A DNA stretch of 64,000 bases. Source: Proteromonas lacertae. Its lineage: Eukaryota. Location: positions 620,001 to 684,000 of the forward strand of contig NGBS01001160.1 in the NCBI GenBank assembly GCA_002245135.1, written 5' to 3'. Below the pieces are notes generated by a model that did no database searches, was not told the origin of the DNA, and saw only the letters and a list, made by a program, of their open reading frames with translations. Shown one piece after another: positions 1 to 64,000 of this stretch (positions are counted from its first letter, which is position 1; the number at the start of each line of letters is the position of its first letter). The position numbers and the translations under genes were made by a program.

Positions 1-1765
1 ATAATGAGAATATGTCAAAGATATTTAAAAAGTCATATAAATGATTCATTAATGATGGAGATATTACATTCTTTTGATGTAAAGAATGTGAAAGAGTTGA
101 AAGATATATGTGAAAAATACTTGATGAGAAAAGGATATAAATACTTAAACAATGGTATAAATATAGTATTTTATTCTTATAGATGAATTGTTGTTAAAGA
201 TGAATATTAGTAGTTTGGAATTGATATTATCAAATCGAAAACTGATAATAAAAGATGAGAATTGGTTATTAAATCGATTATTAAAATGGTACAAAAATAA
301 TAAAGTGTGTGAAGAAGAAGAAAATGAAGAATTTGTGAAAATGTTGAAAAAGTCAATTCATTTCAATGAATTAAAAGAAGAGGAAATAGATGAAGAAGAT
401 TTATTGGTATTAAGAGAGTTAAAAATAGAAATATATAATATTAATACAAATATTATTCATATTCCAATTAGTTTTGATGATATAAATAATGAAGAATTAA
501 TAGAAATGATTTATGAGTATTATGTTGAAGAAGAAAATGAAATAGAGTTAAATGAAAATCAAAAAGAAATATTGAATAAATCAAAAGAAGATTTAATGAA
601 ACTGTTAAACCATGAAGATATAAAAATGGTTGAAATAACATTAAATATTATAATGGAGATGAAGATAGAAGAAATAATACCAATCGAAATGAAGAACAAA
701 TTGTTATAGTAGAACTAATTGAATGGATATTAATGAAAGTAAAAGAAATCGAACAATGAAATGTTTATGTTTATTTGTTAGTGATAAAAAACACATTTCA
801 ACAATTGAAGTTTTTTGTGGAAAAGAAATTCTTTTTAATTTATTGAATGAAGTATGTTATTTTAATCCCAAATCAAAAGAATTGTTGATCGAATATGTTC
901 AAAAGATAAAATTAAATGAAAAAGAAGAAGAATTGAATAGAATAATAAATGATAAAGAATTATTAGAAGAATTAAAAACGAAAAAGATAAAATCATTCTC
1001 ATATCCTCAATCAGAATATTTGTTTTCTGTTTATGAAGAAATGTCAATAATTCCTTCATTTGATGGAACAAAATGTGAGTTTTCAATAAATCCATCATTA
1101 CCTGATGGAATAATGATAGATAAAGAAAATGGAATAATTCATGGAAAAGTGAATAAAGAAATCGAAAAGAGAGAATATGAAATAACTTGCAAGAATATTC
1201 GAAATGAAAAGAAATTCAAAATATCATTAGAATTTGTGGAAATTAAATACACAGAATTAAACAAATGTAAAGGAATAACAATATCAAATAATGGAAAAAT
1301 AATAGAACAAACATTCAGGAGTGTGTAATCATTGTTATTTAAAATTGAAAATGGAAAATGGAATTTATCATATTAAAATCAAATATTTGAAAACTTGAGT
1401 GATAGTTGTAATGGTTATATGTATTTAGGATTATCAACTAATAATACATATTCTGGTATACAGATTTATAATCAACCAAACAACTTGTAATTATGTTGCA
1501 TGGAATGCTAAAAGTCATGATATTACTGATGATTGTTATATTGGAACAGTTGTTAATAATAATCCAAATATCAATAATCATGGAGAAGGATCAATTTATG
1601 AAATGATTGTTGATATGAATAAAAGAGAATTTTGGATAAGTCATAAAGATTCATCTCCTGTTTTACTTGTTAAAGATTTACCTTCTCCATTATATTCCAT
1701 ATTCAGCATTTTATTGTTGTGAAGGTAATAAACATGAATTACTTTCAGTTTCTCATGAAGATTAA
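1..1765 (+). pseudogene. BTB/BACK-like + putative Ig (He_PIG) + B30.2/SPRY-like protein, 5'-truncated by the window edge, several frameshifts
   Basis: ORFs 4-186, 188-709 and 723-1328 plus fragments to TAA 1763-1765 read as one protein. BACK-like LELILSNRKLIIKDENWLL..LLKW; He_PIG-like FSINPSLPDGIMIDKENGIIHG; SPRY-like tail GSIYEMIVDMNKREFWISH..LPSPLY. One ~30-nt GT-AG intron near 154-182; frameshifts near 705-722, 1315, 1400, 1480 and 1715 (pseudogene or assembly errors). Confidence 0.55.
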
Positions 1766-1839
1766 CTCAATTCTACTATTTTTATGTTATTTTATGAATA
1801 AAAAATATAAAACAAATATCAAAACAAATAACTCAACAT

Positions 1840-4800
1840 CTATAACCATGATGTTAAACCATAATATTGTATTCCTAACACAGCACTATCACTTGATAAT
1901 TCTACTAATGTGTGAATCTGTTTCTTTACATCTTTATATTCACCAGTTATTTCATTATTATGCAATAAAATATTTTCTATTCCTTTTGGATATTCTCTTC
2001 TTCCTTTCAATTCACTAATTAATACATTTATTGGATTTTCATTATTCAATTTTCTTTCTACTATCTTTAGTTTAGTATTACTATTGTTATTATTATCTGA
2101 TTTTTTATCAACTCTATCTTCCCAATCGATTAATGGATCTTTCAAAAATATATCCAATATTCTCAATAACAATTCCTTTTCACCGCTTAAACTATACATT
2201 ATCTCACTCATTATCAATTCTATCACATTCTTACTATCAAATGGTTTGAATATATTCATTAATTCAGGAGTTAAACGAATAGGGATTGTCTCAGGTATTG
2301 GTAATTGTGTTCCAAAGCCAAATGAACATCCAAAATCAATACTTACCAACGAACATCTTTCAATATCCAATAAGAAATTACCCAAATGTCTATCACCAAT
2401 TCCTAGTATATAATTACTTATATTTATTACACTTATATCTTTCATTAATTCATTTCGATTTACTAAATATGATTCACATCCGATACTTAGTTTCTTTATA
2501 TATTCATTTAATAAATCATTACTGCACAGCTTTACACATTCTTTATAATTATCTTCAATATCTTTTATGTTACTTTTTGCATATAATAATGAATATTTAT
2601 CATTATAATTTGTTTTTAACCATTTTCTATACTTCTCCATTGCAGGAAATTGGAATGTTGTGATTTTATCAACTTTTCTTCTTATTCTATAATTAATTAA
2701 TAATTATTATTATATTTATATATACGCATATTGACTTTCAATTATGGATGATAATGGAATTGTATTATTTACCCATTCTAATAAACCAATAAATGGAGTC
2801 ATTGCTATTACATTATATGTTTTGATTAACAAATTCTTTTCTTTACATTCATTATTCTTTTTCAATATGTTATTTATAACCATATATATTTCTTCAATTC
2901 TAGAATCTAATCTTAAATCTTCACCTCCTTTTACTAAGTATTTATACTCATTATAATCATTTCCTCTCATTATTATTCTCTTAGGTAATTGCTTAGATTC
3001 CATTACTAATAAATATGGATTGAATGACACAATATATCTCTCCTCAGATAATTCAGGTGATAAACTATTATTATTCGAACCAGGTATATTGATATGCAAT
3101 TTCTCACTTCCATAATCGCAATAATTACTCAAATATAGACTATAATCGATTAATGCATTACTTCCTCTCTTTATATTCAACCCTAATGGAGGTTTTTGAC
3201 CTAATATATAGATTTGTCTTCTCACTGAATCTATTAACTCTACAGTTAATGGTTTTATATTATTTGCATTATTACCAAACTCTTTCTTTATTATTACTGA
3301 TAATTGCTATTAATATTATATATATATATATATAAGAAAGTTTATTAATACCTGTTTCCAGTTGGTATTGTATTTACCATTATCCATATCACATATTCCA
3401 TCAACTATATCACTATACAACAACTTCATCAATTTCTTTGCTTTTTCATGATTATTTGAATCTACTAACTTACTTACCTGTCTTAATATATCCAATACTC
3501 TTAAATGAGGATGATGTAATTGATGGAAATTGTTCACTATTCTTGTAAATAGTCCATACTTCAATTTGGATTTAACTTTGTTTAATTTGATCTTTACATC
3601 TTCATTCAGATTATCTTCACTAACCATTATTGCATATACTAAACTTTGACTATTAAATTCACATAAATTCTCAAATATTTTGATTATTATATCACATAAT
3701 TTAGTATTTAATAAACCAACCAATTGAGATTCCCATTTCAAATAATACCACTGTGGAAATATATTATACTCTTCAAATATCTTTATCAACTCTTCATCAT
3801 TATCATCATTATTCTCTAATATATATCCAAATACTCTCAGTAAGTAATTTCGAGCATATTCATTTCCATAGATTATAGATTTCATTATATTCTCTATATA
3901 TAGTTTAATATATCTATATCGAGTATATTCATCAATTTTGATCTTTTCATTATTCAATATATAATCACAGAATAAAGCATACTCATATGTCAATTTACTT
4001 TCATCTTTCTTGTTAGTTCCTATACTATTTAATGCATTATTATAACACTTTGATATTGTTGAAATTGTATTGTCAATTTCATTTGTATTTTCCCCATCAT
4101 ATAATATTAAACTTGTATATAATACACTTCCACTTATCATATTGTATTTTACATATTTTTCTTTACTTATTTCATCATTATTATCATTCAAATCAATAGT
4201 TCCCCAATCTTTTGTTTCTAATACACTTTTACATTTCTCAATTAACTTAAAGTCTTTATTTTTAATTGCTTTATACTTCAGTATATCAATAACACCTTCA
4301 AATGCTTTTAATTCTTTAATATTATTGTCATCTTCATATTCTGAATATTCTTTTATATATAACTGAGCTACACTTGTACAACCATTATTCAAAGCATTCT
4401 TATACCCTTTATATATTGTTTTTATCAAACTATCTTCTAAATTTGGAAATGTATTACATAATCGATCATTATAACACTTTCTATTGAATATTATTCCTTC
4501 CCATGTATCTATTTTATCTTCAACTATCTTTGGGAATGTATTATTCCATTTTCTTATCAATTCATTTTCTATATCAGATTTTTCTTCACTTCTTCTATTA
4601 CTTTCTCTTTCTGTGTTTATTATATCTCTCAATTCACTTATTCGTTGTAATTGCTCTAATATTGTCAGTTTTGATTTGGTTGATAATTGATGTAATGAAC
4701 TCCATTCTTCTAAGAATAAATCCAATATTTCATCAGTTCGAGCCAAACATCTATCCAAATCATTTGATAAATAATGATAAACAGCCAAATCAATTGGTAA

Positions 4801-7800
4801 AATATGAAATAGTTGAGATATATTATTATGATTGTTATTGATAAATTGAGTCAATAGAATCAGACTTTCTTCACCTCCTTTTCTTAACAAACTCTTCACA
4901 TAATAAGGAATCATATATTGATTCTCATTATTCCACAATTGACTGACATTATTATCAACTTCACTGTTTATATTATCCAATAGATTATCCCATTGTTGAA
5001 GTTCAAACATGCAATGCAATCTTTCTTTATACCAACAATCTGTTTCTATTACATTTGGAACTATTCCATCATCCCAATTATTCTCTTCTAATTGATCTAA
5101 ACATTCTTCGTATGTATTTAATGCATCTGAATAGTTACCTTGAATTTCGTAATCTAATGCATTTACTGTTAGTAACTTTGAACACCATTGTGATTGGATT
5201 GTTAATAATAAGTCTCTTTCATCTAAATTTTGATATAATTTGTATAATTGACACCATATGTTGATTCTATCATCTATAGAGATTCTGTTATTTGGATTTT
5301 GAAGTATTGTTTCTAATACTAATATTCCATTATTTATTACTTTTGTGTTTAATGCGATTGTTGTTAAATATGAGTAATTCAATGATGCTATTGGTTGGAA
5401 GACTTGAATCATGTTGAACAACGCATTAACAAATGATGGACTTGTATATAATACATTTATTTGTTCAGATAATTTGTTTAATAATTCATTATACTTATCA
5501 TTATTTCTATTCACTTCATTACCATCATTATACAATGAAGTAATATATTTCTCAAACACTAGGTTTGACAGAATTGGATCTCTCTGCACTAATGCTATTA
5601 ATGGATCTATAATATCACATAGACTAATATTCAAATCAGGCAATTCTCCATCTCTATATGTTCTATACAATTTCACTCTTTTACTAATCTCTTCAGTTTC
5701 TATTATTGAATGTGATCTTTCTTTTCTCTTTTGTTGTTGATTTATCAATATATAATTATCAGAATTCATTTTCTCTTTTCTAAATCTCATCTTTGGTGGT
5801 GGCATTAATGCACTTTCTAAATCATTAGGTATTTTCTGTTGTGGATCATAATTATTATTATTCATTAGTTGATTTCTTTGAGTGTAAAGTGGTGTATTTA
5901 ATGCTTCCATTGCTGATTGTGTTGGATTGTATATAAATCCTTCTTCGCCAATTTGTGTTATACTCTGACTCCACCATGCCGATTGTGATTGAGTATTTCT
6001 AATTGCCATTATCTATGTAAATAAATATATAATAATTATTATACACTATCTTGTGATAATTGACTTTGAGTCCATGAACTATTAATTGATATTGGTTTAT
6101 ACTCACATTCAGTGGGAGAGTGGAACAATTCATTCTTATAATTAGCTGTATGTGAAAATAACTTCAATAATAATGGTGTACTATATTTAATCCAATTATC
6201 TTGACATTTATCTAATGGCAGTTTAGTCAATAAATCAAATAATCTATTTAAATGACTTTCACTATTACAGTAATTCTCATCTAAAAATGAAAATATCATT
6301 TCTTCAACTTTATCATTATCATCATTCAATCCACTTCAACAATATTTCTGATATAATAGTCTTCAATCTATCTTCATTCAATTGATTATAAAACCATATT
6401 AACAACTCATAGAATTTGATTCTAATTGACTCATTTTCATGTTTTTTAATTCCAATTATTGATAATTCACTATTATCAAAGTAACACATATAATCCTTTT
6501 CTTCTTTCGTCATTAACATTGGAATGAATACTTTGAATTGATCTAATAAATATAATATTACATTTGGATCACTATCTCTTATTAATTGAGGTATAATTCT
6601 TTTTAATAAACTACAACATTCACTATCTTTATATAATTCATCATGAATAGATTCATATAGGTTGATTCTATTTGTTCCTTGAACATTATTGGAGGATAAC
6701 ATTGTATATGAATATTCTAATAAACTGTGATTCAATAATTTTGGATAATGAGCTATACATTTGTTTATTATTGAACTGAATTTATCATAATTCCTTTCAG
6801 CAAATAAATCCATTAAATATTGACTTATCATTTGAGGTAATTGATCAAGTTTAAATTCATACTGTTTTACTGATAAAGCTGCAATTTCTGAAGCTAATAA
6901 ATATTCATCCTTTATATTTGACTTTATTGAAGTCATTAAACCTTTCATGAATGTAGGAATATCAAATGATGAAACTGGTCCAATAATTTCACAATTTAGC
7001 TGTAAGAAACAACCAAAATAACAGTAAACCACTTCGTTTAACAATATGTACAAATGTAGCATCGTCTTTATCTAATAAACTAAGTGGAACAGTATAATCT
7101 AATGTTAATTCAGGTATATATTTACTCCATTTAGTTAAGAGGTTTTTTAATATTTTAACATTACATAAAACAACACTTTGTCTTGTATATGGAATACAAT
7201 TGATTAAATGATTGATAAAACCATTAACATATGTTAATTGTATTGATGAAGTAAAATTACAATCCCATTCTGATAATATTAAACATAAATCTCTCATAAT
7301 ATAATGAAAACTATTATTCTTATTATTCTCTTTATCAATATCTAATAAACACTGCATCAATGGAATAACCAAATGTTGAGCATATTTGGAGAAAAGTTTT
7401 GGTCTATTCAATATAATTTTCATTATAAAGAATCTTGTTTGTAAAGAAGCAGATGAATCTGATAGTTTAATAATCCAATTATCCAACCATATTGGTGGAT
7501 TTACCCAACTACTGGAGAATTTCATATAAACATGATCAATAATCTGTAACATAGCAACCATTGAATAAGTATTGTTAATAGGATCTAATTCAATATAATT
7601 ACCATAATTATTCTTTGGTATTTGATTATTACTATCATTTGATTCTGTTTTATTAATATTTGTTTCTACTTGTGATGCTAAGGAAGAACCAACTAAATAT
7701 TGACTTAGAAATGATTGAGTAGAATAACTATTATTTGGTTTAGTATAACTACTTCTCATATTGGTTATAACATTATTCCATTCTTCAGATTGATATTCAG

Positions 7801-10800
7801 TTTCAACTTCAAATTCTAATGGAACAGACGGAGAAACATTATCCCACAAACATTCACCTTTCATTTGATCTTCTTTAAACACTAAACCATCATAAAACTT
7901 CTGTTCTGTTTGTGTATTTCTTACAACTGTTGCTAAACAATCAAATGCATAAACTGTGTATTCTTTATATAGTTTATCTTCTGGAGCTTTAGTTACAGCA
8001 CTTTGTCTTCCTTTTGAACATAATAATCGAGTAATTTCATTACCTTTGGAATTCATACCTGCATAATGTTGACATAAATCTTTTCTAATTTGTTCTGGTG
8101 TTAAAACATCATAAATCACACTTAATAGTTTAAATGAAAAGATTTTGGATGGTAATATTGGTTGATAATCAGCCATTGGGATTGTCTGTTCTATTATGTT
8201 TAATGCATATTGTATCAATGAAACTTTATTACCATTATTCTCAATAAAAGGAGTTGTTATAATATCAAGTAATAGATTATTATCTAATTTCATTAATAAT
8301 GGAAATATGATGTATTTATGTAATAATTGAATATAATGAATTGCATCTGATGAATTTGTTAATAAATTGATATAATAGTGTAGCAATATCAATATGGATG
8401 TCTTTTCACGTTTTATTGATTTAGACAAATGTATAAATGATGATATGATTTGATTCAAATCAATATGATTCTCTTCATTACATGTCAATCTTAACAAATC
8501 AAACAATAATGGCGAACCTGTTTGAATTAATAATAATAATAGATTCTGTAATGTTGTTGTATATTTGATATATAAGACACTACCAACAGTTAATTCTGAT
8601 GTACTTAATGGAAAGTACTTTTCAGCTACAAGCAATAATAAATCATATATATTATCTTCAAATTCATTATTCTGAATTGTATCTAATGTATAATTCAATT
8701 TACTTGTATGAACAATTCCTCTAATGATATATGGCACAATATCTAAGAACATTTTTACATCTGTTGGATTTATATCTGGTTGTTTCATGAATCTCTCTAA
8801 TGATGAATAAATAGAAGACCAAAATGAAGATGGTATAGTTGATATTGAATATAACTTCATAGTTGCTGATATTATAGAAATGAATATTTTCAATGAAGTC
8901 ATATCAGAAGATGATGCTGAAACTGTTAGTATTTGTGGAAATGTATTAATCCATATATCTTTAAAATAATTGGGTGGATTTGGTAAAGTACTTAAGTAGT
9001 TTAATACAGCAGTTAATATCACACAAATTCTATTAAAATGAGTTGTAATATGGCATAACAAATAGGAGATATTATCTTTGCATTTATCTTCAATTATAAA
9101 CAGTTTTATCCATTCTTTAGATATTTCTGAATGTAAATAGTTATTCTGAAATATATCATCACCACAATTAATCATTGTATCTAATAAACCATTTTGAATA
9201 TTCAATTTAAAACCACAATAATAGGATAATGACAATAAATCACCTGCAAACACATACATTTCATCAGAACAATCTTTAGACAATGAAAATACTTGAATTA
9301 CTAACTTTGAACCATATTCTTCAATATTATTAATATTTGTAAATAATCCAATCTTACCTAATGAAACTAATCCTTTTATTAATCGATGACAAGCAAATAA
9401 TGAATCAGGTAAATGCTTAATATCCCATTGAGACACAATAGGCAATAGCTTATTCAATTTATCATTGAAATATGACTTGATTTGATATGAATATTGTGAT
9501 TGAACTAAAGCTTGAGTGAATAAATGAGCTGATGCTAATAATGGTGTATTACTGTAATGCCAAAACTCTAAGAAACCTAACACCTTTGGATTAACAATAG
9601 AATACCATATATTTAGTAATAATAATTCATTTATGATATGATTCAACGAAATCATCGGATAATTCACTAATAAGGATGATAAAAATCCATACAATCTTCT
9701 AAAACATTCTGCTCTTAATTGTCCAATTTGATCAACTTGATTGGGTGAACAAAATGGAAATAATTCACTAAATGATATGTTATTAGTAGGAAACATATTT
9801 AAGAAATAAGCACAATAATCTAATACATGACAAATTTGATTAGATTCTATTACATCACCTGAATTATTTCTCTTTTTAGAATCACTTGAATTATCTGGTT
9901 CAAATAATAAAGATATATCACATAATTCCATTTGAATTAACCATTGATAACAATCTAATATTCCACCAAATCTACTTAACCATTTCATTATATCATTACA
10001 CACATTTGTGTTATTTATATCAAATGGTGATAATATATCACCTTCAATTAACTCTCTAAATCCTTTAATAGAATGTTCTCGAATATAATTCGCTATATAT
10101 ATATTTGGATTTGTTTCTATTTGTGAAAATAAATCAATACATTCTCTTCTATAATCAGTTTCACCACTTGAAACACCTTCTAATAATATTGGAGTAATAT
10201 CTCCAATTCCATTTACATATTTATTTCTCTCTCTATTGGTTTGTTTTAATGTATTAAACACTTCTCTTTTTAATATTATTTTCTTATAATGACTGATTGC
10301 TTCTATACATTTCTTATTCGTTGTCAATCCAATTTTATCTAAATGTGATAATCTTAAAGATAATAACAAAGTCATTAATATTTCCAAACAGGATAAATCA
10401 ATCAATTGTAATTCTTCTCTGTATGTTCTATAGATCATTGAAAATGTTGTAACAGAACCAAGTCTTTTGTAAGGATCAGAATGAGTACATAATAACAATA
10501 ACCTTCTTAATAAAGAATCAAATTGAATAATATCTAATTTTATCTTTCTAGAACTTCTTTGCTTTATTGACCATTTTAAAAACTCTGAATAAGCAATTGA
10601 ACCGTAATTACGTAATGCACCATTTGTTTTATCACCTAATGCTTCTGTAATACAATCAATTAAGATAATTGTATCTTCTTCATTTCCTCTGCCACTAGAA
10701 AACCAATGAATTAATTGCATTGTTAATGGTTGAAACAGTTGTTTTGACACACTTTCTAAATCTACAGATAATTGCAACAATCCAGTAAATAAAGGTTTTA

Positions 10801-13800
10801 ATACATTACCATGAACTGATTTAGTGGAATTCATTGAATCACCAATTATATAAATAATAACACTATGCAGAAACTCACTACTTGCTACTTTGACTTGCCT
10901 ATTCGTAGATTTCTTTGCTAAATCCAATACTCTTGGGATAATAATCGTCAATGGAAATGATATTGTTTTTATATTATCACATGCTAATTGTATATTTAAT
11001 GATGATAAAGGATCCCATGATATATATTTAGGTATTATCTCTTTGATGTTTGGTATAATATATCTATTATTTCCTCCAATATGTCCTAATAATAACAAAA
11101 TTCGATGCTGTAAAGATCTATTACCAATACTTGACTTTATTACTTTATCTAATCGTTTTGAAGATTTTGTTGCTTTTTCTATATACAAATTAATAATTAT
11201 AATATTTATATTTATACCTTTTACTACTTCGTCTTGACTTTCATCTTTAGTAATTAAATAATTATGCAAAGGTTGTAACAATCTATAATAATCTTCTTCC
11301 CTTTCGATTTTATTGGATTGAACCAGTATCTCAGTCATATTCAGTACACTTTCCATTATATCTGCATTATTATAACCTCCTATTTCAAATCCTTTAATAA
11401 TTATTTCTATTTGACTATTGATTGACAAACATTCTATTGGAGCTAATAATAATGTATGTAAAATATTAACCAAAACTTCACTTTGATATTGTGTTAATGA
11501 TAATAATAACTCATTTAAGAATACTGTGAAATAATCTAAACATTGTTTTCTATATTATTAATTATATATTATAAAAATTATATAAATATTATACTTTTCA
11601 GAATGAGATTCTATATTGGTGAAATATTTCATTTTATTACACAATTCAAATACCAATTTAATCAATTGATAAAATCCAATAATCATTGGCAATAAATGCG
11701 ATTTCTGTATATATAATCTACCTAAAATTGGTATATAATCAAACAGAATATTAAACTTAATCATTGGATATATTGTGATATTGAAATGACATAAATTGGT
11801 AAAGAATAAATAATCTATTGGATTAGTGAATTTAATTGAATATGAATCACTATTAACAGTAGCAGTAGCAGTAGCAGTAGGTGCATTAGTAGTAGTTGTA
11901 GTTGTTGATGTTGTTGAGTTTGTTGTATTTACTGTATTATTCAGTGTATTATCTGTATTTTTGAAATCTTCGACTGTATAACTCAAATCAAGTGTATTTA
12001 TATAATTATTCATTGTTTCTATTATCTTACTACAAAACAATGAATATATTTCATCTAATATCTTTAAATCTTCTTCTTTACATATGTATTTCGTTTCTAC
12101 TTTTCTATTCATTATATCCATCATATCTTTCCAGTAATAAATGTATGGATTATATAAATATTTTGATTCACTTATATCAGATCCTTCTGGTGAATATCTT
12201 ATTGTGGATAATAAACTATTAGTCAACTATTTATATAAATAAATAAATAAAATATAATTATATAAATACAATAAATTCTCTTAGATCATATTCAATATCA
12301 CTCCATTTATAAACAGAAATCAATAATTTCAATATTGTAATTGAGAATATTTCTATATCTCTTGATATCATATATGGTAATGACAATAACTGACTGGTTA
12401 TTAATGTTTTCATATGATCTAAACATTGAGCTGGAGGTGTTTCATTTGTTAATATGTTTATTATATTGGCATAGGCTAATAAGATATTATTATTCGATTT
12501 TCTTGTAGAATAATCATTACTATTATTGTTTGAATTATTATTGGATTCTACTGTAAATTGAGTACAATTATATATCTTTAATAAACACTATTTATAATAA
12601 TAATAATATATATATATAATACAGGATATAATAAATTAGGTGAATATTTTGATAATGGTATACACATCTCTCTTATTCCAGTAATACCTATTCTTCTATT
12701 CATTTCACTACTTGCATCTTGTAATAAACCTAAAAATGAACTATTATAGTAATTCAACAAAGAAGCAGCTTCTTCTTGTGGTAAATTAGAAATTCTTTCA
12801 CTTAACTATTGAAAAAATAATAACATTTATAATTTCAATATATATATATATATATATACACATGTAATAAAACTTTCAATAGCTGGAAATCCTAGTCTTT
12901 GTAACTTCACTGATTGTTTTTCACAACATAATAATAACAATTTAAACACGTATTGAGATTTAATAGTAATATATTCTTCAAATAAACCACAGTGATTTCT
13001 TATTAATTTCAGTGCAGAATATTGAACATAATATCGACTTAATCCAGCAGGAATTGAAATAGCAGTTTTAAATATATTCTCATATAACGATTTCATTGTA
13101 TTTTTATTGTTTATTATTACATCTTTTACATCAGATGAGAGTATATTACTTATACCTTTGATTGAACCACCTAATTCTTGAAATTTGGGATTTTTGATTG
13201 TAAAGTTTTTGGATATACATTTTAACAGTAAATCTGTTATATTTACCGTATTAAATTCCATTTCTTTTGGATAATATTCAATCAACATACCTAATACGTG
13301 ATATACTTTACCATTTACACTTTGACTTGATTTACCTATTCTCAAATCCCTCAATAACCATTCTGCTATTTCATTTATTGGACTAATCAAAACATCTATC
13401 AGGTGATGGCTAATTAAACGTTTAATTGGTTTTAAACTACTCTCTTTTACCATTGAGTCTTTTTCTTTCTTAAATACACTAAAACATACATCCATTATTC
13501 CAGTACTATGTTCATTAATTAACTCGGTATGTGTATTTATGTATTTGGATATAAAACATAATACCAATTTTCTTACTTTTGCAAGATCTTTTATATTTAT
13601 ATTCTGGGGAGTAGTAGTTTCCTGCAAAAAATGGAGTAAATCTGGTGGATTGCTTGAATGGAACAAAGTGTAATTGAAAAGGGCTAATAAAAATATATAT
13701 TCACTATATATACCTAATCTGGCATTATCAATTCTCTCTACTAAGGTAATCTTTTCAATTTGTTTGACTAATGCTTCAGCATCACATATTATGTTTGTAT

Positions 13801-13870
13801 CACCTATCAATTTATCCAAATTCCTTAAACATGAAGATAATTCTTCAATTTCGGGTATTTCTTTAACCAT
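1840..13870 (-). CDS. PRKDC: DNA-dependent protein kinase catalytic subunit (PIKK family), multi-exon
   Basis: Kinase motifs SKQLPKRI, YLVKGGEDLRLDSRIE, YILGIGDRHLGNFL, IDFGCSFG, LPIPETIPIRLTPE; FATC end LGIQYYGLTSWL; DNA-PKcs-typical LYRTYRDGELPDLNI, RQVKVASSEFLH and HSDPYKRLG. ORFs 12827-13870, 12578-12760, 11558-12226, 6989-11473, 6322-7062, 6039-6329, 3316-6009, 2716-3225 and 1840-2640 are joined by short GT-AG introns; two apparent +1 frameshifts (~7016, ~6335). Confidence 0.93.
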
Positions 13871-13984
13871 TTTGGAAAGGCGGGATTTTTGATTTTTCGA
13901 GCCAAATTAGATTTTTTATTCAAATTATTTTAGTGTATTATGTTATGCTAATTAATAACTGATATAAAATAATAGTACAGAGTA

Positions 13985-14004
13985 CAGAGTTTTTCGTTTT
14001 GTTC
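13985..14004 (+). repeat. Tc1/IS630-type terminal inverted repeat, left boundary of the island
   Basis: TA|CAGAGTTTTTCGTTTTGTTC matches the reverse complement of 57754-57773 (TA|CAGGGTTTTTCGTTTTGTTC) at 19/20. A similar subterminal motif (GATCTTGTGTTTTGGA vs GATCCTTGAGTTTTGGA) lies inside both ends. Confidence 0.7.
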
Positions 14005-14674
14005 CTTTTCTTCTGAAGTTGCTTAATAGGTTATAAAAGAGTTGGTTATTTTTTGTGTGTGTATTTTTTGGGATCTTGTGTTTTGGATATCCACTCAAAA
14101 TTTGGACACCCTATTTCTAGAGGTGTTTCAACCTCAATAATTATATTTATCTTGCTATAATCATAAAACTAAGCGTTTCTGAACTTATCTTTGTATTTCG
14201 TTAACTTTCAATTCACACATTATGACATTATTTTTAAAATTTGAGCACCTCATGGTCCAGACTATAGAGCATAATAACTGCATCTTGGATCTCCAATTTT
14301 ATTTATATATTATGATTATTGAATGAGAGTGCTCAAAAAATAACAAGAATCGAAACAAACATAAGTTTGATCATTTTTTCAATTTTTATTTTTTGAGCAC
14401 CTCTCCTATAGGAAGTAAGGGCTCAATATAATAATATATTATGTGTATATGATGATTATTAAACTTATTTATTTAATTGATTAATAATTGATTTATAGCA
14501 TAATAAAATAATACACATATGTAAATATTTATACTTTTATCAAACATATTTGTAAATATTTCTAATTATAAACATATAAAACACTAACAGATGTATATTT
14601 ATTTGTTACTCAATGATAATTTAACCTTTGTCTTAAAAATCAAATCAAAAATCCATAATAACATCAATGTGTCT

Positions 14675-15547
14675 TTTTTCTCAGTTTGCATAGCTTCTAC
14701 TATAGCTAAATTTGCACCTTCTTCTACTACTTTACCTTCTTTACTAATACACTATAAAATTACCAGTTGTTGTGCGCTGTTGAGCGTTAAGAAAACTTTT
14801 TTCAATTCTAAAATGATAGTGTGTGGTTTGATGGCGAGTTATATGCAAATATAATCTTACTTTGTCATATAAGCTACATCTGCGATATATAGTTTTTTGA
14901 ACTTTATTTAAACATATTGAAAACAACTATAATTTTATTTTTAATTTTTTTGCTTCAATCACTACTAGAGTTAAAAATACATTAGTTTAAGCAATTAAAT
15001 CGCACATATTTAGATGTTAAGACACTTAAAAACGAAAAAATTAAAAATCTATTCAAGCCTCATTCAAGCCTGTTTTTTCAAAATAAATTTTAAGCAGGTA
15101 AATGCAATAAGTAGGTATTCTTTTTCTATTTAAAGCCTTTATCCCGATGTCTACTATTGTTATAAGCATTTAAAATAATATAAAAATAAAAAGTGTTTCC
15201 AGTACAGGAACCTAAACACGACTATACGATAATAGGCCAACGTAACTATTTTGGAAAACAAAGTGTTGATTAGTAATATTGAAGGGCCAGAGGTTACGTA
15301 TATAATATTAGAATTGAAAAAAGTCTTCTGAACGCTCAACGGAGCATTTAGCTCAACAGTGCACAACACCAGTCATTGATACAAGTTAAGAATTTGGAAT
15401 GATTTACTTCAGGTTTTGGAATCATGCTTTGATAATTTTCTTTCTAAAGCATTTCTTACATCTATAGTGAAGCTACCTCCATAACCTTCTACTAATCTTT
15501 TCATATATTGTACAGCTACTTCTTTAACTTTGTATAACTTTTACTTT
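14675..15547 (-). pseudogene. Fragment of propionyl-CoA carboxylase alpha chain (C-terminal/biotinyl domain), interrupted by a MITE
   Basis: Minus-strand pieces VAVQYMKRLVEGYGGSFTIDVRNALERKLSKH / IPKPEVNHSKFLTC / MTGNF / VKEGKVVEEGANLAIVEAMQ resemble the PCCA pattern SKFLxxPMPG...LAVVEAMKM; frameshifted. Confidence 0.65.
14768..15368. mobile_element. MITE family A, copy 1 (601 bp, TGTTGTGC...GCACAACA, 5-bp TSD CCAGT)
   Basis: Imperfect TIRs TGTTGTGCGCTGTTGAGCGTTAAGAAAACTTTTTTCAATTCTA; CCAGT at 14763-14767 and 15369-15373; removing the element restores the PCCA fragment. Confidence 0.9.
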
Positions 15548-15880
15548 TGTTGTGCGCCGTTTGTCATAGTTGGCCGTTTGTCTACCAGACACTTTTAAAA
15601 CAAACTAAATGTATATTCTTACTTGTCTTGATGAAAAATTGTTACTTTTATACTTACTTTGTTATATGACCTACCTCTGCGCTATACTTTTTTGTTAATA
15701 TAAATAGTTTGAATATTTGCGCCATTTGTTTTCTAGAAATTTTTGAAGCAAACTAAATGTATATTTAGCTAATATAGACTAAAATCTATTAGCTGAAATG
15801 ATTAGAATATAATAATTATTAAATCTTTATATATAAAAAAGAAATGTAAAAATAGGCTTGAGTGAGGCTTGATTCTATAT
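15548..15880. mobile_element. MITE family B, truncated copy (one arm plus core)
   Basis: Starts TGTTGTGCGCCGTTTGTCATAGTTGGCCGTTTGTCTACCAGACAC, near-identical to the arms at 19492, 52685 and 53908; ends after the AGGCTTGAGTGAGGCTTGA core. Confidence 0.85.
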
Positions 15881-15949
15881 AATAATCGAATTATTATTTC
15901 TTATGATATTATATAATAATCGAAAATCATATTTACTCTTTTAGTTAGG

Positions 15950-16030
15950 AAAAACACGTCACTTTCGTGATTTGTGTTGTTCCTGTGCTGTTCTTGTGCC
16001 GTTCCGTCCCTGTGCCTGCCGAACACAAGT
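15950..16030. mobile_element. Remnant terminus of a hAT element related to the one at 54858-57247
   Basis: GTCCCTGTGCCTGCCGAACACA resembles the end GTCCCTGTCCCCGCCGAACTCAG at 57225-57247. Confidence 0.45.
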
Positions 16031-16239
16031 TTAATGATTTTTATATTTAAAAAAGAAAAAAACTAAAATTAATAAAGTAAAAGAATTCTTTTACTATTCT
16101 TTTATTTAAGCAATATTAGTTTTTTTACTTTATTATTTATTTCAAAATTATATATTTAAATTGGATTATCTATTTTGGAAATCATATTTTGGAAATACTT
16201 GAAAGTATTTATGGTACTCAATACAGCAGAATAAATGAA

Positions 16240-16700
16240 ATGAAATAATAGCATAAGATAGTATTTGGCCTGAGTACTGTGAAAATCTGAATAACCAACT
16301 TCAACTGCTGGCAAAAGATAGTAATAAATACTATGTTAATGGCAATGTAATTGTTATAAAAGACAGAATATGTATATAATATCAATATTGATAATAATTT
16401 GATATTTTGTAGCTGTGGTTACAGGGAATTCACAGGAATTCCTTGTAGCCACATTCTGTGGATAAAGATTAAAATATCATAAACTGTATCGATAGAAAAC
16501 TTAATATGCAATGAAGCATATACTTCATATTTTAATTCTTCAAAAGATATAACAAAATATAATATCAAATTCAATGATACTACCCAGTTAATTGATGAAG
16601 ATTTAAATATTTCTACCTCAACAACCTCAGATGTTAATAGTGACACATTTAAAACTAGTGTAGACAATATACAACAGAAATATGCTTGTTGATATTTCAT
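16240..16700 (+). pseudogene. SWIM zinc-finger fragment, likely a MULE/Mutator transposase remnant
   Basis: 16408-16460 translates CSCGYREFTGIPCSHIL (CxCx8CxH SWIM motif); surrounding frames are broken. Confidence 0.6.
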
Positions 16701-16798
16701 GTGAAACTATTCGACTTGTATAGATTCTTTGCGACAAGTGATTTGAAGTGACCCCAAACCAATGATCTTTCCCAACGAAGTTCAAGGACTTTGATGAA

Positions 16799-17395
16799 GT
16801 GCACTGTTGAGCTAAATGCTCCGTTGAGCGTTCAGAAGACTTTTTTCAATTCTAATATTATATACGTAACCTCTGGCCCTTCAATATTACTAATCAACAC
16901 TTTGTTTTCCAAAATAGTTACGTTGGCCTATTATCGTATAGTCGTGTTTAGGTTCCTGTACTGGAAACACTTTTTATTTTTATATTATTTTAAATGCTTA
17001 TAACAATAGTAGACATCGGGATAAAGGCTTTAAATAGAAAAAGAATACCTACTTATTGCATTTACCTGCTTAAAATTTATTTTGAAAAAACAGGCTTGAA
17101 TGAGGCTTGAATAGATTTTTAATTTTTTCGTTTTTAAGTGTCTTAACATCTAAATATGTGCGATTTAATTGCTTAAACTAATGTATTTTTAACTCTAGTA
17201 GTGATTGAAGCAAAAAAATTAAAAATAAAATTATAGTTGTTTTCAATATGTTTAAATAAAGTTCAAAAAACTATATATCGCAGATGTAGCTTATATGACA
17301 AAGTAAGATTATATTTGCATATAACTCGCCATCAAACCACACACTATCATTTTAGAATTGAAAAAAGTTTTCTTAACGCTCAACAGCGCACAACA
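16799..17395. mobile_element. MITE family A, copy 2 (inverted relative to copy 1, missing 4 terminal bp)
   Basis: Reverse complement of 14768-15364. ORF translations across both copies are identical; 597 bp = 601-4, so no net indel. Confidence 0.9.
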
Positions 17396-19020
17396 CTTGG
17401 AACTTACTTGAAAGTCATCCTCAAGGAGTATATGCACTCAATGATCTTTCCCAATGAATGTTACGATGCTCTTGTCAAGATGATAACAGGGGAGGAGGAC
17501 TCCGAAGGAGTCTTCTTAAGGTACATTACTAGAGCAAGATCCATCGATAAGAACAACTACAATGAGATGGAGCAGGAGTACTTACTTACCCGTCACTATC
17601 AACTCAAGATTATCTCCGAGAGAATGGATCTCTTCATTAACAGCACCTGTAAGCTCCAAGGAAGTGATCTTCTAAGACCAGCCTTAAGAAACATCCAAGA
17701 ACGCCTTAAAGATATACAATACTTTGTCAAGGACTCCAAGATCAAGGAGGATAATACCAACTACTTCATTCTCACATCTCAATTCATCGATAAGGTCATC
17801 ACTTCCCTAAGACAACTTAGTAAAGCTGCTAATCACCTGGCTGTTGAACTAAAGGCTTATGAGAAGATGCTTAAACGCGATCATCCGATGCTCTTCAAGG
17901 ACAAGACAATCTCCATGGATGCATACCTTAAGGCAACTAACTACTTGATCAACTACACCAATGAAGTTTTTCAGATCCTGGAAATGGAGAAGCTGTATCT
18001 TCCTAAGAATCAAATGCTGAAGGTGTTTAAGAAACTCTATCAATCTCATGAGCATTACGTCCTTAAGGATTCTGCTTACTTCCTTAAGTGCAAGAGTCAA
18101 TCTTGGAGCTACGTGAAAGTAGAGAACCGACCTAGTACAAGACCAGACTCCGAGAAAGTACTTGTCTTTGACGAGGACAACTTACTTCATGCACCCACAG
18201 CTGTTACTTACACGCAAATGAAGTTAGTCAAGGAGATGATGGATAACGCATCCCAACACTACGTAGACTTTAACAAGGAGATGAATACATGGTTGAAATA
18301 TTAAGGTATTGACTTCCAGGATCTTCCAGTTACTTCATTGAGTCTCAACTTTAAGGATTTCGAGCAGGAGGAAGAAGACATCACTGGTAATGAGTCCATG
18401 GAGGAGGAGGATAATGATGATGATTATGGTAATATCGATGGTAAGCAGGAGGATTCATCTTCAGTAACAACTTAAATCCCGACATCTTTAGCAGTGATAA
18501 CGATACTGATAAAGAAGATATTGATAAGGCCGGTAAGGAAGTTAAATTAACTCCTGTCAATGCCAATGAAGAGAACGTTCCTAAGCTAGTCGATGAATTG
18601 CTAGAGCAACCACCTCCACTACCTCCTAAGCCTGTAATTACCAAGACTGATGATAAACCTATCATTACGAAGATGAAGAAGAAGACTTCTAAGCAATCTA
18701 CTGCTGGTAATCTTCCAAAGGAACCTTCAAAGGAACCATCAATGGAGCCTTCAAAGGAGCCTTCAACAATACCAGTAATCACCAGCTTCCTATCTTATTG
18801 AGAATAACCATGAGGATATCAAGGGCTCTGATGATGATGATGAACTTAACTTAGCTTCCACGGGACCAAAGTTACCTTCAATGATAAGTCCAGCTCCACA
18901 AGAGACTAACTCCTTGGAAGGCACCGAGATAAACAATACCTGGCAGAACACCAGCTGTTTACCAGACTTAGAAGAAGAACCGTATATGAACTCACCTATA
19001 CCTGACTTAGACATGCTTTA
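17396..19020 (+). pseudogene. Large unknown ORF (helical N-part, acidic/Pro-rich tail with KEPS repeats), 5' end cut by MITE A, broken by a stop and frameshifts
   Basis: ORF 17237-18304 minus its MITE-derived first 53 aa; coding-style sequence continues past TAA 18302-18304 (GIDFQDLPVTSL..EEEDNDDD) and into 18598-18801 (QPPPLPPKP..KEPSKEPSMEPSKEPS). Confidence 0.55.
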
Positions 19021-19491
19021 ACTTAAGGCTTCTCTTGTTATTGAATATCATTCTTGTTATTGTGGGTTTGTACAGATACTGCTACATAAATCTTATCGGA
19101 ACATCGTCTATTGATGATTGCCATCACACGATCGCCTATTGGCTGTTGAATGATGGTTATCATCATCAGTCAGTGTTATCCTTGCTTTTGAATCTCCAGA
19201 TAGAACAACTAACTACGATAACATTAAAGGACTTACTTTAATTTTCTTATATACACCTTGCAGATCCTTCTGAGTCTAGCAGCTTCATTGACTTTACCTT
19301 TACCTTTACGGGATGTTATCTTCCTGTTGATCACGTTCTTGATCCAGTACTTGACCTTCCATAAGATACTTCTTCCTCCTATGGTAATCAACTCTAAGTC
19401 ATCCTCAGAAGCAGAGCTAAAGCTTCTTGCACGATAACCATTCCTCCCTTCAGGCATCTCCAAGGAGTCCTTGAATTTACCTAGTACTTGT

Positions 19492-20124
19492 TGTTCTGCG
19501 CCATTTGTCATAGTTGGCCGTTTGTCTACCAGACACTTTTAAAGCAAAATAAATGTATATTCTTACTTGTCTTGATGAAAAATTGTTACTTTTATACTTA
19601 CTTTGTTATATGACCTACCTCTGCGCTATACTTATTTGTTAATATAAATAGTATGAATATTTGTGACGTTTGTTTTCTAGAAATTTTTGAAGCAAACTAA
19701 ATGTATATTTAGCTAATGTAGACTAAAATACATTAGCTGAAATGGTTAGAACAACTTAATGTTGATCATGTGACATATAAAATAAAAAAGAAAATATAGA
19801 ATCAAGCCTCACTCAAGCCTATTTTTTACGCTTTTTTATATATAAAGATTTAATAATTATTATATTCTAATCATTTCAGCTAATGTATATTAGTCTATAT
19901 TAGATAAATATGCATTTAGTTTGCTTCAAAAATTTCTAGAAAACAAATGGCGCAAATATTCAAACTATTTATATTAACAAAAAAGTATACTACAGAGGTA
20001 GGTCATATAACAAAGTAAGCATAAAAGTAACAATTTTTCATCAAGACAAGTAAGAATATTCATTTATTTTGCTTTAAAAGTGTCTGGTAAACAAATGGCC
20101 AACTATGACAAACGGCGCACAACA
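19492..20124. mobile_element. MITE family B, full copy (~633 bp, ~240-bp arms)
   Basis: TGTTCTGCGCCATTTGTCATAG...CTATGACAAACGGCGCACAACA with core TCAAGCCTCACTCAAGCCT; no TSD visible. Confidence 0.88.
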
Positions 20125-20919
20125 AGTGTTACTTTCTTCGTAGAGTAGATATTCCTGGGCAATGAGTAAGCTAGCAATCTCCTTTGATACATTGACATTG
20201 AACTTCTTTTGTTTATCCCGACAATTGCAATTAGGAATCAACTCAATAGCTTGCTTATCATCCTCATCTAACATACCCAGCTTCATGCACTTTAAAGTGA
20301 TATCCTTCACATCATCTATTCCTAAGGAGATGTTTAATGTGTTGTACTTATCTAGGTTCATCTTATAGGTAAAATCAAAGGTCCATTGCCTTATGAAGAT
20401 GCGGACGATTCTCTCTCCAGGATGTGCAAGGCCATAAATCTTCCTACGATCAGTCATGTGATTGTACTTCACTAGGAAGCAATTGTCCTTAAAGAGATAT
20501 TCACCTGATCCTCTAGGCACTTCCTCAGCTTCATGATCATCATTTCCGATAATCCTGAAGAGTCTCTTGAGTACCTCCCTATTACGATCCACGATCTTGA
20601 GCTTAGCGTAACATTGATGATACATTGGAAGAGTGATCTTCTTATCGTCTAGGTCAGGGATGAACTTAGCGATGCAATCTATGATCACTGGTTTCTCGGG
20701 AGTGATGGTAAGTCTTCGATAGCTATGTCCTTGCTGATGATACTCTGAGTAGATGCTAGCCTGACCGTATAGTTCTGATTCCTTTACAGTTGCCTCATAA
20801 GTATAGATTCTCATTACCATCTTTGAAAGCCCTTTCATCATGAACTCATCCTTACGATCGTCTTCATACTTCTCGGTGATCTCCTTGATAAGATTGAAGT
20901 AGCTTCTGTTCTTATTCAT
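20125..20919 (-). CDS. Unknown protein, paralog of 21030-21695; 3' end runs into MITE B
   Basis: Shares YFNLI..ITE.Y...RK.E, TITP..PVI.DC, KI.D.N...L..LF..IG...H.AE.V.RG, R.WTF.F, KY.TL....GI.DV.DIT..C with the neighbouring ORF. Confidence 0.7.
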
Positions 20920-21029
20920 CGATCAAGTATAGGAATAAGTTTATTGAACTGAATCAACCCCGAGATTACCATCCCTCTGAGAACTATCACTCCTGGAGGA
21001 TTGAATTCCATGATGGATGGATGAGATCA

Positions 21030-21695
21030 TTACTTGGTATTTCCTTTGAACTCCTTCCTTGCAGCTATGCATCTATCGGTGATGTCCTCCACATCGTTGA
21101 TACCAACAACGACTTCTAAGGTGTGGTACTTGGAGTAGTCCTTTGAGTCAATAAAGTTAAAGGTCCATCTAGGGAGTCTTAAACGAAAGATCCTCTTACC
21201 AAGACTTGCTAGGTGTTGAAACTTACTAATTGTTTTAGCAGCCCGTAGCTGACATTGCAACTGTACATAATCAGTTCCTCGGGAATTGCTTACTATTATC
21301 GTTCCTCTTAGAACATCCTCAGCATTGTGTTTGTTATCTCCGATCACTTCGAAGAGCTTCCTTAAGGTCTGATGATTGCTATCATGGATCTTCAGATAAA
21401 TCCTATTGTCACCTAAGTCCCGAACAACACTTCCAACACAGTCCACAATCACTGGGATCACCGGAGTGATGGTTACCTTCCTTGTTCTTGGAATGCCTAT
21501 ATCCATAAAGCTTTTTATCATAGCATCCCCGTAAGTGTCAGAGTCTTCTACTCGTATCTTATATGTGAAGAGCTTCTCAATCTTCTCCTGTCTGGTTGTC
21601 TTCTTCGGGAAGGTCAGTTCCTCCTTACGTTCCTGATCGTAGTTCTCGGTGACTTGACGGATCAGGTTGAAATAGTTCTCATTCATTGACTTCAT
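21030..21695 (-). CDS. Unknown protein (221 aa), paralog of 20125-20919
   Basis: Intact intronless ORF; aligns by eye with the adjacent ORF along its whole length. Confidence 0.7.
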   Translation of the reverse strand: MKSMNENYFNLIRQVTENYDQERKEELTFPKKTTRQEKIEKLFTYKIRVEDSDTYGDAMIKSFMDIGIPRTRKVTITPVIPVIVDCVGSVVRDLGDNRIYLKIHDSNHQTLRKLFEVIGDNKHNAEDVLRGTIIVSNSRGTDYVQLQCQLRAAKTISKFQHLASLGKRIFRLRLPRWTFNFIDSKDYSKYHTLEVVVGINDVEDITDRCIAARKEFKGNTK

Positions 21696-23715
21696 CGGCT
21701 GAGAATTATCGGATTGCCCTCAACTCACTTTGTTAATTAAGTCTTGACGTTTCCCAGAATTGACTTTTTACTCACTCCTGGTAATCACGCAATTCCCGGT
21801 CATCTCCATGAAGATAAGGATTCCTCCGAAGAATGAACTTAGAGCAAATGCAAAGTCCAATCAATGCAAGACCTTGTAAGATTCCTATGGTTCAAAGCGT
21901 TCTCGTACTACCTACGGCTAAGTGAATGCATCTCCAATCCCTTACTATGCGATAAGTCGATTACTAAGATAGAGGAGGACAATCATCTATCCATTAACGT
22001 ATTCAAGATGCTTCAGAAGCCAGATATTCACTTAGTCCCTTTACGTACTTCGAAGACACCTTCCAATGATTCCTATAAGCAGGTGAGCTTGCTTTACCTG
22101 GAAGAGAATTGTAAGCCTTCAACATCTCCTAGTACGGATACTCCCAATGATGAATCTCTTAGCGCTTCTACAATCATCCATTTCCATTTATCAACCCAAG
22201 ACAAGAGAAGTAATTGAATCACCATGAAAGTTAGAAGAAGAAGTCTGGCCTTTGACGTCTATTTATCATGAGTGTGATAATCCTACTCCATTGATCTATC
22301 AACTCCGACAACTCGTTAAGGATCTTACTTATTGAATCTAGTCTTTGTTGTGTGTAGTCAACGATATAGATATACCTTGTAGATACCTTAGTGCTGGTTA
22401 CCGTGGTGACTTCATTGTCTTGTTCATTACTAGGCCTTGAAGATTGTTGATATCTCCTTACTTCCTCTTGAGATAGTCTACTCCTTCCTACGTGTTCCTC
22501 CAATTCCTTCTTACAACCACGTCTCCTTACCGAGAAAATTGCTAGATAATTGATCTCCTTATGAAGTTGCTGATCCATCTTCTTGAAATCAACCTTACCG
22601 AGGATAGGTAAGTTGCTATTTACCTCCTCATCGTCGAAGTCTTCTAGGTATTAACTCATAATGGACTTTTCGATATAAGCAAGTTTCTCAACGATGGCAC
22701 TTAGGACATAGTACAATTTACTTAGCTGAATCTTGTTAGTCTTCACCTTCCCTAGAACTTCAAATGATCTCCTTGTCTTCTCAGTTGAGAACATCCCATC
22801 ACAGTTATTGAACTCTCCGAGGACACCTCCCTTATCTAGCAATGATCGGAGTACTGCCTCTCACAACCTTGGTACTTGAGATAATCCTTTACCCTCTGGT
22901 TCCTTTGAAGCAACCTCTTATCGGTAGCGTTCTTGAAGTATTGCATTCACGGGGGTGTTCAGAAATTGTTTACTGCCGAGATAGTTGAACTATTCCGATG
23001 CCTCCTTCTATAGATCATGCTGTGTCCTGCATTAAGAACATTTACTTACTATCCTTCTACGTAGTGCTAGTATCAATGGTCCTTGCCTTTATCTATATGA
23101 AGCTTCAGAGCATACAACACCAGGCAAGATTATTTCATCATGCTGACCTTGATGGATTCAACAATCGTTTATTAAGAGTTTACCCAGCTGATCTCCTGCT
23201 CCTTGTAGGTAACAATGTTGTTCCCGTGAATGAGGTTTTCGACGATGATTTCCTAGATGATGAAACTTACTTACAATGGAGGATGCATTTGCCTTTAAGC
23301 TAGCTAGCTAAATCTCCTGCTTATCGTTGTGGTTGATGGTACCTTTGCTTTGTTGGGATGATCGAAAAACATCATCTTATCGGGGATAGGTACAATGGAT
23401 AAGCACCTAGCCTGGTTCTGAACAATGTGAAGGTTCAGTAACAGATTACCCAGTGAATGGTAAAGAGCTAAAGGCTTCTTCCATAAAGTACCATTCATGA
23501 TCGTGATGGAGTGGTAGGGTAGTTTGGAACTGACTGCTTGCTGATCCTTAAAGATGTTATCCTCCATACTCTTCAGAATCGAATTAGTTTACCTAGACAA
23601 TTAATGTGGATGATGAGACTTACCTACTGAAGACTCTTGAGATTGCTGCTATCTCTTTTCATTTTCCTTAAGAATTAAAGAATTGAGTGAAGCCTCCCGA
23701 AGTCACCATTGCATG

Positions 23716-24128
23716 CTTGTTAACAATTGTAAAGTCCCAGTTCCACGATTGAGTTCTCCACTGAGTTCTCCATTGAGTTCCAAGATTGCCCTGTTGATTA
23801 CCCTAGCTTTTCAATGGCCTTATAAATTGACTGATTAATAGAAGAACCATCAAGACCTTCCCAGATACATCCAGCCGTGTATGACTGCGTCAGGGAATCT
23901 CCCATGATGGGAGATTCCTTCCTTTCCAACACGGCTGTTCTTCTCGGGAAGGTCGTGGATGAACTTATCTAGGAGAGTTATAAGGATGATAAAACATACC
24001 TTCAGAAGCCTTCCGAGATTGCTAATCATTATCTTCAAGGGACCTTGAGAAATCCACAACTAGCTAGAACCTCCTGGAGTTGCATTTGGTAACTTGTTAA
24101 CAATTGTAAAGTCCCGGTTCCACGATTG
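23716..24128 (+). repeat. 36-bp direct repeat pair (23716-23751, 24093-24128) plus short GAGTTCTCCA tandem units
   Basis: CTTGTTAACAATTGTAAAGTCCC(A/G)GTTCCACGATTG occurs twice with one mismatch. Confidence 0.85.
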
Positions 24129-24209
24129 GTTTCCACGGTTCAATTAAAAGCCCTTACAAGGTCACCAGTGTAGCAAGGAGAGTCAAGAGCGTGATTAGAA
24201 TCATCACTA

Positions 24210-24381
24210 CGAGGTAACCAACACTTGTAGATAGCTTCCAGAAGTCCCCGTAGCAGATCGTCTCATAGATAGGTATAGAAATAGCTTAGAGGAGTTCCCG
24301 TAGGGAAGTAGACCCCGTTGAGAAGTAGACCCTGTTGGGAGGAATCCCGTAGGTACCTTACGTAAATAGGACCCTGGTACA
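24210..24381 (+). repeat. Terminal sequence of the virus-like element (copy 1)
   Basis: CGAGGTAACCAACACTTGTAGATAGCTTCCA...GGAGGAATCCCGTAGGTACCTTACGTAAATAGGACCCTGGTACA; homologous to 37993-38111; contains GAAGTAGACCC subterminal repeats. Confidence 0.8.
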
Positions 24382-24400
24382 AAAGTTATTCCTATTCTTC

Positions 24401-25129
24401 ATGACAAGTAGCAAAGCTAAAATATATAGAGCAATTATTTTATACATATTTTTAATTATATTATTAATATATTCTTTATATAGTAAAAATAAAAATATAA
24501 AAATACAAAATCTTAGATATATAAAGTCAATTCCATCAAATTTAACAACCCGAGATGAAATTGGTAATTTATTAGAAATAGAAAATTTTAAAAATGGAAT
24601 TGAGGTTGGAGTGCAAAATGGAAGTTTTTCAAATATTTTGCTAAGCAAATGGAAATCATGTAAAGAATTTGTTATGATTGATCCTTGGTTGCAGCAAAAA
24701 TATTATGATGATACAGCGAATGTTCCAAATATTATGCAAAACAAAGTATTCTTATATTCAATGAATATGATTAATAAATATTCTGATAGAGTTAAATTCA
24801 TAATTCTTAGAACAACAAGTATAGAAGCTAAAGAATATTTAAAAAATAGATTGTATGATTTCATCTACTTAGATGCAAGACATGATTATATAAGTGTAAA
24901 GAATGATTTATACTATTATTACCCATTAGTAAAATCAGGAGGTATATTATCAGGTCATGATTATCAAGATGGAAATAAAGGTCAATGGAAAAATGATCCA
25001 TACGGTAAACGAATTTATAGTAACAAAGCTGTAAGATCAGCTGTTAATGAATTTGCTCACAAATATAATTTGAATGTAATTACAACTAATGAAACACTAT
25101 TTAAATCATGGTTGATAAGAATACCATAA
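24401..25129 (+). CDS. Class I SAM-dependent methyltransferase (Methyltransf_24-like), type II membrane anchor
   Basis: N-terminal hydrophobic segment; GIEVGVQNG, MIDPW, DFIYLDARHDY, GGILSGHDY. Confidence 0.85.
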   Translation: MTSSKAKIYRAIILYIFLIILLIYSLYSKNKNIKIQNLRYIKSIPSNLTTRDEIGNLLEIENFKNGIEVGVQNGSFSNILLSKWKSCKEFVMIDPWLQQKYYDDTANVPNIMQNKVFLYSMNMINKYSDRVKFIILRTTSIEAKEYLKNRLYDFIYLDARHDYISVKNDLYYYYPLVKSGGILSGHDYQDGNKGQWKNDPYGKRIYSNKAVRSAVNEFAHKYNLNVITTNETLFKSWLIRIP

Positions 25130-25306
25130 ATTATAGTAAATAATTCGATTTTTTAAGAATATCACAAAGTAAATATAAACAATTTAGTACAAACCCTAAA
25201 TTTCTTTTCTTTTACTCTTCTTTCTTACTATGTAAAACACAATAGTAAGAGAGTTAATTATCTGTCGTTTGTCTACCAGACACTTTTAAAACATACTAAA
25301 TTCAAA

Positions 25307-25808
25307 TTGTTACTTCACAAAAGGGAATGTTGGCTGATGCAAAGTTCTTATCCTAATTATTCCAATTTGGTGAGTTTAAGATAGATTTAATCAAAGAAGA
25401 AACAATTTACACCAGCTGTAGCTATAAATGCATCAAAAGATAGTAAAATCAAAATTAGAAACATTGAGATTAGCAAAAACAAAATTAGATCAAGCTGAAT
25501 CATGATTAGCTGAATGAAAAAAAGTACTAGATAAATTACTAGCTGATTTCCAAGATAAAATCAACTAGAAAGGTATGAATTGGATTCGAGCTTTAGAAGC
25601 TAATAATATGCCTGATTATGGTTCTACTACATTATCTCATCCTAAATTCAAAGATCAATTGGAATATGCTATGGAAGAAGGTTAAACTTTGATTATTACT
25701 GGTTTAGAAATCAATAAATCATTTATGTTATATATATTCACCAGATTACCAAATCCATTATTTACACCAGAATTACAGGTAAGAACAACATTAGTTGATT
25801 TCACTGTA
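25307..25808 (+). pseudogene. Collapsed fragments of an axonemal dynein heavy chain (stalk/AAA5 region)
   Basis: Pieces [104 protein letters not shown]. Preceded by a MITE B arm fragment at 25266-25301. Confidence 0.75.
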
Positions 25809-26118
25809 TAATGTATTGATCGTATGCTCGTAAGTTCCTGGTATTGCAGTTCATGTTCTCCATGGGTAACTTGATGTAGAAAGTCTTAAAGTAGACATCA
25901 AAGTTCTTCTGTTCTCTTAAGGCCTTGTTGAGTCCCTTTAGTTTAATCCCGACCAACTGATTAATCGTATAAAGCTTACCGTTCTTGTTTTCTTCACACT
26001 TCAATAAATTCAACTTACTAATGTCTATCATCCTCATGAACTGCTTATACTCCATAATATCTCGATAAGTGTCTTCATTCTGGCAGTTGCAAAGCAAGGA
26101 GTAGGCATTATTCATCAA
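25801..26118 (-). pseudogene. Unknown ORF fragment with the virus-like codon style
   Basis: 105-aa ORF with composition like 17396-24381, abutting the dynein fragment. Confidence 0.35.
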
Positions 26119-27442
26119 AGTATTATATGAAATACAGGAATGATTTACAATCAGTAAGATTTATTGCAATGATATATGTATTTTATTTTCATAAGAAGAG
26201 AAAATATTGTAAAGGAGGATTTATAAAAAAGGATGAAAAAAGAATATACTGCAATTGCAACCAATGTCAAATTTAGTTTTATTAGTAATCTATATATCTT
26301 CTTTATCAAATCCTTTTATATCATATAAAAGATCCAAAGAAATATTATCATGTTTATATTCTTATGCAAATTATTATTACTATTGCATTTCAGTGAATTA
26401 TTTAGAACAATCTAGTTCACTTAATTATACACCTTTTATGCATTATTATTCAATGAATATTTATTTGAAGTAAGATTTTGTGAGTTAATATTTAGAACAT
26501 ATCTAAATATAATTCATTATAATTATATAATAAATTATTAATTACTTTTTGATGAAATTATCATTATTATGTGGATATTTAGTAGTTATGAATGTACTAT
26601 TGGTAATTACCCTAGTTACAAGATGATATTACCATAATCTACATCATTTCTAATGCTATTTCAGGAATGGAAGAGTAATTCAATATTTTCAATAAAAACA
26701 TTTCAATATTTCTAAAGTATACTTCACAAGTTATAAACAAAAATCATATTCAAAAAAATATATTATTGGTTTTGCAACTAATTTCAAATTTTATAGTAAT
26801 TGTTTATTTTATAGTAATTGGAAATTCACATTTTAAGACGATGGAATACTATTATTATTGTGGATAATCATTACTAGATTTTCATCCTAATATATTTTAT
26901 TCAAATAATAAACATAATAAAGATTTGTATTGTATATTAATAAAGAGAAATGTAAGTTATACAGAAATGGTTTTGAAGTATATGGTGAAGTAATCATTTA
27001 ACAGATTATTAATTCAATGAAAAACATTATATATAAACTGATGAAATCATATTTTATATATAACAATAATCGTTAAATTGTTAATCAAAAATATAAAATA
27101 GTATTAATTATGATGACTTTATATAGAAGATATTATGTATTTTCTACATTATTAAATTTCATTCACTACTAGTGATTAAAATACATTAAATGAGATGAAA
27201 TCCTATCTTCCTGAAGAATGTTGAATGATATCAAAGAAAATTGAAGCAATTATTCGACTTTGTAAAGATGTTCAATACAATACTTAATTCAGCAATAGAT
27301 GTCTTCTTCTCAGAAAAGCTAATCATCACTTTGAGATTCTGTAATACATATATGGGACTGTCGCTCAGTATCACAGAGTTCTAACGAATTGGAAATGTAA
27401 TTATAAATCTAACAACATTTCTAATTTTCGATATTTAAAAAT

Positions 27443-30042
27443 CAGGGTTGTATAAATAGGTAACCTATAGGTTATAGGTAAAACCTATAATCTAGCTTTG
27501 ACCGACGGTCGGTCAAGCCTCGAGCATTATTTTGTTAAAATCTATTTTAATTACATACTGAGTAACATTTGCTTAATACCAACTATCATACTATATAAAA
27601 AATTATTCCTGCTTCCTGTTTTACTTTGATTACCATAGTTAGAATAAGATTGGTTGAAATTGTATAAATAACTATTCTGATATATTAAAATTCATCTACA
27701 AACTACTCAATAGTGATATTTAACATATTTATACACTTGTTTTTTTTATGATTTATTTATGTTGATTACTATCTATAAAAAACAAATATTAATGTAATTA
27801 TAATAATAAATCTCTATTTCTGGATATTAATAATTTCTCTTCCATATGTTCTGATGAAATATTACATTTTGTGTAACTACTTATTCTCCCAATCTCGCTA
27901 AATATTCTCTCAGACTCGCAAGATGTACTTTGACAACATAAATATTTTCTGGCTAATTCAAATGTTTTAGGAAATATGGGTTTAAGGTGTAACCATACTG
28001 ATGACAAGCTCTCACCAGTGCTAAAATGTTCTGAATAGTCTATATAAGAATCTATTTCTTCTCTCATAATTTTTCTTCTTTTGTGCGATGAAGGAATATT
28101 TAAATACTTATCTAATTCGTTATTTTCATCTACTTCCATCAAATTCTCTTCTTCATCTTCACTCATTATTCTATTATGTTGATGTAAACTGTGAAGAGCA
28201 TTTTTTGCATCTATAAATTCATCTACAGTAAACCCTACTAATGACTCTTTAATAAATGTTTTAACACGTGGATCGAGAATGCAGCACATTAAAGGAATTC
28301 TAGTTTCGGAGTAAATAATTCTTAATTTCTTATTTACACTCTCTTTTATTCTATCAGCATATTCCTTGAAATCTTTTGTGTAAATACTTGTATTCATTTC
28401 ATATAATACTCTTTTTACGTTTAATACAGCCATACCTAATGTTATATTTCTTTTCTCTAAAAGTAGAGTAAGATTATAAAACGGTTTTAAAATATTTAAT
28501 ATATCATTCAAATATTTATAATCATTTGAAGAAGATTTTGGAATGTATTGAAGCAATGCATCTATTTTAGGCTTTGATATATTAATAATACCTATTCTTT
28601 TGTCTTTGTTATATTTCTCCATTCTTATATGGTATTCTTTATTCTGATCTTCCACGTATTGAGTCAATTTATTTTTGTTTTCATTTATTTTGTTAAGTAA
28701 TATATACATGCTATTCCATCGAGTGATGGTTATAGTACCTACTGCAATATCTAGTTTATTTCTATTTGCTACAGTTCTAAGTTGCTTGCTAAGATTAACA
28801 AATGTCTCAATTATTTCTGACACTTCATCCCCTATAACCAAACATGAATTAATAGATAATTGCAACGTATGTAAGAAGCATCTGATGTTGTCAATTTCTA
28901 GGTTTTTAACGCACTTTAGCACATTTGGTGCATTGTCTGTTGCTATGGAGATAATATTAAATTTGTAATGATCTCTGACAGTTTCTATTAAATCTGAAAG
29001 AGTTGAACTATATTCGTCTGCTACTTCAATTACTCCTATTGTATTTGTAAATTGTTTCATGTAATTATCAATGTATACACAACTAATTCCAATATATTCC
29101 TTACAGCTTTGACTTTTGAACCCGTCGAGTGTTAAAGAAACGTATTGTCCTCTCAATTGCCTCTTTAATTCTTCCTAATGTATGTAATATTAAACAAATA
29201 TACTCTTACTTTCTCAGTTTCTGAAAATAAATAATCATTATAAACCTCTCTTCGAGGTACAGTATATCCTAGTTTTAAGCAAAACCTTCTAAATTCTGGT
29301 GAGTCTAATATCGTGGTACTGACTGCATTGAAGGTTATGAATTTAAACAGATCTTGGTTGAGAGAATCTGAATTGACTTTGGCTTGTACTTCTTCATAAT
29401 TATGTACATTAACCATATGTAATTTCACAGCCTTCCCGTTCCTAACATTGCACCTATATTTTTTGTTGCAAAGGGAGCATATGCAGTAATCAGTATCTTT
29501 GATTTTTAACATGTTTTTCCAAAACATTTTGGAGTAGTTAAAATTTAACTTCTCTAACATACCGCTATTGTATAAATCCTCAACTTCTTTCGATGCGAAA
29601 GGTGGTAATGTAATATCCCTATGGTTTTATATATTATAAAGTCTTATAAATATTGAGTAATTATACATCTAAATGATCTAAATCTTAAAAAATAAAGATT
29701 TACTTAGTCAAACCATCAAGCTTGATGTTTTTTTCTTTTATTTTTTTTATTCTATAATTATCTTAATATTATGTTAATAATATGTTATTGTGAGTCATCA
29801 TTGAGAAATAGATCAAAATAATAGTAATATAAAAAGTGCATCGACCGACGGTCAAATTTGATATTTGAAAGATGATGTATAAAACATTAATTTTGTATAT
29901 ATGGTTAGATAATATGCTTCTTAACTCATGTTCAATAGGAGGTCAACTAATAGTTAGTATAAGGAAGGTAAAGGTCAAGCTAAAGATATAGGTTTTGACC
30001 TATAGGTAAACCTATATTTTTTGACCGAAAAATACAACACTG
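27443..30042 (-). mobile_element. hAT DNA transposon, apparently autonomous, 8-bp TSD TTAAAAAT
   Basis: Ends CAGGGTTGTAT / ATACAACACTG; TTAAAAAT on both sides; subterminal GACCGACGGTC and ACCTATAGGT motifs. Confidence 0.93.
27798..29620 (-). CDS. hAT transposase (BED finger, DDE, dimerisation domain), intron-containing
   Basis: CSLC...HMVNVH; LTLDG; ATDNAPN; RCFLHTLQL; TRWNS; LDPR; STSCESERIFS. A 29-nt GT-AG intron joins TEKVR|EELKRQLRG. Exact start uncertain. Confidence 0.9.
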
Positions 30043-30188
30043 TTAAAAATAGAATTAGATTCTTAATTGTAAATCCTACCACTAGTACCTCCAACATGAA
30101 CTACAACACTAAGATCTTATGTGAAGGTGGATATTCTAATAAGACTCTTCTATCACCTCTTATTGTTGATTAGAAGTTCATAAAACTC

Positions 30189-31151
30189 ATGATTTATTTA
30201 TTTATTATATTATCTATTATTTATCTATATATATTGTTGATAATAAGTAGAACATATCAAACAAAGTTATTATTTTTCATTGCGTCTTATGGTTTAGGTC
30301 AGCTAAATTTTTTGTATATGAAAATTAATTCTTTATTAAATATATGCGAAAGTGGATTTAAAATAAAAATAATTATACATCATACAGACATTTTAAACAA
30401 CTCCAATTTTAATAGTTTTTATTGTTACTATCAGAATAAATATTTAGATATTGTATTTATTAAAATACCAACAGAAATAGGTCACTTTCTTGTAAAAGAA
30501 CATAGAAAGTATATTATTCATAATATAAATGAAATAAATGAATATAATCACATTGCTTTCTTTGAAAATGATATTGATTTCGATTTATCAAATCTTAACT
30601 ATTATTTCAATACACTAGAATTAATTAAACAATTAAGAATTAAAAATGTTAATCCTGGATTTAAAAGATATGAGTTATCAAAATGTCATAATGGAGATGT
30701 ATGGAAAAATTGTCAAGATCATATTAATAATGTTACTTTAATGCTTATAAATAACATACCATTTGTAAGAATAAAAGATGGATATTGCGGTATGTGGATT
30801 ATGCCAAAAGATAAATTGTTGAAATATGTAAATGAAAATGAATTTCTTAATATTCCGACAAATTTACATAAAGGTAATATAGGATTAAAGGAATATTATT
30901 CATACAATTATTGGGAAAAACATTATACTCCACTTATACCTTTATATAGAATTGATGATTGTTTTGTACATCACATGAGTAATAAATACATTCATTATTC
31001 TGGATCAATTCAAATTACAGAGTTTTATAGGCAGATGAATATCTGCAGAACAAAAAATGGAATAAAATATACAGGTAAATTAAAGAACAAAATAATTTAT
31101 ATCAATAGAAGTAGAACTAGCAAAAAATGTATTCAATTAAATAAGTGTTAG
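30189..31151 (+). CDS. Putative GT-A glycosyltransferase, type II membrane protein
   Basis: Signal anchor; FFENDID (DxD-like), PGFKRYE, YCGMWI, HHMSNKY. Family not assignable. Confidence 0.55.
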   Translation: MIYLFIILSIIYLYILLIISRTYQTKLLFFIASYGLGQLNFLYMKINSLLNICESGFKIKIIIHHTDILNNSNFNSFYCYYQNKYLDIVFIKIPTEIGHFLVKEHRKYIIHNINEINEYNHIAFFENDIDFDLSNLNYYFNTLELIKQLRIKNVNPGFKRYELSKCHNGDVWKNCQDHINNVTLMLINNIPFVRIKDGYCGMWIMPKDKLLKYVNENEFLNIPTNLHKGNIGLKEYYSYNYWEKHYTPLIPLYRIDDCFVHHMSNKYIHYSGSIQITEFYRQMNICRTKNGIKYTGKLKNKIIYINRSRTSKKCIQLNKC

Positions 31152-31206
31152 TACACTAATCATCACCTAAATTTAAAGTATCACTTACATAATACTGAAA
31201 GAATGA

Positions 31207-32385
31207 ATGATACAGAGTTGTTATAATTGGATTATAATATTAATAATATTTATAAATACTTTACATTTACATTATTCTTTAGTTAATTATAATTTAATTA
31301 AAGCTTATAACCATTTAGATGATAAGGAAATAGCAAAGAATATATTCTTAGTATCTTTTTACTATGATGACAGATTCAAAGCAATTAGAGTTATATTGTA
31401 TAATCATAATAAAAGTAACAATATAAACAAAATATCGTGTAAAATTATATATAAAAGAATAGAATTTATATGTAATATGAGTTATTATACATCATTATCA
31501 GAAGATAAAACTGTAGCGAATTTATTAATTTTTACTAATTTTTTTCCTTCAAAAATTGTTTTAAATGATTATACAATAAATGCTAGAAAAAGCAAAACAA
31601 TAATTAAAAAGAAAAATAATAAAATAACAGTTTGTATTGGTAAAATGATAAATTTTACTGCATATAATATGCTAATTCAGACAATAGAAGCATATCTATA
31701 CTTTGGTGTAGATCATTTTGTTGTATATAAGTCATCATGTTCTAGAAATGTTAATAAAGTATTAGATTATTACTCAAAAAAAGGAGTATTGGAAGTAATA
31801 AAATGGGCAAATAATTTTGATATTAAATATACAAAGAAAAATACTTATGGTCAAAGAGTCAAATTGAATGATTGTGTATATAGAAATTATTATAAAACTG
31901 AAAGTATAATTATGACTGACTTAGATGAAATATTATGGCCAGATAAAGGGAATAGCATAATTAATATGATTGAAAATATAGAAGAGAAAGAGAAAAGAAA
32001 ATACGATGTATATATATTACAAGAAAAAATATTCAAGAGATATTTTATTCCATATTTTGATAGATATTTTCATTACATAGAGGATTGTAATATCTTTGAT
32101 TATCATACATGTTGTGATTATACATGGAATTGGCCAAAACTATTTATAAGAAATTTATCCAAAATTACATCTGTTAGTATTCATTGGATTACCGGATATA
32201 TAGGCAATTATACAGAAAAGCGAATTAATTCAAATGTAGGGTTTATTAGACACACAAGAAGAACGTATCCTTATATTGTGAGAGGATTGGTTGGTAACTG
32301 GACATATTACAAACCAGATATAAGAGAATTTGTAATTCAAAATAATTCTGAATATATCAAAAATATAGTCTTTTTCTCAAAATGA
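31207..32385 (+). CDS. GT92/DUF23 glycosyltransferase
   Basis: Signal anchor; TVCI, YLYFGVDHFVVY, YGQ...NDCVYR, MTDLDEILWP, PKLFI...VSIH. Confidence 0.85.
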   Translation: MIQSCYNWIIILIIFINTLHLHYSLVNYNLIKAYNHLDDKEIAKNIFLVSFYYDDRFKAIRVILYNHNKSNNINKISCKIIYKRIEFICNMSYYTSLSEDKTVANLLIFTNFFPSKIVLNDYTINARKSKTIIKKKNNKITVCIGKMINFTAYNMLIQTIEAYLYFGVDHFVVYKSSCSRNVNKVLDYYSKKGVLEVIKWANNFDIKYTKKNTYGQRVKLNDCVYRNYYKTESIIMTDLDEILWPDKGNSIINMIENIEEKEKRKYDVYILQEKIFKRYFIPYFDRYFHYIEDCNIFDYHTCCDYTWNWPKLFIRNLSKITSVSIHWITGYIGNYTEKRINSNVGFIRHTRRTYPYIVRGLVGNWTYYKPDIREFVIQNNSEYIKNIVFFSK

Positions 32386-32459
32386 AAGTAGATGATTTGG
32401 TTGCACAATATTAATTAACTATTAATCATAAAGTTTTTTATACATCTCTTTTAGCTCAT

Positions 32460-33230
32460 TTAAATTATATTATGTAATAATAGAAGATTTTTCATTTTTA
32501 ATTTATTTTCACATTTATTCACTATTTTATAATATTTGTTTATGTATAATGGTTTTATTGATAATATATTACATAATATACCAACATATTGATCATCCCT
32601 TATTAAATATGATTTATAAACTCTATGATATAAATTAATTCTTCTAGATGCCAATCTGCTTAAATTAATAAACCACTTGCTAGAAATGATGGCAAATATG
32701 AGTATCGATATATTCTGTATGGCGTATAACAAATTCTATTTTTAGTTCTACAAATTTTTGTTTTATAATATAGATAACCACAATAAGTAGCTTCTTTTTC
32801 ATTATTGTTAATAAATAAGAATAATAATGGTAGGTAAATTACAATATCTATATCTATTTTTATTAAATAGTCATATATCAAATTTTCATTAATCCAATTT
32901 ATTGTATGCAATAATATCACAGTTAAATTAAAATAGTGATTCTTTATACTAAGAAATTATATGTCCACAGAACTATGGATTTCATACTTCACTATAGTTT
33001 TGCTTTATCTTAACCTATTACATAAACATGTAAAACATTTGTTAAACGATAATGTCTATTATTTCTTAGAAATTTTCTCCAATTTATATTGTATGGATTT
33101 GATAATGTAAGAATAATATACTTATAGAACATATTTTTAATCATAGGCGATGATATTATTCGAAGAACATTTATTATTTGATATAAATGAAAGTTTTATA
33201 TAACATTTACAAATGGATATACTTATCATG
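32460..33230 (-). pseudogene. GT31-like galactosyltransferase, frameshifted
   Basis: YDYLIKIDIDIV, YCGYLY, YLPSFLASGLLI|LSR, RDDQYVG spread over ORFs 32660-32920 and 32460-32732. Confidence 0.7.
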
Positions 33231-33275
33231 TATAAAATTATTAAGAAGGATAAATAATATTATTTACAGTAATAC

Positions 33276-34091
33276 ATGTATTTAATTATATTATTGGCAC
33301 TATCAAATGTGTTACTATTTTTTTTATTTATATATAAGAAAAACACAAATATATACAATAATGATCATTGTTATTTGCATATGCAGAAAGAACAAAGAGA
33401 AATAAAGTACCTAGAATTTTCTATAATAGGAAGAAATTCTCCATTTAATAAATATAAAAAAAGTGATGAGTTTACATTATTAAGTTTTACAAGAATAAGA
33501 AATATTAAACATATTATCGATAGTATTATAAAAGAACATGTAAAAGGAGATATTCTTGAAGCAGGTAATTGGAGAGGAGGTAGTATGCTATATGCTAAAG
33601 GAATATTAGAAGCATATCATATTCAACAAAAGCAAATATGGATGTTTGATACTTTTAATGGCTTTCCTAATAATACTGTTATTACTGATAATAAAGAGAG
33701 AAATACATTAATTAAAGGTAGTATAGCTGACAAAATGAGATCAAATTCTTTTGAAAAAGTAAAATCTTTATTTGATATATATAATTTAAGTAATGGAGTA
33801 AATTTTATTGTAGGTGATTTTTTAATTACTATACCTAAAACTGCAATTCCTACTATGTCATATATTAGACTTGATGCAGATAGTTATTTTAACACACTCT
33901 TTTTATTAAATAACTTATATGATAAGCTAAATGATAATGGATATATAGAATTTGATGACTATAAATCTTATCCAGGATGTAAAAGAGCAATTAATGAATT
34001 TCGCAAAATAAGAAAAATTAATCAAAGAATTATATATGTCTATGAAGGATCAAGCAATACAAAATATAATTCTATTTACTGGATTAAATAG
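33276..34091 (+). CDS. TylF/MycF (macrocin-type) sugar O-methyltransferase with membrane anchor
   Basis: GDILEAGNWRGGS, FDTFNG, GDF..T, IRLDADSY, LYDKL..GYIEFDDY. Confidence 0.9.
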   Translation: MYLIILLALSNVLLFFLFIYKKNTNIYNNDHCYLHMQKEQREIKYLEFSIIGRNSPFNKYKKSDEFTLLSFTRIRNIKHIIDSIIKEHVKGDILEAGNWRGGSMLYAKGILEAYHIQQKQIWMFDTFNGFPNNTVITDNKERNTLIKGSIADKMRSNSFEKVKSLFDIYNLSNGVNFIVGDFLITIPKTAIPTMSYIRLDADSYFNTLFLLNNLYDKLNDNGYIEFDDYKSYPGCKRAINEFRKIRKINQRIIYVYEGSSNTKYNSIYWIK

Positions 34092-34104
34092 ATATAAGTT
34101 ACAT

Positions 34105-35673
34105 TTATTCAATTACTTTTCCTCCTACTATTTTTCCATAATTATCATCATCATATTTTTTATTTCCTACCCTGCATGAACAGCCAAATTTTATTTTTTG
34201 ATTGTAACAATTTCTACTTTTAGGTATTCTATGGAATAAACTAATTCCTTCTTTCTGAGCATTGTTCTTTCTGTCCTATTCAAATGTAAATACAATGAAA
34301 ATATAATACCTCACCTAAATTAATTATATCTAAAAGAGTTTTATGAATATCAAATGCTGTTACAAATCTATTTTGATTAATTAATAAATTTTTATAATAT
34401 TTTTTGTGGATATTTTTAAATGACTTTGGGAATATCTATAATGAGATTAAATAAATAATACCATGAATAAAAGTGGAAGAGAATGATCAATCCTTCCAAA
34501 CTATAGAATATAAGCATAATTATACACTACTCTCGTAATATTTTTTATAATGCATTCCATGATCTGCTGTAATAATCATAATACTTTTATTTATTATCCC
34601 ATTATTATGTAAATATTTTAGATAATTAGAAAAATCTTCATCAACTCTAGGAACAGATTTTAATTCAGGATCATGTGAATCCTTCAATATTGTAATTGAA
34701 ATTACTGGTTGTTGAGTAGAGTGATAGTATTTCAATGCATCTTTAAAGTAATTGAAATAATGTTGATGTATTTGTTTATCTCCTAAACATCTAGGATTTC
34801 TGAATAGTTCATATTTATGATAATTAGAATCATATGTAGGATAATTCAAATTGTGATGAGAGCCAGTATATTTATTAATGCCATGAAATGTTTCATTAAT
34901 ATCACATCCTAAATTTGCATTTATTGTAATGTAATTATTCTCTTTATAATCTTCTAAAATGAATTTATGAAAATTCTCATTATTATCAGAATAGTTAGCT
35001 CTAAAACCATAAAATAAAGGCACAAAATTACCCTTTGAATTATGATGAATAGTATGATACTTTAACATATCGAACATAGAATAGTAATTTCTTATAGATT
35101 TTAAATATTCTATTGTTTTAGGTAATTGATGTTTTAAAACAAACCTATATCCACCATCAAACATAATAATATGCACTGATAATTTTGATCTATTTATTAA
35201 TGATGATTTTAAATCATGTGGTATAAATTTCAAATACCATTTAGATTTTCTTTCTGTTGCATTAATGCGTGATGGAATTATTTCAATAATTTCAGAGATT
35301 AAAGCTGTTGTATTTCCTTTCTAATAACAATAATTATATATTATACTTTTAGATGCAATTTATTTTGATAATGAATTTTGTTTATAATTTTATGTTGCTT
35401 AATTATTACATCTAAATTTGTTGTAATTCTATTATAGGAAAATGATAAATAATCAGGCATTTTTGAACAATAATTATATCTTTGTGAAGATATTAAATGA
35501 AAAGTGTTTCTTATATTACACGGTATTTGACATACGTCTTTGCTTGAATCATAATATACATCGCTTAAAAATCCTCCACATAAACTTTCATTTGGAAAAA
35601 TAATAGTATTATCATTTTTGAAATACGAATAGATTATTATACCAAATATAAATAATAATTTTAAAATATACAT
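34105..35673 (-). CDS. DUF229 (alkaline phosphatase/sulfatase-like) membrane-anchored protein, 4 short introns
   Basis: RCLG, HD...VPRVDEDF, ITADHG; spliced exons give LPLLFM/IFP, NQNRFVTAFDIHKTLLDI, GISLFHRIPKSRNC, CSC; stop at 34105-34107. Confidence 0.8.
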
Positions 35674-35708
35674 CTATTTATCAAAACCATATGATATAAA
35701 AATTAGAG

Positions 35709-36557
35709 ATGTTTGATAAAAATCAGAGTTATATAATAATCATATTTATAATATTTATAATATTCATATATCATAATTATCATATTATTAATAGGAAAGG
35801 TGTAATAAAAAAATGTGCAATAAGGAATATAAAGAAAAAAAGTTCAAAATATGTGTGGAATTCTGGTAATTATATAGATTTAGGAGCAAATAGCGGTGAT
35901 TCAGTAATATGGTTTTATAATATTACTATGGATAGAATAAAATATACTGTACCTTATCCTAAGATTTTATTAAATATATCCAAAAATTTTAATACATACA
36001 TCTTTGAAGCAAATCCATTTTTATGTAAACAATTGCTTAAAGTCATAAACTATATCAAAAAGAAAACAAATTTAGTAAATTTTATAGTGTATTGTCCTTT
36101 TATTGTAAGTATTTATGATGGAGTAGATGTATTAAGTATTGATAAAAATGATGTAGCCTCATCAAAATATTATTATTCTAATATCATATATAACCGTTAT
36201 AGAAAAAATATAACTGTACCTGTTATAAATATTACTAAATTTATATCTGAAAATATACCTTATAATGATTTTAATGTAATGAAATTTGATGTTGAAGGAG
36301 AAGAGCATTATATTATACCTGATTTAATAAAAACTAATCAATTATCAAAATTTGATATTCTATATTCAGAGTTTCATAGAAAAAAACTGAATAACCCTCT
36401 TGAAGATAATGCAGCATCTATATACGAATCTTTTCTTAATTACACAAAATTGTATGGAATTGAAACATATGAAGAAGGCAATATTACTAATCTTCAAAGA
36501 AGAAAACATTTAGATCTTTATAAGGAATTATTTTCATGTAAAAATGGATTGTATTAA
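35709..36557 (+). CDS. FkbM-like methyltransferase, type II membrane protein
   Basis: YIDLGANSGDS, FEANP, MKFDVEGEE, YSEFH. Confidence 0.82.
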   Translation: MFDKNQSYIIIIFIIFIIFIYHNYHIINRKGVIKKCAIRNIKKKSSKYVWNSGNYIDLGANSGDSVIWFYNITMDRIKYTVPYPKILLNISKNFNTYIFEANPFLCKQLLKVINYIKKKTNLVNFIVYCPFIVSIYDGVDVLSIDKNDVASSKYYYSNIIYNRYRKNITVPVINITKFISENIPYNDFNVMKFDVEGEEHYIIPDLIKTNQLSKFDILYSEFHRKKLNNPLEDNAASIYESFLNYTKLYGIETYEEGNITNLQRRKHLDLYKELFSCKNGLY

Positions 36558-36854
36558 ATGAAAGAATTATATTATATTACTCTCTAGTAGTGAATGAAAC
36601 ATTAAAACAATAAATAAAAATAACTACGTTTTATATATACAATTTTACATCTAAATAAGTAAAAATATGAATTTAGTTTGTTTTAAAAGTGTTTGTTAAA
36701 CAAACCGTCTGCTCTAACAAACAGTATTATTGATATTATTATATAATAAAGCAACAAAAGTAATATTATAATCTATTCATTTTAAAACCTTAATTTCATT
36801 TTCTTCTATTGCTATTTGAAATACTAAGTGATTTGTAACAATTAATGGCTATAG

Positions 36855-37904
36855 CAGGGTTGTATTTATCGGTTACCGACGGAGATAGGTCAAAACCTAT
36901 AGGTTTTGCCTTGACCGTCGGTCGGTCAAGCCTTACAAGCCGAATATTATAAAATCTATTTTAATTCATTATATACTAATTTTCCCTTCATAAAAACTAT
37001 CTTATAATATATTTTAATACTTGATTCATATATTTTCAATTCAATTAAATAATTTTTAACTTTTTATAAAGATTTACAATTTAATACTCAACAATAATTA
37101 GGTATTTTATATAATTATGTTCTTATTTATTTCTACTAATCATCAGTTTCATTTGTAATCTATCACATGATTAATTTGATTTGGATAAGTTACTTATTTG
37201 TCCAGTATGTTTAAACTGTTCTTGGCAAGTATGTATACCCTAGGAAACTTGGACTTTAATGATAGCCAGATATTTACAATGGTTTCAGAGGTGCTGTAAT
37301 GAATATCATATTGCAAATATTCTTGTACTTCATTTGGCATAATTAATCTCTTTCTTTTTACTGAAAATGCATTTATCAAGGCTTTTTATCTTTAACATAT
37401 TATACCAAAAGGTTTTGTAAAAGTTAAAATTAAGATGTTCAAGCATATTTGCCTCTTTTAAGGCAATAACTTCACGAGCCGCTCCAATTGGTAAAACTAT
37501 ACTCCTAGAATATATAATGATAGATTATATTAGATACATTTATGATAATTATAAGAAATGATTAATGTCAAGCTAAAAGTTTGCCATTTTTTCTTTCAAA
37601 TTTTTATAATCATTCTATACTTTATATTACATATATAACACAATAGAATAACTCATTGGTAAGGTTAGATTCAATTATGAAGAAAGAAAAAAGCGCATCG
37701 ACCGACCGACGGTTAATTCGGTATTTTATAGAATGATATATAGAGCTTGAATTCAATATGTACAGTTAGATAATATTATTAATATCACATGTTTAGGAGG
37801 AGGTCAGCTAATAGTTACTACAGCCTGGTGTCGGTCAACATTTGTTTATTGACCTACGACCGATCGGTTTTCTCAGTCGGTCATGACCGATTTATACAAC
37901 CCTG
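36855..37904 (-). mobile_element. Non-autonomous hAT (internally deleted relative of 27443-30042), 8-bp TSD GGCTATAG
   Basis: CAGGGTTGTAT / ATACAACCCTG ends; GGCTATAG at 36847-36854 and 37905-37912; transposase remnant 37194-37379 (WLSLKSKFPRVYILAK). Confidence 0.92.
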
Positions 37905-37992
37905 GGCTATAGATATTTTTAACAAATATAATATTGTGTATATCATTCTTACCCATACTCCGAAAGAGATCACTGCTTCTGCATTACCATAC

Positions 37993-38299
37993 CGAGCTAA
38001 CCAACACTTGTAAATAGCTTCCAGTAGTCCATGTAGGAAATCATCTCGAAAGGAAGTTGACCCCGTAGGAGGAATCCCGTAGGAACCTTACGTAAATAGG
38101 ACTATGGGACAAGTGTCAGAGTCCTAACGAGTTTTCTATAAGTCCGTCCCCTTCTAGATCCAGAGTTGACCTTTACGGGAGCTTCATCGATTGCATAGAC
38201 GCAGCCCCTGTAAAAGTTAACTCTGAATCTAGAAAGGGACGAACCCCTAGAAAACTCGTTAGGACTCTGTGACAATGTCCCAGGGTCCCATTTATATAC
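37993..38299. repeat. Element terminus (copy 2) + ~160-bp foldback hairpin (38114-38274) + inverted terminus
   Basis: ...TAAATAGGACTATGGGACA AG TGTCAGAGTCCTAACGAGTTTTCTA...TAGAAAACTCGTTAGGACTCTGTGACA A TGTCCCAGGGTCCCATTTA; arms pair to a ~3-nt loop near 38193. Confidence 0.88.
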
Positions 38300-38520
38300 T
38301 ATATATAGTAGTCCTTACCTACTTTTACAAAGATTCTACGCTTAGAAGCAGCAGTTGAAGCCGATCTTCTTGACATGTTAAGTGAATGGTGAGGTAGCAC
38401 TCTATATATGCTATAAAAAAATATATGTACGATGATTTCGATATAAAAAGTATAATATTGTATAACAAATATAGTTATGTTTAACAAATAAAATATTGTG
38501 AATAGTTGTTATATTTAATA

Positions 38521-41500
38521 ATGATTCATAATACTTATATACAACAATTCAGAGGCATTTCTATATTATTCATTATATTATTTCATTGTTCACAATCAAA
38601 TAACGGTTATTTAAGCGTAACAATATTTTTGCAGATTATTTTTAACGAATTATAGTTAATTTTCCACAACTATATATTACAATTATTTTAGTATTATTAT
38701 TTACAACTAATAAAAGCTATAATAGAATTAAAAATTTGTATATAGAAATTATTTTAGTCAATATGATAATCCATCCTATGTTTTACATTTTTGGTATATA
38801 TCTCTTGAGCAGCAAATATATGTAATATATCCAATTCTCCTATCTTGTTATTTATATTACAGGAATATACTCTATATTGCTTGCATAGTAAGTATAGCAA
38901 CATTTTCAACTAACTTGTCAAATAACGTTTCGTTTTCTTATTATATTAATATTTGTAAGATTTATGAATATATTCTTGGAATGTTATGAAATTCAAATCT
39001 TATATTACATAAATATTTAATAATCTTAATTCAATCAGTTGATATACATATTTATATAATATATAAATTTATAATATTAAATATAACTACATGGTATATA
39101 TTAAGAATGATCCATTTCAATCAACTTAACATATACTTTGTTTTAAACAACTATGTTTTATATATAATAGGAAATATATCATATGAAATGTATCTTATTC
39201 GTTATCCTCTTATCCAATTACTTAGTGTAAGATATCTTATTATACTATTAGTATATATTTTCAATTATATATCGCCTATAATTATCATTATATATCACTA
39301 ATAGAGAATCATTTTTTAATAAAAAATATAGAAATGTCATTATTGCGCCAAAAATTAATCCAATGAGAGAATATTTAATTGTATATTATTATTAGGTAAT
39401 TCACATTTGGAGCAATGGTTTCCTTCAATTATACGAATAGCTAAAGGAAAAAAGAATGGAATAATTTACGAAAATTTTCATGCAAATACAGTATTTTTCA
39501 ATAACAATTAAATCCTTCTCACTTAACTTGGCTTTTTATAATATTTGTAATTGAAATAGGGTTTTGAATATGTTGAATTTTTTTTAGAGATGTGTGATAA
39601 TGAAAAATTGTTTTGGGACTATAATATAATAATTAGTGTTATTTCCATAATATCAACAATTTTAGGATATAGTGACATAGAAGAAGTGATTAACATACAT
39701 TTTATAACATATAACGCCAAAATATTCATAATCATGATAGAATTAAGAAAGTTAGTGAAATTTTAAACTATCACACCATTATATTAGATGTCCTCACCGT
39801 TCATTACTTTTCTAAAATTTGTATGCACCACTTTCTTTACCGATTTGAAACATATGCTCGGGGTGATAGTCTTGAATGAATCTGCTATTTTTTTGATTAT
39901 TTCTTCTCTGTTTCAGTAAGAGCACGTCTCACTACGACGTTTCCATATCCCAAATATCATTTCAATTGGATTCAGGTGTGGACTATATGGAGTATTGAAT
40001 AATAATTCATTTCCTTATTCTTAATTAATTTTTCTGTATCAGGGGAATGGTAAATTATGCAATTGTCCATGAATATTAGGCATTTGCCTAATTCTTTGAT
40101 ATCATCAAGCAAGTATTGAATATATGTTCTAAAAATAATTGTTGAATTCTCTCCATATACTACTTGCGAAAAATGCATCTTAATATCACGCATACTTGCA
40201 ATCACTGTTATATGAGTTGCTGAGTTTGCCATATGTACCACTGGAGTAGTACCAATTTCAGCCCTTGCTCTACCTGTTACCAACCCCATCATCCAATGTG
40301 ACTCATCCACAAAGATGGGGCGATAACCTGATTCTAGATATGCCAAAAATTTTCGAACTACTATTTTTCTCTCTTCCTTTAGATTATTTATCTCACAAAC
40401 TCTTGATCCTCTGCTTACGAACCTCTTTAATGTAATTGTTGGCAATCCATCTCTCTTCATTTACATTGTTAATGTTCTTTGAACTGTACTTATAGACACT
40501 ACTTTGTTTGTTTTAGCTTTAATAGCTTCTTGAAGTTGTCTTAACGTTGCTCGATTGTTTCTTTTGATCTCTTCTAACAAGATCTCTCCATCACTTTTCC
40601 CCAGAAGTCTCATTTTGCCTTTGCGTACATTCACTTTATCTGAGTCTCTCTGGCTTTATACCAGTTATGTCTGAATATTTCAGTAACGAGTAATTCTGAC
40701 CTTCTACCGCATATACTTTCTTGAGGGTATCTATCTGCTGTTGGCTTATTTTCTGATATAGCCTTTTACTTGATGGAGGTTCAGAAGATGATTCTACTAC
40801 ATTATCATCATTATCCAACATAATTTCTCTTAATTCTACATAATATGAAACTGGACCATTATACACAATTTCATCATCAACCACTTGCTGAACTGCAGGC
40901 GCAGAATTAATAAAATCCTCTCTACAGTATTCATTTTTTATATAAGAATGAACATAAGTTTTTTTATTAATGATAGGTAGCTGAAAAGGAGTTGGCGCGA
41001 AAATCAATAATGATTAAGGCTTGAAGCTCGGCATTATTGAATGACAAAGAAAACTTCTTATGTGAAAATATTCGTTACAAAACTTTGGCTTGGCAAAGTT
41101 GAGTGAGAAGGATTTAATTGTTATTGAAAAATACTGTATAATAGAAAATATGGAATTATATTTATATATCAAAAAATATGTGCAAATAGTCAATAGTTAT
41201 TCTACTATAATAATATCATCTTTTTTTATGTCTCATTCATGGATTAAAAATCTTACAAATTTTAAACATCCATTTAAAAAATATATATATTATCTAATTA
41301 TACATCTCATATATTTATAATAAATGATATTCCTTTATTGCATATCAATCCTTTAAATTGTATTTACTCTGTAACAGAAAAAAGAGAATGTTTTGCAATA
41401 GATGGAATTAATTCATCTATTACTTTAATACCATTTATATATAATCAAAAAGTAAAATATTGCAATATGAATAAATATATTTGCACAAAGAACAAGATTC

Positions 41501-41604
41501 AATTTGTAGTAAACGGAATTATTGTTTATAAAGACGCTAATCATTTGATATTGTCTTTTTCTGATACTTTGACTGATTATCTTAAAAAATGTTTAATAAT
41601 ATAG
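38521..41604 (+). pseudogene. Acyltransferase-3 + SGNH (OafA/OatA-type) O-acetyltransferase, decayed and split by a Tc1/IS630 element
   Basis: IQQFRGISILFIILFH, NGYLSVTIF, HFWYISLEQQ, YEYILG, IGNISYEMYL..YP, LLGNSHLEQW (SGNH block I); after the insertion NDIP...NPLNC and IVYKDANHL (DxxH). Confidence 0.75.
39785..41007 (-). mobile_element. IS630/Tc1-family (approx. DD34E) transposase pseudogene; TIRs not identified
   Basis: PIFVDESH, IFMDNC..H, PYSPHLNPIEMIFGIWK; HTH region ATLRQLQEAI...VSISTVQRTL; stops and frameshifts. Confidence 0.85.
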
Positions 41605-41683
41605 ATCCATGATTTTAAATCTATCACTAAATTAAATAATAATTTAAGTCTATGAATATTGATAATTCATTAATTTTTAAACA

Positions 41684-42530
41684 CTAAAATCCATGCCAAC
41701 ATATATCTTTTACTTTATTGCTTAACATTATTTTAATCTGTTTTCTATGATAATATTTATTGATTTTTTGAAAGTTAATATTTAATTTATTATATATTAT
41801 AGCCATATGCATATCTTCTCTATATAATATTTTTCTTTCTTTCATTAATTCTTTAAACAAGGGAATAATATAATTTGAATTAATAATAACAAACCCACCG
41901 GCAACAAAATTAGGAAATGTACTAAATTTGTACAAAGATTTAGGTAAATATACTGAAGAATTTATATTTCTATTTACCTTCATGCTTGGATAATAGTATC
42001 CGGAAATCATATTCTTATTTATATATAAATAAGAGTACAAATAGATGAGAGGAATATTAGGGAATATATCATCATCTATTTTAATTATAAAATCTGATTT
42101 TAAGTTAAATAATATATAGTATCTGTATATGTTACTTGTTAATATAGTTAAATTATAATAACTATCAATAATGTCTATACCAATAATATTATAATTATTT
42201 TCTTTTTTAATATTTTCATAACATCCTTTAGTGGCTATAACAAAATAATATTTACATGAAACATGTAAGCATGAATTTGCCCATGTTTTCTTTATTATAT
42301 TTCTTTTGTTAATATGCAGAGAAGAAGATACTATAAAAAATATAATTGCAGAAAACGAATTATAATTGGGTGTAATTGAATAATTATAAATAAACAAATA
42401 ATGTAGATTCATTGATACTTTGATTGAATGAGAACATTTGTTTCGTTTATTATTGTATATAAATCTGTTTAATATATAATAAGAAATAAGAAAAAATAAA
42501 AATTTAGAAATAATACCTTCTATATTCTTA
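41684..42530 (-). CDS. GT31-like glycosyltransferase
   Basis: KRNIIKKTW, DSYYNLT, KIDDDIFPN, FPNFVAGG, REDMHM, WHG. The open frame extends upstream of Met 42412 through a hydrophobic anchor. Confidence 0.8.
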
Positions 42531-43569
42531 TAAAGTCATATCTTTTATATATCATAGTTCTAATATATTTTACTGATTTTTGTAATGATTTTAAACAATT
42601 CAAACGATAATAAACGTTATTTACAAGCAATTTAGGGGAAAATATTGTTCTATATATATTATCTAATAGTATAAATGACTTATAAATATCGCTATCCAAT
42701 TCTTTAACATAGCTTCCATATCCCTTCTCAATAAACTCTTTTTGATGAGATATCGGCCATGCTCCCATTGATTTCATTTCTAATAATGAAAGTGCACCTG
42801 TGTCATAGAATGAGAAATAAATAATAAATTTTGATTCATTAGCTAGTGATAATATAGATTCTCTTGAATGATTACCATACTTAATAATTTCAATTCTATA
42901 TTTCTGTTTCAAATATTCTATTAAACTATTTTCTTCATTTCTTTTATTTTTATCAGCATATTTTACATATATTAAAAAATCAATTGGTCTTTCATTATAC
43001 TCATTAATTCTTTTGGTACAATTATTCATTTCAATACAAGGCTTCAAATATAAGTATTTATAATCAAATGAATTACATTTATTGTTCTTCATTATTTGCT
43101 TTTTCACTCTAACAGAATGTAAAGCATATCCAAATATACTTTTCATAATTTCACACCAATGCTTTTCATATGTATTATTTATTGAATTATACCAATTTAA
43201 TGGAGTAACATTTGGACCATATATTATTCTTGAAAATATACCATTATATGATGGATTATTAAACAAATGAATAAAGCTAGCTCTTTGTAACCATACAAAT
43301 GTGTTTTGCATATTTATGATTCTTTTTATAAAATCTATTTTAACTGATTCTTTATAAAACATTTTTGTTGTTTTTGATAGTTTTTTATCTTCATTCCACT
43401 TTATTACTGCTTTATGAATATAAGTTGATAAAGATTTAGGACCTCCTTTACCATTCCTAGGAAATACAAGATAGATGATTATTGTGGTATTGTGGTTGTT
43501 TGTGGTAAATAAATAAACCATAAATATAGTAAATAAAAAATAAGTAATTATTATGTTTACTATTTTCAT
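42520..43569 (-). CDS. Putative GT-B (GT4-like) glycosyltransferase, type II membrane protein
   Basis: Anchor; GKGGP, YGPN, IKYGNH, FSFYDTGALSLLEMKSMG (D/E-x7-E motif). Confidence 0.6.
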   Translation of the reverse strand: MKIVNIIITYFLFTIFMVYLFTTNNHNTTIIIYLVFPRNGKGGPKSLSTYIHKAVIKWNEDKKLSKTTKMFYKESVKIDFIKRIINMQNTFVWLQRASFIHLFNNPSYNGIFSRIIYGPNVTPLNWYNSINNTYEKHWCEIMKSIFGYALHSVRVKKQIMKNNKCNSFDYKYLYLKPCIEMNNCTKRINEYNERPIDFLIYVKYADKNKRNEENSLIEYLKQKYRIEIIKYGNHSRESILSLANESKFIIYFSFYDTGALSLLEMKSMGAWPISHQKEFIEKGYGSYVKELDSDIYKSFILLDNIYRTIFSPKLLVNNVYYRLNCLKSLQKSVKYIRTMIYKRYDFIRI

Positions 43570-43611
43570 TTTAATTTCATATACAATTTTTCTAATTTTT
43601 ATGTGTAATTT

Positions 43612-44637
43612 ATGTTATTATTAAAAAAAAACTTCTTATTATATTTAGTAATTATGATAATAATAATATCATATAATATATGTATTACCTTCATAAACAA
43701 TTTAGTTTTGTCAGATGATATGAAACTTATGAGTGAAATAACTAAAATTAATGCTTGTTGTTTTGATAATATTCCAATAAAATGCAGCAGAAAATATACA
43801 TATATTAATAATAATGTTAAAAGAAAAATTATTAATACAGATAGTACGTTTATTTATTATCATAATAGAACAGCATACAATCATTCTTTTAAAATAGAAA
43901 AGTCAAAAATTCTAATAGCACTTCATTGTCATATATCTTTATTTTATCACAGATATGTATTTAGAAAAATATACAGCTCATATAATAATATACAGCTACT
44001 ATTTTTTATTGGTTTACATAATAATAATACCATCAATAAGCAACTATATAAAGAAATGAAGAAGTATAAAGATATAGTATTATTTAATTTCTATTGTGAT
44101 TATTTTAAATTATGTATGTTAACATATAACTTTCTGATGTGGGTAAAAGATTATCAGTATTTTTATGATATAATAATCAAACAAGATACTGACACTTATT
44201 TAAATATTGAGTTAGTAGAAATAGCAGTAAATAAAATAATGAAGCATAATGTATCATTTGTACTTGGTAAGATATGGAATTTAAATAATAACAAAAAGAA
44301 ATATCCCAGTGGAATGTCATATATATTTTTAGCTAAATCAATAAATCATTTACTTAGTAACATAGATAAAAAACTATATAATATTAAATGTAGCTTTGAA
44401 GAAGATATGCTATTTGGGCTTTTATCAAGAAAAGCAAACTTTTCTTTTTTTGACTGTTTTGAATCTTTTAAATATCCAGCATATAAATATATTCCTAAAG
44501 TCCATTACAATATAAACACTACATTTATGATTCATTCACTCAGAATAGCTGAAATTGCCTTTTTGCACTTCATAAAACAAAAAAACTATATGAACACATC
44601 ATATAAGTTAAATACAACTTGTAGTTTACATAATTAA
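43612..44637 (+). CDS. GT31-like glycosyltransferase
   Basis: LFFIG, EMKKYKDIV, DYFKL, KQDTDTYLN, YPSGMSY, EEDMLFG, IHSL. Confidence 0.82.
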   Translation: MLLLKKNFLLYLVIMIIIISYNICITFINNLVLSDDMKLMSEITKINACCFDNIPIKCSRKYTYINNNVKRKIINTDSTFIYYHNRTAYNHSFKIEKSKILIALHCHISLFYHRYVFRKIYSSYNNIQLLFFIGLHNNNTINKQLYKEMKKYKDIVLFNFYCDYFKLCMLTYNFLMWVKDYQYFYDIIIKQDTDTYLNIELVEIAVNKIMKHNVSFVLGKIWNLNNNKKKYPSGMSYIFLAKSINHLLSNIDKKLYNIKCSFEEDMLFGLLSRKANFSFFDCFESFKYPAYKYIPKVHYNINTTFMIHSLRIAEIAFLHFIKQKNYMNTSYKLNTTCSLHN

Positions 44638-44641
44638 TTGA

Positions 44642-45574
44642 ATGTTTTATAAGAATGTAAACATGTTAATTATTAAGACTTTTATAATTGTGTGTTTAAT
44701 GTGCCTTTTATTTAATTTGTTTAATTATTTATATAATAAAAAGAAAATTAATGATGATCATTCAGATAATGAAGAAGTGGAATATAATTTATTTAATCAC
44801 AATAGAAATACATACACTAAACTAAAATGTAATTTTATAAATATGCAATTTAGATATAAATCATATATTCCTGTTTTTATTTTAACTAAAGATAGGTTAT
44901 ATTCGTTAAAAGTCTTAATGAAAAGTCTATTTTTATTCAAAAAGAAATATAACTTGGATTTGTATGTTTTAGATCATTTTACATCATATGCTCCTACTCA
45001 AAAATATTTACATAATTTAGTAAGGAATAATAAGATAAAGTATATAGAATTAAAAACATTGGATTGGATGAAAATGGCAGATAATGAATTGCCTTATATA
45101 ATTAAAAATATTACTGAAAGTCATTCTTGCAAATACTATATTGTTACTGATCCAGATATGTGTTTATTATATACTCCGCTGGATATATTGGATTATTTTA
45201 TATATATTCTGAATAATTGTAAAGGGGTAGATGTAATAGGTCCATCAATGGTTGTTAGTAATTTGCCAAATTATTACACACTTGTAGATTATCATTTTAA
45301 AGATCAAAATAAAATAGTATCAAAAACACATTATGAAATATTTTGGAAAAATAGATTCTACTCATTGGTAGAAGCTACAGTTGACACAATATTCCAAGTA
45401 AGGAGAAGCAATAATATATTTAAAAGATTTAATGGAAGTATGTTTAGATCACTTCCTCCTTATTCAGTTATGCATTCTGATTGGTATATAAATCCATTAC
45501 ATATACCTAAATCTTTTACTTACTATGTAAATAGAAGCGGAAAAGTGAATCATAGTAAATGGAAGTATTTATAA
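44642..45574 (+). CDS. GT2-like glycosyltransferase
   Basis: Anchor; IPVFILTKDRL, LDHFTSY, YYIVTDPD, ATVDTIF, HSDWY. Confidence 0.7.
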   Translation: MFYKNVNMLIIKTFIIVCLMCLLFNLFNYLYNKKKINDDHSDNEEVEYNLFNHNRNTYTKLKCNFINMQFRYKSYIPVFILTKDRLYSLKVLMKSLFLFKKKYNLDLYVLDHFTSYAPTQKYLHNLVRNNKIKYIELKTLDWMKMADNELPYIIKNITESHSCKYYIVTDPDMCLLYTPLDILDYFIYILNNCKGVDVIGPSMVVSNLPNYYTLVDYHFKDQNKIVSKTHYEIFWKNRFYSLVEATVDTIFQVRRSNNIFKRFNGSMFRSLPPYSVMHSDWYINPLHIPKSFTYYVNRSGKVNHSKWKYL

Positions 45575-45581
45575 AATAATA

Positions 45582-46428
45582 ATGAATATTAAATTATACA
45601 TAATATTGTTTCTTATCATTGTTAGTTATTTATCTTATTTTTTATATTTACCAATTATTATTAAAGCGTGGAAATTATATGGTTATAAATGCATAGTTAT
45701 TATGGTATATCATAATATAAGTAGTGATATTTTATACATAAAAAAAATAATGATAAGTCTAGGAGCTATTGTATATTTGACAAAATTTAACGATACTTGG
45801 ATATTTAATTATCTCACGTGCCAAAGATAATGATCTATTTTATTTGACTGATGCTGATATGATTCCTGTATCAAAGAAATATTTCGATGATTTTGAGTAT
45901 AACATGTTAACAATAAAATCATTTGGTGTAAAAGGATATGGATATGGAAATAATTCAGGAAGATGGGCAATGTGTTATATTGTGGGTAATAAATATATAT
46001 GGAAACAAATACTAAAAGATGATGTAAAAAGTAAAAATTTAGAGCAAATTATTTCAAATATAATTAAAACTCAATTAAAGAAAGGTAAAAAATATTTTGA
46101 AAATTACATATATATTGATGAAGTATATATAAGAGATAAAATAAGAAACTGGCCTAAATTTAATTTTAATGTTGTATATCGTCCAAGAAATTATTTTAAC
46201 ACTAGAATTGACAGATCCAGATGGCCGAATAATATATCTACAATAGATAAAAATAGTCTAATAGATATTCATTTACCTAAATTGCCACTTAATGGAGAAA
46301 AATTAATTTGGTTCTGGAAAAAGCATATAATTCCATTACAAAAATATTTATTTAATGAAATACCATTTGGTATTGATTATATATATAATATAGAAATTAT
46401 TTTCAATCAATCCTACAATAATCTATAA
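45582..46428 (+). pseudogene. Putative glycosyltransferase (DxD), frameshifted near 45810
   Basis: ORFs 45582-45830 and 45844-46428 read as one protein: YFLYLPIIIKAWK...YLTDADMIP...AMCYI...RIDRSRW...DIHLP. Confidence 0.55.
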
Positions 46429-46445
46429 TTATATATAATTATATT

Positions 46446-47336
46446 ATGCGTATTACATTCTTGACATTTTTTATGATATTGTTATTGATGTTATATATAT
46501 ATTATTATGAAGTAAATTATCAACTCTATTTAAAAAAAACCTGTAGTAAAAATAAAATATTAGTTACAGGATCTTCATCAAATCATTTTCATTTACTTAT
46601 TTTGTTTATATACAATATATTTAAATATGAAAAAGACATGTGTTTAATTATTTGGAATTTAGGATTATCATCCCTACAAATTAACAAATTACTTTGTTTT
46701 TTTGCTATATTACATAAAGAGCAGAGAAATATTGATTTAATTTATAATAAATTTAACTACACTGACTATCCTCCTCATGTTAATATTAATAAAAATGTTG
46801 GTGTTTATGCATGGAAATCAATTATAATTTCTTTATCATATAGAAAATATAAAAAACCATTATTATGGCTTGATGCAGGATGTTTGATACGAGGATCGTT
46901 ATTAAGAATTTATAAAGAAATTGAAAAAAATACATTTTATACAATTGGAGCAGGATCAACTATTAAAGGATTTACATATATAAAGACTTTATTATTTTTA
47001 AATGTAAATTCAATTATTAGAAGTAAAACAATGTGTGCGGGAGGAGTTGTTGGATTAAAATATCCTTCTTCAGATGTTATTGATTTGCTAAATAGGTGGG
47101 TTGAATGTTCTTTAAATATAGATTGCATTGCTCCTAAATACTCTAATAGATCTAATCACAGACAAGATCAAAGTGTGTTTTCTATACTGCTTTATCAACA
47201 AAATTCTAATTTTAGCTGTTATAATACAAAATCTTTTAACTTTTCAACTCATTTTGATAGGCACTATTCAAAATATAATAATAGTGATTTTAATTTATAC
47301 ATAAAATTAATTGAAAAATGTATAAATATTTCTTAA
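46446..47336 (+). CDS. DUF1647 family GT-like membrane protein
   Basis: VTGSSSNHF, WNLG, YAWKSIII, WLDAG, CIAP, NHRQDQSVFSIL. Confidence 0.85.
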   Translation: MRITFLTFFMILLLMLYIYYYEVNYQLYLKKTCSKNKILVTGSSSNHFHLLILFIYNIFKYEKDMCLIIWNLGLSSLQINKLLCFFAILHKEQRNIDLIYNKFNYTDYPPHVNINKNVGVYAWKSIIISLSYRKYKKPLLWLDAGCLIRGSLLRIYKEIEKNTFYTIGAGSTIKGFTYIKTLLFLNVNSIIRSKTMCAGGVVGLKYPSSDVIDLLNRWVECSLNIDCIAPKYSNRSNHRQDQSVFSILLYQQNSNFSCYNTKSFNFSTHFDRHYSKYNNSDFNLYIKLIEKCINIS

Positions 47337-48320
47337 TAAATTGATAAACATTTAACATTTTTCCTTTTGCAAGCTAAATTAAAATATGAACTTCTACAAC
47401 TTCCTATTACATTATTACATTCAGAAAGGATATAATTTTCTGCAATTAGTTTAACTACGCATTTATTTATTTTATTACTATTATGCATTGCAAATCTTGC
47501 ATGACATATTTTTCCTTTTATAGTAAAGTTTATAATATTATTCCTATAAACTGATTCTATATATTTCTTAGTTGTAGTAGAATCAGACACTATAAAAATT
47601 TTTGATTTATTATCATTCTTTAATATAGCGTTAATATTTTTAATATATAAATCAATACTACCATTGTTATAGAACCTATTATCGCTTTCTCCGAAGTCTG
47701 ATAAATAACCTGTTCTTATATGTACTCCTATTATGTGGGATATTTTCTTAAATCTATTGAACTGTAAAATATGATTGTTTATTACTGAGGTTGCTATCAA
47801 TAATGTTTGATAAACAAACATTTCTATATTTCTATATTTTTCTTCATTTTGTTTCATTATTTGCTTTATTTTATTTGTTAAATTGTAGAATAATAAAATA
47901 TATGATACATAACTATGATATGTATAAATTCTTATAGGAATTCCATTTCTTAATTCTTTTAATACATTTATATTATTTTTGTTAAAAGTTTTTATATAGC
48001 TGATATTGTAATATTTAAGAAATATAATTTTTGGAATTTGAAAATAGAACATAATTTCGACCCAATTTATTATAAACATTGGATGATAAGACAGTATGGA
48101 TAATAGAATCGTACTTGCTAATGTGGGTATTTTATTGGCAAATCCACATCCTATATAAGGATAAAACAGTATTTTAGAATTATTGTTTTTCTTATTTACT
48201 ACTAGAAAATCATACCACATATCCAATTTAGTATATTTTTTTTTTTTCCATACTGTAATTATTATTAAAAGAATTAAAAGAACATTAAATATTAGAACTA
48301 TTTCAGAAAGTTTATTTATA
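47333..48320 (-). CDS. Fucosyltransferase-like (GT23/GT37/NodZ superfamily)
   Basis: GCGFANKI, IGVHIRTG, IFIVSDS, AENYILSEC, SSYF. The frame is open upstream of 48226 through a hydrophobic anchor. Confidence 0.8.
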
Positions 48321-48362
48321 TCTTATTATAGCAATTAACCAAATAAATCAAATCTCTATAAT

Positions 48363-49388
48363 ATGATATTTTACCTCTTTATTATATATATACTATTTTC
48401 TGTATATCTATTTAATTATATATGTAATTACATCTTTAAATTATTATTTTATAATACATTTCGTAATGAACACCAATTATTCTTTCATGATTTATTAATT
48501 AATTCTAATTTTACATCATTATGTCTATCTAAACATTTGTTTGATATGAGAAAAAGGTCAAAATATAGAAAAATAGGATATGGTGGACATCCTGAAAAAT
48601 ATATTATTTCTTTCCCATTAGATAGAAAAATATTATTATCTCCAAAGCTTATGCGCAATTATGTATATCTTCTTATATTTATACATTGCAGACCAGAAGA
48701 ATTTTATGAAAGATTAATTTCAAGAAAAATTTTATATAAAACAAAATTAGCAATAATAATATATATCACTTTAAAAAGCAATAATTATAAAATTAACAGA
48801 AAATTAGAATATGAAGCTAGTTTGTATAATGATATTGTTCAGTTTAATGAAATGTCATCATATTTTAATTTAAGTATACAGACAGCTCATATGATATCAT
48901 GGTCAATTAATATACGATTTAAGTATTTGTTAAAATCTGATATTGATGTATATGTTAATGTTCCTATAATTTATAACTGGCTAAAATACTATCAAAGCAA
49001 TAATTTGAATTATGCTATTGGTAAAATATCTAAAAGAACATTCATACTTAGAAATAAAAAATACAGTCACTATGTTCCTAAAAATATTATTAAAGATAAT
49101 ATATATCCTCCTTATTTGCAAGGCGTTGGATATATAATTCCTTACAGTACTGTTGTATTATTGAATATATCGATGAAATATGTCAATCCAAAAATTTGGA
49201 TTGAAGATGTTTTTATGGGATATATGTTCAAATATAATAATATATCGCTGATAGATATTTCTGAATATATAATTAGAGATCTTCCATACAATATATGTAC
49301 TACTATTCATAGTTTAAATAAGTATATGTTAATTCATGGATTTTATCCAATTGAAATATATATTATAAAAAAAAACAAAGTGAAGTAA
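48363..49388 (+). CDS. GT31-like glycosyltransferase
   Basis: EASLYNDIV, SYFNL, KSDIDVYVN, YPPYLQGVGY, IEDVFMG, IHG. Confidence 0.85.
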   Translation: MIFYLFIIYILFSVYLFNYICNYIFKLLFYNTFRNEHQLFFHDLLINSNFTSLCLSKHLFDMRKRSKYRKIGYGGHPEKYIISFPLDRKILLSPKLMRNYVYLLIFIHCRPEEFYERLISRKILYKTKLAIIIYITLKSNNYKINRKLEYEASLYNDIVQFNEMSSYFNLSIQTAHMISWSINIRFKYLLKSDIDVYVNVPIIYNWLKYYQSNNLNYAIGKISKRTFILRNKKYSHYVPKNIIKDNIYPPYLQGVGYIIPYSTVVLLNISMKYVNPKIWIEDVFMGYMFKYNNISLIDISEYIIRDLPYNICTTIHSLNKYMLIHGFYPIEIYIIKKNKVK

Positions 49389-49640
49389 CTTTCAAACTAT
49401 AAAATGTTGATATATTATAACAACATATCACATTATACACCTTTCTTATAATTATGTTTATAATTGTTGATATGTTAAAAAGCATTAGATTCACATTTTC
49501 TATATGCTTTCCTAAGTTTAAAAAGAATAAAAGAAATATGTTAAAAAATAAGTTCTATTATTTGAATCATAAAATATTGCATTGTTGGATTGTTTATTTT
49601 TAAAATTCGAATTTATAAAAGCAGATTGTCATAAGAAACT

Positions 49641-50503
49641 TTATTTATAATGATATCTTGCTATTATGTTATCTTTTATTGTATTATTGCAATTAAATTT
49701 TCTAATAATTTCATATCCCATATTATATAGAATTTGAAATAATTTTTCTATATCATATTCTCCTTTTCCATTCCTATTGCCACATGAGGCTTCTATATAT
49801 ATGAATTCACTTTTATGATTATCAAAAAATTGTTTTCCTCCTTCTATTAAATCATATTCAGCTGCTTCTACATCTATTTTAATCATTGATACAGTTGAAG
49901 GTATTAATTTATCAAAATCATCCAATCTTTTTACTAAAATTTCTTCTGAATAATCAGTGTGGTTGTAATATAAAGATGAATAAGACCAATTTTTCTTTGA
50001 TATTTTCATTGTTTGAATTTTTTCTTCCTTTCCTAAACCGTATGGAAATATAGTTATGTATTTAGAAAATTTTGGATTCATAAAAGTTGTTAAACTGAAT
50101 TGAAATAAATTGTTCGGAAGTGGTTCAAATGCATAAACAGTGACATTTTCTTCAGCAAAAACAAATGAGCAAGATCCTATATTAGCTCCAAAATCTATAA
50201 ATATTCCTTCTTTATTGCCAGATGAATATATATCATATATTTCTTGACATTCTAACCATTTACCTTGCTTTTTAATGGCATGGAAATATAATCATTTGAT
50301 CTCAATAACTGATAAAATGAATTAGTTTTATACTTTGCTAAAGCAAAATAGAATATTTGTTCATTTATTATAGTCGGTGGAACTATACAATGGAGTGAAT
50401 TAATGCTTTTATAATTTGTATATTTAAATTCGAAATTAATAAATTTAAATTTGCATAAAAAAAATAAAGCAATTACTACAAAAAATATATAAATGAACAG
50501 CAT
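49641..50503 (-). pseudogene. FkbM methyltransferase with one frameshift (~50280)
   Basis: Anchor + NDYIS | GKWLEC, FIDFGANIGSCS, AFEP, GLG, RLDD, MIKIDVEAAE. Confidence 0.8.
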
Positions 50504-50549
50504 ATGATGTTTATATTTTTTGAATAAATGTATGTATTATTTAACTTAA

Positions 50550-51889
50550 CTAGATTATTATAATTAGCTTATATTTTTTTATTGTTACATCATTTAACAT
50601 ATCCAATTGAATTAATATTTTACTCATTTTTACTTCAGTAGGTACAAGTGGGTGTCTTAGAAACGATTTAATGATTTAAAGCAATTAATTTCTAACTGTC
50701 TATTAAAAAAGATATTGATTCCCTATAACTAACATTCATTGATTTTAAATAATTGATTAGCGTTAGATTACCAAAACTATTCTTCATTCTGTATAGGCAA
50801 TCAGGCATACTACATTGTTGATCAGGCAAAATTAATATAAGATGATGTGCAATGCATGATTTAACTGCATGATGCAATTTTTTAAGTAGCATAATCTTGG
50901 GAAATATTATGTATTTATTGTATAATGATGTATAATATTGATTTTCATCATTATAATATAATAGTCTTTCTTTAAGTGAAAATTCTTTGTCACAATGGAT
51001 TGGATGAACCATACATAGATTTTTTACAATTTTTTCAGGAGGTATACCTACAGTAAACAAAGGTAAAGTATAAAGACCTTTTGTTATATTGCTGAATAAC
51101 CTTAGAGATAAAGATAGTACTTCTTGATCACCTAAATAACTATTTATTCCCATTCTAATATGGCTTTTAATGAATTCTAATCCATATTTCATCATCATGT
51201 ATGTATTTTTTGAAGATTTAATTTTACTACATACAATATTTAGTAATATACGTTATTCCAGAGTTACCATAAGTTTGTTTATTTGGTAATTGACTTTTGA
51301 GTAATACAACATCTTCTTTTCTATTAATCAAATCACTAAGGCAATTATTAATAAACATCACGTCACTATCAATGAATAATATCGAATAGTTATTTTTAAT
51401 AAACATATACATGTAGTAGTATTTTAAAAACCATAATCTTTTTCTAATTGGTAAAGTATTTGCTCTTTTTATAAAATCTGGCCATTTTTGATATAAACAA
51501 TATATATTATATTGTCTACATTTTTGTAGAGTTGTATTAAAAAAGACAATTGTTATAAGACTGCTGATGTTATATGGTATTAAAAAAATTTTATATAGAT
51601 TAATTAAATATTTGAAACTATGATCATCAATCACAGTAAAAAATATAAGTTCATTAATTATGTTTTGTGAATATAAGAATTCAATAACATTATGATAACT
51701 AAAATTATATTTATCAAAAGAGTAAAGGAATGTATTTATCTTACATACATCTTTTACAGGAATAAGTAAACTAACATTAGGATAATCTCTTTTACATGAA
51801 TTAATATAATTAGTATTAAATAAAACCAAAATTAACAACATCATTGAAATATATATAATAATAGTAAATAGAATGATTAGTAATGTCAT
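50550..51889 (-). CDS. GT77 nucleotide-diphospho-sugar transferase
   Basis: WFLKY, ILFIDSDV, NSG, 25-nt GT-AG intron near 51227-51251, GDQEVL, MVH. A possible extra 3' exon (SFLRHPLVP) follows an unusual intron. Confidence 0.75.
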
Positions 51890-52013
51890 TATATATCATA
51901 ATGTTATTAGAATTTTTTGTAGGTTATGTTATTCATTATATATTTCCATTCTAATTCTGATAGTTTTGGAATTTATAATCCATGCTAATGTATATTAAAA
52001 AAATATATCTAAA

Positions 52014-52162
52014 TCTTCTTGAGCCGTTTGTTTCATATTTAAATCAAAATTGGAACAAGATTTAAGTAATTACTCGATTATAAGACTAATAAGAAAATAA
52101 AGCTAGTTTGTTTTAAAATAGTAACGCAACAAACGGCATACTCTTACCAATGGCGCACAACA
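52014..52162. mobile_element. Degenerate short MITE B-related copy
   Basis: Ends ...CTAGTTTGTTTTAAAA...CAATGGCGCACAACA. Confidence 0.5.
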
Positions 52163-52284
52163 GACCTGACTATATGAGTATGGCAAAACAACAATCAGAT
52201 ACGAAAATGCAAATGAAGATGGTATTGTATATTATATATGTATTATTTATATATTATTATTATTATTATTAGCTTCTAATATAG

Positions 52285-52550
52285 TATAATTTTAGGATCT
52301 GTTTCTGCTTCTACTTTTAATGATTGAACTATACTATCCAATGATGAAGGCATAAACTAAAATGAATCAATAAAATGCAGAAAGTTTAGAATGATATCTC
52401 TTTTGTTTATTTTTTGTTGTTTTAGAAGTTGTATCATTTATATGAATCTGTTACTATCTTCATCAACTAATGAAACATCTATCTTGTTATCTACATTAAA
52501 CTGAGCTTCCATCTTTTTATCTAATCTTGCTAGACAATGATTGATCTGCA
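52285..52550 (-). pseudogene. Fragment of a protein-primed family B DNA polymerase (Polinton/Maverick-like)
   Basis: KIDVSLVDEDSNRFI*...LHFIDSF*FMPSSLDSIVQSLK matches the Polinton pPolB exonuclease-region motif LRFIDSFxFMxSSLDxL. Confidence 0.65.
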
Positions 52551-52684
52551 GATAAAGTAGTAAAACAATAGTTATATCTTCTTTCTTGGTGGAGCTAAAA
52601 ATGCCTCTAGTTTAATGATGGTTATATAATGACAATCTCTATATAAAGTGGATTATGATTTGCTTTAGGAACAGTTGTTACATA

Positions 52685-53294
52685 TGTTGTGCGCCGTTTG
52701 TCATAGTTGGCCATTTGTCTACCACATACTTTTATAACAAACTAAATGTATATTCTCGCTATTCTTGATGAAAAATTGTTACTTTTATACTTACTTTGTT
52801 ATATGACCTACCTCTGCAGTAATACATTTTTGTTATTATAAATGGTTTGAATATTTGCGCCATTTGTTTTCTAGAAATTTTTGAAGCAAACTAAATTCAT
52901 ATTTAGCTAATATAGACTAACTTAATGTTGATCATAATACATTTAAAATGAAAAAAGAAAATATTGAATCAAGCCTCACTCAAGCCTACTTTTACATTTC
53001 TTTTTTTATATAGAAAGATTTAATAAATATTATATTCTAATCATTTCATCTAATATATTTTAATCTATATTAGCTAAATATACATTTAGCTTGCTTCAAA
53101 AATTTCTAGAAAACAAACGGCGTAAATATTCAAACTATTTATATTAACAAAAAAGTATACTGCATAGGTAGGTCATATAACAAAGTAAGTATAAAAGTAA
53201 CAATTTTTCATCAAGACAAGTAAGAATATACATTTAGTTTGTTTTAAAAGTATGTGGTAGACAAATGGCCAACTATGACAAATGGCGCACAACA
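52685..53294. mobile_element. MITE family B, full copy (610 bp)
   Basis: TGTTGTGCGCCGTTTGTCATAG...CTATGACAAATGGCGCACAACA, long arms, TCAAGCCTCACTCAAGCCT core; no TSD visible. Confidence 0.9.
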
Positions 53295-53299
53295 TTTTT

Positions 53300-53907
53300 T
53301 TATAAAATGAGCAATTTCTATAGTTGTTGTTATATTTAAACCATCCACTAAGGGTTTATATTTTGAAGCTTTCTCTTTACATATTGGTACAAATTCATCA
53401 GCAATTTTAGGTATATCCCATCCATTGACATATTTCTTGGTTTATACCAAGTATTGAATTTGATTTGTGGTGGTGTATAATAATGATCCCAAAAATTGAA
53501 CATAAATACATCAGATTCTTCTCCTAATGAAGTTGAACCTCTCCATATTGTTTCTAAGGTTTGACTTTGTCTACGACGTTCTTTATCTAAATAATCAATT
53601 CTGTTTGTTCCAAATGCATCAAATCCCATTTCTGACATTAATCTTGCGTTTTGACTGGAATGACCGAAAGGATCAATATGCCAACCTACTCTTGGTCTTA
53701 TTCCAAATTGTTCTTTAATATATTTTGTTCCTAAAGCCATTTGATGAATCATTGCTTCATAATTAGTACAAGCTTCATCATGCATAACCCATCCACCTAA
53801 ATTCAACTCTAGGTTCACTCCACCATCTTTGAAAAAAACTCTGTTCTACATAAGTAAATTTATGCTTTGGATTTTATTCATTGATTAAAGTATTGAATTA
53901 ATAATAT
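53300..53907 (-). pseudogene. GH38 alpha-mannosidase N-terminal fragment
   Basis: KFTYVEQSFFQRWW, GGWVMHDEAC, PRVGWHIDPFGHS, MGFD, RIDY; internal deletion; flanked by MITEs on both sides. Confidence 0.85.
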
Positions 53908-54312
53908 TGTTGTGCGCCGTTTGTTATAGTAGGCCGTTTGTCTACCAGACACTTTTAAAACAAACTAAATACATATTCTTACTTGTCTTAATGAAATATT
54001 GTTACTTTTATACTTACTTTGTTATATGACCTATGTCTGCAATATACTATTTTGATAACTTTAGTATTGAATATATGAAACGCAATTATTTCATTAACTA
54101 CAAGAGACTAAAACAGATTAATTGAATTGATTAAAATTAATGAACATTTACTTATACATGTCTAAAAAAGAAATGTAAAATGTAGGCTTGAGTGAGGCTT
54201 GAATTTATTTTTATTTTTTGGTTTTTAAGAGTCTTCAAATTATAACTTCAACGTAATCTATCTAAAACCCTTTTATCTCCCAACGGCGCAAATCTCCCAA
54301 CGGCTTACAACA
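53908..54312. mobile_element. MITE with a B-type left arm and an A-like right end
   Basis: TGTTGTGCGCCGTTTGTTATAG...AGGCTTGAGTGAGGCTTGA...CTCCCAACGGCGCAAATCTCCCAACGGCTTACAACA. Confidence 0.75.
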
Positions 54313-54857
54313 AGATTCATCAGTGTTACACTCTTCTGTAAGTTTGTAGTATTTCAAGGTATTTCTTTCTTGTTTTATTGTTTATAGTTCTAAAACGTTT
54401 ACTAGTTTTAATAGTTTTAAAAGCATGAGTTATTTTCTGTAATTTTGTTACTCTTCCTTCAAAACAGTTACTATCCGATCTTGTTTTCTAAATTGAAAAT
54501 ATCTCTTCTATTGGATAATACCACATTGTAGTATAATATATTCACTGATTTATTTATAATAGATTCTACTTCAGGATTATGGTGCATAGAAGCGTTATTC
54601 ATGAATATTATACAAGATGACAATGGCTGAATATAATTAACCAAAGACTTTAAGTATGAATTGAATATTTCCAATGTATTAGAACCATAAATAACTAAAT
54701 TATATAGCATCCCAACATCAGCCATACTAGCTATTACAGTAAATTGGGAATTACCTCTCTTGGAATGAACAACAGGTGTATTACCAGAAAATTCTCTTGC
54801 GCCACTGTGAATGTAACCCATTGCTCAGTGCCTTTCATCTACAAATACTGGGCGTAA

Positions 54858-57247
54858 CTGAGTTCGGCAACGGGACGTCCTTTTGTGTTTTGTCCCGTCC
54901 CTTGTCCTTTTCATACACGAAAACTTCTCGTTGATTACACATGTCCTCTTTGTCCCGGGACGTGTAGTTTAACACGTCCTTTTTTGTCCTATATTTTTGA
55001 GTTTAAATTTCTGTTTTTTTAATTAAAATATTCTGCAATAACATTAAATAAGCTTAATATTAAGTATTACATACTATACTCAAGTCATTTTTGTATATCC
55101 TAAATAATATCTTTTGAAAATCCATTTAAGCCATATTTGCTATATCTATGAATAATATTTAACCCACTTATACCACTTAGATAACTCTGTATAGTTTAAT
55201 GAAGTATATCCCCATTTACAAACACTCATCGCATAACAGAACTTCACATGATACATGCTTATCATTACACTATTTTCTACTATAACATATGCTTGAATTA
55301 AATACGAATAAAAAGTAGAAAAAAGAAAAAATGTTTGATTAACTCGAGTTCTTGCATTTTGAATGCCATCTCATAATAGGTTTAGAGATAATATCTATAG
55401 ATTATATAACATCAATAATTGCATAGAAAGACCTGGAGAGAAGAATAAAAGGATTGAATGCAAAAAGTGCAAAATGTTTATCATCAAGCATGCTACTCAG
55501 TTAAAAAGACATGCAAGACAGTATTTTAGATTATTATTATAATTTATAGTTGCACAAGCGTAGCAGTTCAGTCAACAATTGATATGAGTGATCATAGCAA
55601 AGACATGGAGATTGTTGAGTTAATAATAGAAAACAATCTCCCTTTAAGCGTAGTTGAATCCAAATCGTTCAAAAGCTTGTTCAAAAATTATGCTGTGCCA
55701 TCAACTAAAAAAGTAAAAAGAATAATTGAAACAGAATCGAAGAAAATGTTAAATGAGTGTATAGATAGAAGAAAAAAACTAACAATAATATTGGATGAAT
55801 GGAAAAATATACTTGGAAATAGCATCATAAACATAGCAGTTAAACAGAATCAAAGAATTGTATTTGTTGAAAGTGTATTACAAAAAAAGGTACAAACAAC
55901 AAGAAATATTGTAGATCTTATTTCTGATACCTTAGAAAGAAATAATTTGGATATGAATAACATTTCTGCAGTAGTAACTGACAACAATCCAACTATGAAA
56001 CATATTGGTGAAGTTATTCAACAAAGAACAAGCAATACAATTAATACATTTGGTTGCCTTGCTCATGTTGTAAATTTAATTACCAAAAAAATAATGGAAA
56101 TTGATAAGTATAATGATATTCTTCAGTATTGCAATGACATGATTCATAAACTAAAAACCAATACACGAGTAAGACAATTTATATTCAACAAATATCAGGA
56201 AGTTCCGCAGATCAGAAAAGGATGTCCAACTAGATGGACATCCTTTTCAAAAATGTTTAGCAAAATTATTAAACACAAAGATATTTTAATTGATGCTAAG
56301 TTATTAGATGAAAGTCGTTGCGAAGAAATAAGTGAAATAATGAAAATTACCAACAAGCTATCAGCATATGTGCAAGAATTAAGCAGAGATAGCACTACTT
56401 TAAGCGATGCATACTGTATCATTAAATCAATGAAGAGATATTTGAAGTCATGCGAAAATGATAATATTAAGAATATAATTACCAAACAATTGGAATTAGC
56501 GAATTTGGATATATTATTGATAAGTCAATATTTAAATGTAAACTATAAATTCAAACATGGAGATAAAAATAATTACGCAAAGAGATTCATTATAGATAAT
56601 TTCTCTGATATTTGTGACAGAAATTTGGTTGCAGAAATATACTTTTTTGAAAACAGAATGCCATACAATGGTTCACCTTCTTCCATTTTTCGCGAAAGCA
56701 TTTCAACAGATATATGGTTTGCAACATATGGGATATACTTTAGAAATTTAAAGAAAATTTATGACATTTTATCAACAATACCATGTTCAAGCTCTTTTAT
56801 TGAGAGAATTTTCTCCATCGAAAGCGTAATACATTCATACAGGAGAAACAGATTAAACTTAGATACTATTAATAACATTATGAGATTAAAGTATGAATTA
56901 GTTGAGAGAAATAAGAGAGAAATAGAACAAAATGTAGAAAGTGATGAAGATGAAGAAAGTGAAGAAGATGAAGAAAGTGATGAAGATGAAAATAGAGAAA
57001 TTACTAATGTGGAAGTAATAAGTAAAGAAGATGATGAGCAAAGTGAAGAAGGTAGTCCAGATTATCAATGTTATTATTAATTATCTTTATTCTTACTTAT
57101 AAATGTTTTAATAAAATAAAAAATCACATAATTAATTTATATAACAAAAAGGTAATATCAAATGTTTACAAAAAGGACAAATTACTGTCCTTTATCATAC
57201 TCTTGTCCCGGACATGTCCTTTTTGTCCCTGTCCCCGCCGAACTCAG
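54858..57247 (+). mobile_element. hAT DNA transposon, 8-bp TSD GGGCGTAA
   Basis: TIRs CTGAGTTCGGC / GCCGAACTCAG; GGGCGTAA on both sides; TGTCC(C) subterminal repeats. Confidence 0.93.
55584..57080 (+). CDS. hAT transposase (upstream BED-finger exon likely near 55430-55520)
   Basis: LDEW, VTDNNPTM, CLAHVVNL, TRWTS, PCSSSFIERIFS, RRNRL; upstream ECKKC...H. Confidence 0.9.
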   Translation: MSDHSKDMEIVELIIENNLPLSVVESKSFKSLFKNYAVPSTKKVKRIIETESKKMLNECIDRRKKLTIILDEWKNILGNSIINIAVKQNQRIVFVESVLQKKVQTTRNIVDLISDTLERNNLDMNNISAVVTDNNPTMKHIGEVIQQRTSNTINTFGCLAHVVNLITKKIMEIDKYNDILQYCNDMIHKLKTNTRVRQFIFNKYQEVPQIRKGCPTRWTSFSKMFSKIIKHKDILIDAKLLDESRCEEISEIMKITNKLSAYVQELSRDSTTLSDAYCIIKSMKRYLKSCENDNIKNIITKQLELANLDILLISQYLNVNYKFKHGDKNNYAKRFIIDNFSDICDRNLVAEIYFFENRMPYNGSPSSIFRESISTDIWFATYGIYFRNLKKIYDILSTIPCSSSFIERIFSIESVIHSYRRNRLNLDTINNIMRLKYELVERNKREIEQNVESDEDEESEEDEESDEDENREITNVEVISKEDDEQSEEGSPDYQCYY

Positions 57248-57753
57248 GGGCGTAATTCTTGCTCCATGTATCCTAACATATCCAAAAAACTATTTATCTA
57301 TTCTTATTAAGTGATGAATGGATAGCAGCTGTGTACTCTCTAACAGCAAACGATAGATACAGAGACTGGCTATTATTTCTGATAACATTGCCTATTATAT
57401 TCGATTTATTTTCAGTTAAAATCCTTTTCCTACCTTTTTTGATAGATGATTTATCAATATTGTAACTTTTTTTAATTGACTGATAATTATCTTAACTCTA
57501 TTGGCAGATGGTGGAGGTTGTTCTTCTACTATAGGAGCAGAGCTTATGAAATCTTGCCTATAGTATTGATATTGATGTGTATATTTACCATTGATTTAAA
57601 AAATAATATTTATGCAAGTTTAGAGTATATTCAAAAAACACGAAAAATAAATAAAGACAAGCTAGCTCGAATTGTTTTTTGAGAAAAGAAATTGTATTTT
57701 ATAAAAAGATAGTCCAAAACTCAAGGATCGAAATTTATTTTGCAAAGCTCGTA

Positions 57754-57773
57754 GAACAAAACGAAAAACCCTG
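57754..57773 (-). repeat. Tc1/IS630-type terminal inverted repeat, right boundary of the island
   Basis: GAACAAAACGAAAAACCCTG|TA, upstream of the Tc1 transposase pseudogene; matches 13985-14004. Confidence 0.75.
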
Positions 57774-58759
57774 TAATATGAAAAATTAAAAATTATGATG
57801 TTATTATATTTTTTGTTATAGCAATGTTGCATTATAATCGTAATATATATCCTATGTTTTAAGTATATATATTGTTAGTTTGTTATATAAACCACTTTTT
57901 TTGACATATAAAAACTGTCATAATATGAAAGGAAAACACTATTATTAAAAAGTAAAATTAACTTATATATTAAATATAATATTTATTTCATTAGATGATG
58001 TAAAGAAAAAATGTATCAGTTATACAGGAATTAAGAATTATGCCCTTTGAATTAATTTTTCAATTTTCAAATTTTTTCTCAATCTCTTTTCTATTTTAGT
58101 AATTTTAAAAGTATATGTTTAGATTATTGTAATATAAGAATATTATTAAAATGTAGATGTGCCAGGAGGCTAGTTATGCGACTTGCTGTGTCATGTCCTT
58201 TATTCTATATTATTATATCATTTTTTGTTAATATTTCAAATAATTTGCAAGGTAATTAGCCCTTAAAGACATGAAACTTACATTTAAATTAAAAACTAAT
58301 TATGAAACGAATAGTTTTTATAATTTTGATTAATTATCAATACAATGTGATATTACGTGTTTTAAATATCACATTTTATTTATTTAATACATCAAAATTG
58401 AAATACATTATTAGAGTATAAAATGTTACGAAATTGATCAAGATCTGTTATTTAAAGATTAATCTTCTAATTTTGTGTTAAATATAATTATTTAGATGCA
58501 AAATGAACATATGATGAGATAATAAATATGTGAACTTCTAAAATTTAAATTCTGATGATTTTAAAATGTTTGAATAATAGTAAGTGGATAATATTAGTTT
58601 ATAGTTGAATATTAAACAATTTTTTTCAGCTCAAAAGGAATTGAATTACATTATAAATTAGATTTGTATTTCAAGCGGTTGTATGGTATAGCAATTCAAT
58701 TAGTTTATAAAAATAGATCATATGCGAGTATATTCAAATATAAAAATACACAAATGTAG

Positions 58760-59572
58760 TTACTTTTTATTTTTTAAAGCATTTTGTCTGTGTAATGTAT
58801 TATATAACACTATCAATAATATAAGCATATATATAGTTATACCTTCAATATTTCCAGTCAATTCTTCCATTTCCTTAACAATTTTATCTAATTCTTTTGT
58901 ATACACTAAATCTATTTAATATATTATCATTTAATGAATATAAATTATACTTGGATTTAATTTATCCACTTCATTCTTTACTTCTGAATAGATATTATCA
59001 ATTCTATTTTTCACCTCTTCATATTTCTTTTTTTTGATCAACAATTGTGAATGTTTTTTGTGAAGCTATTTTATAAATATATACTTTAATAGATACTGTA
59101 TCTAGTCTTATTTGATCATTCAAAAGCAATTCATTCAATTCTTCTTCTTCTTTACTCTATTAATATATAATTTTTATTTTTATAAGTACAATATTTGGTT
59201 GAACTATCTCTTGTACATCTTCATTTATTACTATTGGAACATCAAAGATGCTTTCTCTTGAATATTTTAAAAATTCTATTAAACTTTTATTATATCCTTC
59301 TATGAATGAATTTAATATATTATCAGATGCCTAGAATTATCATAATTCATTGAAATACTTTCTGAAGCAAATCAAAATAAGGATCCCCTTTGCTAATTTC
59401 GGTTGCCTTTAAAATAGCATCTTCCATCTTATCCACAGAGTCGGCACATAAATCAAATCCTGCTTTTGCAACTACACATTACAATTATCAAGTAAATCAT
59501 ACTATCATTAACTAATTCAGCAGCTGTAAATCCTAAAAACTCTTTCTCTTTCTCTGTTGCTGATATAGACAT
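58760..59572 (-). CDS. MIS12: Kinetochore protein Mis12-like, 6 short introns
   Basis: Spliced protein MSISATEKEKEFLGFTAAELVNDI...FLKYSRESIFDVP followed by a coiled coil; fits the Mis12 pattern (E.FGF.P..LVDDI ... F..Y..RNIF.IP). Missed by the ORF track. Confidence 0.7.
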
Positions 59573-59700
59573 TTTAAAAATTCAAAAATAAAAATATGTA
59601 AATTACATGTAGCAATTACATTATCAATTCTATTTTGAATAAACCATTTTAAAACATCATAAAAATAGAATTATGTGTGTTATTATTAATAATAATTTAA

Positions 59701-60592
59701 TTAATGCTTTGTCTCAACCATTTTATCAGTAGGAATATCGTGAATTTGAATTTGGTCATCGTCAAGAATTGTTTCTTGAATAGTTGGATCATTCATTTCT
59801 TCAGGAAGTCTGTTGTATATCAAACCTCTTCTCTCAGGATGAACAGGGAATGCATTTCTTGGATAGTCATTATCAAGTCTTTCCCAGTATCCATATTCTC
59901 GTTTATCATATTCAATTTCATCCACATTCTTTGAAGTTTCTTTCTGGTGAAGAACTGCATTTTGAGATATCTCATTTCTTGTTTCATTAATCTTTTCTAA
60001 TTCTTCTTTTGTAATTTCTTTCACTTTTCTAGCTGGACAACCTCCCCATAATTCACCTGGTGGTACTATTTTATGTGGAGTTAATACTGAATGAGGCAGA
60101 AGCGCTGATCCTTTTTTCATTACACTTCCATCTAATACTATTGATGAATCACCAACAAAACAATCACTTTCTATGGTACAAGCATGGACTATAGCTTTTG
60201 GTCTTACAATTGTATTGTTTCCAATCACTGTTGGCAAGAATTCTGTAAGATCTGCAACATGGACAATGACATTTTCATGTAAATGTACATTGTCTCCAAT
60301 TGTGACTGGAGCATCATCACCTCTAATAGATGAACCATACCAAAAACTGCAATTATCACCAACTGTTACATCACCAACTATTGTGGCATTTGGAGCAAGA
60401 AAAGTTGTTTTACCTAATTTTGGTGACTTACCTTTGAATGACAAAATTTGACTTTGGGGTAATACTAAGAAGATATACTAAATTGATAAATATACACTTT
60501 TCAGTGTATGCTGCACTACCTTGAAGTGCGCATCCTATTGATTCGAACACTTTTCCACATGTTCTAAGCGTACCACAGATGATTTTATTCAT
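59701..60592 (-). CDS. Gamma carbonic anhydrase-like protein (mitochondrial complex I subunit type)
   Basis: Exon 1 LRTCGKVFESIGCALQG; hexapeptide repeats FLAPNATIVGDVTVG, SIRGD, IVHACTIE, ELWGGCPA. Confidence 0.9.
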
Positions 60593-60733
60593 TTTAAATA
60601 AACTTAAGGTGATGAGGCTTAATTTATTATGAAATCTTTATTTAACTCAATCAACAAGCTTAGACTTGTGAATTCTATTTTGAATAAACAGATTATTAGA
60701 AGAAAAGAAATGTATATATGTAATAGTAAAGAA

Positions 60734-62106
60734 TTAACTCATTAAAAAATTATAAGTACAGCATGCTGCTGTACTTAATGCATAGAAAAGAACAAATGCA
60801 ATAATCACTTTGAAATTACCAGCCTATAATACATTAAAAGTATAAATAATACTGATTGCATGAAATTATAAGCAATTAATCCATAAACTAATCCTTTCAA
60901 TGTTTGTAGACCAATATAATTAGCACAAGATAAAGAATGACAACATTTCTTTTCTTTTTTATCATCATCAACAGAAGCTGTAAATTTTCTATTGTTCCAT
61001 TCCTTTTCACTATGTTCCCAATGTTTCTAAATAACAATAGTAATAAATATACAGTAATAATATCATATAAATCCTTAGTTGCAGTTAATTCTAATCCATG
61101 TCCTTGATTCTGTATAATAAACTGTTTACAATTCAATCCTTTTGTTAATATATCAGAATTACGATAATCTATTGCTGCATCTTGATTGCCATGAACTGAT
61201 ATTATTGGCAAACCTGTTTGTCTAACACTGTCCATATCCTTAACAGAGAAATTATGTGATAAAACAGTTATTAGGTGAGATAGTACTGATGAGTATGCTG
61301 GAAATGGTGCTTTTTCTTCTACTGACATAAATATTCCTTCTAACAATTGTTTCTCTTCTTTACTCCAGTTCTTTGGAAGTCTATTTAAATTTGAATACAT
61401 TATATATATATATATATATATATACATAAAAGAAGGATCTATTTTTGCTTTAAGGCTTTTACTTCTCAAAAATGAATGTCTATTAAATAAATAATAAAAA
61501 ATAATACAATCCTAACATAATTTGAGTTGTAATTTCAGATGTAGGAACAGCTACAAAATTAGGATAAGTAGCTAATAAACTCAAAGAGCACATTCTATAT
61601 GGTATTAACTTTGACAACTCTTGGCATATCATTCCTCCCATTGAAATACCAATAACATGAACTTTATCCCAATGTAAATAGTCTAACACATATACAGCAT
61701 CTCTTGCCATATCTCTTGAGGTCCACCAACCTAATACGTTTGAAGAACTTTTGCCTGTTCCTCTATTATCAAACACACAAATCTAAAATTAATAATTATT
61801 TCATAAATACTTGATATTTATCTTCTTGGCCTTTGAATCTGTACAACTATAATGACATAAATAACTATATATACTAAATGACCCCAACAGTTTCCTGGAC
61901 GTAATAAACCATGAACAAACATTACTTTTATGCTTCCATTACCCCATAAATTGTAATGTATGAAGCCGTTAGGCTGAGGTACAAAACAATATCCTTCATT
62001 TCTATCATAAATATCAATAAATGAGAAAGACATACAGAGAATCAACATCAACAGCATCAGTTTCAAGAGAATGCACAAAATCTTCAGTAGGTTTGATAGT
62101 TGACAT
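60734..62106 (-). CDS. Alpha/beta hydrolase with C-terminal hydrophobic segments, multi-exon
   Basis: FVHG, FDNRGTGKS, GISMGG nucleophile elbow, VHGNQD, GH. 3' end approximate. Confidence 0.85.
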
Positions 62107-62202
62107 TATTTTAGATTTGTTCTCTCAGAAATACAAAAGAATCTAAAAAAGCAAATTTGGTTTATGAAAAAAACATTTTGGTATTAATTTTTAAAAAGTG
62201 TT

Positions 62203-62934
62203 TTATCTGGGTGGAAGACCATATTTTTCTGGATTAAAATCATTTAATGTGTTTAATACTTCATCAGCATCTGTAAACAAACTTAAATTATGAATCTCTC
62301 CAGGAATAGCAATTGCAGTCATTCCAGCAGCTTTAGAACCTTTTATACCATTTACACTATCTTCAAACACAATACAATCTTTCGGTGATACTTTCATCTT
62401 TTCTGCTGCCTTTAAAAAGATATCTGGTGCTGGCTTACCATTTATTACTTCATTTCCTGTTGCCATACATTCAAAACGTTTTAACATTTCTGGATGCCTT
62501 TCCATTTTCTTATATACTGATTCTGGAATTGAAGAAGTTGCTAGACATTGCCTTATGTTGTGATTGAAAAAATATTCTGTCAATTCATTTGCTCCAACAG
62601 TATATTCTGCATCTGACATCACTTCTTGACAATATCTTTCCCATCTCTCATTCTATTGTTTTTATATCACATAATTATAAATATACATATTCTTCTATTG
62701 TAATTGGCAATTGCATTGAATTTATTATTATCTCAGAATGTTTTGATTGATTAACACCAATAACACTTTCCCTCACATCTCTTGGTAATTTGCTAGAGTC
62801 TTTTCCACACTCATCTATAATTCTGTGAATGATTTTTTCGTTGATTATTTCTGTAATTAAAAGAGTTCCATCTAAATCCCATATTATACACTTTTTAACT
62901 ATTTATCAATGTATATGAATAATATACCAGACAT
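62203..62934 (-). CDS. HAD-family phosphatase (HDHD1/pseudouridine-5'-phosphatase-like)
   Basis: WDLDGTLL, LATSS, GKPAPDIFL, VFEDSVNG; two short introns. Confidence 0.88.
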
Positions 62935-63097
62935 TATATGTTATTAATTTAGAAAATTAGCTTGTTAGTAATGAATAATATACTATTTTAATTATTTGGT
63001 GTAACGAAAAGAAACACTATTTTCGTACACCACTACATTAAAATTGTAAATTTCTCCCCATAAACATAACTAAAATAACGCTATAGGTTTATAATAA

Positions 63098-64000
63098 TTA
63101 ATCTTGAGATGGTTTCTTTTGAATGAATCTCTGAGTTTCTTCATTTGCATGAGCATGTTCTAAATCTAAATACTCTTCATCATCTTGTCTTCTTTCTTCA
63201 GGTAAATTCATATAAACAGTTTTAACTCTAGATGGTCTAAATACACACATCACAACTAAGAAAGCAACTAAAAACAAAATTTCCCATCCACCATACATTA
63301 AGCTATATAAATAAAAACAATAATTCAAATATATATATATACAACCAGTAAACTCTCCATACAACAGTCATATTACCTTTCAACCATCTTCCAAAAATAA
63401 CAAATTGAACAAAAACAGAGAAAGTGATCATCAAATATAATAAATACTTCATAGTACTAAATTTCTTAGATGTTTGAGCTTGATCTGAAGTTTCTAAATC
63501 AACTTGTAAAGATTTTATATTCTTCAATAACCAATAGAATAATATTGAATCTAATATTGATGTAAATATTTGAGTAATATATGTTGCTGAATGAGTTAAT
63601 CCATTTGGTAACATAAACACTACTAACTGGAAAAATGTCATTGTAATATAAACCATTCCAAAACAAGTGGCTTTACAGAGCACTTGACCCATTGCTGGAC
63701 GTGTAGTACCAAAACCCATTGTAACAAATAAAAAGAATATTCTACTAATAGTTTTTCTACATGCATATATAAATGCAGTGAATAGAAATAGCATAATATT
63801 AGCAGAACCATTCTTATTATATCCATCATAATATGAATGTACAAATGCTGTATCAATAACACAGAAAATAAGAACGATAAGTATCCATACTTGAATAGTA
63901 TGAAATGAACAGGTGAATAAACAAAAAGCAAACCAATTGATGAGTAAAATTACATAGATTATAGTTAAAGCTATTCATAAATTAATATATAAATACCATA
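63098..64000 (-). CDS. TMEM87/GOST (lung seven-TM receptor family) membrane protein, 5' part outside the window
   Basis: MGFGTTRP, LDSILFYWLL, WEILFL...VFRPS; multiple TM helices; short introns. Confidence 0.8.

Follow-up and report, generated by a model that had tools for sequence, protein, structure and literature searches.

Tc1/mariner integration leaves a TA on both sides of every Tc1 insertion, and the efficiency of Tc1/mariner transposition drops steeply with length. Starships carry a tyrosine-recombinase "captain" gene at one end. ToxhAT is described as a 14-kb, hAT-bounded element that carries ToxA, and Teratorn as a 180-kb fusion of piggyBac and a herpesvirus. In the IS630 family, the composite transposon Tn630-NC1 is reported to measure 6.5 kb (PMC11544213). 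Here we analysed a 64-kb window (the whole stretch of DNA under study) in which a sequence-only reading had proposed a giant composite transposon, namely a 43.8-kb interval bracketed by two facing Tc1/IS630 ends. The two ends are true termini that belong to a single Tc1/IS630-type family, and they are probably not the termini of one mobile 43.8-kb unit.

Results

Two facing ends of one Tc1-type family

The 20-bp inverted, TA-flanked ends proposed at 13985 and 57773 were both recovered. The left terminal inverted repeat (13985..14004, + strand), an orphan end, reads CAGAGTTTTTCGTTTTGTTC and is preceded by a TA at 13983-13984. The right one (57754..57773, - strand) reads GAACAAAACGAAAAACCCTG followed by TA on the + strand (57754-57775, with the TA at 57774-57775), and its reverse complement, CAGGGTTTTTCGTTTTGTTC, is identical to the left end at 19/20 positions. 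With up to 3 mismatches, these were the sole two matches in the window, and two or more matches occurred in 0 of 100 shuffles; allowing up to 6 mismatches added six 20-mers, each with exactly 6 mismatches and none flanked by TA (0/6). A second-order Markov model run 30 times produced 0.07 inverted 20-mers per window when no more than 1 mismatch and a minimum of 6 G/C were required, and the form TA-CAG...CTG-TA was seen in 0/30. The match between the left and right ends is thus far beyond chance. Their assignment to the Tc1/IS630 type was likewise upheld, since the right end leads directly into a DDE_3 transposase and a complete sister element, Tc1-A, starts similarly (TACAG..TTTTTC).

Further inside, the subterminal motif said to be shared by the ends amounted to no more than GAGTT(TT)GG, approximately 50-55 nt from each terminus. 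Local alignment of both 80-nt ends returned the 20-mer alone, and the interiors of the two ends showed no significant likeness (z 1.3). A nearby partner for each end, which the sequence-only reading had named as evidence against itself, was searched for, and no partner rose above noise in the 64 kb; inner ends that could act as a second partner for either terminus were also absent from the window at up to 6 mismatches. The 20-mer had two metagenome matches, both chance-like, and an exact lookup of 10 proteins returned none of them from the protein collection searched. The TA outside both ends is equally expected for two independent insertions, and it cannot tell one insertion from two because every Tc1 insertion is TA-flanked.

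The right end belongs to a truncated Tc1 element

The right end is the 5′ terminus of Tc1-B, a decayed Tc1/DDE_3 element that encodes its transposase on the - strand; this bears out the earlier claim of a decayed IS630/Tc1 transposase just inside this end. The adjoining segment (57256..57753, - strand) comprises the 5′ region of the element together with N-terminal transposase sequence that corresponds to residues 58-172 of P0160, a 389-aa DDE_3 database transposase that carries PF13358 and is encoded on a 1,632-bp contig; this part has lost approximately 30 aa internally and contains stops and frameshifts. The C-terminal part (54314..54857, - strand) corresponds to residues 170-355 and is 84% identical to P0160; the transposases of Tc1-B and Tc1-A share 41% identity. 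The DDE_3 match of Tc1-B (PF13358, E 2e-06) scores 28.2 bits, just below the curated cut-off of 28.6 bits.

The two parts are separated by a 2,390-bp element (54858..57247, + strand; hAT element 2), which was absent from the earlier reading. Its ends (CTGAGTTCGGC) are identical at 11/11 positions, a perfect 8-bp target duplication (GGGCGTAA) lies at 54850-54857 and 57248-57255, and an open 498-aa ORF (55584-57077) encodes DUF659 (PF04937) and a hAT dimerisation domain (PF05699). By its 8-bp duplication, short inverted ends and dimerisation-domain transposase, this element is a member of the hAT superfamily. When it is removed, the - strand of Tc1-B reads ...LGYMEQELRPVFVDERH..., continuous with the Tc1-A motif LAYLESGYRPIFVDESHW, and the VFVDE motif of Tc1-B spans the insertion site. 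The hAT element entered Tc1-B after the latter had inserted, creating the 8-bp duplication.

On its other side, Tc1-B is adjoined and cut by the right terminus of a MITE (53907..54313, + strand). A MITE had been noted in place of the 3′ terminal repeat of Tc1-B; its terminus does abut the transposase, at 54313 and not at 54312. Homology to P0160 residues 345-355 reaches 54313, the start of the MITE terminus, and Tc1-B is cut there inside its reading frame, the last 34 codons, the 3′ UTR and the 3′ end being gone. The sequence on the far side of this MITE is not Tc1-B. The 34 missing acidic residues gave no match in tblastn over the window at E up to 10, and a scan of the window for acidic runs returned five regions, none near 14 kb or adjoining MITEs. 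A clean single element between the two ends is not supported, given a copy that breaks off within its reading frame and whose coding tail lies nowhere in the window.

The left end is a bare terminus upstream of DNA-PKcs

The left end lies 115 bp from the DNA-PKcs start codon (ATG at 13870), as proposed. The seven bases before it repeat the TA and its first five bases, forming a tandem of two TACAGAG units (13976..13989, + strand). Inside it is a unique non-coding stretch (14005..14766) that contains no transposase remnant and has no significant likeness to the 3′ region of Tc1-A or the 5′ region of Tc1-B. Its GC content is 0.25-0.32 up to approximately 14440 and 0.13-0.19 thereafter; the first 300-450 bp have a transposon-like GC of 0.30, compared with 0.17-0.22 in nearby non-coding DNA, and this stretch is about the size of the 3′ region missing from Tc1-B. 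Since the left end is unlike the 5′ region of Tc1-B, it would be of the 3′ type, the part missing from the right copy. Similarity searches of 13985-17000 detected no remnant of a transposase. The locus therefore lacks two full copies paired in the manner of Tn5, and a two-copy composite transposon is not borne out.

A mosaic of transposons and native-looking glycan genes

Ordinary genes (hexapeptide/dynactin-like, HAD and GOST_TM) were found to the right of the right end, as the earlier reading held, and, in line with its statement on accessory content, all transposase matches and 11/11 MITE termini of the window lie between the ends. The interval is a mosaic of glycan-enzyme genes, DNA transposons, approximately nine MULE-type MITE pieces and a 7-kb GC-rich ORFan block; it holds two hATs, one hAT derivative and one complete 1.65-kb Tc1. 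The last is Tc1-A (39489..41136, - strand; 1,648 bp), which has inverted ends of approximately 47 bp with TA on both sides, starts with CAGTATTTTTC after its TA and encodes a transposase with stops and frameshifts. From its length and that of the 1,632-bp contig encoding P0160, the normal size of the end family is probably about 1.6 kb. One of the hATs, hAT element 1 (27443..29959, - strand; ORFs 27801-29174 and 29168-29626), was delimited by flank similarity to an internally deleted relative at 36855..37820 (+ strand), both flank segments being approximately 74% identical.

Two 597-bp MITE copies with ends GTGCRCTGTTGAGC, at 14768..15364 (+ strand) and, inverted, at 16799..17395 (- strand), are 100% identical. 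A foldback family with the terminus TTGTTGTGCGCC is represented by a half copy of one arm (15547..15880, + strand), a copy inserted in the GC-rich block (19488-20125) and another at 52684..53295 (+ strand), with an extra fragment at 52082-52162. Several MITE copies are 85-95% identical, and 4/9 MITE-family pieces are fragments. Decayed AT-rich DNA at 16360..16479 (+ strand) retains the remnant of a SWIM zinc finger (PF04434, E 2.6e-08), likely a relic of a Mutator-like (MULE) transposase.

Between the ends lie approximately 17 glycan-enzyme genes, whose codon use is host-like and whose introns measure 25-45 nt. A Methyltransf_24 gene of host-like composition (24401..25126, + strand) is followed by a first block (30189..36554) comprising a 320-aa ORF without known function, GT92, a GT31 fragment (32663-32956, - strand), a TylF O-methyltransferase, a multi-exon DUF229 gene (34108-35673, - strand) and an FkbM methyltransferase. 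The second block (41687..51895), which is packed very tightly, contains three GT31 galactosyltransferases, DUF1647, an FkbM methyltransferase, Nucleotid_trans and several family-less ORFs. A weakly matching Acyl_transf_3 fragment (38732..39298, + strand) and an isolated alpha-mannosidase (GH38 N-domain) fragment between two MITEs (53450..53873, - strand) were also present, with no further GH38 piece in the window. GC3 amounts to 0.14-0.17 in the glycan genes and to 0.17-0.18 in DNA-PKcs and the genes flanking on the right, and the DUF229 gene has GT..AG introns of approximately 25-40 nt, similar to those of DNA-PKcs (41-45 nt). In codon use and tiny introns, the glycan cargo looks native, matching the flanking host genes.

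The GC-rich block (17396..24400; 36-41% GC, ORF GC3 49%), which includes a paralogous ORF pair on the - strand (20077-20922 and 21033-21719), is putatively foreign or recently arrived DNA. A homologue search with one of its ORFs returned no homologue, and a relaxed family scan of 11 of its ORFs returned no viral family. The viral DNA that had been supposed in the interval was not found, as no viral family was detected in 51 ORFs of at least 100 aa or in 95 of the 136 ORFs of 50-99 aa.

Discussion

We favour, with a probability of roughly 0.5, the reading that each end remains from a separate ordinary element of approximately 1.6 kb and that the two lie at the margins of a native glycan-gene cluster full of transposons. 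A second family member, either full-length or short and non-autonomous, would have entered a TA upstream of DNA-PKcs, at a distance of 115 bp, and would since have lost all but one end. In a compact genome, transposons may persist in few permissive gaps only, and the cluster edges would be two such gaps. In support of two separate remnants, Tc1-B is an ordinary element (continuity across the hAT site, 84% identity to P0160, relatives of approximately 1.6 kb) that is truncated and not cleanly split, the left end is bare of transposase similarity over 13985-17000, the cargo is native by GC3 and intron size, and orphan pieces are common in the interval (4/9 MITE pieces, the GH38 and Acyl_transf_3 fragments); either model predicts TA flanks. 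However, neither end has another partner in the 64 kb, the ends face each other, and the window's entire transposon content sits between them. A left end of the 3′ type, followed by a GC 0.30 stretch roughly as long as the lost 3′ region, would complement the loss of the right copy, and two separate remnants make this complementarity a coincidence, the chance of which we estimate at approximately 1 in 4 to 1 in 10.

The same facing, mutually sole and complementary partners (5′ part on the right, 3′-type on the left) speak for a single ordinary Tc1-B that inserted between DNA-PKcs and the hexapeptide gene. Both ends would then stem from this one old element, the 3′ part of which would have been pushed 40 kb away as insertions, DNA taken up by duplicative capture and locally expanding gene families accumulated within it, the interval never having been mobile as a unit. 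Nested insertions are indeed seen (the hAT with its perfect duplication, the MITE at the break), and all transposon content of the window is inside the interval. We consider this possible but doubtful: approximately 17 intron-bearing genes of native composition must enter a 1.6-kb element, the truncating MITE has sequence other than Tc1-B on its far side, and an extra deletion is needed because the 34-codon tail is missing on both sides of the break. That a 43.8-kb cargo-carrying Tc1 element moved as a unit into the TA upstream of DNA-PKcs, through a transposase acting on its outer ends, seems to us decidedly unlikely. Its architecture of end, cargo, transposase and end with TA outside both, the lack of inner partner ends and the tandem TACAGAG, which may record transposase activity at the left junction, are in its favour, and ToxhAT and Teratorn are described as cargo-bearing eukaryotic cut-and-paste elements. 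Against it, nothing points to mobility, as a single copy is in evidence, with TA flanks that are uninformative on this. The interval is also approximately 27-fold longer than an ordinary family member is likely to be, contains a dead and truncated transposase, has inverted identity ending at 20 bp (47 bp in the sister family) and bears cargo not distinguishable from host genes; the steep drop of Tc1/mariner efficiency with length also counts against it. We are accordingly sceptical that a Tc1-type transposase once moved 44 kb, comprising approximately 17 working glycan-enzyme genes and resident transposons, by cut-and-paste as a eukaryotic Tc1 "macro-transposon", in which 20-bp ends would be enough to carry a whole metabolic gene cluster. 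An assembly artefact, in which MITE or hAT repeats mis-joined two loci with one Tc1-B-family end each, is very improbable. Near-identical repeats (597 bp at 100%, MITEs at 85-95%) can mislead assemblers, but the sequence bears no sign of a break, the window has no Ns, and genes cross most repeat-free stretches.

Movement of the interval as a unit, if it took place, would make this the first Tc1/mariner-bounded element to reach Starship-like size, and the commonest eukaryotic DNA-transposon superfamily would be able to relocate whole gene clusters. As the locus stands, transposons accumulate in and around a fast-evolving glycan-gene cluster of a compact, AT-rich genome, and facing orphan ends of one family can mimic a giant element. 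Between widely separated Tc1 ends, TA flanks have no evidential value, and an empty site or a second copy alone is decisive.

Like ordinary Tc1 (IS630-Tc1-mariner) elements, the family combines a DDE_3 transposase, DNA-binding in its N-terminal part, with short CAG-starting inverted ends and TA flanks, and measures approximately 1.6 kb in the sister copy Tc1-A and probably also in the nearest database relative; unlike them, the right copy is without its 3′ end, and the sole other family end faces it from 43.8 kb away. In Tn630-NC1, which shares the transposase superfamily, and in Tn5, two outer ends are described as moving whatever lies between them, and these are given as two complete IS copies around 3-5 kb (PMC11544213). 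Here, one dead copy and one bare end surround approximately 40 kb, in a eukaryote. ToxhAT, Teratorn and Starships are likewise presented as eukaryotic mobile elements with many cargo genes, but in their case multiple copies or horizontal transfer are described as documenting mobility. Teratorn is also described as containing a virus genome, whereas no viral gene was among the ORFs scanned here, and the Starship hallmark was lacking, with no recombinase or integrase family among the scanned ORFs of the window. The locus also resembles the transposon nests and accessory gene-family islands of compact genomes, in which DNA transposons, fragments and fast-evolving enzyme paralogues lie between conserved genes, and it differs from them in that its outermost features are facing ends of one family.

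Two matching ends face each other across the interval

The left terminus reads TA followed by CAGAGTTTTTCGTTTTGTTC at 13983-14004, and its inverted counterpart, identical at 19 of 20 positions and also flanked by TA, lies at 57754-57775. The sequence-only reading had proposed matching TA-flanked inverted ends, and this was borne out: they are the sole two matches in the window at up to 3 mismatches, and at least two matches occurred in 0 of 100 shuffles. With up to 6 mismatches allowed, six more 20-mers were found in the window, each with exactly 6 mismatches and none (0/6) flanked by TA. In 30 Markov simulations, inverted pairs of this kind appeared at a rate of 0.07 per window, and never in the form TA-CAG...CTG-TA. 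Because a TA outside both ends is expected with either one or two Tc1 insertions, this dinucleotide does not discriminate between the two. Inverted identity extends for 20 bp and no further, compared with ~47 bp in the sister family, represented here by the complete-ended element Tc1-A. The subterminal motif said to be shared by the ends amounts to GAGTT(TT)GG, ~50-55 nt inside each, and was not significant. A hidden partner for either end was sought with Hamming and Smith-Waterman scans and rejected, the scans reaching 23 and 28 against shuffled maxima of 32 and 33. Scanning metagenome contigs for the 20-mer gave two matches, both chance-like: one inside GC-rich, bacterial-looking coding DNA, the other on a 45% GC contig with neither a Tc1 ORF nor TA flanks. 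Viral contigs gave 0 matches.

The left end is situated 115 bp from the ATG (13870) of a DNA-PKcs gene, as had been noted. This gene occupies ~1843-13870 on the reverse strand, carries the Pfam domains DNA-PKcs_N, CC1-2, CC3, CC5, FAT and PI3_PI4_kinase, and has GT..AG introns of 41-45 nt. To the right of the right end, Pfam identified hexapeptide/dynactin-like, HAD hydrolase and GOST_TM genes. The window is very AT-rich (GC 22-30%) and eukaryotic. The whole analysis draws on these 64 kb and on protein databases. Genome organisation is unusually compact: very short introns (~25-45 nt, GTA...TAG, standard genetic code) are seen at 2700-2740, 3310-3350, 34270-34530 and 35320-35345, and the spacers between glycan genes measure merely 4-60 bp, indicating tight packing.

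The right end belongs to a truncated Tc1 copy

A DDE_3 fragment at 54474-54824 on the reverse strand shows 41% identity to the Tc1-A transposase, and sequence adjoining the right end corresponds (E 8e-05) to the helix-turn-helix part of Tc1-A. Between them sits a hAT element, hAT-2 (54858-57247, 2,390 bp). With hAT-2 removed, the reverse strand reads ...LGYMEQELRPVFVDERH.AMGYIHSGAREF..., continuous with the Tc1-A sequence LAYLESGYRPIFVDESHWMMGLVTGRARAE. This continuity, together with the helix-turn-helix match, identifies 57773 as the 5′ end of one decayed copy, Tc1-B, whose transposase lies on the reverse strand. The decayed Tc1-type transposase postulated inside the right end is thus confirmed, in two parts split by hAT-2, and the Tc1-type nature of the ends is supported, the right one being traced to Tc1-B.

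The sole database relative found for Tc1-B was P0160, a 389-aa transposase (PF13358) with 84% identity, encoded on a 1,632-bp contig. Its residues 58-172 align with 57499-57247, with an internal loss of ~30 aa, and residues 170-355 align with 54857-54313, where homology reaches the start of a MITE terminus (TTGTTGTAAGCC... on the reverse strand). P0160 ends in an acidic tail of 34 residues for which tblastn (E <=10) found no coding sequence anywhere in the window; a search of the window for acidic runs turned up five regions, none of which lies close to 14 kb or next to the MITEs. On the other side of the truncating MITE lies an isolated GH38 fragment and not Tc1-B. Taken together, the stop of homology at the MITE, the lost tail and the GH38 sequence beyond indicate that Tc1-B was truncated inside its reading frame, and not merely interrupted.

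No likeness to a Tc1 transposase was found at the left end in 13985-17000. The 762 bp inside it (14005-14766) are unique and non-coding; GC is ~0.30, which is transposon-like, over the first 300-450 bp, with AT-rich sequence beyond. Comparison of this interior with the 3′ region of Tc1-A gave z -0.1, with the 5′ region of Tc1-A z 1.5 and with the 5′ region of Tc1-B z 1.3, against z 3.8 for a positive control; none of the three is significant, and they speak neither for nor against a relationship. A tandem TACAGAG TACAGAG is present at 13976-13989, so that the 7 bases before the left end repeat TA and the first five bases of the end; this could have been left by repair after the transposase cut at this end, or stem from replication slippage.

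The interval holds several transposon families

All transposon content of the window lies between the two ends. Tc1-A (39489-41136, reverse strand; 1,648 bp) has inverted ends of ~47 bp and TA on both sides. The two ends of hAT-2 (CTGAGTTCGGC) agree at all 11 positions, its 8-bp target duplication GGGCGTAA is perfect, and an uninterrupted ORF of 498 aa encodes DUF659 and a hAT dimerisation domain; the element looks young and is possibly still active. For a second hAT element, hAT-1 (27443-29959, reverse strand), ends and target duplication were sought and were not definable; an internally deleted relative of it lies at 36855-37820.

A MITE family with the terminus TTGTTGTGCGCC is represented by nine pieces, four of them fragments, and all 11 termini found fall within 14767-54313, clustering near both edges of the interval. 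A decayed, Mutator-like SWIM-finger relic at 16360-16479 suggests a Mutator-like source for these MITEs. Two 597-bp copies (14768-15364 and 16799-17395), 100% identical, inverted and 1.4 kb apart, stand on either side of this relic and have either been duplicated recently or form a foldback structure with long arms. Direct repeats of ~85% identity, 13.7 kb apart (24210-24382 and 37993-38112), enclose the first block of glycan genes and hAT-1 and may be the ends of another element family; the second is followed by a palindrome with 75-nt arms (38117-38269).

Glycan genes look native, and a GC-rich block is foreign or recent

Approximately 17 glycan-enzyme genes (families GT92, GT31, TylF, FkbM, DUF229, DUF1647 and Nucleotid_trans) form two blocks, at 30.2-36.6 kb and 41.7-51.9 kb, with a methyltransferase gene at 24.4 kb. 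They look native in both GC3 (0.14-0.17 versus 0.17-0.18 in the flanking host genes) and introns, those of DUF229 being GT..AG and ~25-40 nt long. An exact look-up of 10 island proteins in a large protein collection returned none (0/10), and an atlas look-up gave a best score of 0.83 for a 355-aa ORF, under the lead level. GT92 relatives comprised nine matches, the best at 53-70% identity, on short contigs without genomic context. At 43612-45571, a 341-aa GT31-like ORF and a 310-aa ORF without a family lie 4 bp apart on the same strand (stop 44637, next ATG 44642) and could be one broken gene or a very tight gene pair.

The GH38 alpha-mannosidase fragment (53450-53873, ~420 bp) is isolated exactly between two MITE copies, and on its upstream side it ends in a TAG resembling a splice acceptor. 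It might have been an exon whose gene extends beyond the island, an arrangement incompatible with the island as a unit, but this was rejected: GH38 homology was found solely at 53450-53873 when 23 of 29 short reverse-strand segments were scanned (the six omitted lie in MITE sequence) and tblastn was run with 8 of the 150 GH38 proteins listed. The piece may have been captured or stranded through MITE-mediated rearrangement.

The block at 17396-24400 differs from its surroundings in GC content (36-41%) and in ORF GC3 (0.49, host genes having 0.15-0.18). The DNA is foreign or a recent arrival, and probably represents another transposon. Its ORFans, which include two paralogous ORFs (20077-20922 and 21033-21719), matched no Pfam family even at E <=1, and a search of 5.8 billion proteins with one ORF returned no homologue. 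The viral DNA that had been assigned to the cargo found no support, as no viral gene was detected anywhere in the interval.

Relationship between the two ends

We favour two separate Tc1 remnants bordering a native glycan cluster, with a probability of about 0.5. A link between the ends is nevertheless suggested by several features: neither has any partner but the other, the two are oriented towards one another, the left would be a 3′-type end while Tc1-B at the right is without its 3′ part, and the whole transposon content lies between them. Such a link would follow if insertions and expansion had since driven one old Tc1-B copy apart, or if the interval were a true 44-kb mobile Tc1 composite, the model of the sequence-only reading. 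Other findings argue against the interval being a mobile unit or a cleanly split element: Tc1-B was truncated with sequence loss and its lost coding tail is not beside the left end; the cargo cannot be told apart from host genes resident here; the normal size of the family is apparently ~1.6 kb; the inverted identity is 20 bp rather than the 47 bp of the sister family; and orphan transposon fragments are common across the interval. With a single transposase-bearing copy, the structure is also not a Tn5-like composite.

Inversion was excluded as a cause, since the ends would then be in direct orientation, yet they face each other. A giant MULE-bounded insert (14767-54313) splitting Tc1-B seems unlikely: its 9-bp flanks match at 3/9 positions, or 6/9 after a 1-base shift (by eye), and each terminus is also part of a complete local MITE. 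On balance of the evidence for and against linkage, and with inversion ruled out, we rank the two separate remnants ahead of a copy pulled apart, which appears unlikely, and of a mobile composite, which is more doubtful still; mis-assembly is very improbable, and a small share is assigned to explanations outside these four.

Comparison with known systems

A limited literature search found no eukaryotic element of ~44 kb bounded by Tc1/mariner ends. The parts themselves are ordinary Tc1, hAT and MULE/MITE members. For the mobile-composite reading, the closest bacterial precedents are composite transposons of the IS630 type, Tn630-NC1 (6.5 kb; PMC11544213) among them. The other closest precedents are Starships, the 14-kb hAT-bounded ToxhAT, and Teratorn, a 180-kb piggyBac-herpesvirus fusion.

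Follow-up and report, generated by a model that had tools for sequence, protein, structure and literature searches.

A compact cluster of glycan-enzyme genes and relics from unrelated families in AT-rich eukaryotic DNA

The window analysed is a single stretch of 64,000 nt (about 22 % GC, standard genetic code, tiny GTA..TAG introns), and 18 non-transposon genes or relics were counted between its positions 24401 and 51889 (27.5 kb; Table 1). Nearly all of these loci encode membrane-anchored glycan enzymes that add, methylate or decorate sugars and belong to unrelated families. The curated Pfam cut-off was reached by 12 of the 18: three GT31 genes and one GT31 relic, GT92, GT77, TylF, both FkbM genes, Methyltransf_24, DUF229 and DUF1647. 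The remaining six comprise a GT-B gene assigned by its predicted fold, a NodZ-like gene assigned through its relatives, the weakly matched GT2-like and AT3-SGNH loci and two anchored ORFs with DxD-like motifs. The first Pfam scan, run with curated cut-offs on 22 ORFs from 24 to 54 kb, returned 11 glycan-related ORFs, two transposases (hAT and DDE_3), one GH38 and eight ORFs assigned to no family; the GH38 ORF lies beyond the edge of the 24401-51889 stretch. Besides an NCBIfam scan of 17 ORFs, a second Pfam scan of 14 pieces was performed, which added the GT31 relic, two extra DUF229 exons and the sub-threshold Acyl_transf_3 and SGNH pieces. Since glycosyltransferases make up approximately 1-2 % of eukaryotic genes (a general figure, not the background of this host), 16 such neighbours out of 18 are far from chance.

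Table 1. Genes, relics and inserted element of the cluster, with the basis of each assignment.
Feature	Position	Strand	Basis
Methyltransf_24 class I methyltransferase	24401..25129	+	Pfam 43.6 bits (cut-off 26.3)
Anchored 320-aa ORF with NDIDFD (DxD-like) motif	30189..31151	+	Anchor at residue 1
GT92, galt-1-like, intact	31207..32385	+	Pfam 107.4 bits
GT31 relic (fourth copy), in three reading frames	32460..33195	-	Pfam Galactosyl_T 33 bits, 32660-32956
TylF sugar O-methyltransferase, anchored, intact	33276..34091	+	Pfam 142.8 bits
DUF229 (alkaline-phosphatase superfamily), five exons	34105..35673	-	Collinear Pfam matches in three exons (one ORF 34520-35164)
FkbM methyltransferase 1, anchored	35709..36557	+	Pfam 24.7 bits, TIGR01444 41.2 bits
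AT3-SGNH O-acyltransferase relic	38540..41604	+	Sub-threshold Pfam matches, motifs, frame layout
Tc1/mariner transposon	39486..41139	-	47-nt inverted ends, TA duplication, decayed DDE_3 transposase
GT31a	41684..42535	-	Pfam 68.4 bits; ORF from ATG 41684-42412
GT-B (GT4-like) glycosyltransferase, intact	42520..43569	-	Predicted fold; family without Pfam model
GT31b, intact	43612..44637	+	Pfam 42.3 bits
GT2-like anchored ORF, DPD motif	44642..45574	+	Atlas language-model lead only
Anchored ORF, DADM motif, frameshift between anchor and catalytic part	45582..46428	+	Translation
DUF1647 protein, intact	46446..47336	+	Pfam 26.0 bits (cut-off 25.7)
Putative NodZ-like (GT23-type) fucosyltransferase homologue	47333..48322	-	Evidence from relatives
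GT31c, intact	48363..49388	+	Pfam 78.2 bits
FkbM methyltransferase 2, frameshift after anchor exon	49641..50503	-	Pfam 39.6 bits (49641-50081), TIGR01444 70.8 bits
GT77 (Nucleotid_trans), two exons	50692..51889	-	Pfam 25.7 bits (cut-off 22), 51227-51889

All four GT31 loci exceeded the Pfam cut-off of 23 bits (68.4, 42.3, 78.2 and 33.0 bits) and contain DDD, DTD, DID and DID in their translations. The three GT31 ORFs were 27-30 % identical in pairs or gave no BLAST match, hence the cluster is no recent tandem array. GT31a has an anchor-like segment upstream of its first ATG (42412) and no earlier ATG, and in the GT31 relic no GT-AG intron connects the C-terminal pieces. Among nine relatives of the GT92 gene, eight were unnamed (32-70 % identity) and the sole named one was a lamprey galt-1-like protein (27 %). 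For the GT2-like ORF the language model provided a lead only, GT2 accounting for 27 of the 30 nearest Atlas clusters (score 0.96); Pfam and PDB searches gave no match. Two further ORFs, described in the initial annotation as unassigned DxD glycosyltransferases, do possess anchors and DxD-like motifs, but neither matched a family: the first was searched in Pfam, NCBIfam and PDB (its single-sequence fold, at pLDDT 37, was unusable) and the second in the Pfam scan. The only GT-AG join available across the frameshift of the second is atypical and 70 nt long.

The GT-B assignment of the gene between GT31a and GT31b was confirmed at the level of a predicted fold. AF2 with a 31-row alignment modelled the product at pLDDT 93.4, and a Foldseek search of this model against the PDB gave 380 matches at E<=0.001, headed exclusively by GT-B enzymes of the GT4 type (1e-8 to 1e-6). 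The protein itself matched no sequence family, and Glycos_transf_1 was matched weakly by 5 of its 31 relatives.

The NodZ-like ORF has no ATG ahead of its anchor. The motifs HIRTGYLSDFGE, SDS and those near the C-terminus are invariant across 15 aligned sequences of this family, as is HIRTG..D, which we take to be the fucosyltransferase motif of the HxRxxD type. Pfam NodZ was matched by 13 of the 15 sequences (best 6.8e-7), and the best PDB match of the family profile was NodZ 2hhc, at an E value of only 0.014. These data support the fucosyltransferase call for a putative NodZ-like homologue at the level of its relatives, but the ORF in the window gave no Pfam NodZ match of its own.

The TylF product contains LDADSY, and the profile of its relatives matched NovP (2.3e-39) and MycF (1.6e-38) in the PDB; the single bacterial sequence match showed 30 % identity. 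The product of the Methyltransf_24 gene, an outlier located 5 kb before the first dense block, has a hydrophobic segment starting at residue 8 that forms an N-terminal anchor. No GT-AG intron connects the two frames of the second FkbM gene. The AT3-SGNH locus retains the motifs RGISILF..LFH and LLLGNSH together with sub-threshold pieces of Acyl_transf_3 (21.1 bits, cut-off 31) and SGNH (18.3 bits, cut-off 27). Its frame is split by the Tc1/mariner element (inverted repeat 96 % complementary, DDE_3 37.9 bits) and by further breaks, and in the present sequence it is a relic of such a gene rather than a working member. Altogether, damage or an absent start codon was seen in 6 of the 18 members.

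The picture of a stretch in which nearly every non-transposon gene is a glyco-enzyme, drawn from unrelated families rather than from a simple tandem array and with intact next to decayed members, was thus borne out by the Pfam scans, the fold, the relatives and the anchors. The HMM check upheld 12 of the family calls, but neither the GT2-like ORF nor the fucosyltransferase ORF itself had a Pfam match to its family, and AT3-SGNH stayed below the cut-off. From the proposed kit for a methylated, acetylated and fucosylated glycan, four methyltransferases and a fucosyltransferase-like gene stand, and the acetyltransferase is present only as a relic.

An N-terminal hydrophobic anchor was detected in 11 of 16 cluster products by a hydropathy window (20 products were scanned in total, four of them transposon or exon pieces) and was recognised by eye in three more. 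The cluster has the make-up of a eukaryotic mixed-family glycogene cluster, a type defined by adjacent genes for single-pass, N-terminally anchored products of approximately 300-600 aa from differing CAZy glycosyltransferase families, along with methyltransferases and DUFs (here GT31, GT92, GT77, GT-B, NodZ-like, TylF, FkbM, Methyltransf_24, DUF229 and DUF1647). Both strands are used and the packing is extreme: coding sequence occupies 94.6 % of 10,206 nt in a block of 10 genes and 96.0 % of 6,369 nt in a block of seven loci. Start codons of divergent pairs are separated by 35-42 nt (35 nt for FkbM 1 and DUF229, 42 nt for GT31b and GT-B). Four same-strand genes follow one another with gaps of 4, 7 and 17 nt, the GT2-like ORF beginning 4 nt past the GT31b stop, and the open frame of GT31a overlaps the end of the GT-B gene by 16 nt.

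Most of the genes had been called intronless, which is partly true, but DUF229 contains four GT-AG introns (26, 25, 26 and 34 nt) and GT77 one of 25 nt (51251-51227), which provides a unique in-frame join. At each DUF229 junction a single GT-AG intron likewise connects the exons in frame, with two alternatives at the last one. Candidate introns of 32-45 nt were found at each of nine junctions in the flanking DNA-PKcs gene; rotifer introns are longer than those of the cluster. The GC content of the cluster genes (20-26 %) is host-like, and that of the transposase ORFs is higher (28-34 %). No confirmed relatives were found on viral contigs for any of the three families tested (NodZ-like, TylF and GT-B), and no virus hallmark families occur in the window. 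With host-type introns in DUF229 and GT77, host-like GC and no viral relatives in three of three families, the cluster genes look like resident host genes. The hAT and Tc1 copies represent ordinary insertions.

Altogether 54 metagenome loci carry a relative of the GT-B gene, and at least 31 of them are capped by (CCCCAAT)n. This repeat is the rumen ciliate telomere (bioRxiv 10.1101/2022.01.05.474053). A second ORF was present in 10 of the 54, corresponding to eight independent loci, and in seven of these eight (a raw count) the neighbour was a glycan enzyme: GT2, GT92, GT8, GT4 with GH45 or FkbM, or PIG-L. The occurrence of GT-B relatives on telomere-capped gut-ciliate nanochromosomes, with another glycan enzyme as neighbour in seven of eight independent multi-gene cases, is new here. 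The neighbours are not close homologues of the other genes of the window, giving one weak FkbM match only, and tblastn matches to the window were confined to the GT-B gene. A quick tree placed this gene, together with one relative (P0030), outside the clade containing all 15 telomere-capped rows.

We lean, tentatively, towards a resident, extremely compact cluster whose 18 genes and relics act successively in the Golgi lumen on one class of glycan. By analogy with what these families do elsewhere, a chain containing galactose or hexosamine would be extended by the GT31, GT92, GT77, GT-B and GT2-like enzymes, fucose would be added by the NodZ-like enzyme, and sugar hydroxyls might be O-methylated by TylF, the two FkbM enzymes and Methyltransf_24 with S-adenosylmethionine imported into the lumen. 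O-acetylation would fall to the AT3-SGNH enzyme, whose gene is broken in the present sequence, and surface or secreted glycans are the probable substrate. The short distances between divergent starts and between same-strand genes lead us to predict that the genes are clustered so as to share regulation or gene dosage. The frameshifts and the transposon insertion indicate a fast-evolving locus. With damaged or startless members making up six of the 18, it may fall short of a single functioning pathway, and the presence of GT31 four times and of FkbM twice points to redundancy more than to ordered steps.

The same damage and repeated families, along with repeats of the hAT, Tc1/mariner and MITE-like kinds within and near the stretch, would also be expected if genes for Golgi enzymes simply gather, duplicate and decay in a transposon-rich region and share neither pathway nor regulation, so that clustering would be a side effect of local duplication and weakened constraint. 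The authors of a study on Caenorhabditis elegans glycoclusters left this possibility open (PMC7614267). We consider it a possible but doubtful account: duplication in place cannot generate 12 or more unrelated families, identity among the GT31 copies is only 27-30 %, and the recurrence of glycan-enzyme neighbours at seven of eight independent ciliate loci argues that linkage is kept. It is quite unlikely that the window represents ciliate germline (micronuclear) DNA, in which the genes would be neighbours in the germline only and the soma would carry them on separate small chromosomes after transposon excision, with the "broken" AT3-SGNH gene whole. Successive action of the enzymes on one glycan is compatible with such an origin, and the in-frame Tc1/mariner element with its TA duplication, resembling ciliate eliminated sequences, the relatives of one gene on nanochromosomes, the tiny introns, standard code and low GC, and the lack of telomere repeats in the 64 kb are consistent with it. 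However, the Atlas pointed to Rotifera as the host group, the position of the GT-B gene outside the capped clade in the quick tree speaks against it, and gaps of 4-17 nt are too small for separate chromosome ends.

The initial annotation had read the locus as a mobile cassette for a capsule-like polymer, implying acquisition from bacteria or a giant virus. TylF, FkbM, NodZ and AT3-SGNH are indeed best known from bacteria, the PDB matches of the NodZ-like and TylF profiles are bacterial enzymes, viruses or bacteria supply most of the Atlas clusters nearest the GT2-like ORF, the genes are tightly spaced, and copies of one repeat family of approximately 300 nt (at least five in the window) flank the cluster at 15.5-20.1 kb and 52.7-54.2 kb. 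Nevertheless, neither an integrase nor a target-site duplication was detected, and no evidence of mobility was obtained. The spliceosomal introns of two members, the Golgi-type anchors, the eukaryote-type families GT31, GT92, GT77, DUF229 and DUF1647, the host-like GC, the use of both strands, the absence of viral relatives for the three families tested and the low identity of the only bacterial TylF match all argue for residence, so that a foreign or mobile island is very improbable. Bacterial capsule and O-antigen loci combine unrelated glycosyltransferases with methyl- and acetyltransferases in a short stretch, with turnover, and the cluster resembles them in this respect. In contrast to them it is two-stranded, has lumenal anchored products and spliceosomal introns, and lacks the hallmarks, as no flippase, polymerase, priming transferase, export or sugar-nucleotide synthesis gene was found among the ORFs scanned (22 and 14 in Pfam, 17 in NCBIfam).

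Such clustering had also been called unusual for eukaryotic Golgi genes, which was overstated, since a looser form of it has been published for C. elegans. The glycoclusters C13A2.1-12, K06H6.1-6 and T15D6.1-12 (Paschinger et al. 2023, PMC7614267) contain mixed glycosyltransferase families, methyltransferases and DUF1647, some members having similar temporal expression. They share with the present cluster adjacent single-pass Golgi-type genes and certain families present more than once. The present cluster differs in being much tighter (95 % coding, overlapping ends, 4-42-nt spacers) in an AT-rich host and in adding TylF, the NodZ-like gene, GT77, the unnamed GT-B family and the AT3-SGNH relic; unlike in the worm, no transporter genes were seen in it, and no sugar-nucleotide or SAM transporter occurs in the window. 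Giant-virus glycosylation gene clusters (PMC9614988, PMC10117803) are likewise reported to be AT-rich and compact, to combine glycosyltransferases with sugar-modifying enzymes and to reside inside or beside eukaryotes. The cluster differs from these in its host-type introns and in lacking hallmark genes and, for three families, viral relatives. The foreign glycan-gene islands of bdelloid rotifers that Gladyshev et al. reportedly described in 2008 offer another likeness, since glycan-tailoring enzymes with signal anchors lie together there in eukaryotic DNA rich in transposons. The present cluster, in contrast, shows neither signs of a foreign origin nor scattered telomere repeats. In rhizobia, NodZ fucosylates Nod factors and NoeI subsequently 2-O-methylates the fucose. 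The window versions differ from this pair in being eukaryotic and membrane-anchored, and they are imperfect copies, the NodZ-like one startless and FkbM 2 frameshifted; the two genes (47333-48322 and 49641-50503) lie approximately 1.3 kb apart.

When 22 ORFs lying between 24 and 54 kb of the window were scanned with Pfam, 11 of them exceeded the curated threshold of a family linked to glycans: Methyltransf_24, GT92, TylF, DUF229, two FkbM, three GT31 (Galactosyl_T), DUF1647 and GT77 (Nucleotid_trans). The same scan also detected two transposases (hAT and DDE_3). A second scan, performed on 14 smaller pieces, revealed a fourth GT31 in the form of a relic, two further DUF229 exons, and Acyl_transf_3 and SGNH pieces, both sub-threshold. 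FkbM was the only contribution of the NCBIfam scan. The dense clustering of glycan genes proposed in the initial annotation was confirmed: of the 18 non-transposon loci counted, 12 received a family directly from Pfam matches to the sequence itself, two through their fold or their relatives and two weakly, and two were left without assignment. A 104-aa ORF without a family, probably not a gene, was omitted from the tally. No RNA genes were detected in the window by Rfam and tRNA scans.

Positions and properties of the features discussed (window coordinates; for the two metagenome loci, their own)
Feature	Position	Strand	Observation
DNA-PKcs gene	1843-13906	-	
Inverted repeat (arms)	14758-15371 / 16792-17405		614 nt, 99% complementary; arms 1420 nt apart
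MITE-like repeat copies	15547-15846; 19491-20125; 52684-53294; 53907-54206		about 300 nt; direct and inverted; 61-95% identity
GC-richer block	17200-24400		at least 7 ORFs of 100-355 aa, no Pfam family
Paralogous ORFs in this block	20074-20922; 21030-21719	-; -	
Glycan-gene cluster	24401-51889		
104-aa ORF	25801-26115		
hAT transposase gene	27798-29626	-	
Packed segment	30189-36557		96.0% covered by seven loci
ORF without family	30189-31151		anchor and DxD-like motif
TylF gene	33276-34091	+	
AT3-SGNH gene	38540-41604	+	in-frame Tc1/mariner insertion and more frame breaks
Tc1/mariner insertion	39486-41139	-	47-nt inverted ends, TA duplication
Packed segment	41684-51889		94.6% covered by ten genes
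GT31a	41684-42535	-	anchor-like segment in frame 5' of first ATG; no earlier ATG
GT-B gene	42520-43569	-	
GT2-like ORF	44642-45574	+	
ORF without family	45582-46428		anchor and DxD-like motif; frameshift
NodZ-like gene	47333-48322	-	anchor-like segment in frame 5' of first ATG; no earlier ATG
FkbM2	49641-50503	-	frameshift; no GT-AG join exists
GH38 fragment	53348-53845	-	103.7 bits
DDE_3 fragment	54471-54821		
hAT transposase gene	55584-57080	+	DUF659 domain, open 498-aa frame
Metagenome locus L002	1-2761		
Metagenome locus L048	1-4493		

PDB sequence searches with the four ORFs lacking a Pfam family yielded nothing useful. An exhaustive search with the GT-B gene recovered 60 related clusters, and its AF2 model (pLDDT 93.4, 31-row alignment) gave 380 Foldseek matches at E<=0.001, the best of them being GT-B, GT4-type glycosyltransferases. 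Fourteen relatives of the NodZ-like gene were found, 13 of them with 46-56% identity; in the resulting 15-row alignment HIRTGYLSDFGE and two other blocks are invariant, Pfam NodZ was matched by 13 rows, and the top PDB match of the profile was NodZ, although weak (E 0.014). GT2 accounted for 27 of the 30 nearest Atlas clusters of the GT2-like ORF, which is a lead only. No family was found for the two ORFs with an anchor and a DxD-like motif; the single-sequence fold of the first of them (pLDDT 37) was not usable.

The cluster is tightly packed. Four genes on the same strand are separated by gaps of 4, 7 and 17 nt, one convergent pair overlaps by 4 nt, and divergent start codons, at 35673/35709 and 43569/43612, are spaced by 35 and 42 nt.

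The DNA is eukaryotic. The DNA-PKcs gene carries the Pfam N-terminal, CC1-2, CC3, CC5, FAT and kinase domains, the top PDB match of the kinase part is human DNA-PKcs, and a GT-AG candidate of 32-45 nt, mostly GTAT..ATAG, was present at all nine frame junctions. These very short introns are informative about the lineage of the host. Introns of the GTAT..ATAG type, 25-45 nt long, are seen in the window, and the genetic code is standard (stops among 18 ORFs: TAA 11, TAG 6, TGA 1). Tiny introns also occur in ciliates. Among animals, introns this short have been reported solely from myxozoans and Dicyema (PMC13644364), and the GC content of Dicyema, 36.7% (PMC6736024), is unlike that of the AT-rich window and speaks against a dicyemid host. 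A rotifer host, to which the Atlas pointed, is unsupported, as no named rotifer relatives appeared among the matches and the introns are shorter than is usual in rotifers. The leading candidate host, at somewhat less than even odds and weakened by the GT-B tree, is a litostome-like ciliate; a myxozoan, suggested by the ultra-short introns, or another animal is less likely.

The cluster had been described as containing decayed members, and this was true of only some of them. DUF229 comprises five exons separated by introns of 26, 25, 26 and 34 nt and GT77 has a single intron of 25 nt; since these introns are short and host-type, part of the apparent decay is ordinary splicing, and both are processed in the manner of host genes. 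Six members do carry real damage: the GT31 relic, scattered over three frames, the second ORF without a family, FkbM2, the AT3-SGNH gene, the NodZ-like gene and GT31a. In the last two, the start codon could have been lost, translation could begin at a codon other than ATG, or an exon further upstream could have gone unseen. As introns can account for all nine DNA-PKcs junctions, the breaks in the six members are more likely to be real than to be assembly errors.

The GC content of the cluster genes (20-26%) is that of the host, whereas it reaches 28-34% in the transposase ORFs. For GT92 (32-70% identity), the NodZ-like gene (46-56%) and TylF (53-61%), the closest relatives are all located on short contigs, and the only named match was a galt-1-like protein of lamprey (27%). 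Viral contigs contained no confirmed relatives of the three families tested (NodZ-like, TylF, GT-B), and the one bacterial match of TylF showed 30% identity. The motif AAAATTGA, the mimivirus-type promoter motif, occurred just 8 times in the 64 kb. Introns, anchors, host GC content and the relatives, with no viral and one distant bacterial match, argue that the cluster genes are probably resident eukaryotic genes. The proposed mobile cassette or recent acquisition was not borne out by the host-type introns, the anchors, the host GC content and the lack of relatives of the three tested families on viral contigs; judged by these families and by the ORFs scanned, the cluster is neither a capsule locus nor a viral cluster.

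The closest precedent is provided by the glycoclusters of C. elegans, where GT genes of different families stand alongside putative methyltransferases and transporters as well as DUF268, DUF273 and DUF1647 (PMC7614267). The cluster in the window is of the same type but much more tightly packed, belongs to another lineage and has another mix of families. No such cluster described for any protist was found in the literature searches: among the best 12 matches listed for glycogene clusters in protists, only the giant-virus and C. elegans papers appeared, and searches on the glycosyltransferases of myxozoans, on trans-splicing, on clusters of Golgi methyltransferases and on nanochromosomes with several genes returned nothing on the locus.

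The most likely reading, which we hold tentatively, is that the cluster consists of functionally linked host genes building and methylating glycans in the Golgi and undergoing rapid turnover; the earlier interpretation is supported in part, the mobile cassette being disfavoured. The main rival, in our view somewhat unlikely, is that fast-evolving glycogenes share a neighbourhood of no functional meaning. If the linkage is functional, eukaryotes are able to arrange glycan synthesis in pathway-like clusters; if it is not, the locus is another neighbourhood of fast-evolving glycogenes, of a kind already noted in the nematode. Since genes on one tiny chromosome have a common copy number, ciliate nanochromosomes constitute a natural test of linkage. 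When metagenomes were scanned with an 11-row GT-B alignment, 54 loci were recovered, 1.0-4.5 kb long and with 19-28% GC. At least 31 of them terminated in (CCCCAAT)n or the complementary repeat, and 8 of these did so at both ends. Rumen ciliates have this repeat as their telomere, and their isotrichid members possess multi-gene chromosomes (both from bioRxiv 10.1101/2022.01.05.474053).

A second ORF of at least 90 aa was present in ten of the 54 loci, corresponding to eight independent ones as L017 and L051, and likewise L037 and L038, are the same loci. The neighbour was GT2 in L009 (110 bits) and L002 (21.9 bits, under the cut-off), a homologue of that L002 neighbour in L050, GT92 in L006, GT8 with a GT8 paralogue in L048, GT4 with GH45 or FkbM in L017/L051, PIG-L in L037/L038 and LRR in L018. 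Glycan-enzyme neighbours in seven of the eight independent loci, a count made without a control sample, point to linkage under selection and support, within limits, the view that selection holds the GT-B gene linked to glycan-enzyme genes. L002 and L048 are complete gut-ciliate nanochromosomes capped by the telomere repeat at both ends, carrying nothing but the GT2-like and GT-B genes and the two GT8 and GT-B genes, respectively; the divergent start codons of L048 lie 11 nt apart, resembling the spacing in the window. No close homologues of the other genes of the window were found among the nanochromosome neighbours. In a quick GT-B tree, built with an unfinished search from 47 rows of at least 280 aa only, the gene of the window paired with one of its closest relatives (P0030), outside the clade of all 15 capped rows.

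A stronger form of the functional reading appears improbable at present: the cluster would be to a eukaryote what a polysaccharide locus is to a bacterium, a module for glycan assembly whose genes are kept linked because selection favours a common dosage and common bidirectional control. In gut ciliates the same principle would show itself as gene-sized chromosomes of glycosyltransferase genes only, and the module would include the sought-after Golgi enzymes that O-methylate the glycans of eukaryotes. The enzymes responsible for this O-methylation have yet to be established, and the C. elegans paper (PMC7614267) describes the fucose-modifying methyltransferase as still to be identified. The cluster holds four membrane-anchored methyltransferases of three families amid glycosyltransferases and a fucosyltransferase-like gene, and one of the four is closely related to sugar O-methyltransferases of solved structure. 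Besides TylF and FkbM2, the four comprise Methyltransf_24 at 24401-25129 and the first FkbM at 35709-36557. They are concrete candidates for glycan O-methylation, suitable for expression and assay.

The window has 21-30% GC, save for a block at about 16-24 kb with 31-41%. The GC-richer block, which includes two paralogous ORFs, could represent a mobile or foreign element of unclassified type. The inverted repeat lies directly upstream of the start of the DNA-PKcs gene, and the MITE-like repeat family is present on both flanks of the cluster. Just beyond the cluster, between copies of this repeat, lies a lone N-terminal fragment of a GH38 alpha-mannosidase; the remainder of the gene was not seen, and the fragment may be a further glycan-gene relic. 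Two hAT-family transposase genes and an additional DDE_3 fragment were also present.

Follow-up and report, generated by a model that had tools for sequence, protein, structure and literature searches.

Genomic setting

All counts given below refer to a single 64-kb window, that is, the whole stretch of DNA that was analysed, within which copies of the element described here are known from three loci. The window consists of AT-rich eukaryotic DNA, with a GC content mostly of 21–29%. Values of 21–23% GC are published for tortoise Blastocystis genomes (PMC12129017), though a kinship based on this would be a guess. For one host protein, the best relative matches at 94% and the next at 34–45%. The left part of the window holds a long, split gene of the PI3/PI4-kinase family, and the window also carries remains of hAT, Tc1-like and SWIM-finger transposons. 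A MITE-like family of about 600 bp with TGTTGTGCGC-type ends, some members of which are almost whole foldbacks, recurs along the window:

14768–15371, 16792–17395, 15547–15880, 19491–20125, 52685–53294 and 53907–54208: MITE-like family of about 600 bp

A hAT element with its transposase and a shorter derivative lie at 27443–30042 and 36855–37903, each flanked by an 8-bp TSD. They adjoin two of the loci discussed below and are independent, later arrivals. At 39486–41139 there is a Tc1/IS630-like element, the TIRs of which measure 47 bp and the DDE_3 transposase of which is frameshifted. A SWIM zinc-finger remnant of a Mutator-like transposase (16380–16480) lies at the left limit of the GC-rich segment described in the next section, and a second small GC-richer relic (25818–26102) with an ORFan (25804–26160, minus strand) adjoins a dynein AAA_9 pseudogene fragment. 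The range 24400–52000 is a dense, apparently intronless cluster of glycosyltransferases and methyltransferases (22% GC; GT92, three Galactosyl_T, TylF, two FkbM, DUF229 and DUF1647 domains), beginning 20 bp past the segment end at 24381. This cluster could be a transferred glycosylation island.

A decayed GC-rich segment

To the left of the cluster lies a segment of distinct composition (40–41% GC, as opposed to 22–25% in the host DNA), with the following features:

16700–24381, no strand assigned: decayed GC-rich segment with ORFan genes on both strands (left limit approximate)
17396–18304, plus strand: ORFan with an all-helical prediction of low confidence; a MITE-like insert interrupts its 5′ part
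20130–21695, minus strand: two tandem paralogous ORFans, 39% identical

The segment is broken, with about 6.4 kb surviving, and is split by two of the MITE-like inserts (16792–17395 and 19491–20125). Codon use and the tandem pair with its 39% identity indicate that the ORFs are real. The possibility of an altered genetic code was rejected, since the standard code leaves the intact ORFs open and frameshifts also occur in the segment. The stretches 23666–23761 and 24043–24136 share a 46-bp core (93% identity) that lies within the segment and nowhere else in the window; it is possibly a promoter or origin motif.

Searches against Pfam, PHROG and NCBIfam gave no match in the segment, for intact ORFs and for six-frame readings with the letter X at stops. 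Genes for an integrase, pPolB, protelomerase or capsid, linked copies of which the original prediction proposed to look for, were not detected in the window readings searched, and intact ORFs and six-frame readings yielded no integrase, polymerase, protelomerase, ATPase or capsid. Likewise, no Walker A or pPolB motif was present in the six frames of the window, and no rve integrase in the intact ORFs or the six frames of 15880–16791, 18200–19490, 21690–24400, 25130–27440 and 37904–39480. A protein search with two of the three intact segment ORFs returned nothing at E ≤ 0.001 among candidates of near length; scans for related loci and tblastn against phages were also negative. Comparison of the segment ORFs with the Atlas gave a best value of 0.87 (to DUF3829), below the usable level, and no hit; a sequence search of the PDB gave one match (E 0.066). 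Structure models of the ORFans are of low confidence, with pLDDT 50 for the paralog pair and 48 for the helical ORFan, and a fold search with the paralog-pair model only (pLDDT 50) found nothing at E ≤ 0.001 (best Z 4.0, rmsd 4.4, 83 aligned).

A gene-dense, two-stranded and compositionally foreign segment is typical of an endogenous DNA virus, according to the parts consulted of a published account (PMC10120064), and the GC-rich segment resembles one. The original prediction called it virus-like; as no hallmark gene was found and the ORFs have no detectable relatives, a viral nature is something that we infer from this resemblance. An inverted copy of the segment end is missing from 13900–14767, from 15880–16791 and from elsewhere in the window, and the left end of the segment may have been lost.

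An insert with nested palindromes

A composition model trained on the GC-rich segment delimits 37944–38402 as one insert of 459 bp with a GC content of 38%, against 18–20% in its flanks. The insert consists of a left part, X (149 bp), a palindrome (202 bp) and a right part, Y (108 bp), so element-like DNA runs about 108 bp beyond the right terminus, to 38402. The features of the insert and of its two related loci are as follows:

37944–38092, plus strand: X, a further copy of the GC-rich segment's subterminal end; clear homology from 37993; CCCGTAG repeats at 38062 and 38076
38093–38111, plus strand: unit 1, outer-type, 19 bp, ends in ACA
38114–38130, minus strand: unit 2, inner-type, inverted, 2 nt shorter; forms with unit 1 a nested palindrome of about 38 bp
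38131–38255, no strand assigned: central foldback; 3-nt loop at 38192–38194; mismatches densest near the loop (10 of 15 columns)
38256–38274, plus strand: unit 3, inner-type; agrees with the outer unit at 11 of 13 core bases
38276–38294, minus strand: unit 4, outer-type, inverted; forms with unit 3 a 39-bp nested palindrome around one base
38295–38402, no strand assigned: Y, element-like composition, 108 bp; does not mirror X and is not repeated elsewhere in the window
24363–24381, plus strand: outer-type unit with which the GC-rich segment ends on the right, breaking off at the nested-palindrome axis
27349–27390, no strand assigned: third copy, a lone decayed palindrome of about 40 bp; outer unit 13/19 and inner unit 17/19 identical to the right-hand units

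The stretch 38093–38294 is a single imperfect palindrome of 202 bp in which 80 of 100 aligned columns match, and its DNA fold has a z of −14 (0/200 shuffles as good). The original prediction placed here a foldback at 38114–38274 with arms matching at about 80–85% around a loop of about 3 nt, and a terminus recurring from the end of the GC-rich segment. Both are borne out: the arms 38117–38191 and 38195–38269 match at 83% around a 3-nt loop, and GGACCCTGGTACA at 24369–24381, GGACTATGGGACA at 38099–38111 and the inverted copy at 38276–38288 are all present. Its coordinates for the features of the junction are all correct.

What is new is that 38093–38294 contains the terminus four times, as a 19-bp unit that alternates in orientation, so that each outer part is itself a palindrome of about 40 bp. 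A search with the unit gives four matches (0.17 expected), falling into an outer and an inner type with 11 of 13 core bases in common. The order along the palindrome is outer-forward, inner-reverse, 125-bp foldback, inner-forward and outer-reverse; the 13-base terminus motif also stands inside the foldback, at 38262–38274, one base from the inverted terminus. Because its own ends are the same 19-bp unit, the foldback is not a separate add-on. The small palindromes centre on ACA, one or two bases, and TGT. They are whole at 38093–38130, 38256–38294 and 27349–27387, and one half is present at 24381; an outer-type unit is paired with an inner-type unit at all three junctions in the window. Five of the seven aligned units end in ACA, the two of the third copy ending in TCA and ATA. 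The left nested palindrome is equalled by 2/200 shuffles and the right one by 8/200; taken individually, the nested hairpins are modest (2, 8 and 24/200 shuffles) and were noticed after the fact. These observations support the view that the ACA boundary is structurally special, being the axis of a nested palindrome of about 40 bp.

The left flank matches the neighbourhood of the 24381 end at 47/55 positions (37993–38047 versus 24210–24264) and at 41/45 positions (38068–38112 versus 24338–24382). Of the eight matches to CCCGTWG in the window, six lie in X and 24247–24352, where 0.7 would be expected in the whole window. To judge from these repeats, X and the neighbourhood of the 24381 end look like a subterminal region. 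Homology between X and Y was tested at the DNA and protein level and is unsupported, the X and Y peptides being unrelated. Near the left limit of Y, shortly after the right unit, there is a perfect 14-bp AT-rich palindrome (38300–38313). The copies of X differ at 12/100 positions in ungapped blocks and the arms of the palindrome at 20/100 columns; the two divergences are comparable in size, which is what an old relic should show.

Beyond the outermost units the mirror symmetry is lost. Outside 38093–38294, the mirror of X gives 14/40 matches without gaps, and in eight gapped tests beyond the palindrome 321–909 of 1000 shuffles were as good. The locus had been predicted to be a head-to-head junction; with X unmirrored on the right, 37944–38402 is not the junction of a head-to-head dimer. 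TSDs, which were to be tabulated for the copies, are absent around the insert, where we found only AT-rich repeats at 50–70 bp from the right limit.

Partial copies at 24381 and 27349–27390

The third copy aligns without gaps across the boundary between terminus and hairpin (35/47; best of 200 shuffles 32), as the original prediction had it. The fixed spacing kept at 27349–27390 upholds its further claim that the terminus and the start of the foldback travel together. This copy pairs with the right side of the palindrome read backwards (38299–38253). Its flanks extend significantly into neither neighbour (492 and 57/1000 shuffles), and further tests of extension, including one across the following hAT element, were equally negative (826, 955 and 452/1000 shuffles). 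A second arm for the third copy was tested and is unsupported.

At 24381 the element was said to stop at ACA without the hairpin. The foldback is indeed absent there, but identity continues for one more base, to 24382; extension past that point is insignificant (257/1000 shuffles), and the composition model stops at 24380. Four sites group the left side of the palindrome with the 24381 end and the right side with the third copy, whereas the other groupings are found at 1 and 0 sites. Three of the four sites lie in AT-rich sequence just outside the palindrome. Such patterns would fit two end types.

Origin of the insert

We propose that ends of an unclassified mobile or viral element with palindromic tips became fused and are preserved as a fossil at 37944–38402, a reading to which we assign a probability of roughly 45%. 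Two tips of about 40 bp are likely to face each other across the 125-bp foldback. The small palindrome would be the putative tip or cut site of the element, the free form of which would have a hairpin end, or undergo cutting, at the ACA-N-TGT axis. An end opened exactly there would resemble that at 24381, and one opened off the axis and then copied would retain the small palindrome in full, as at 27349. End-joining with a self-complementary 161-bp piece caught between the non-identical ends X and Y would yield the locus at 37944–38402, which would then have decayed. This reading draws support from the four alternating units, the segment end at the axis, the third copy consisting of two units alone, the subterminal repeats in X and 24247–24352, and the nature of Y, which is element-like yet unlike X. 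The site patterns, the arm divergence and the terminal palindromes described for virophages and PLVs (see below) also speak for it. Against it stand the lack of a hallmark gene, of ORF relatives, of a TSD and of an inverted partner end in the window, as well as a codon-position bias among the copies (see below) that a non-coding tip does not predict. Long palindromes are fragile sites, as stated in the parts consulted of PMC7999016, so the trimmed copies could result from breakage instead of processing.

It is unlikely that a MITE-like, internally deleted element inserted in the GC-rich relic between X and Y, with 24381 and 27349 as its broken descendants. Like foldback MITEs, 38093–38294 is short and non-coding and has long inverted arms, here of about 100 bp with nothing between them; the window is rich in such elements, X and Y are unrelated, and TA stands at both outer limits of the palindrome. 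However, this TA is part of the palindrome itself and self-complementary, and hence provides no independent evidence of a TSD. Unlike a foldback MITE, the structure is joined to the segment end in a fixed manner, the same joint of X and unit being present at 24381, and the third copy is devoid of a second arm. The 64-kb window has a single whole copy of it, but several copies of the other MITE family.

The arms could also be two diverged copies of a protein-coding stretch that fused in inverted orientation, making the hairpin a by-product. Differences among four copies are distributed 17/9/5 over the codon-position classes (p = 0.027), 17 being synonymous in the best frame as against 12.6 (24/2000); the inner stem alone gives 107/5000 for the best of six frames. 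Between X and the 24381 copy, 6 of 9 differences are synonymous (31/4000) in one minus-strand frame that follows the spacing of the right arm. However, the count is 2 of 9 in the other two frames of X, and the unshifted left-arm frame gives 2895/4000. With several tests and few sites, the p-values for the codon bias (about 0.01–0.03) are soft. Furthermore, the copies have stops in common, the nested units are left unexplained, and the peptides have no family or relative, those of X and Y being unrelated to each other as noted above. A search of a library of 1.84 billion entries, with a 76-residue reading of the left arm plus X as query, returned five repeat artefacts, namely summed weak matches in tandem-repeat proteins. 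We consider a coding origin rather improbable on balance, although the third-position bias hints at it and is unexplained if the insert represents fused tips.

A remnant of an IS630/Tc1 transposase was considered separately and rejected. Pfam gave no match (DDE_3 catalytic domain) at E ≤ 10, and a profile of 56 bacterial IS630 proteins scored −1.3 bits (50/1000 shuffles), compared to 32.6 bits for the Tc1-like gene of the window.

According to the original prediction, the free form is extended by a hairpin, namely the 161-bp foldback, which a retroviral-type integrase trims at CA-3′, and the locus is a head-to-head junction. All four units at 38093–38294 and the 24381 end finish in ACA, the 24381 end is free of the foldback, and the unit occurs together with the start of the foldback at 27349–27390, as would be expected. 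Removal of the hairpin at integration, however, has one trimmed end (24381) to set against one locus with the whole foldback and one with about 20 bp of it, so that two of three loci retain foldback sequence. Given also that the foldback ends are the same unit and not a separate add-on, that X is unmirrored on the right, and that neither an integrase nor a TSD was detected in the window, this account appears very doubtful.

That a broken relic underwent a single fold-back repair, or that the palindrome is an artefact of assembly, is highly improbable. Short inverted repeats by a break can seed palindromes (PMC7999016, in the parts consulted), and the folding of 38093–38294 is no better than that obtained by random decay of a perfect palindrome, its best-strand energy being equalled in 176/400 simulations. 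Against either possibility, the unit junction recurs at 27349–27390. A fold-back artefact in a read is expected to give near-identical arms, whereas these differ at one column in five. Finally, selection for a hairpin RNA on the minus strand can practically be set aside: 9 of 12 transitions give G-U pairs on that strand and the fold energy is −136 versus −117 kcal/mol, but the G-U bias (9 vs 3) has a binomial p of 0.15, the strand gap is reached in 36/400 simulations, the best-strand energy is as common under random decay as stated above, and Rfam gives no match at E ≤ 1 within 14000–42000.

Relation to known elements

Junctions of hairpin-ended linear DNA are known from poxvirus and asfarvirus concatemers, N15 telRL and parvovirus/AAV ITR junctions. 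The insert shares with them nested palindromes and an imperfect palindrome with mismatches mostly near the loop; its hairpin, bordered on either side by a short unit and then by unlike flanks, is reminiscent of a head-to-tail ITR junction. Dimer junctions are mirrored far beyond the hairpin, whereas 37944–38402 is not, and in contrast to hairpin-ended replicons no gene for a Rep, resolvase or protelomerase was detected in the window. Elements with TG...CA ends and retroviral-type integrases include Polintons/adintoviruses and Ginger. The ends described here finish in ACA-3′ like theirs, but an integrase, pPolB or TSD was not found in the window. In the parts consulted of a description of adintoviruses (PMC8502044), no long fold-back extension is described.

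By analogy, the closest described system appears to be the terminal palindromes of endogenous virophages (subtypes 1, 2, 5 and 6) and of PLV subtype 4 in Halocafeteria seosinensis, for which the parts consulted of the source propose, but do not demonstrate, a role in hairpin priming (10.64898/2026.07.28.741278). As far as these parts go, both systems have gene-dense inserts of distinct composition in a eukaryote, tipped by a palindrome a few tens of bases long, and decayed fragments invaded by transposons. In Halocafeteria, palindromes (52 nt in subtype 5) are located in TIRs beside TSDs, and complete elements carry capsid and integrase genes. In the present window, the palindrome of about 40 bp has unequal halves and occurs twice, once on each side of a 125-bp foldback; neither a capsid or integrase nor a TSD or second end was detected. 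The element may work like the Halocafeteria virophages and PLVs, whose palindromes were compared by description only.

Exact DNA patterns found no match in viral_contigs or metagenome_contigs, and blastn of 37944–38402 gave none in phages or plasmids; a plasmid match at E 0.5 was dropped as chance. In the literature covered, which leaves out most subscription journals, we found no description of this element.

Significance

The structure is real and well-defined. It probably represents what is left of a junction in an element with palindromic tips, and would vary a type described only recently. A more specific reading takes the segment for what remains of an integrating linear DNA virus or plasmid from a family not yet described, the genes of which are unlike those in the searched collections and whose 202-bp palindromic ends would be cut at the ACA-N-TGT axis, the 161-bp foldback being dropped at integration; we regard this as quite improbable. 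The value of the finding is limited by its nature as a decayed relic, known from three loci and devoid of an assignable gene. The attached genes match nothing in the searched collections, hence the parent element may represent a new family. Opening and integration of hairpin-tipped ends of protist viruses has the status of a proposed mechanism in the parts consulted of the published account (10.64898/2026.07.28.741278). If our reading is true, the three loci would be three outcomes of one tip, namely a cut at the axis, a small palindrome left behind and two tips fused, and a candidate cut site open to testing would thereby be named.
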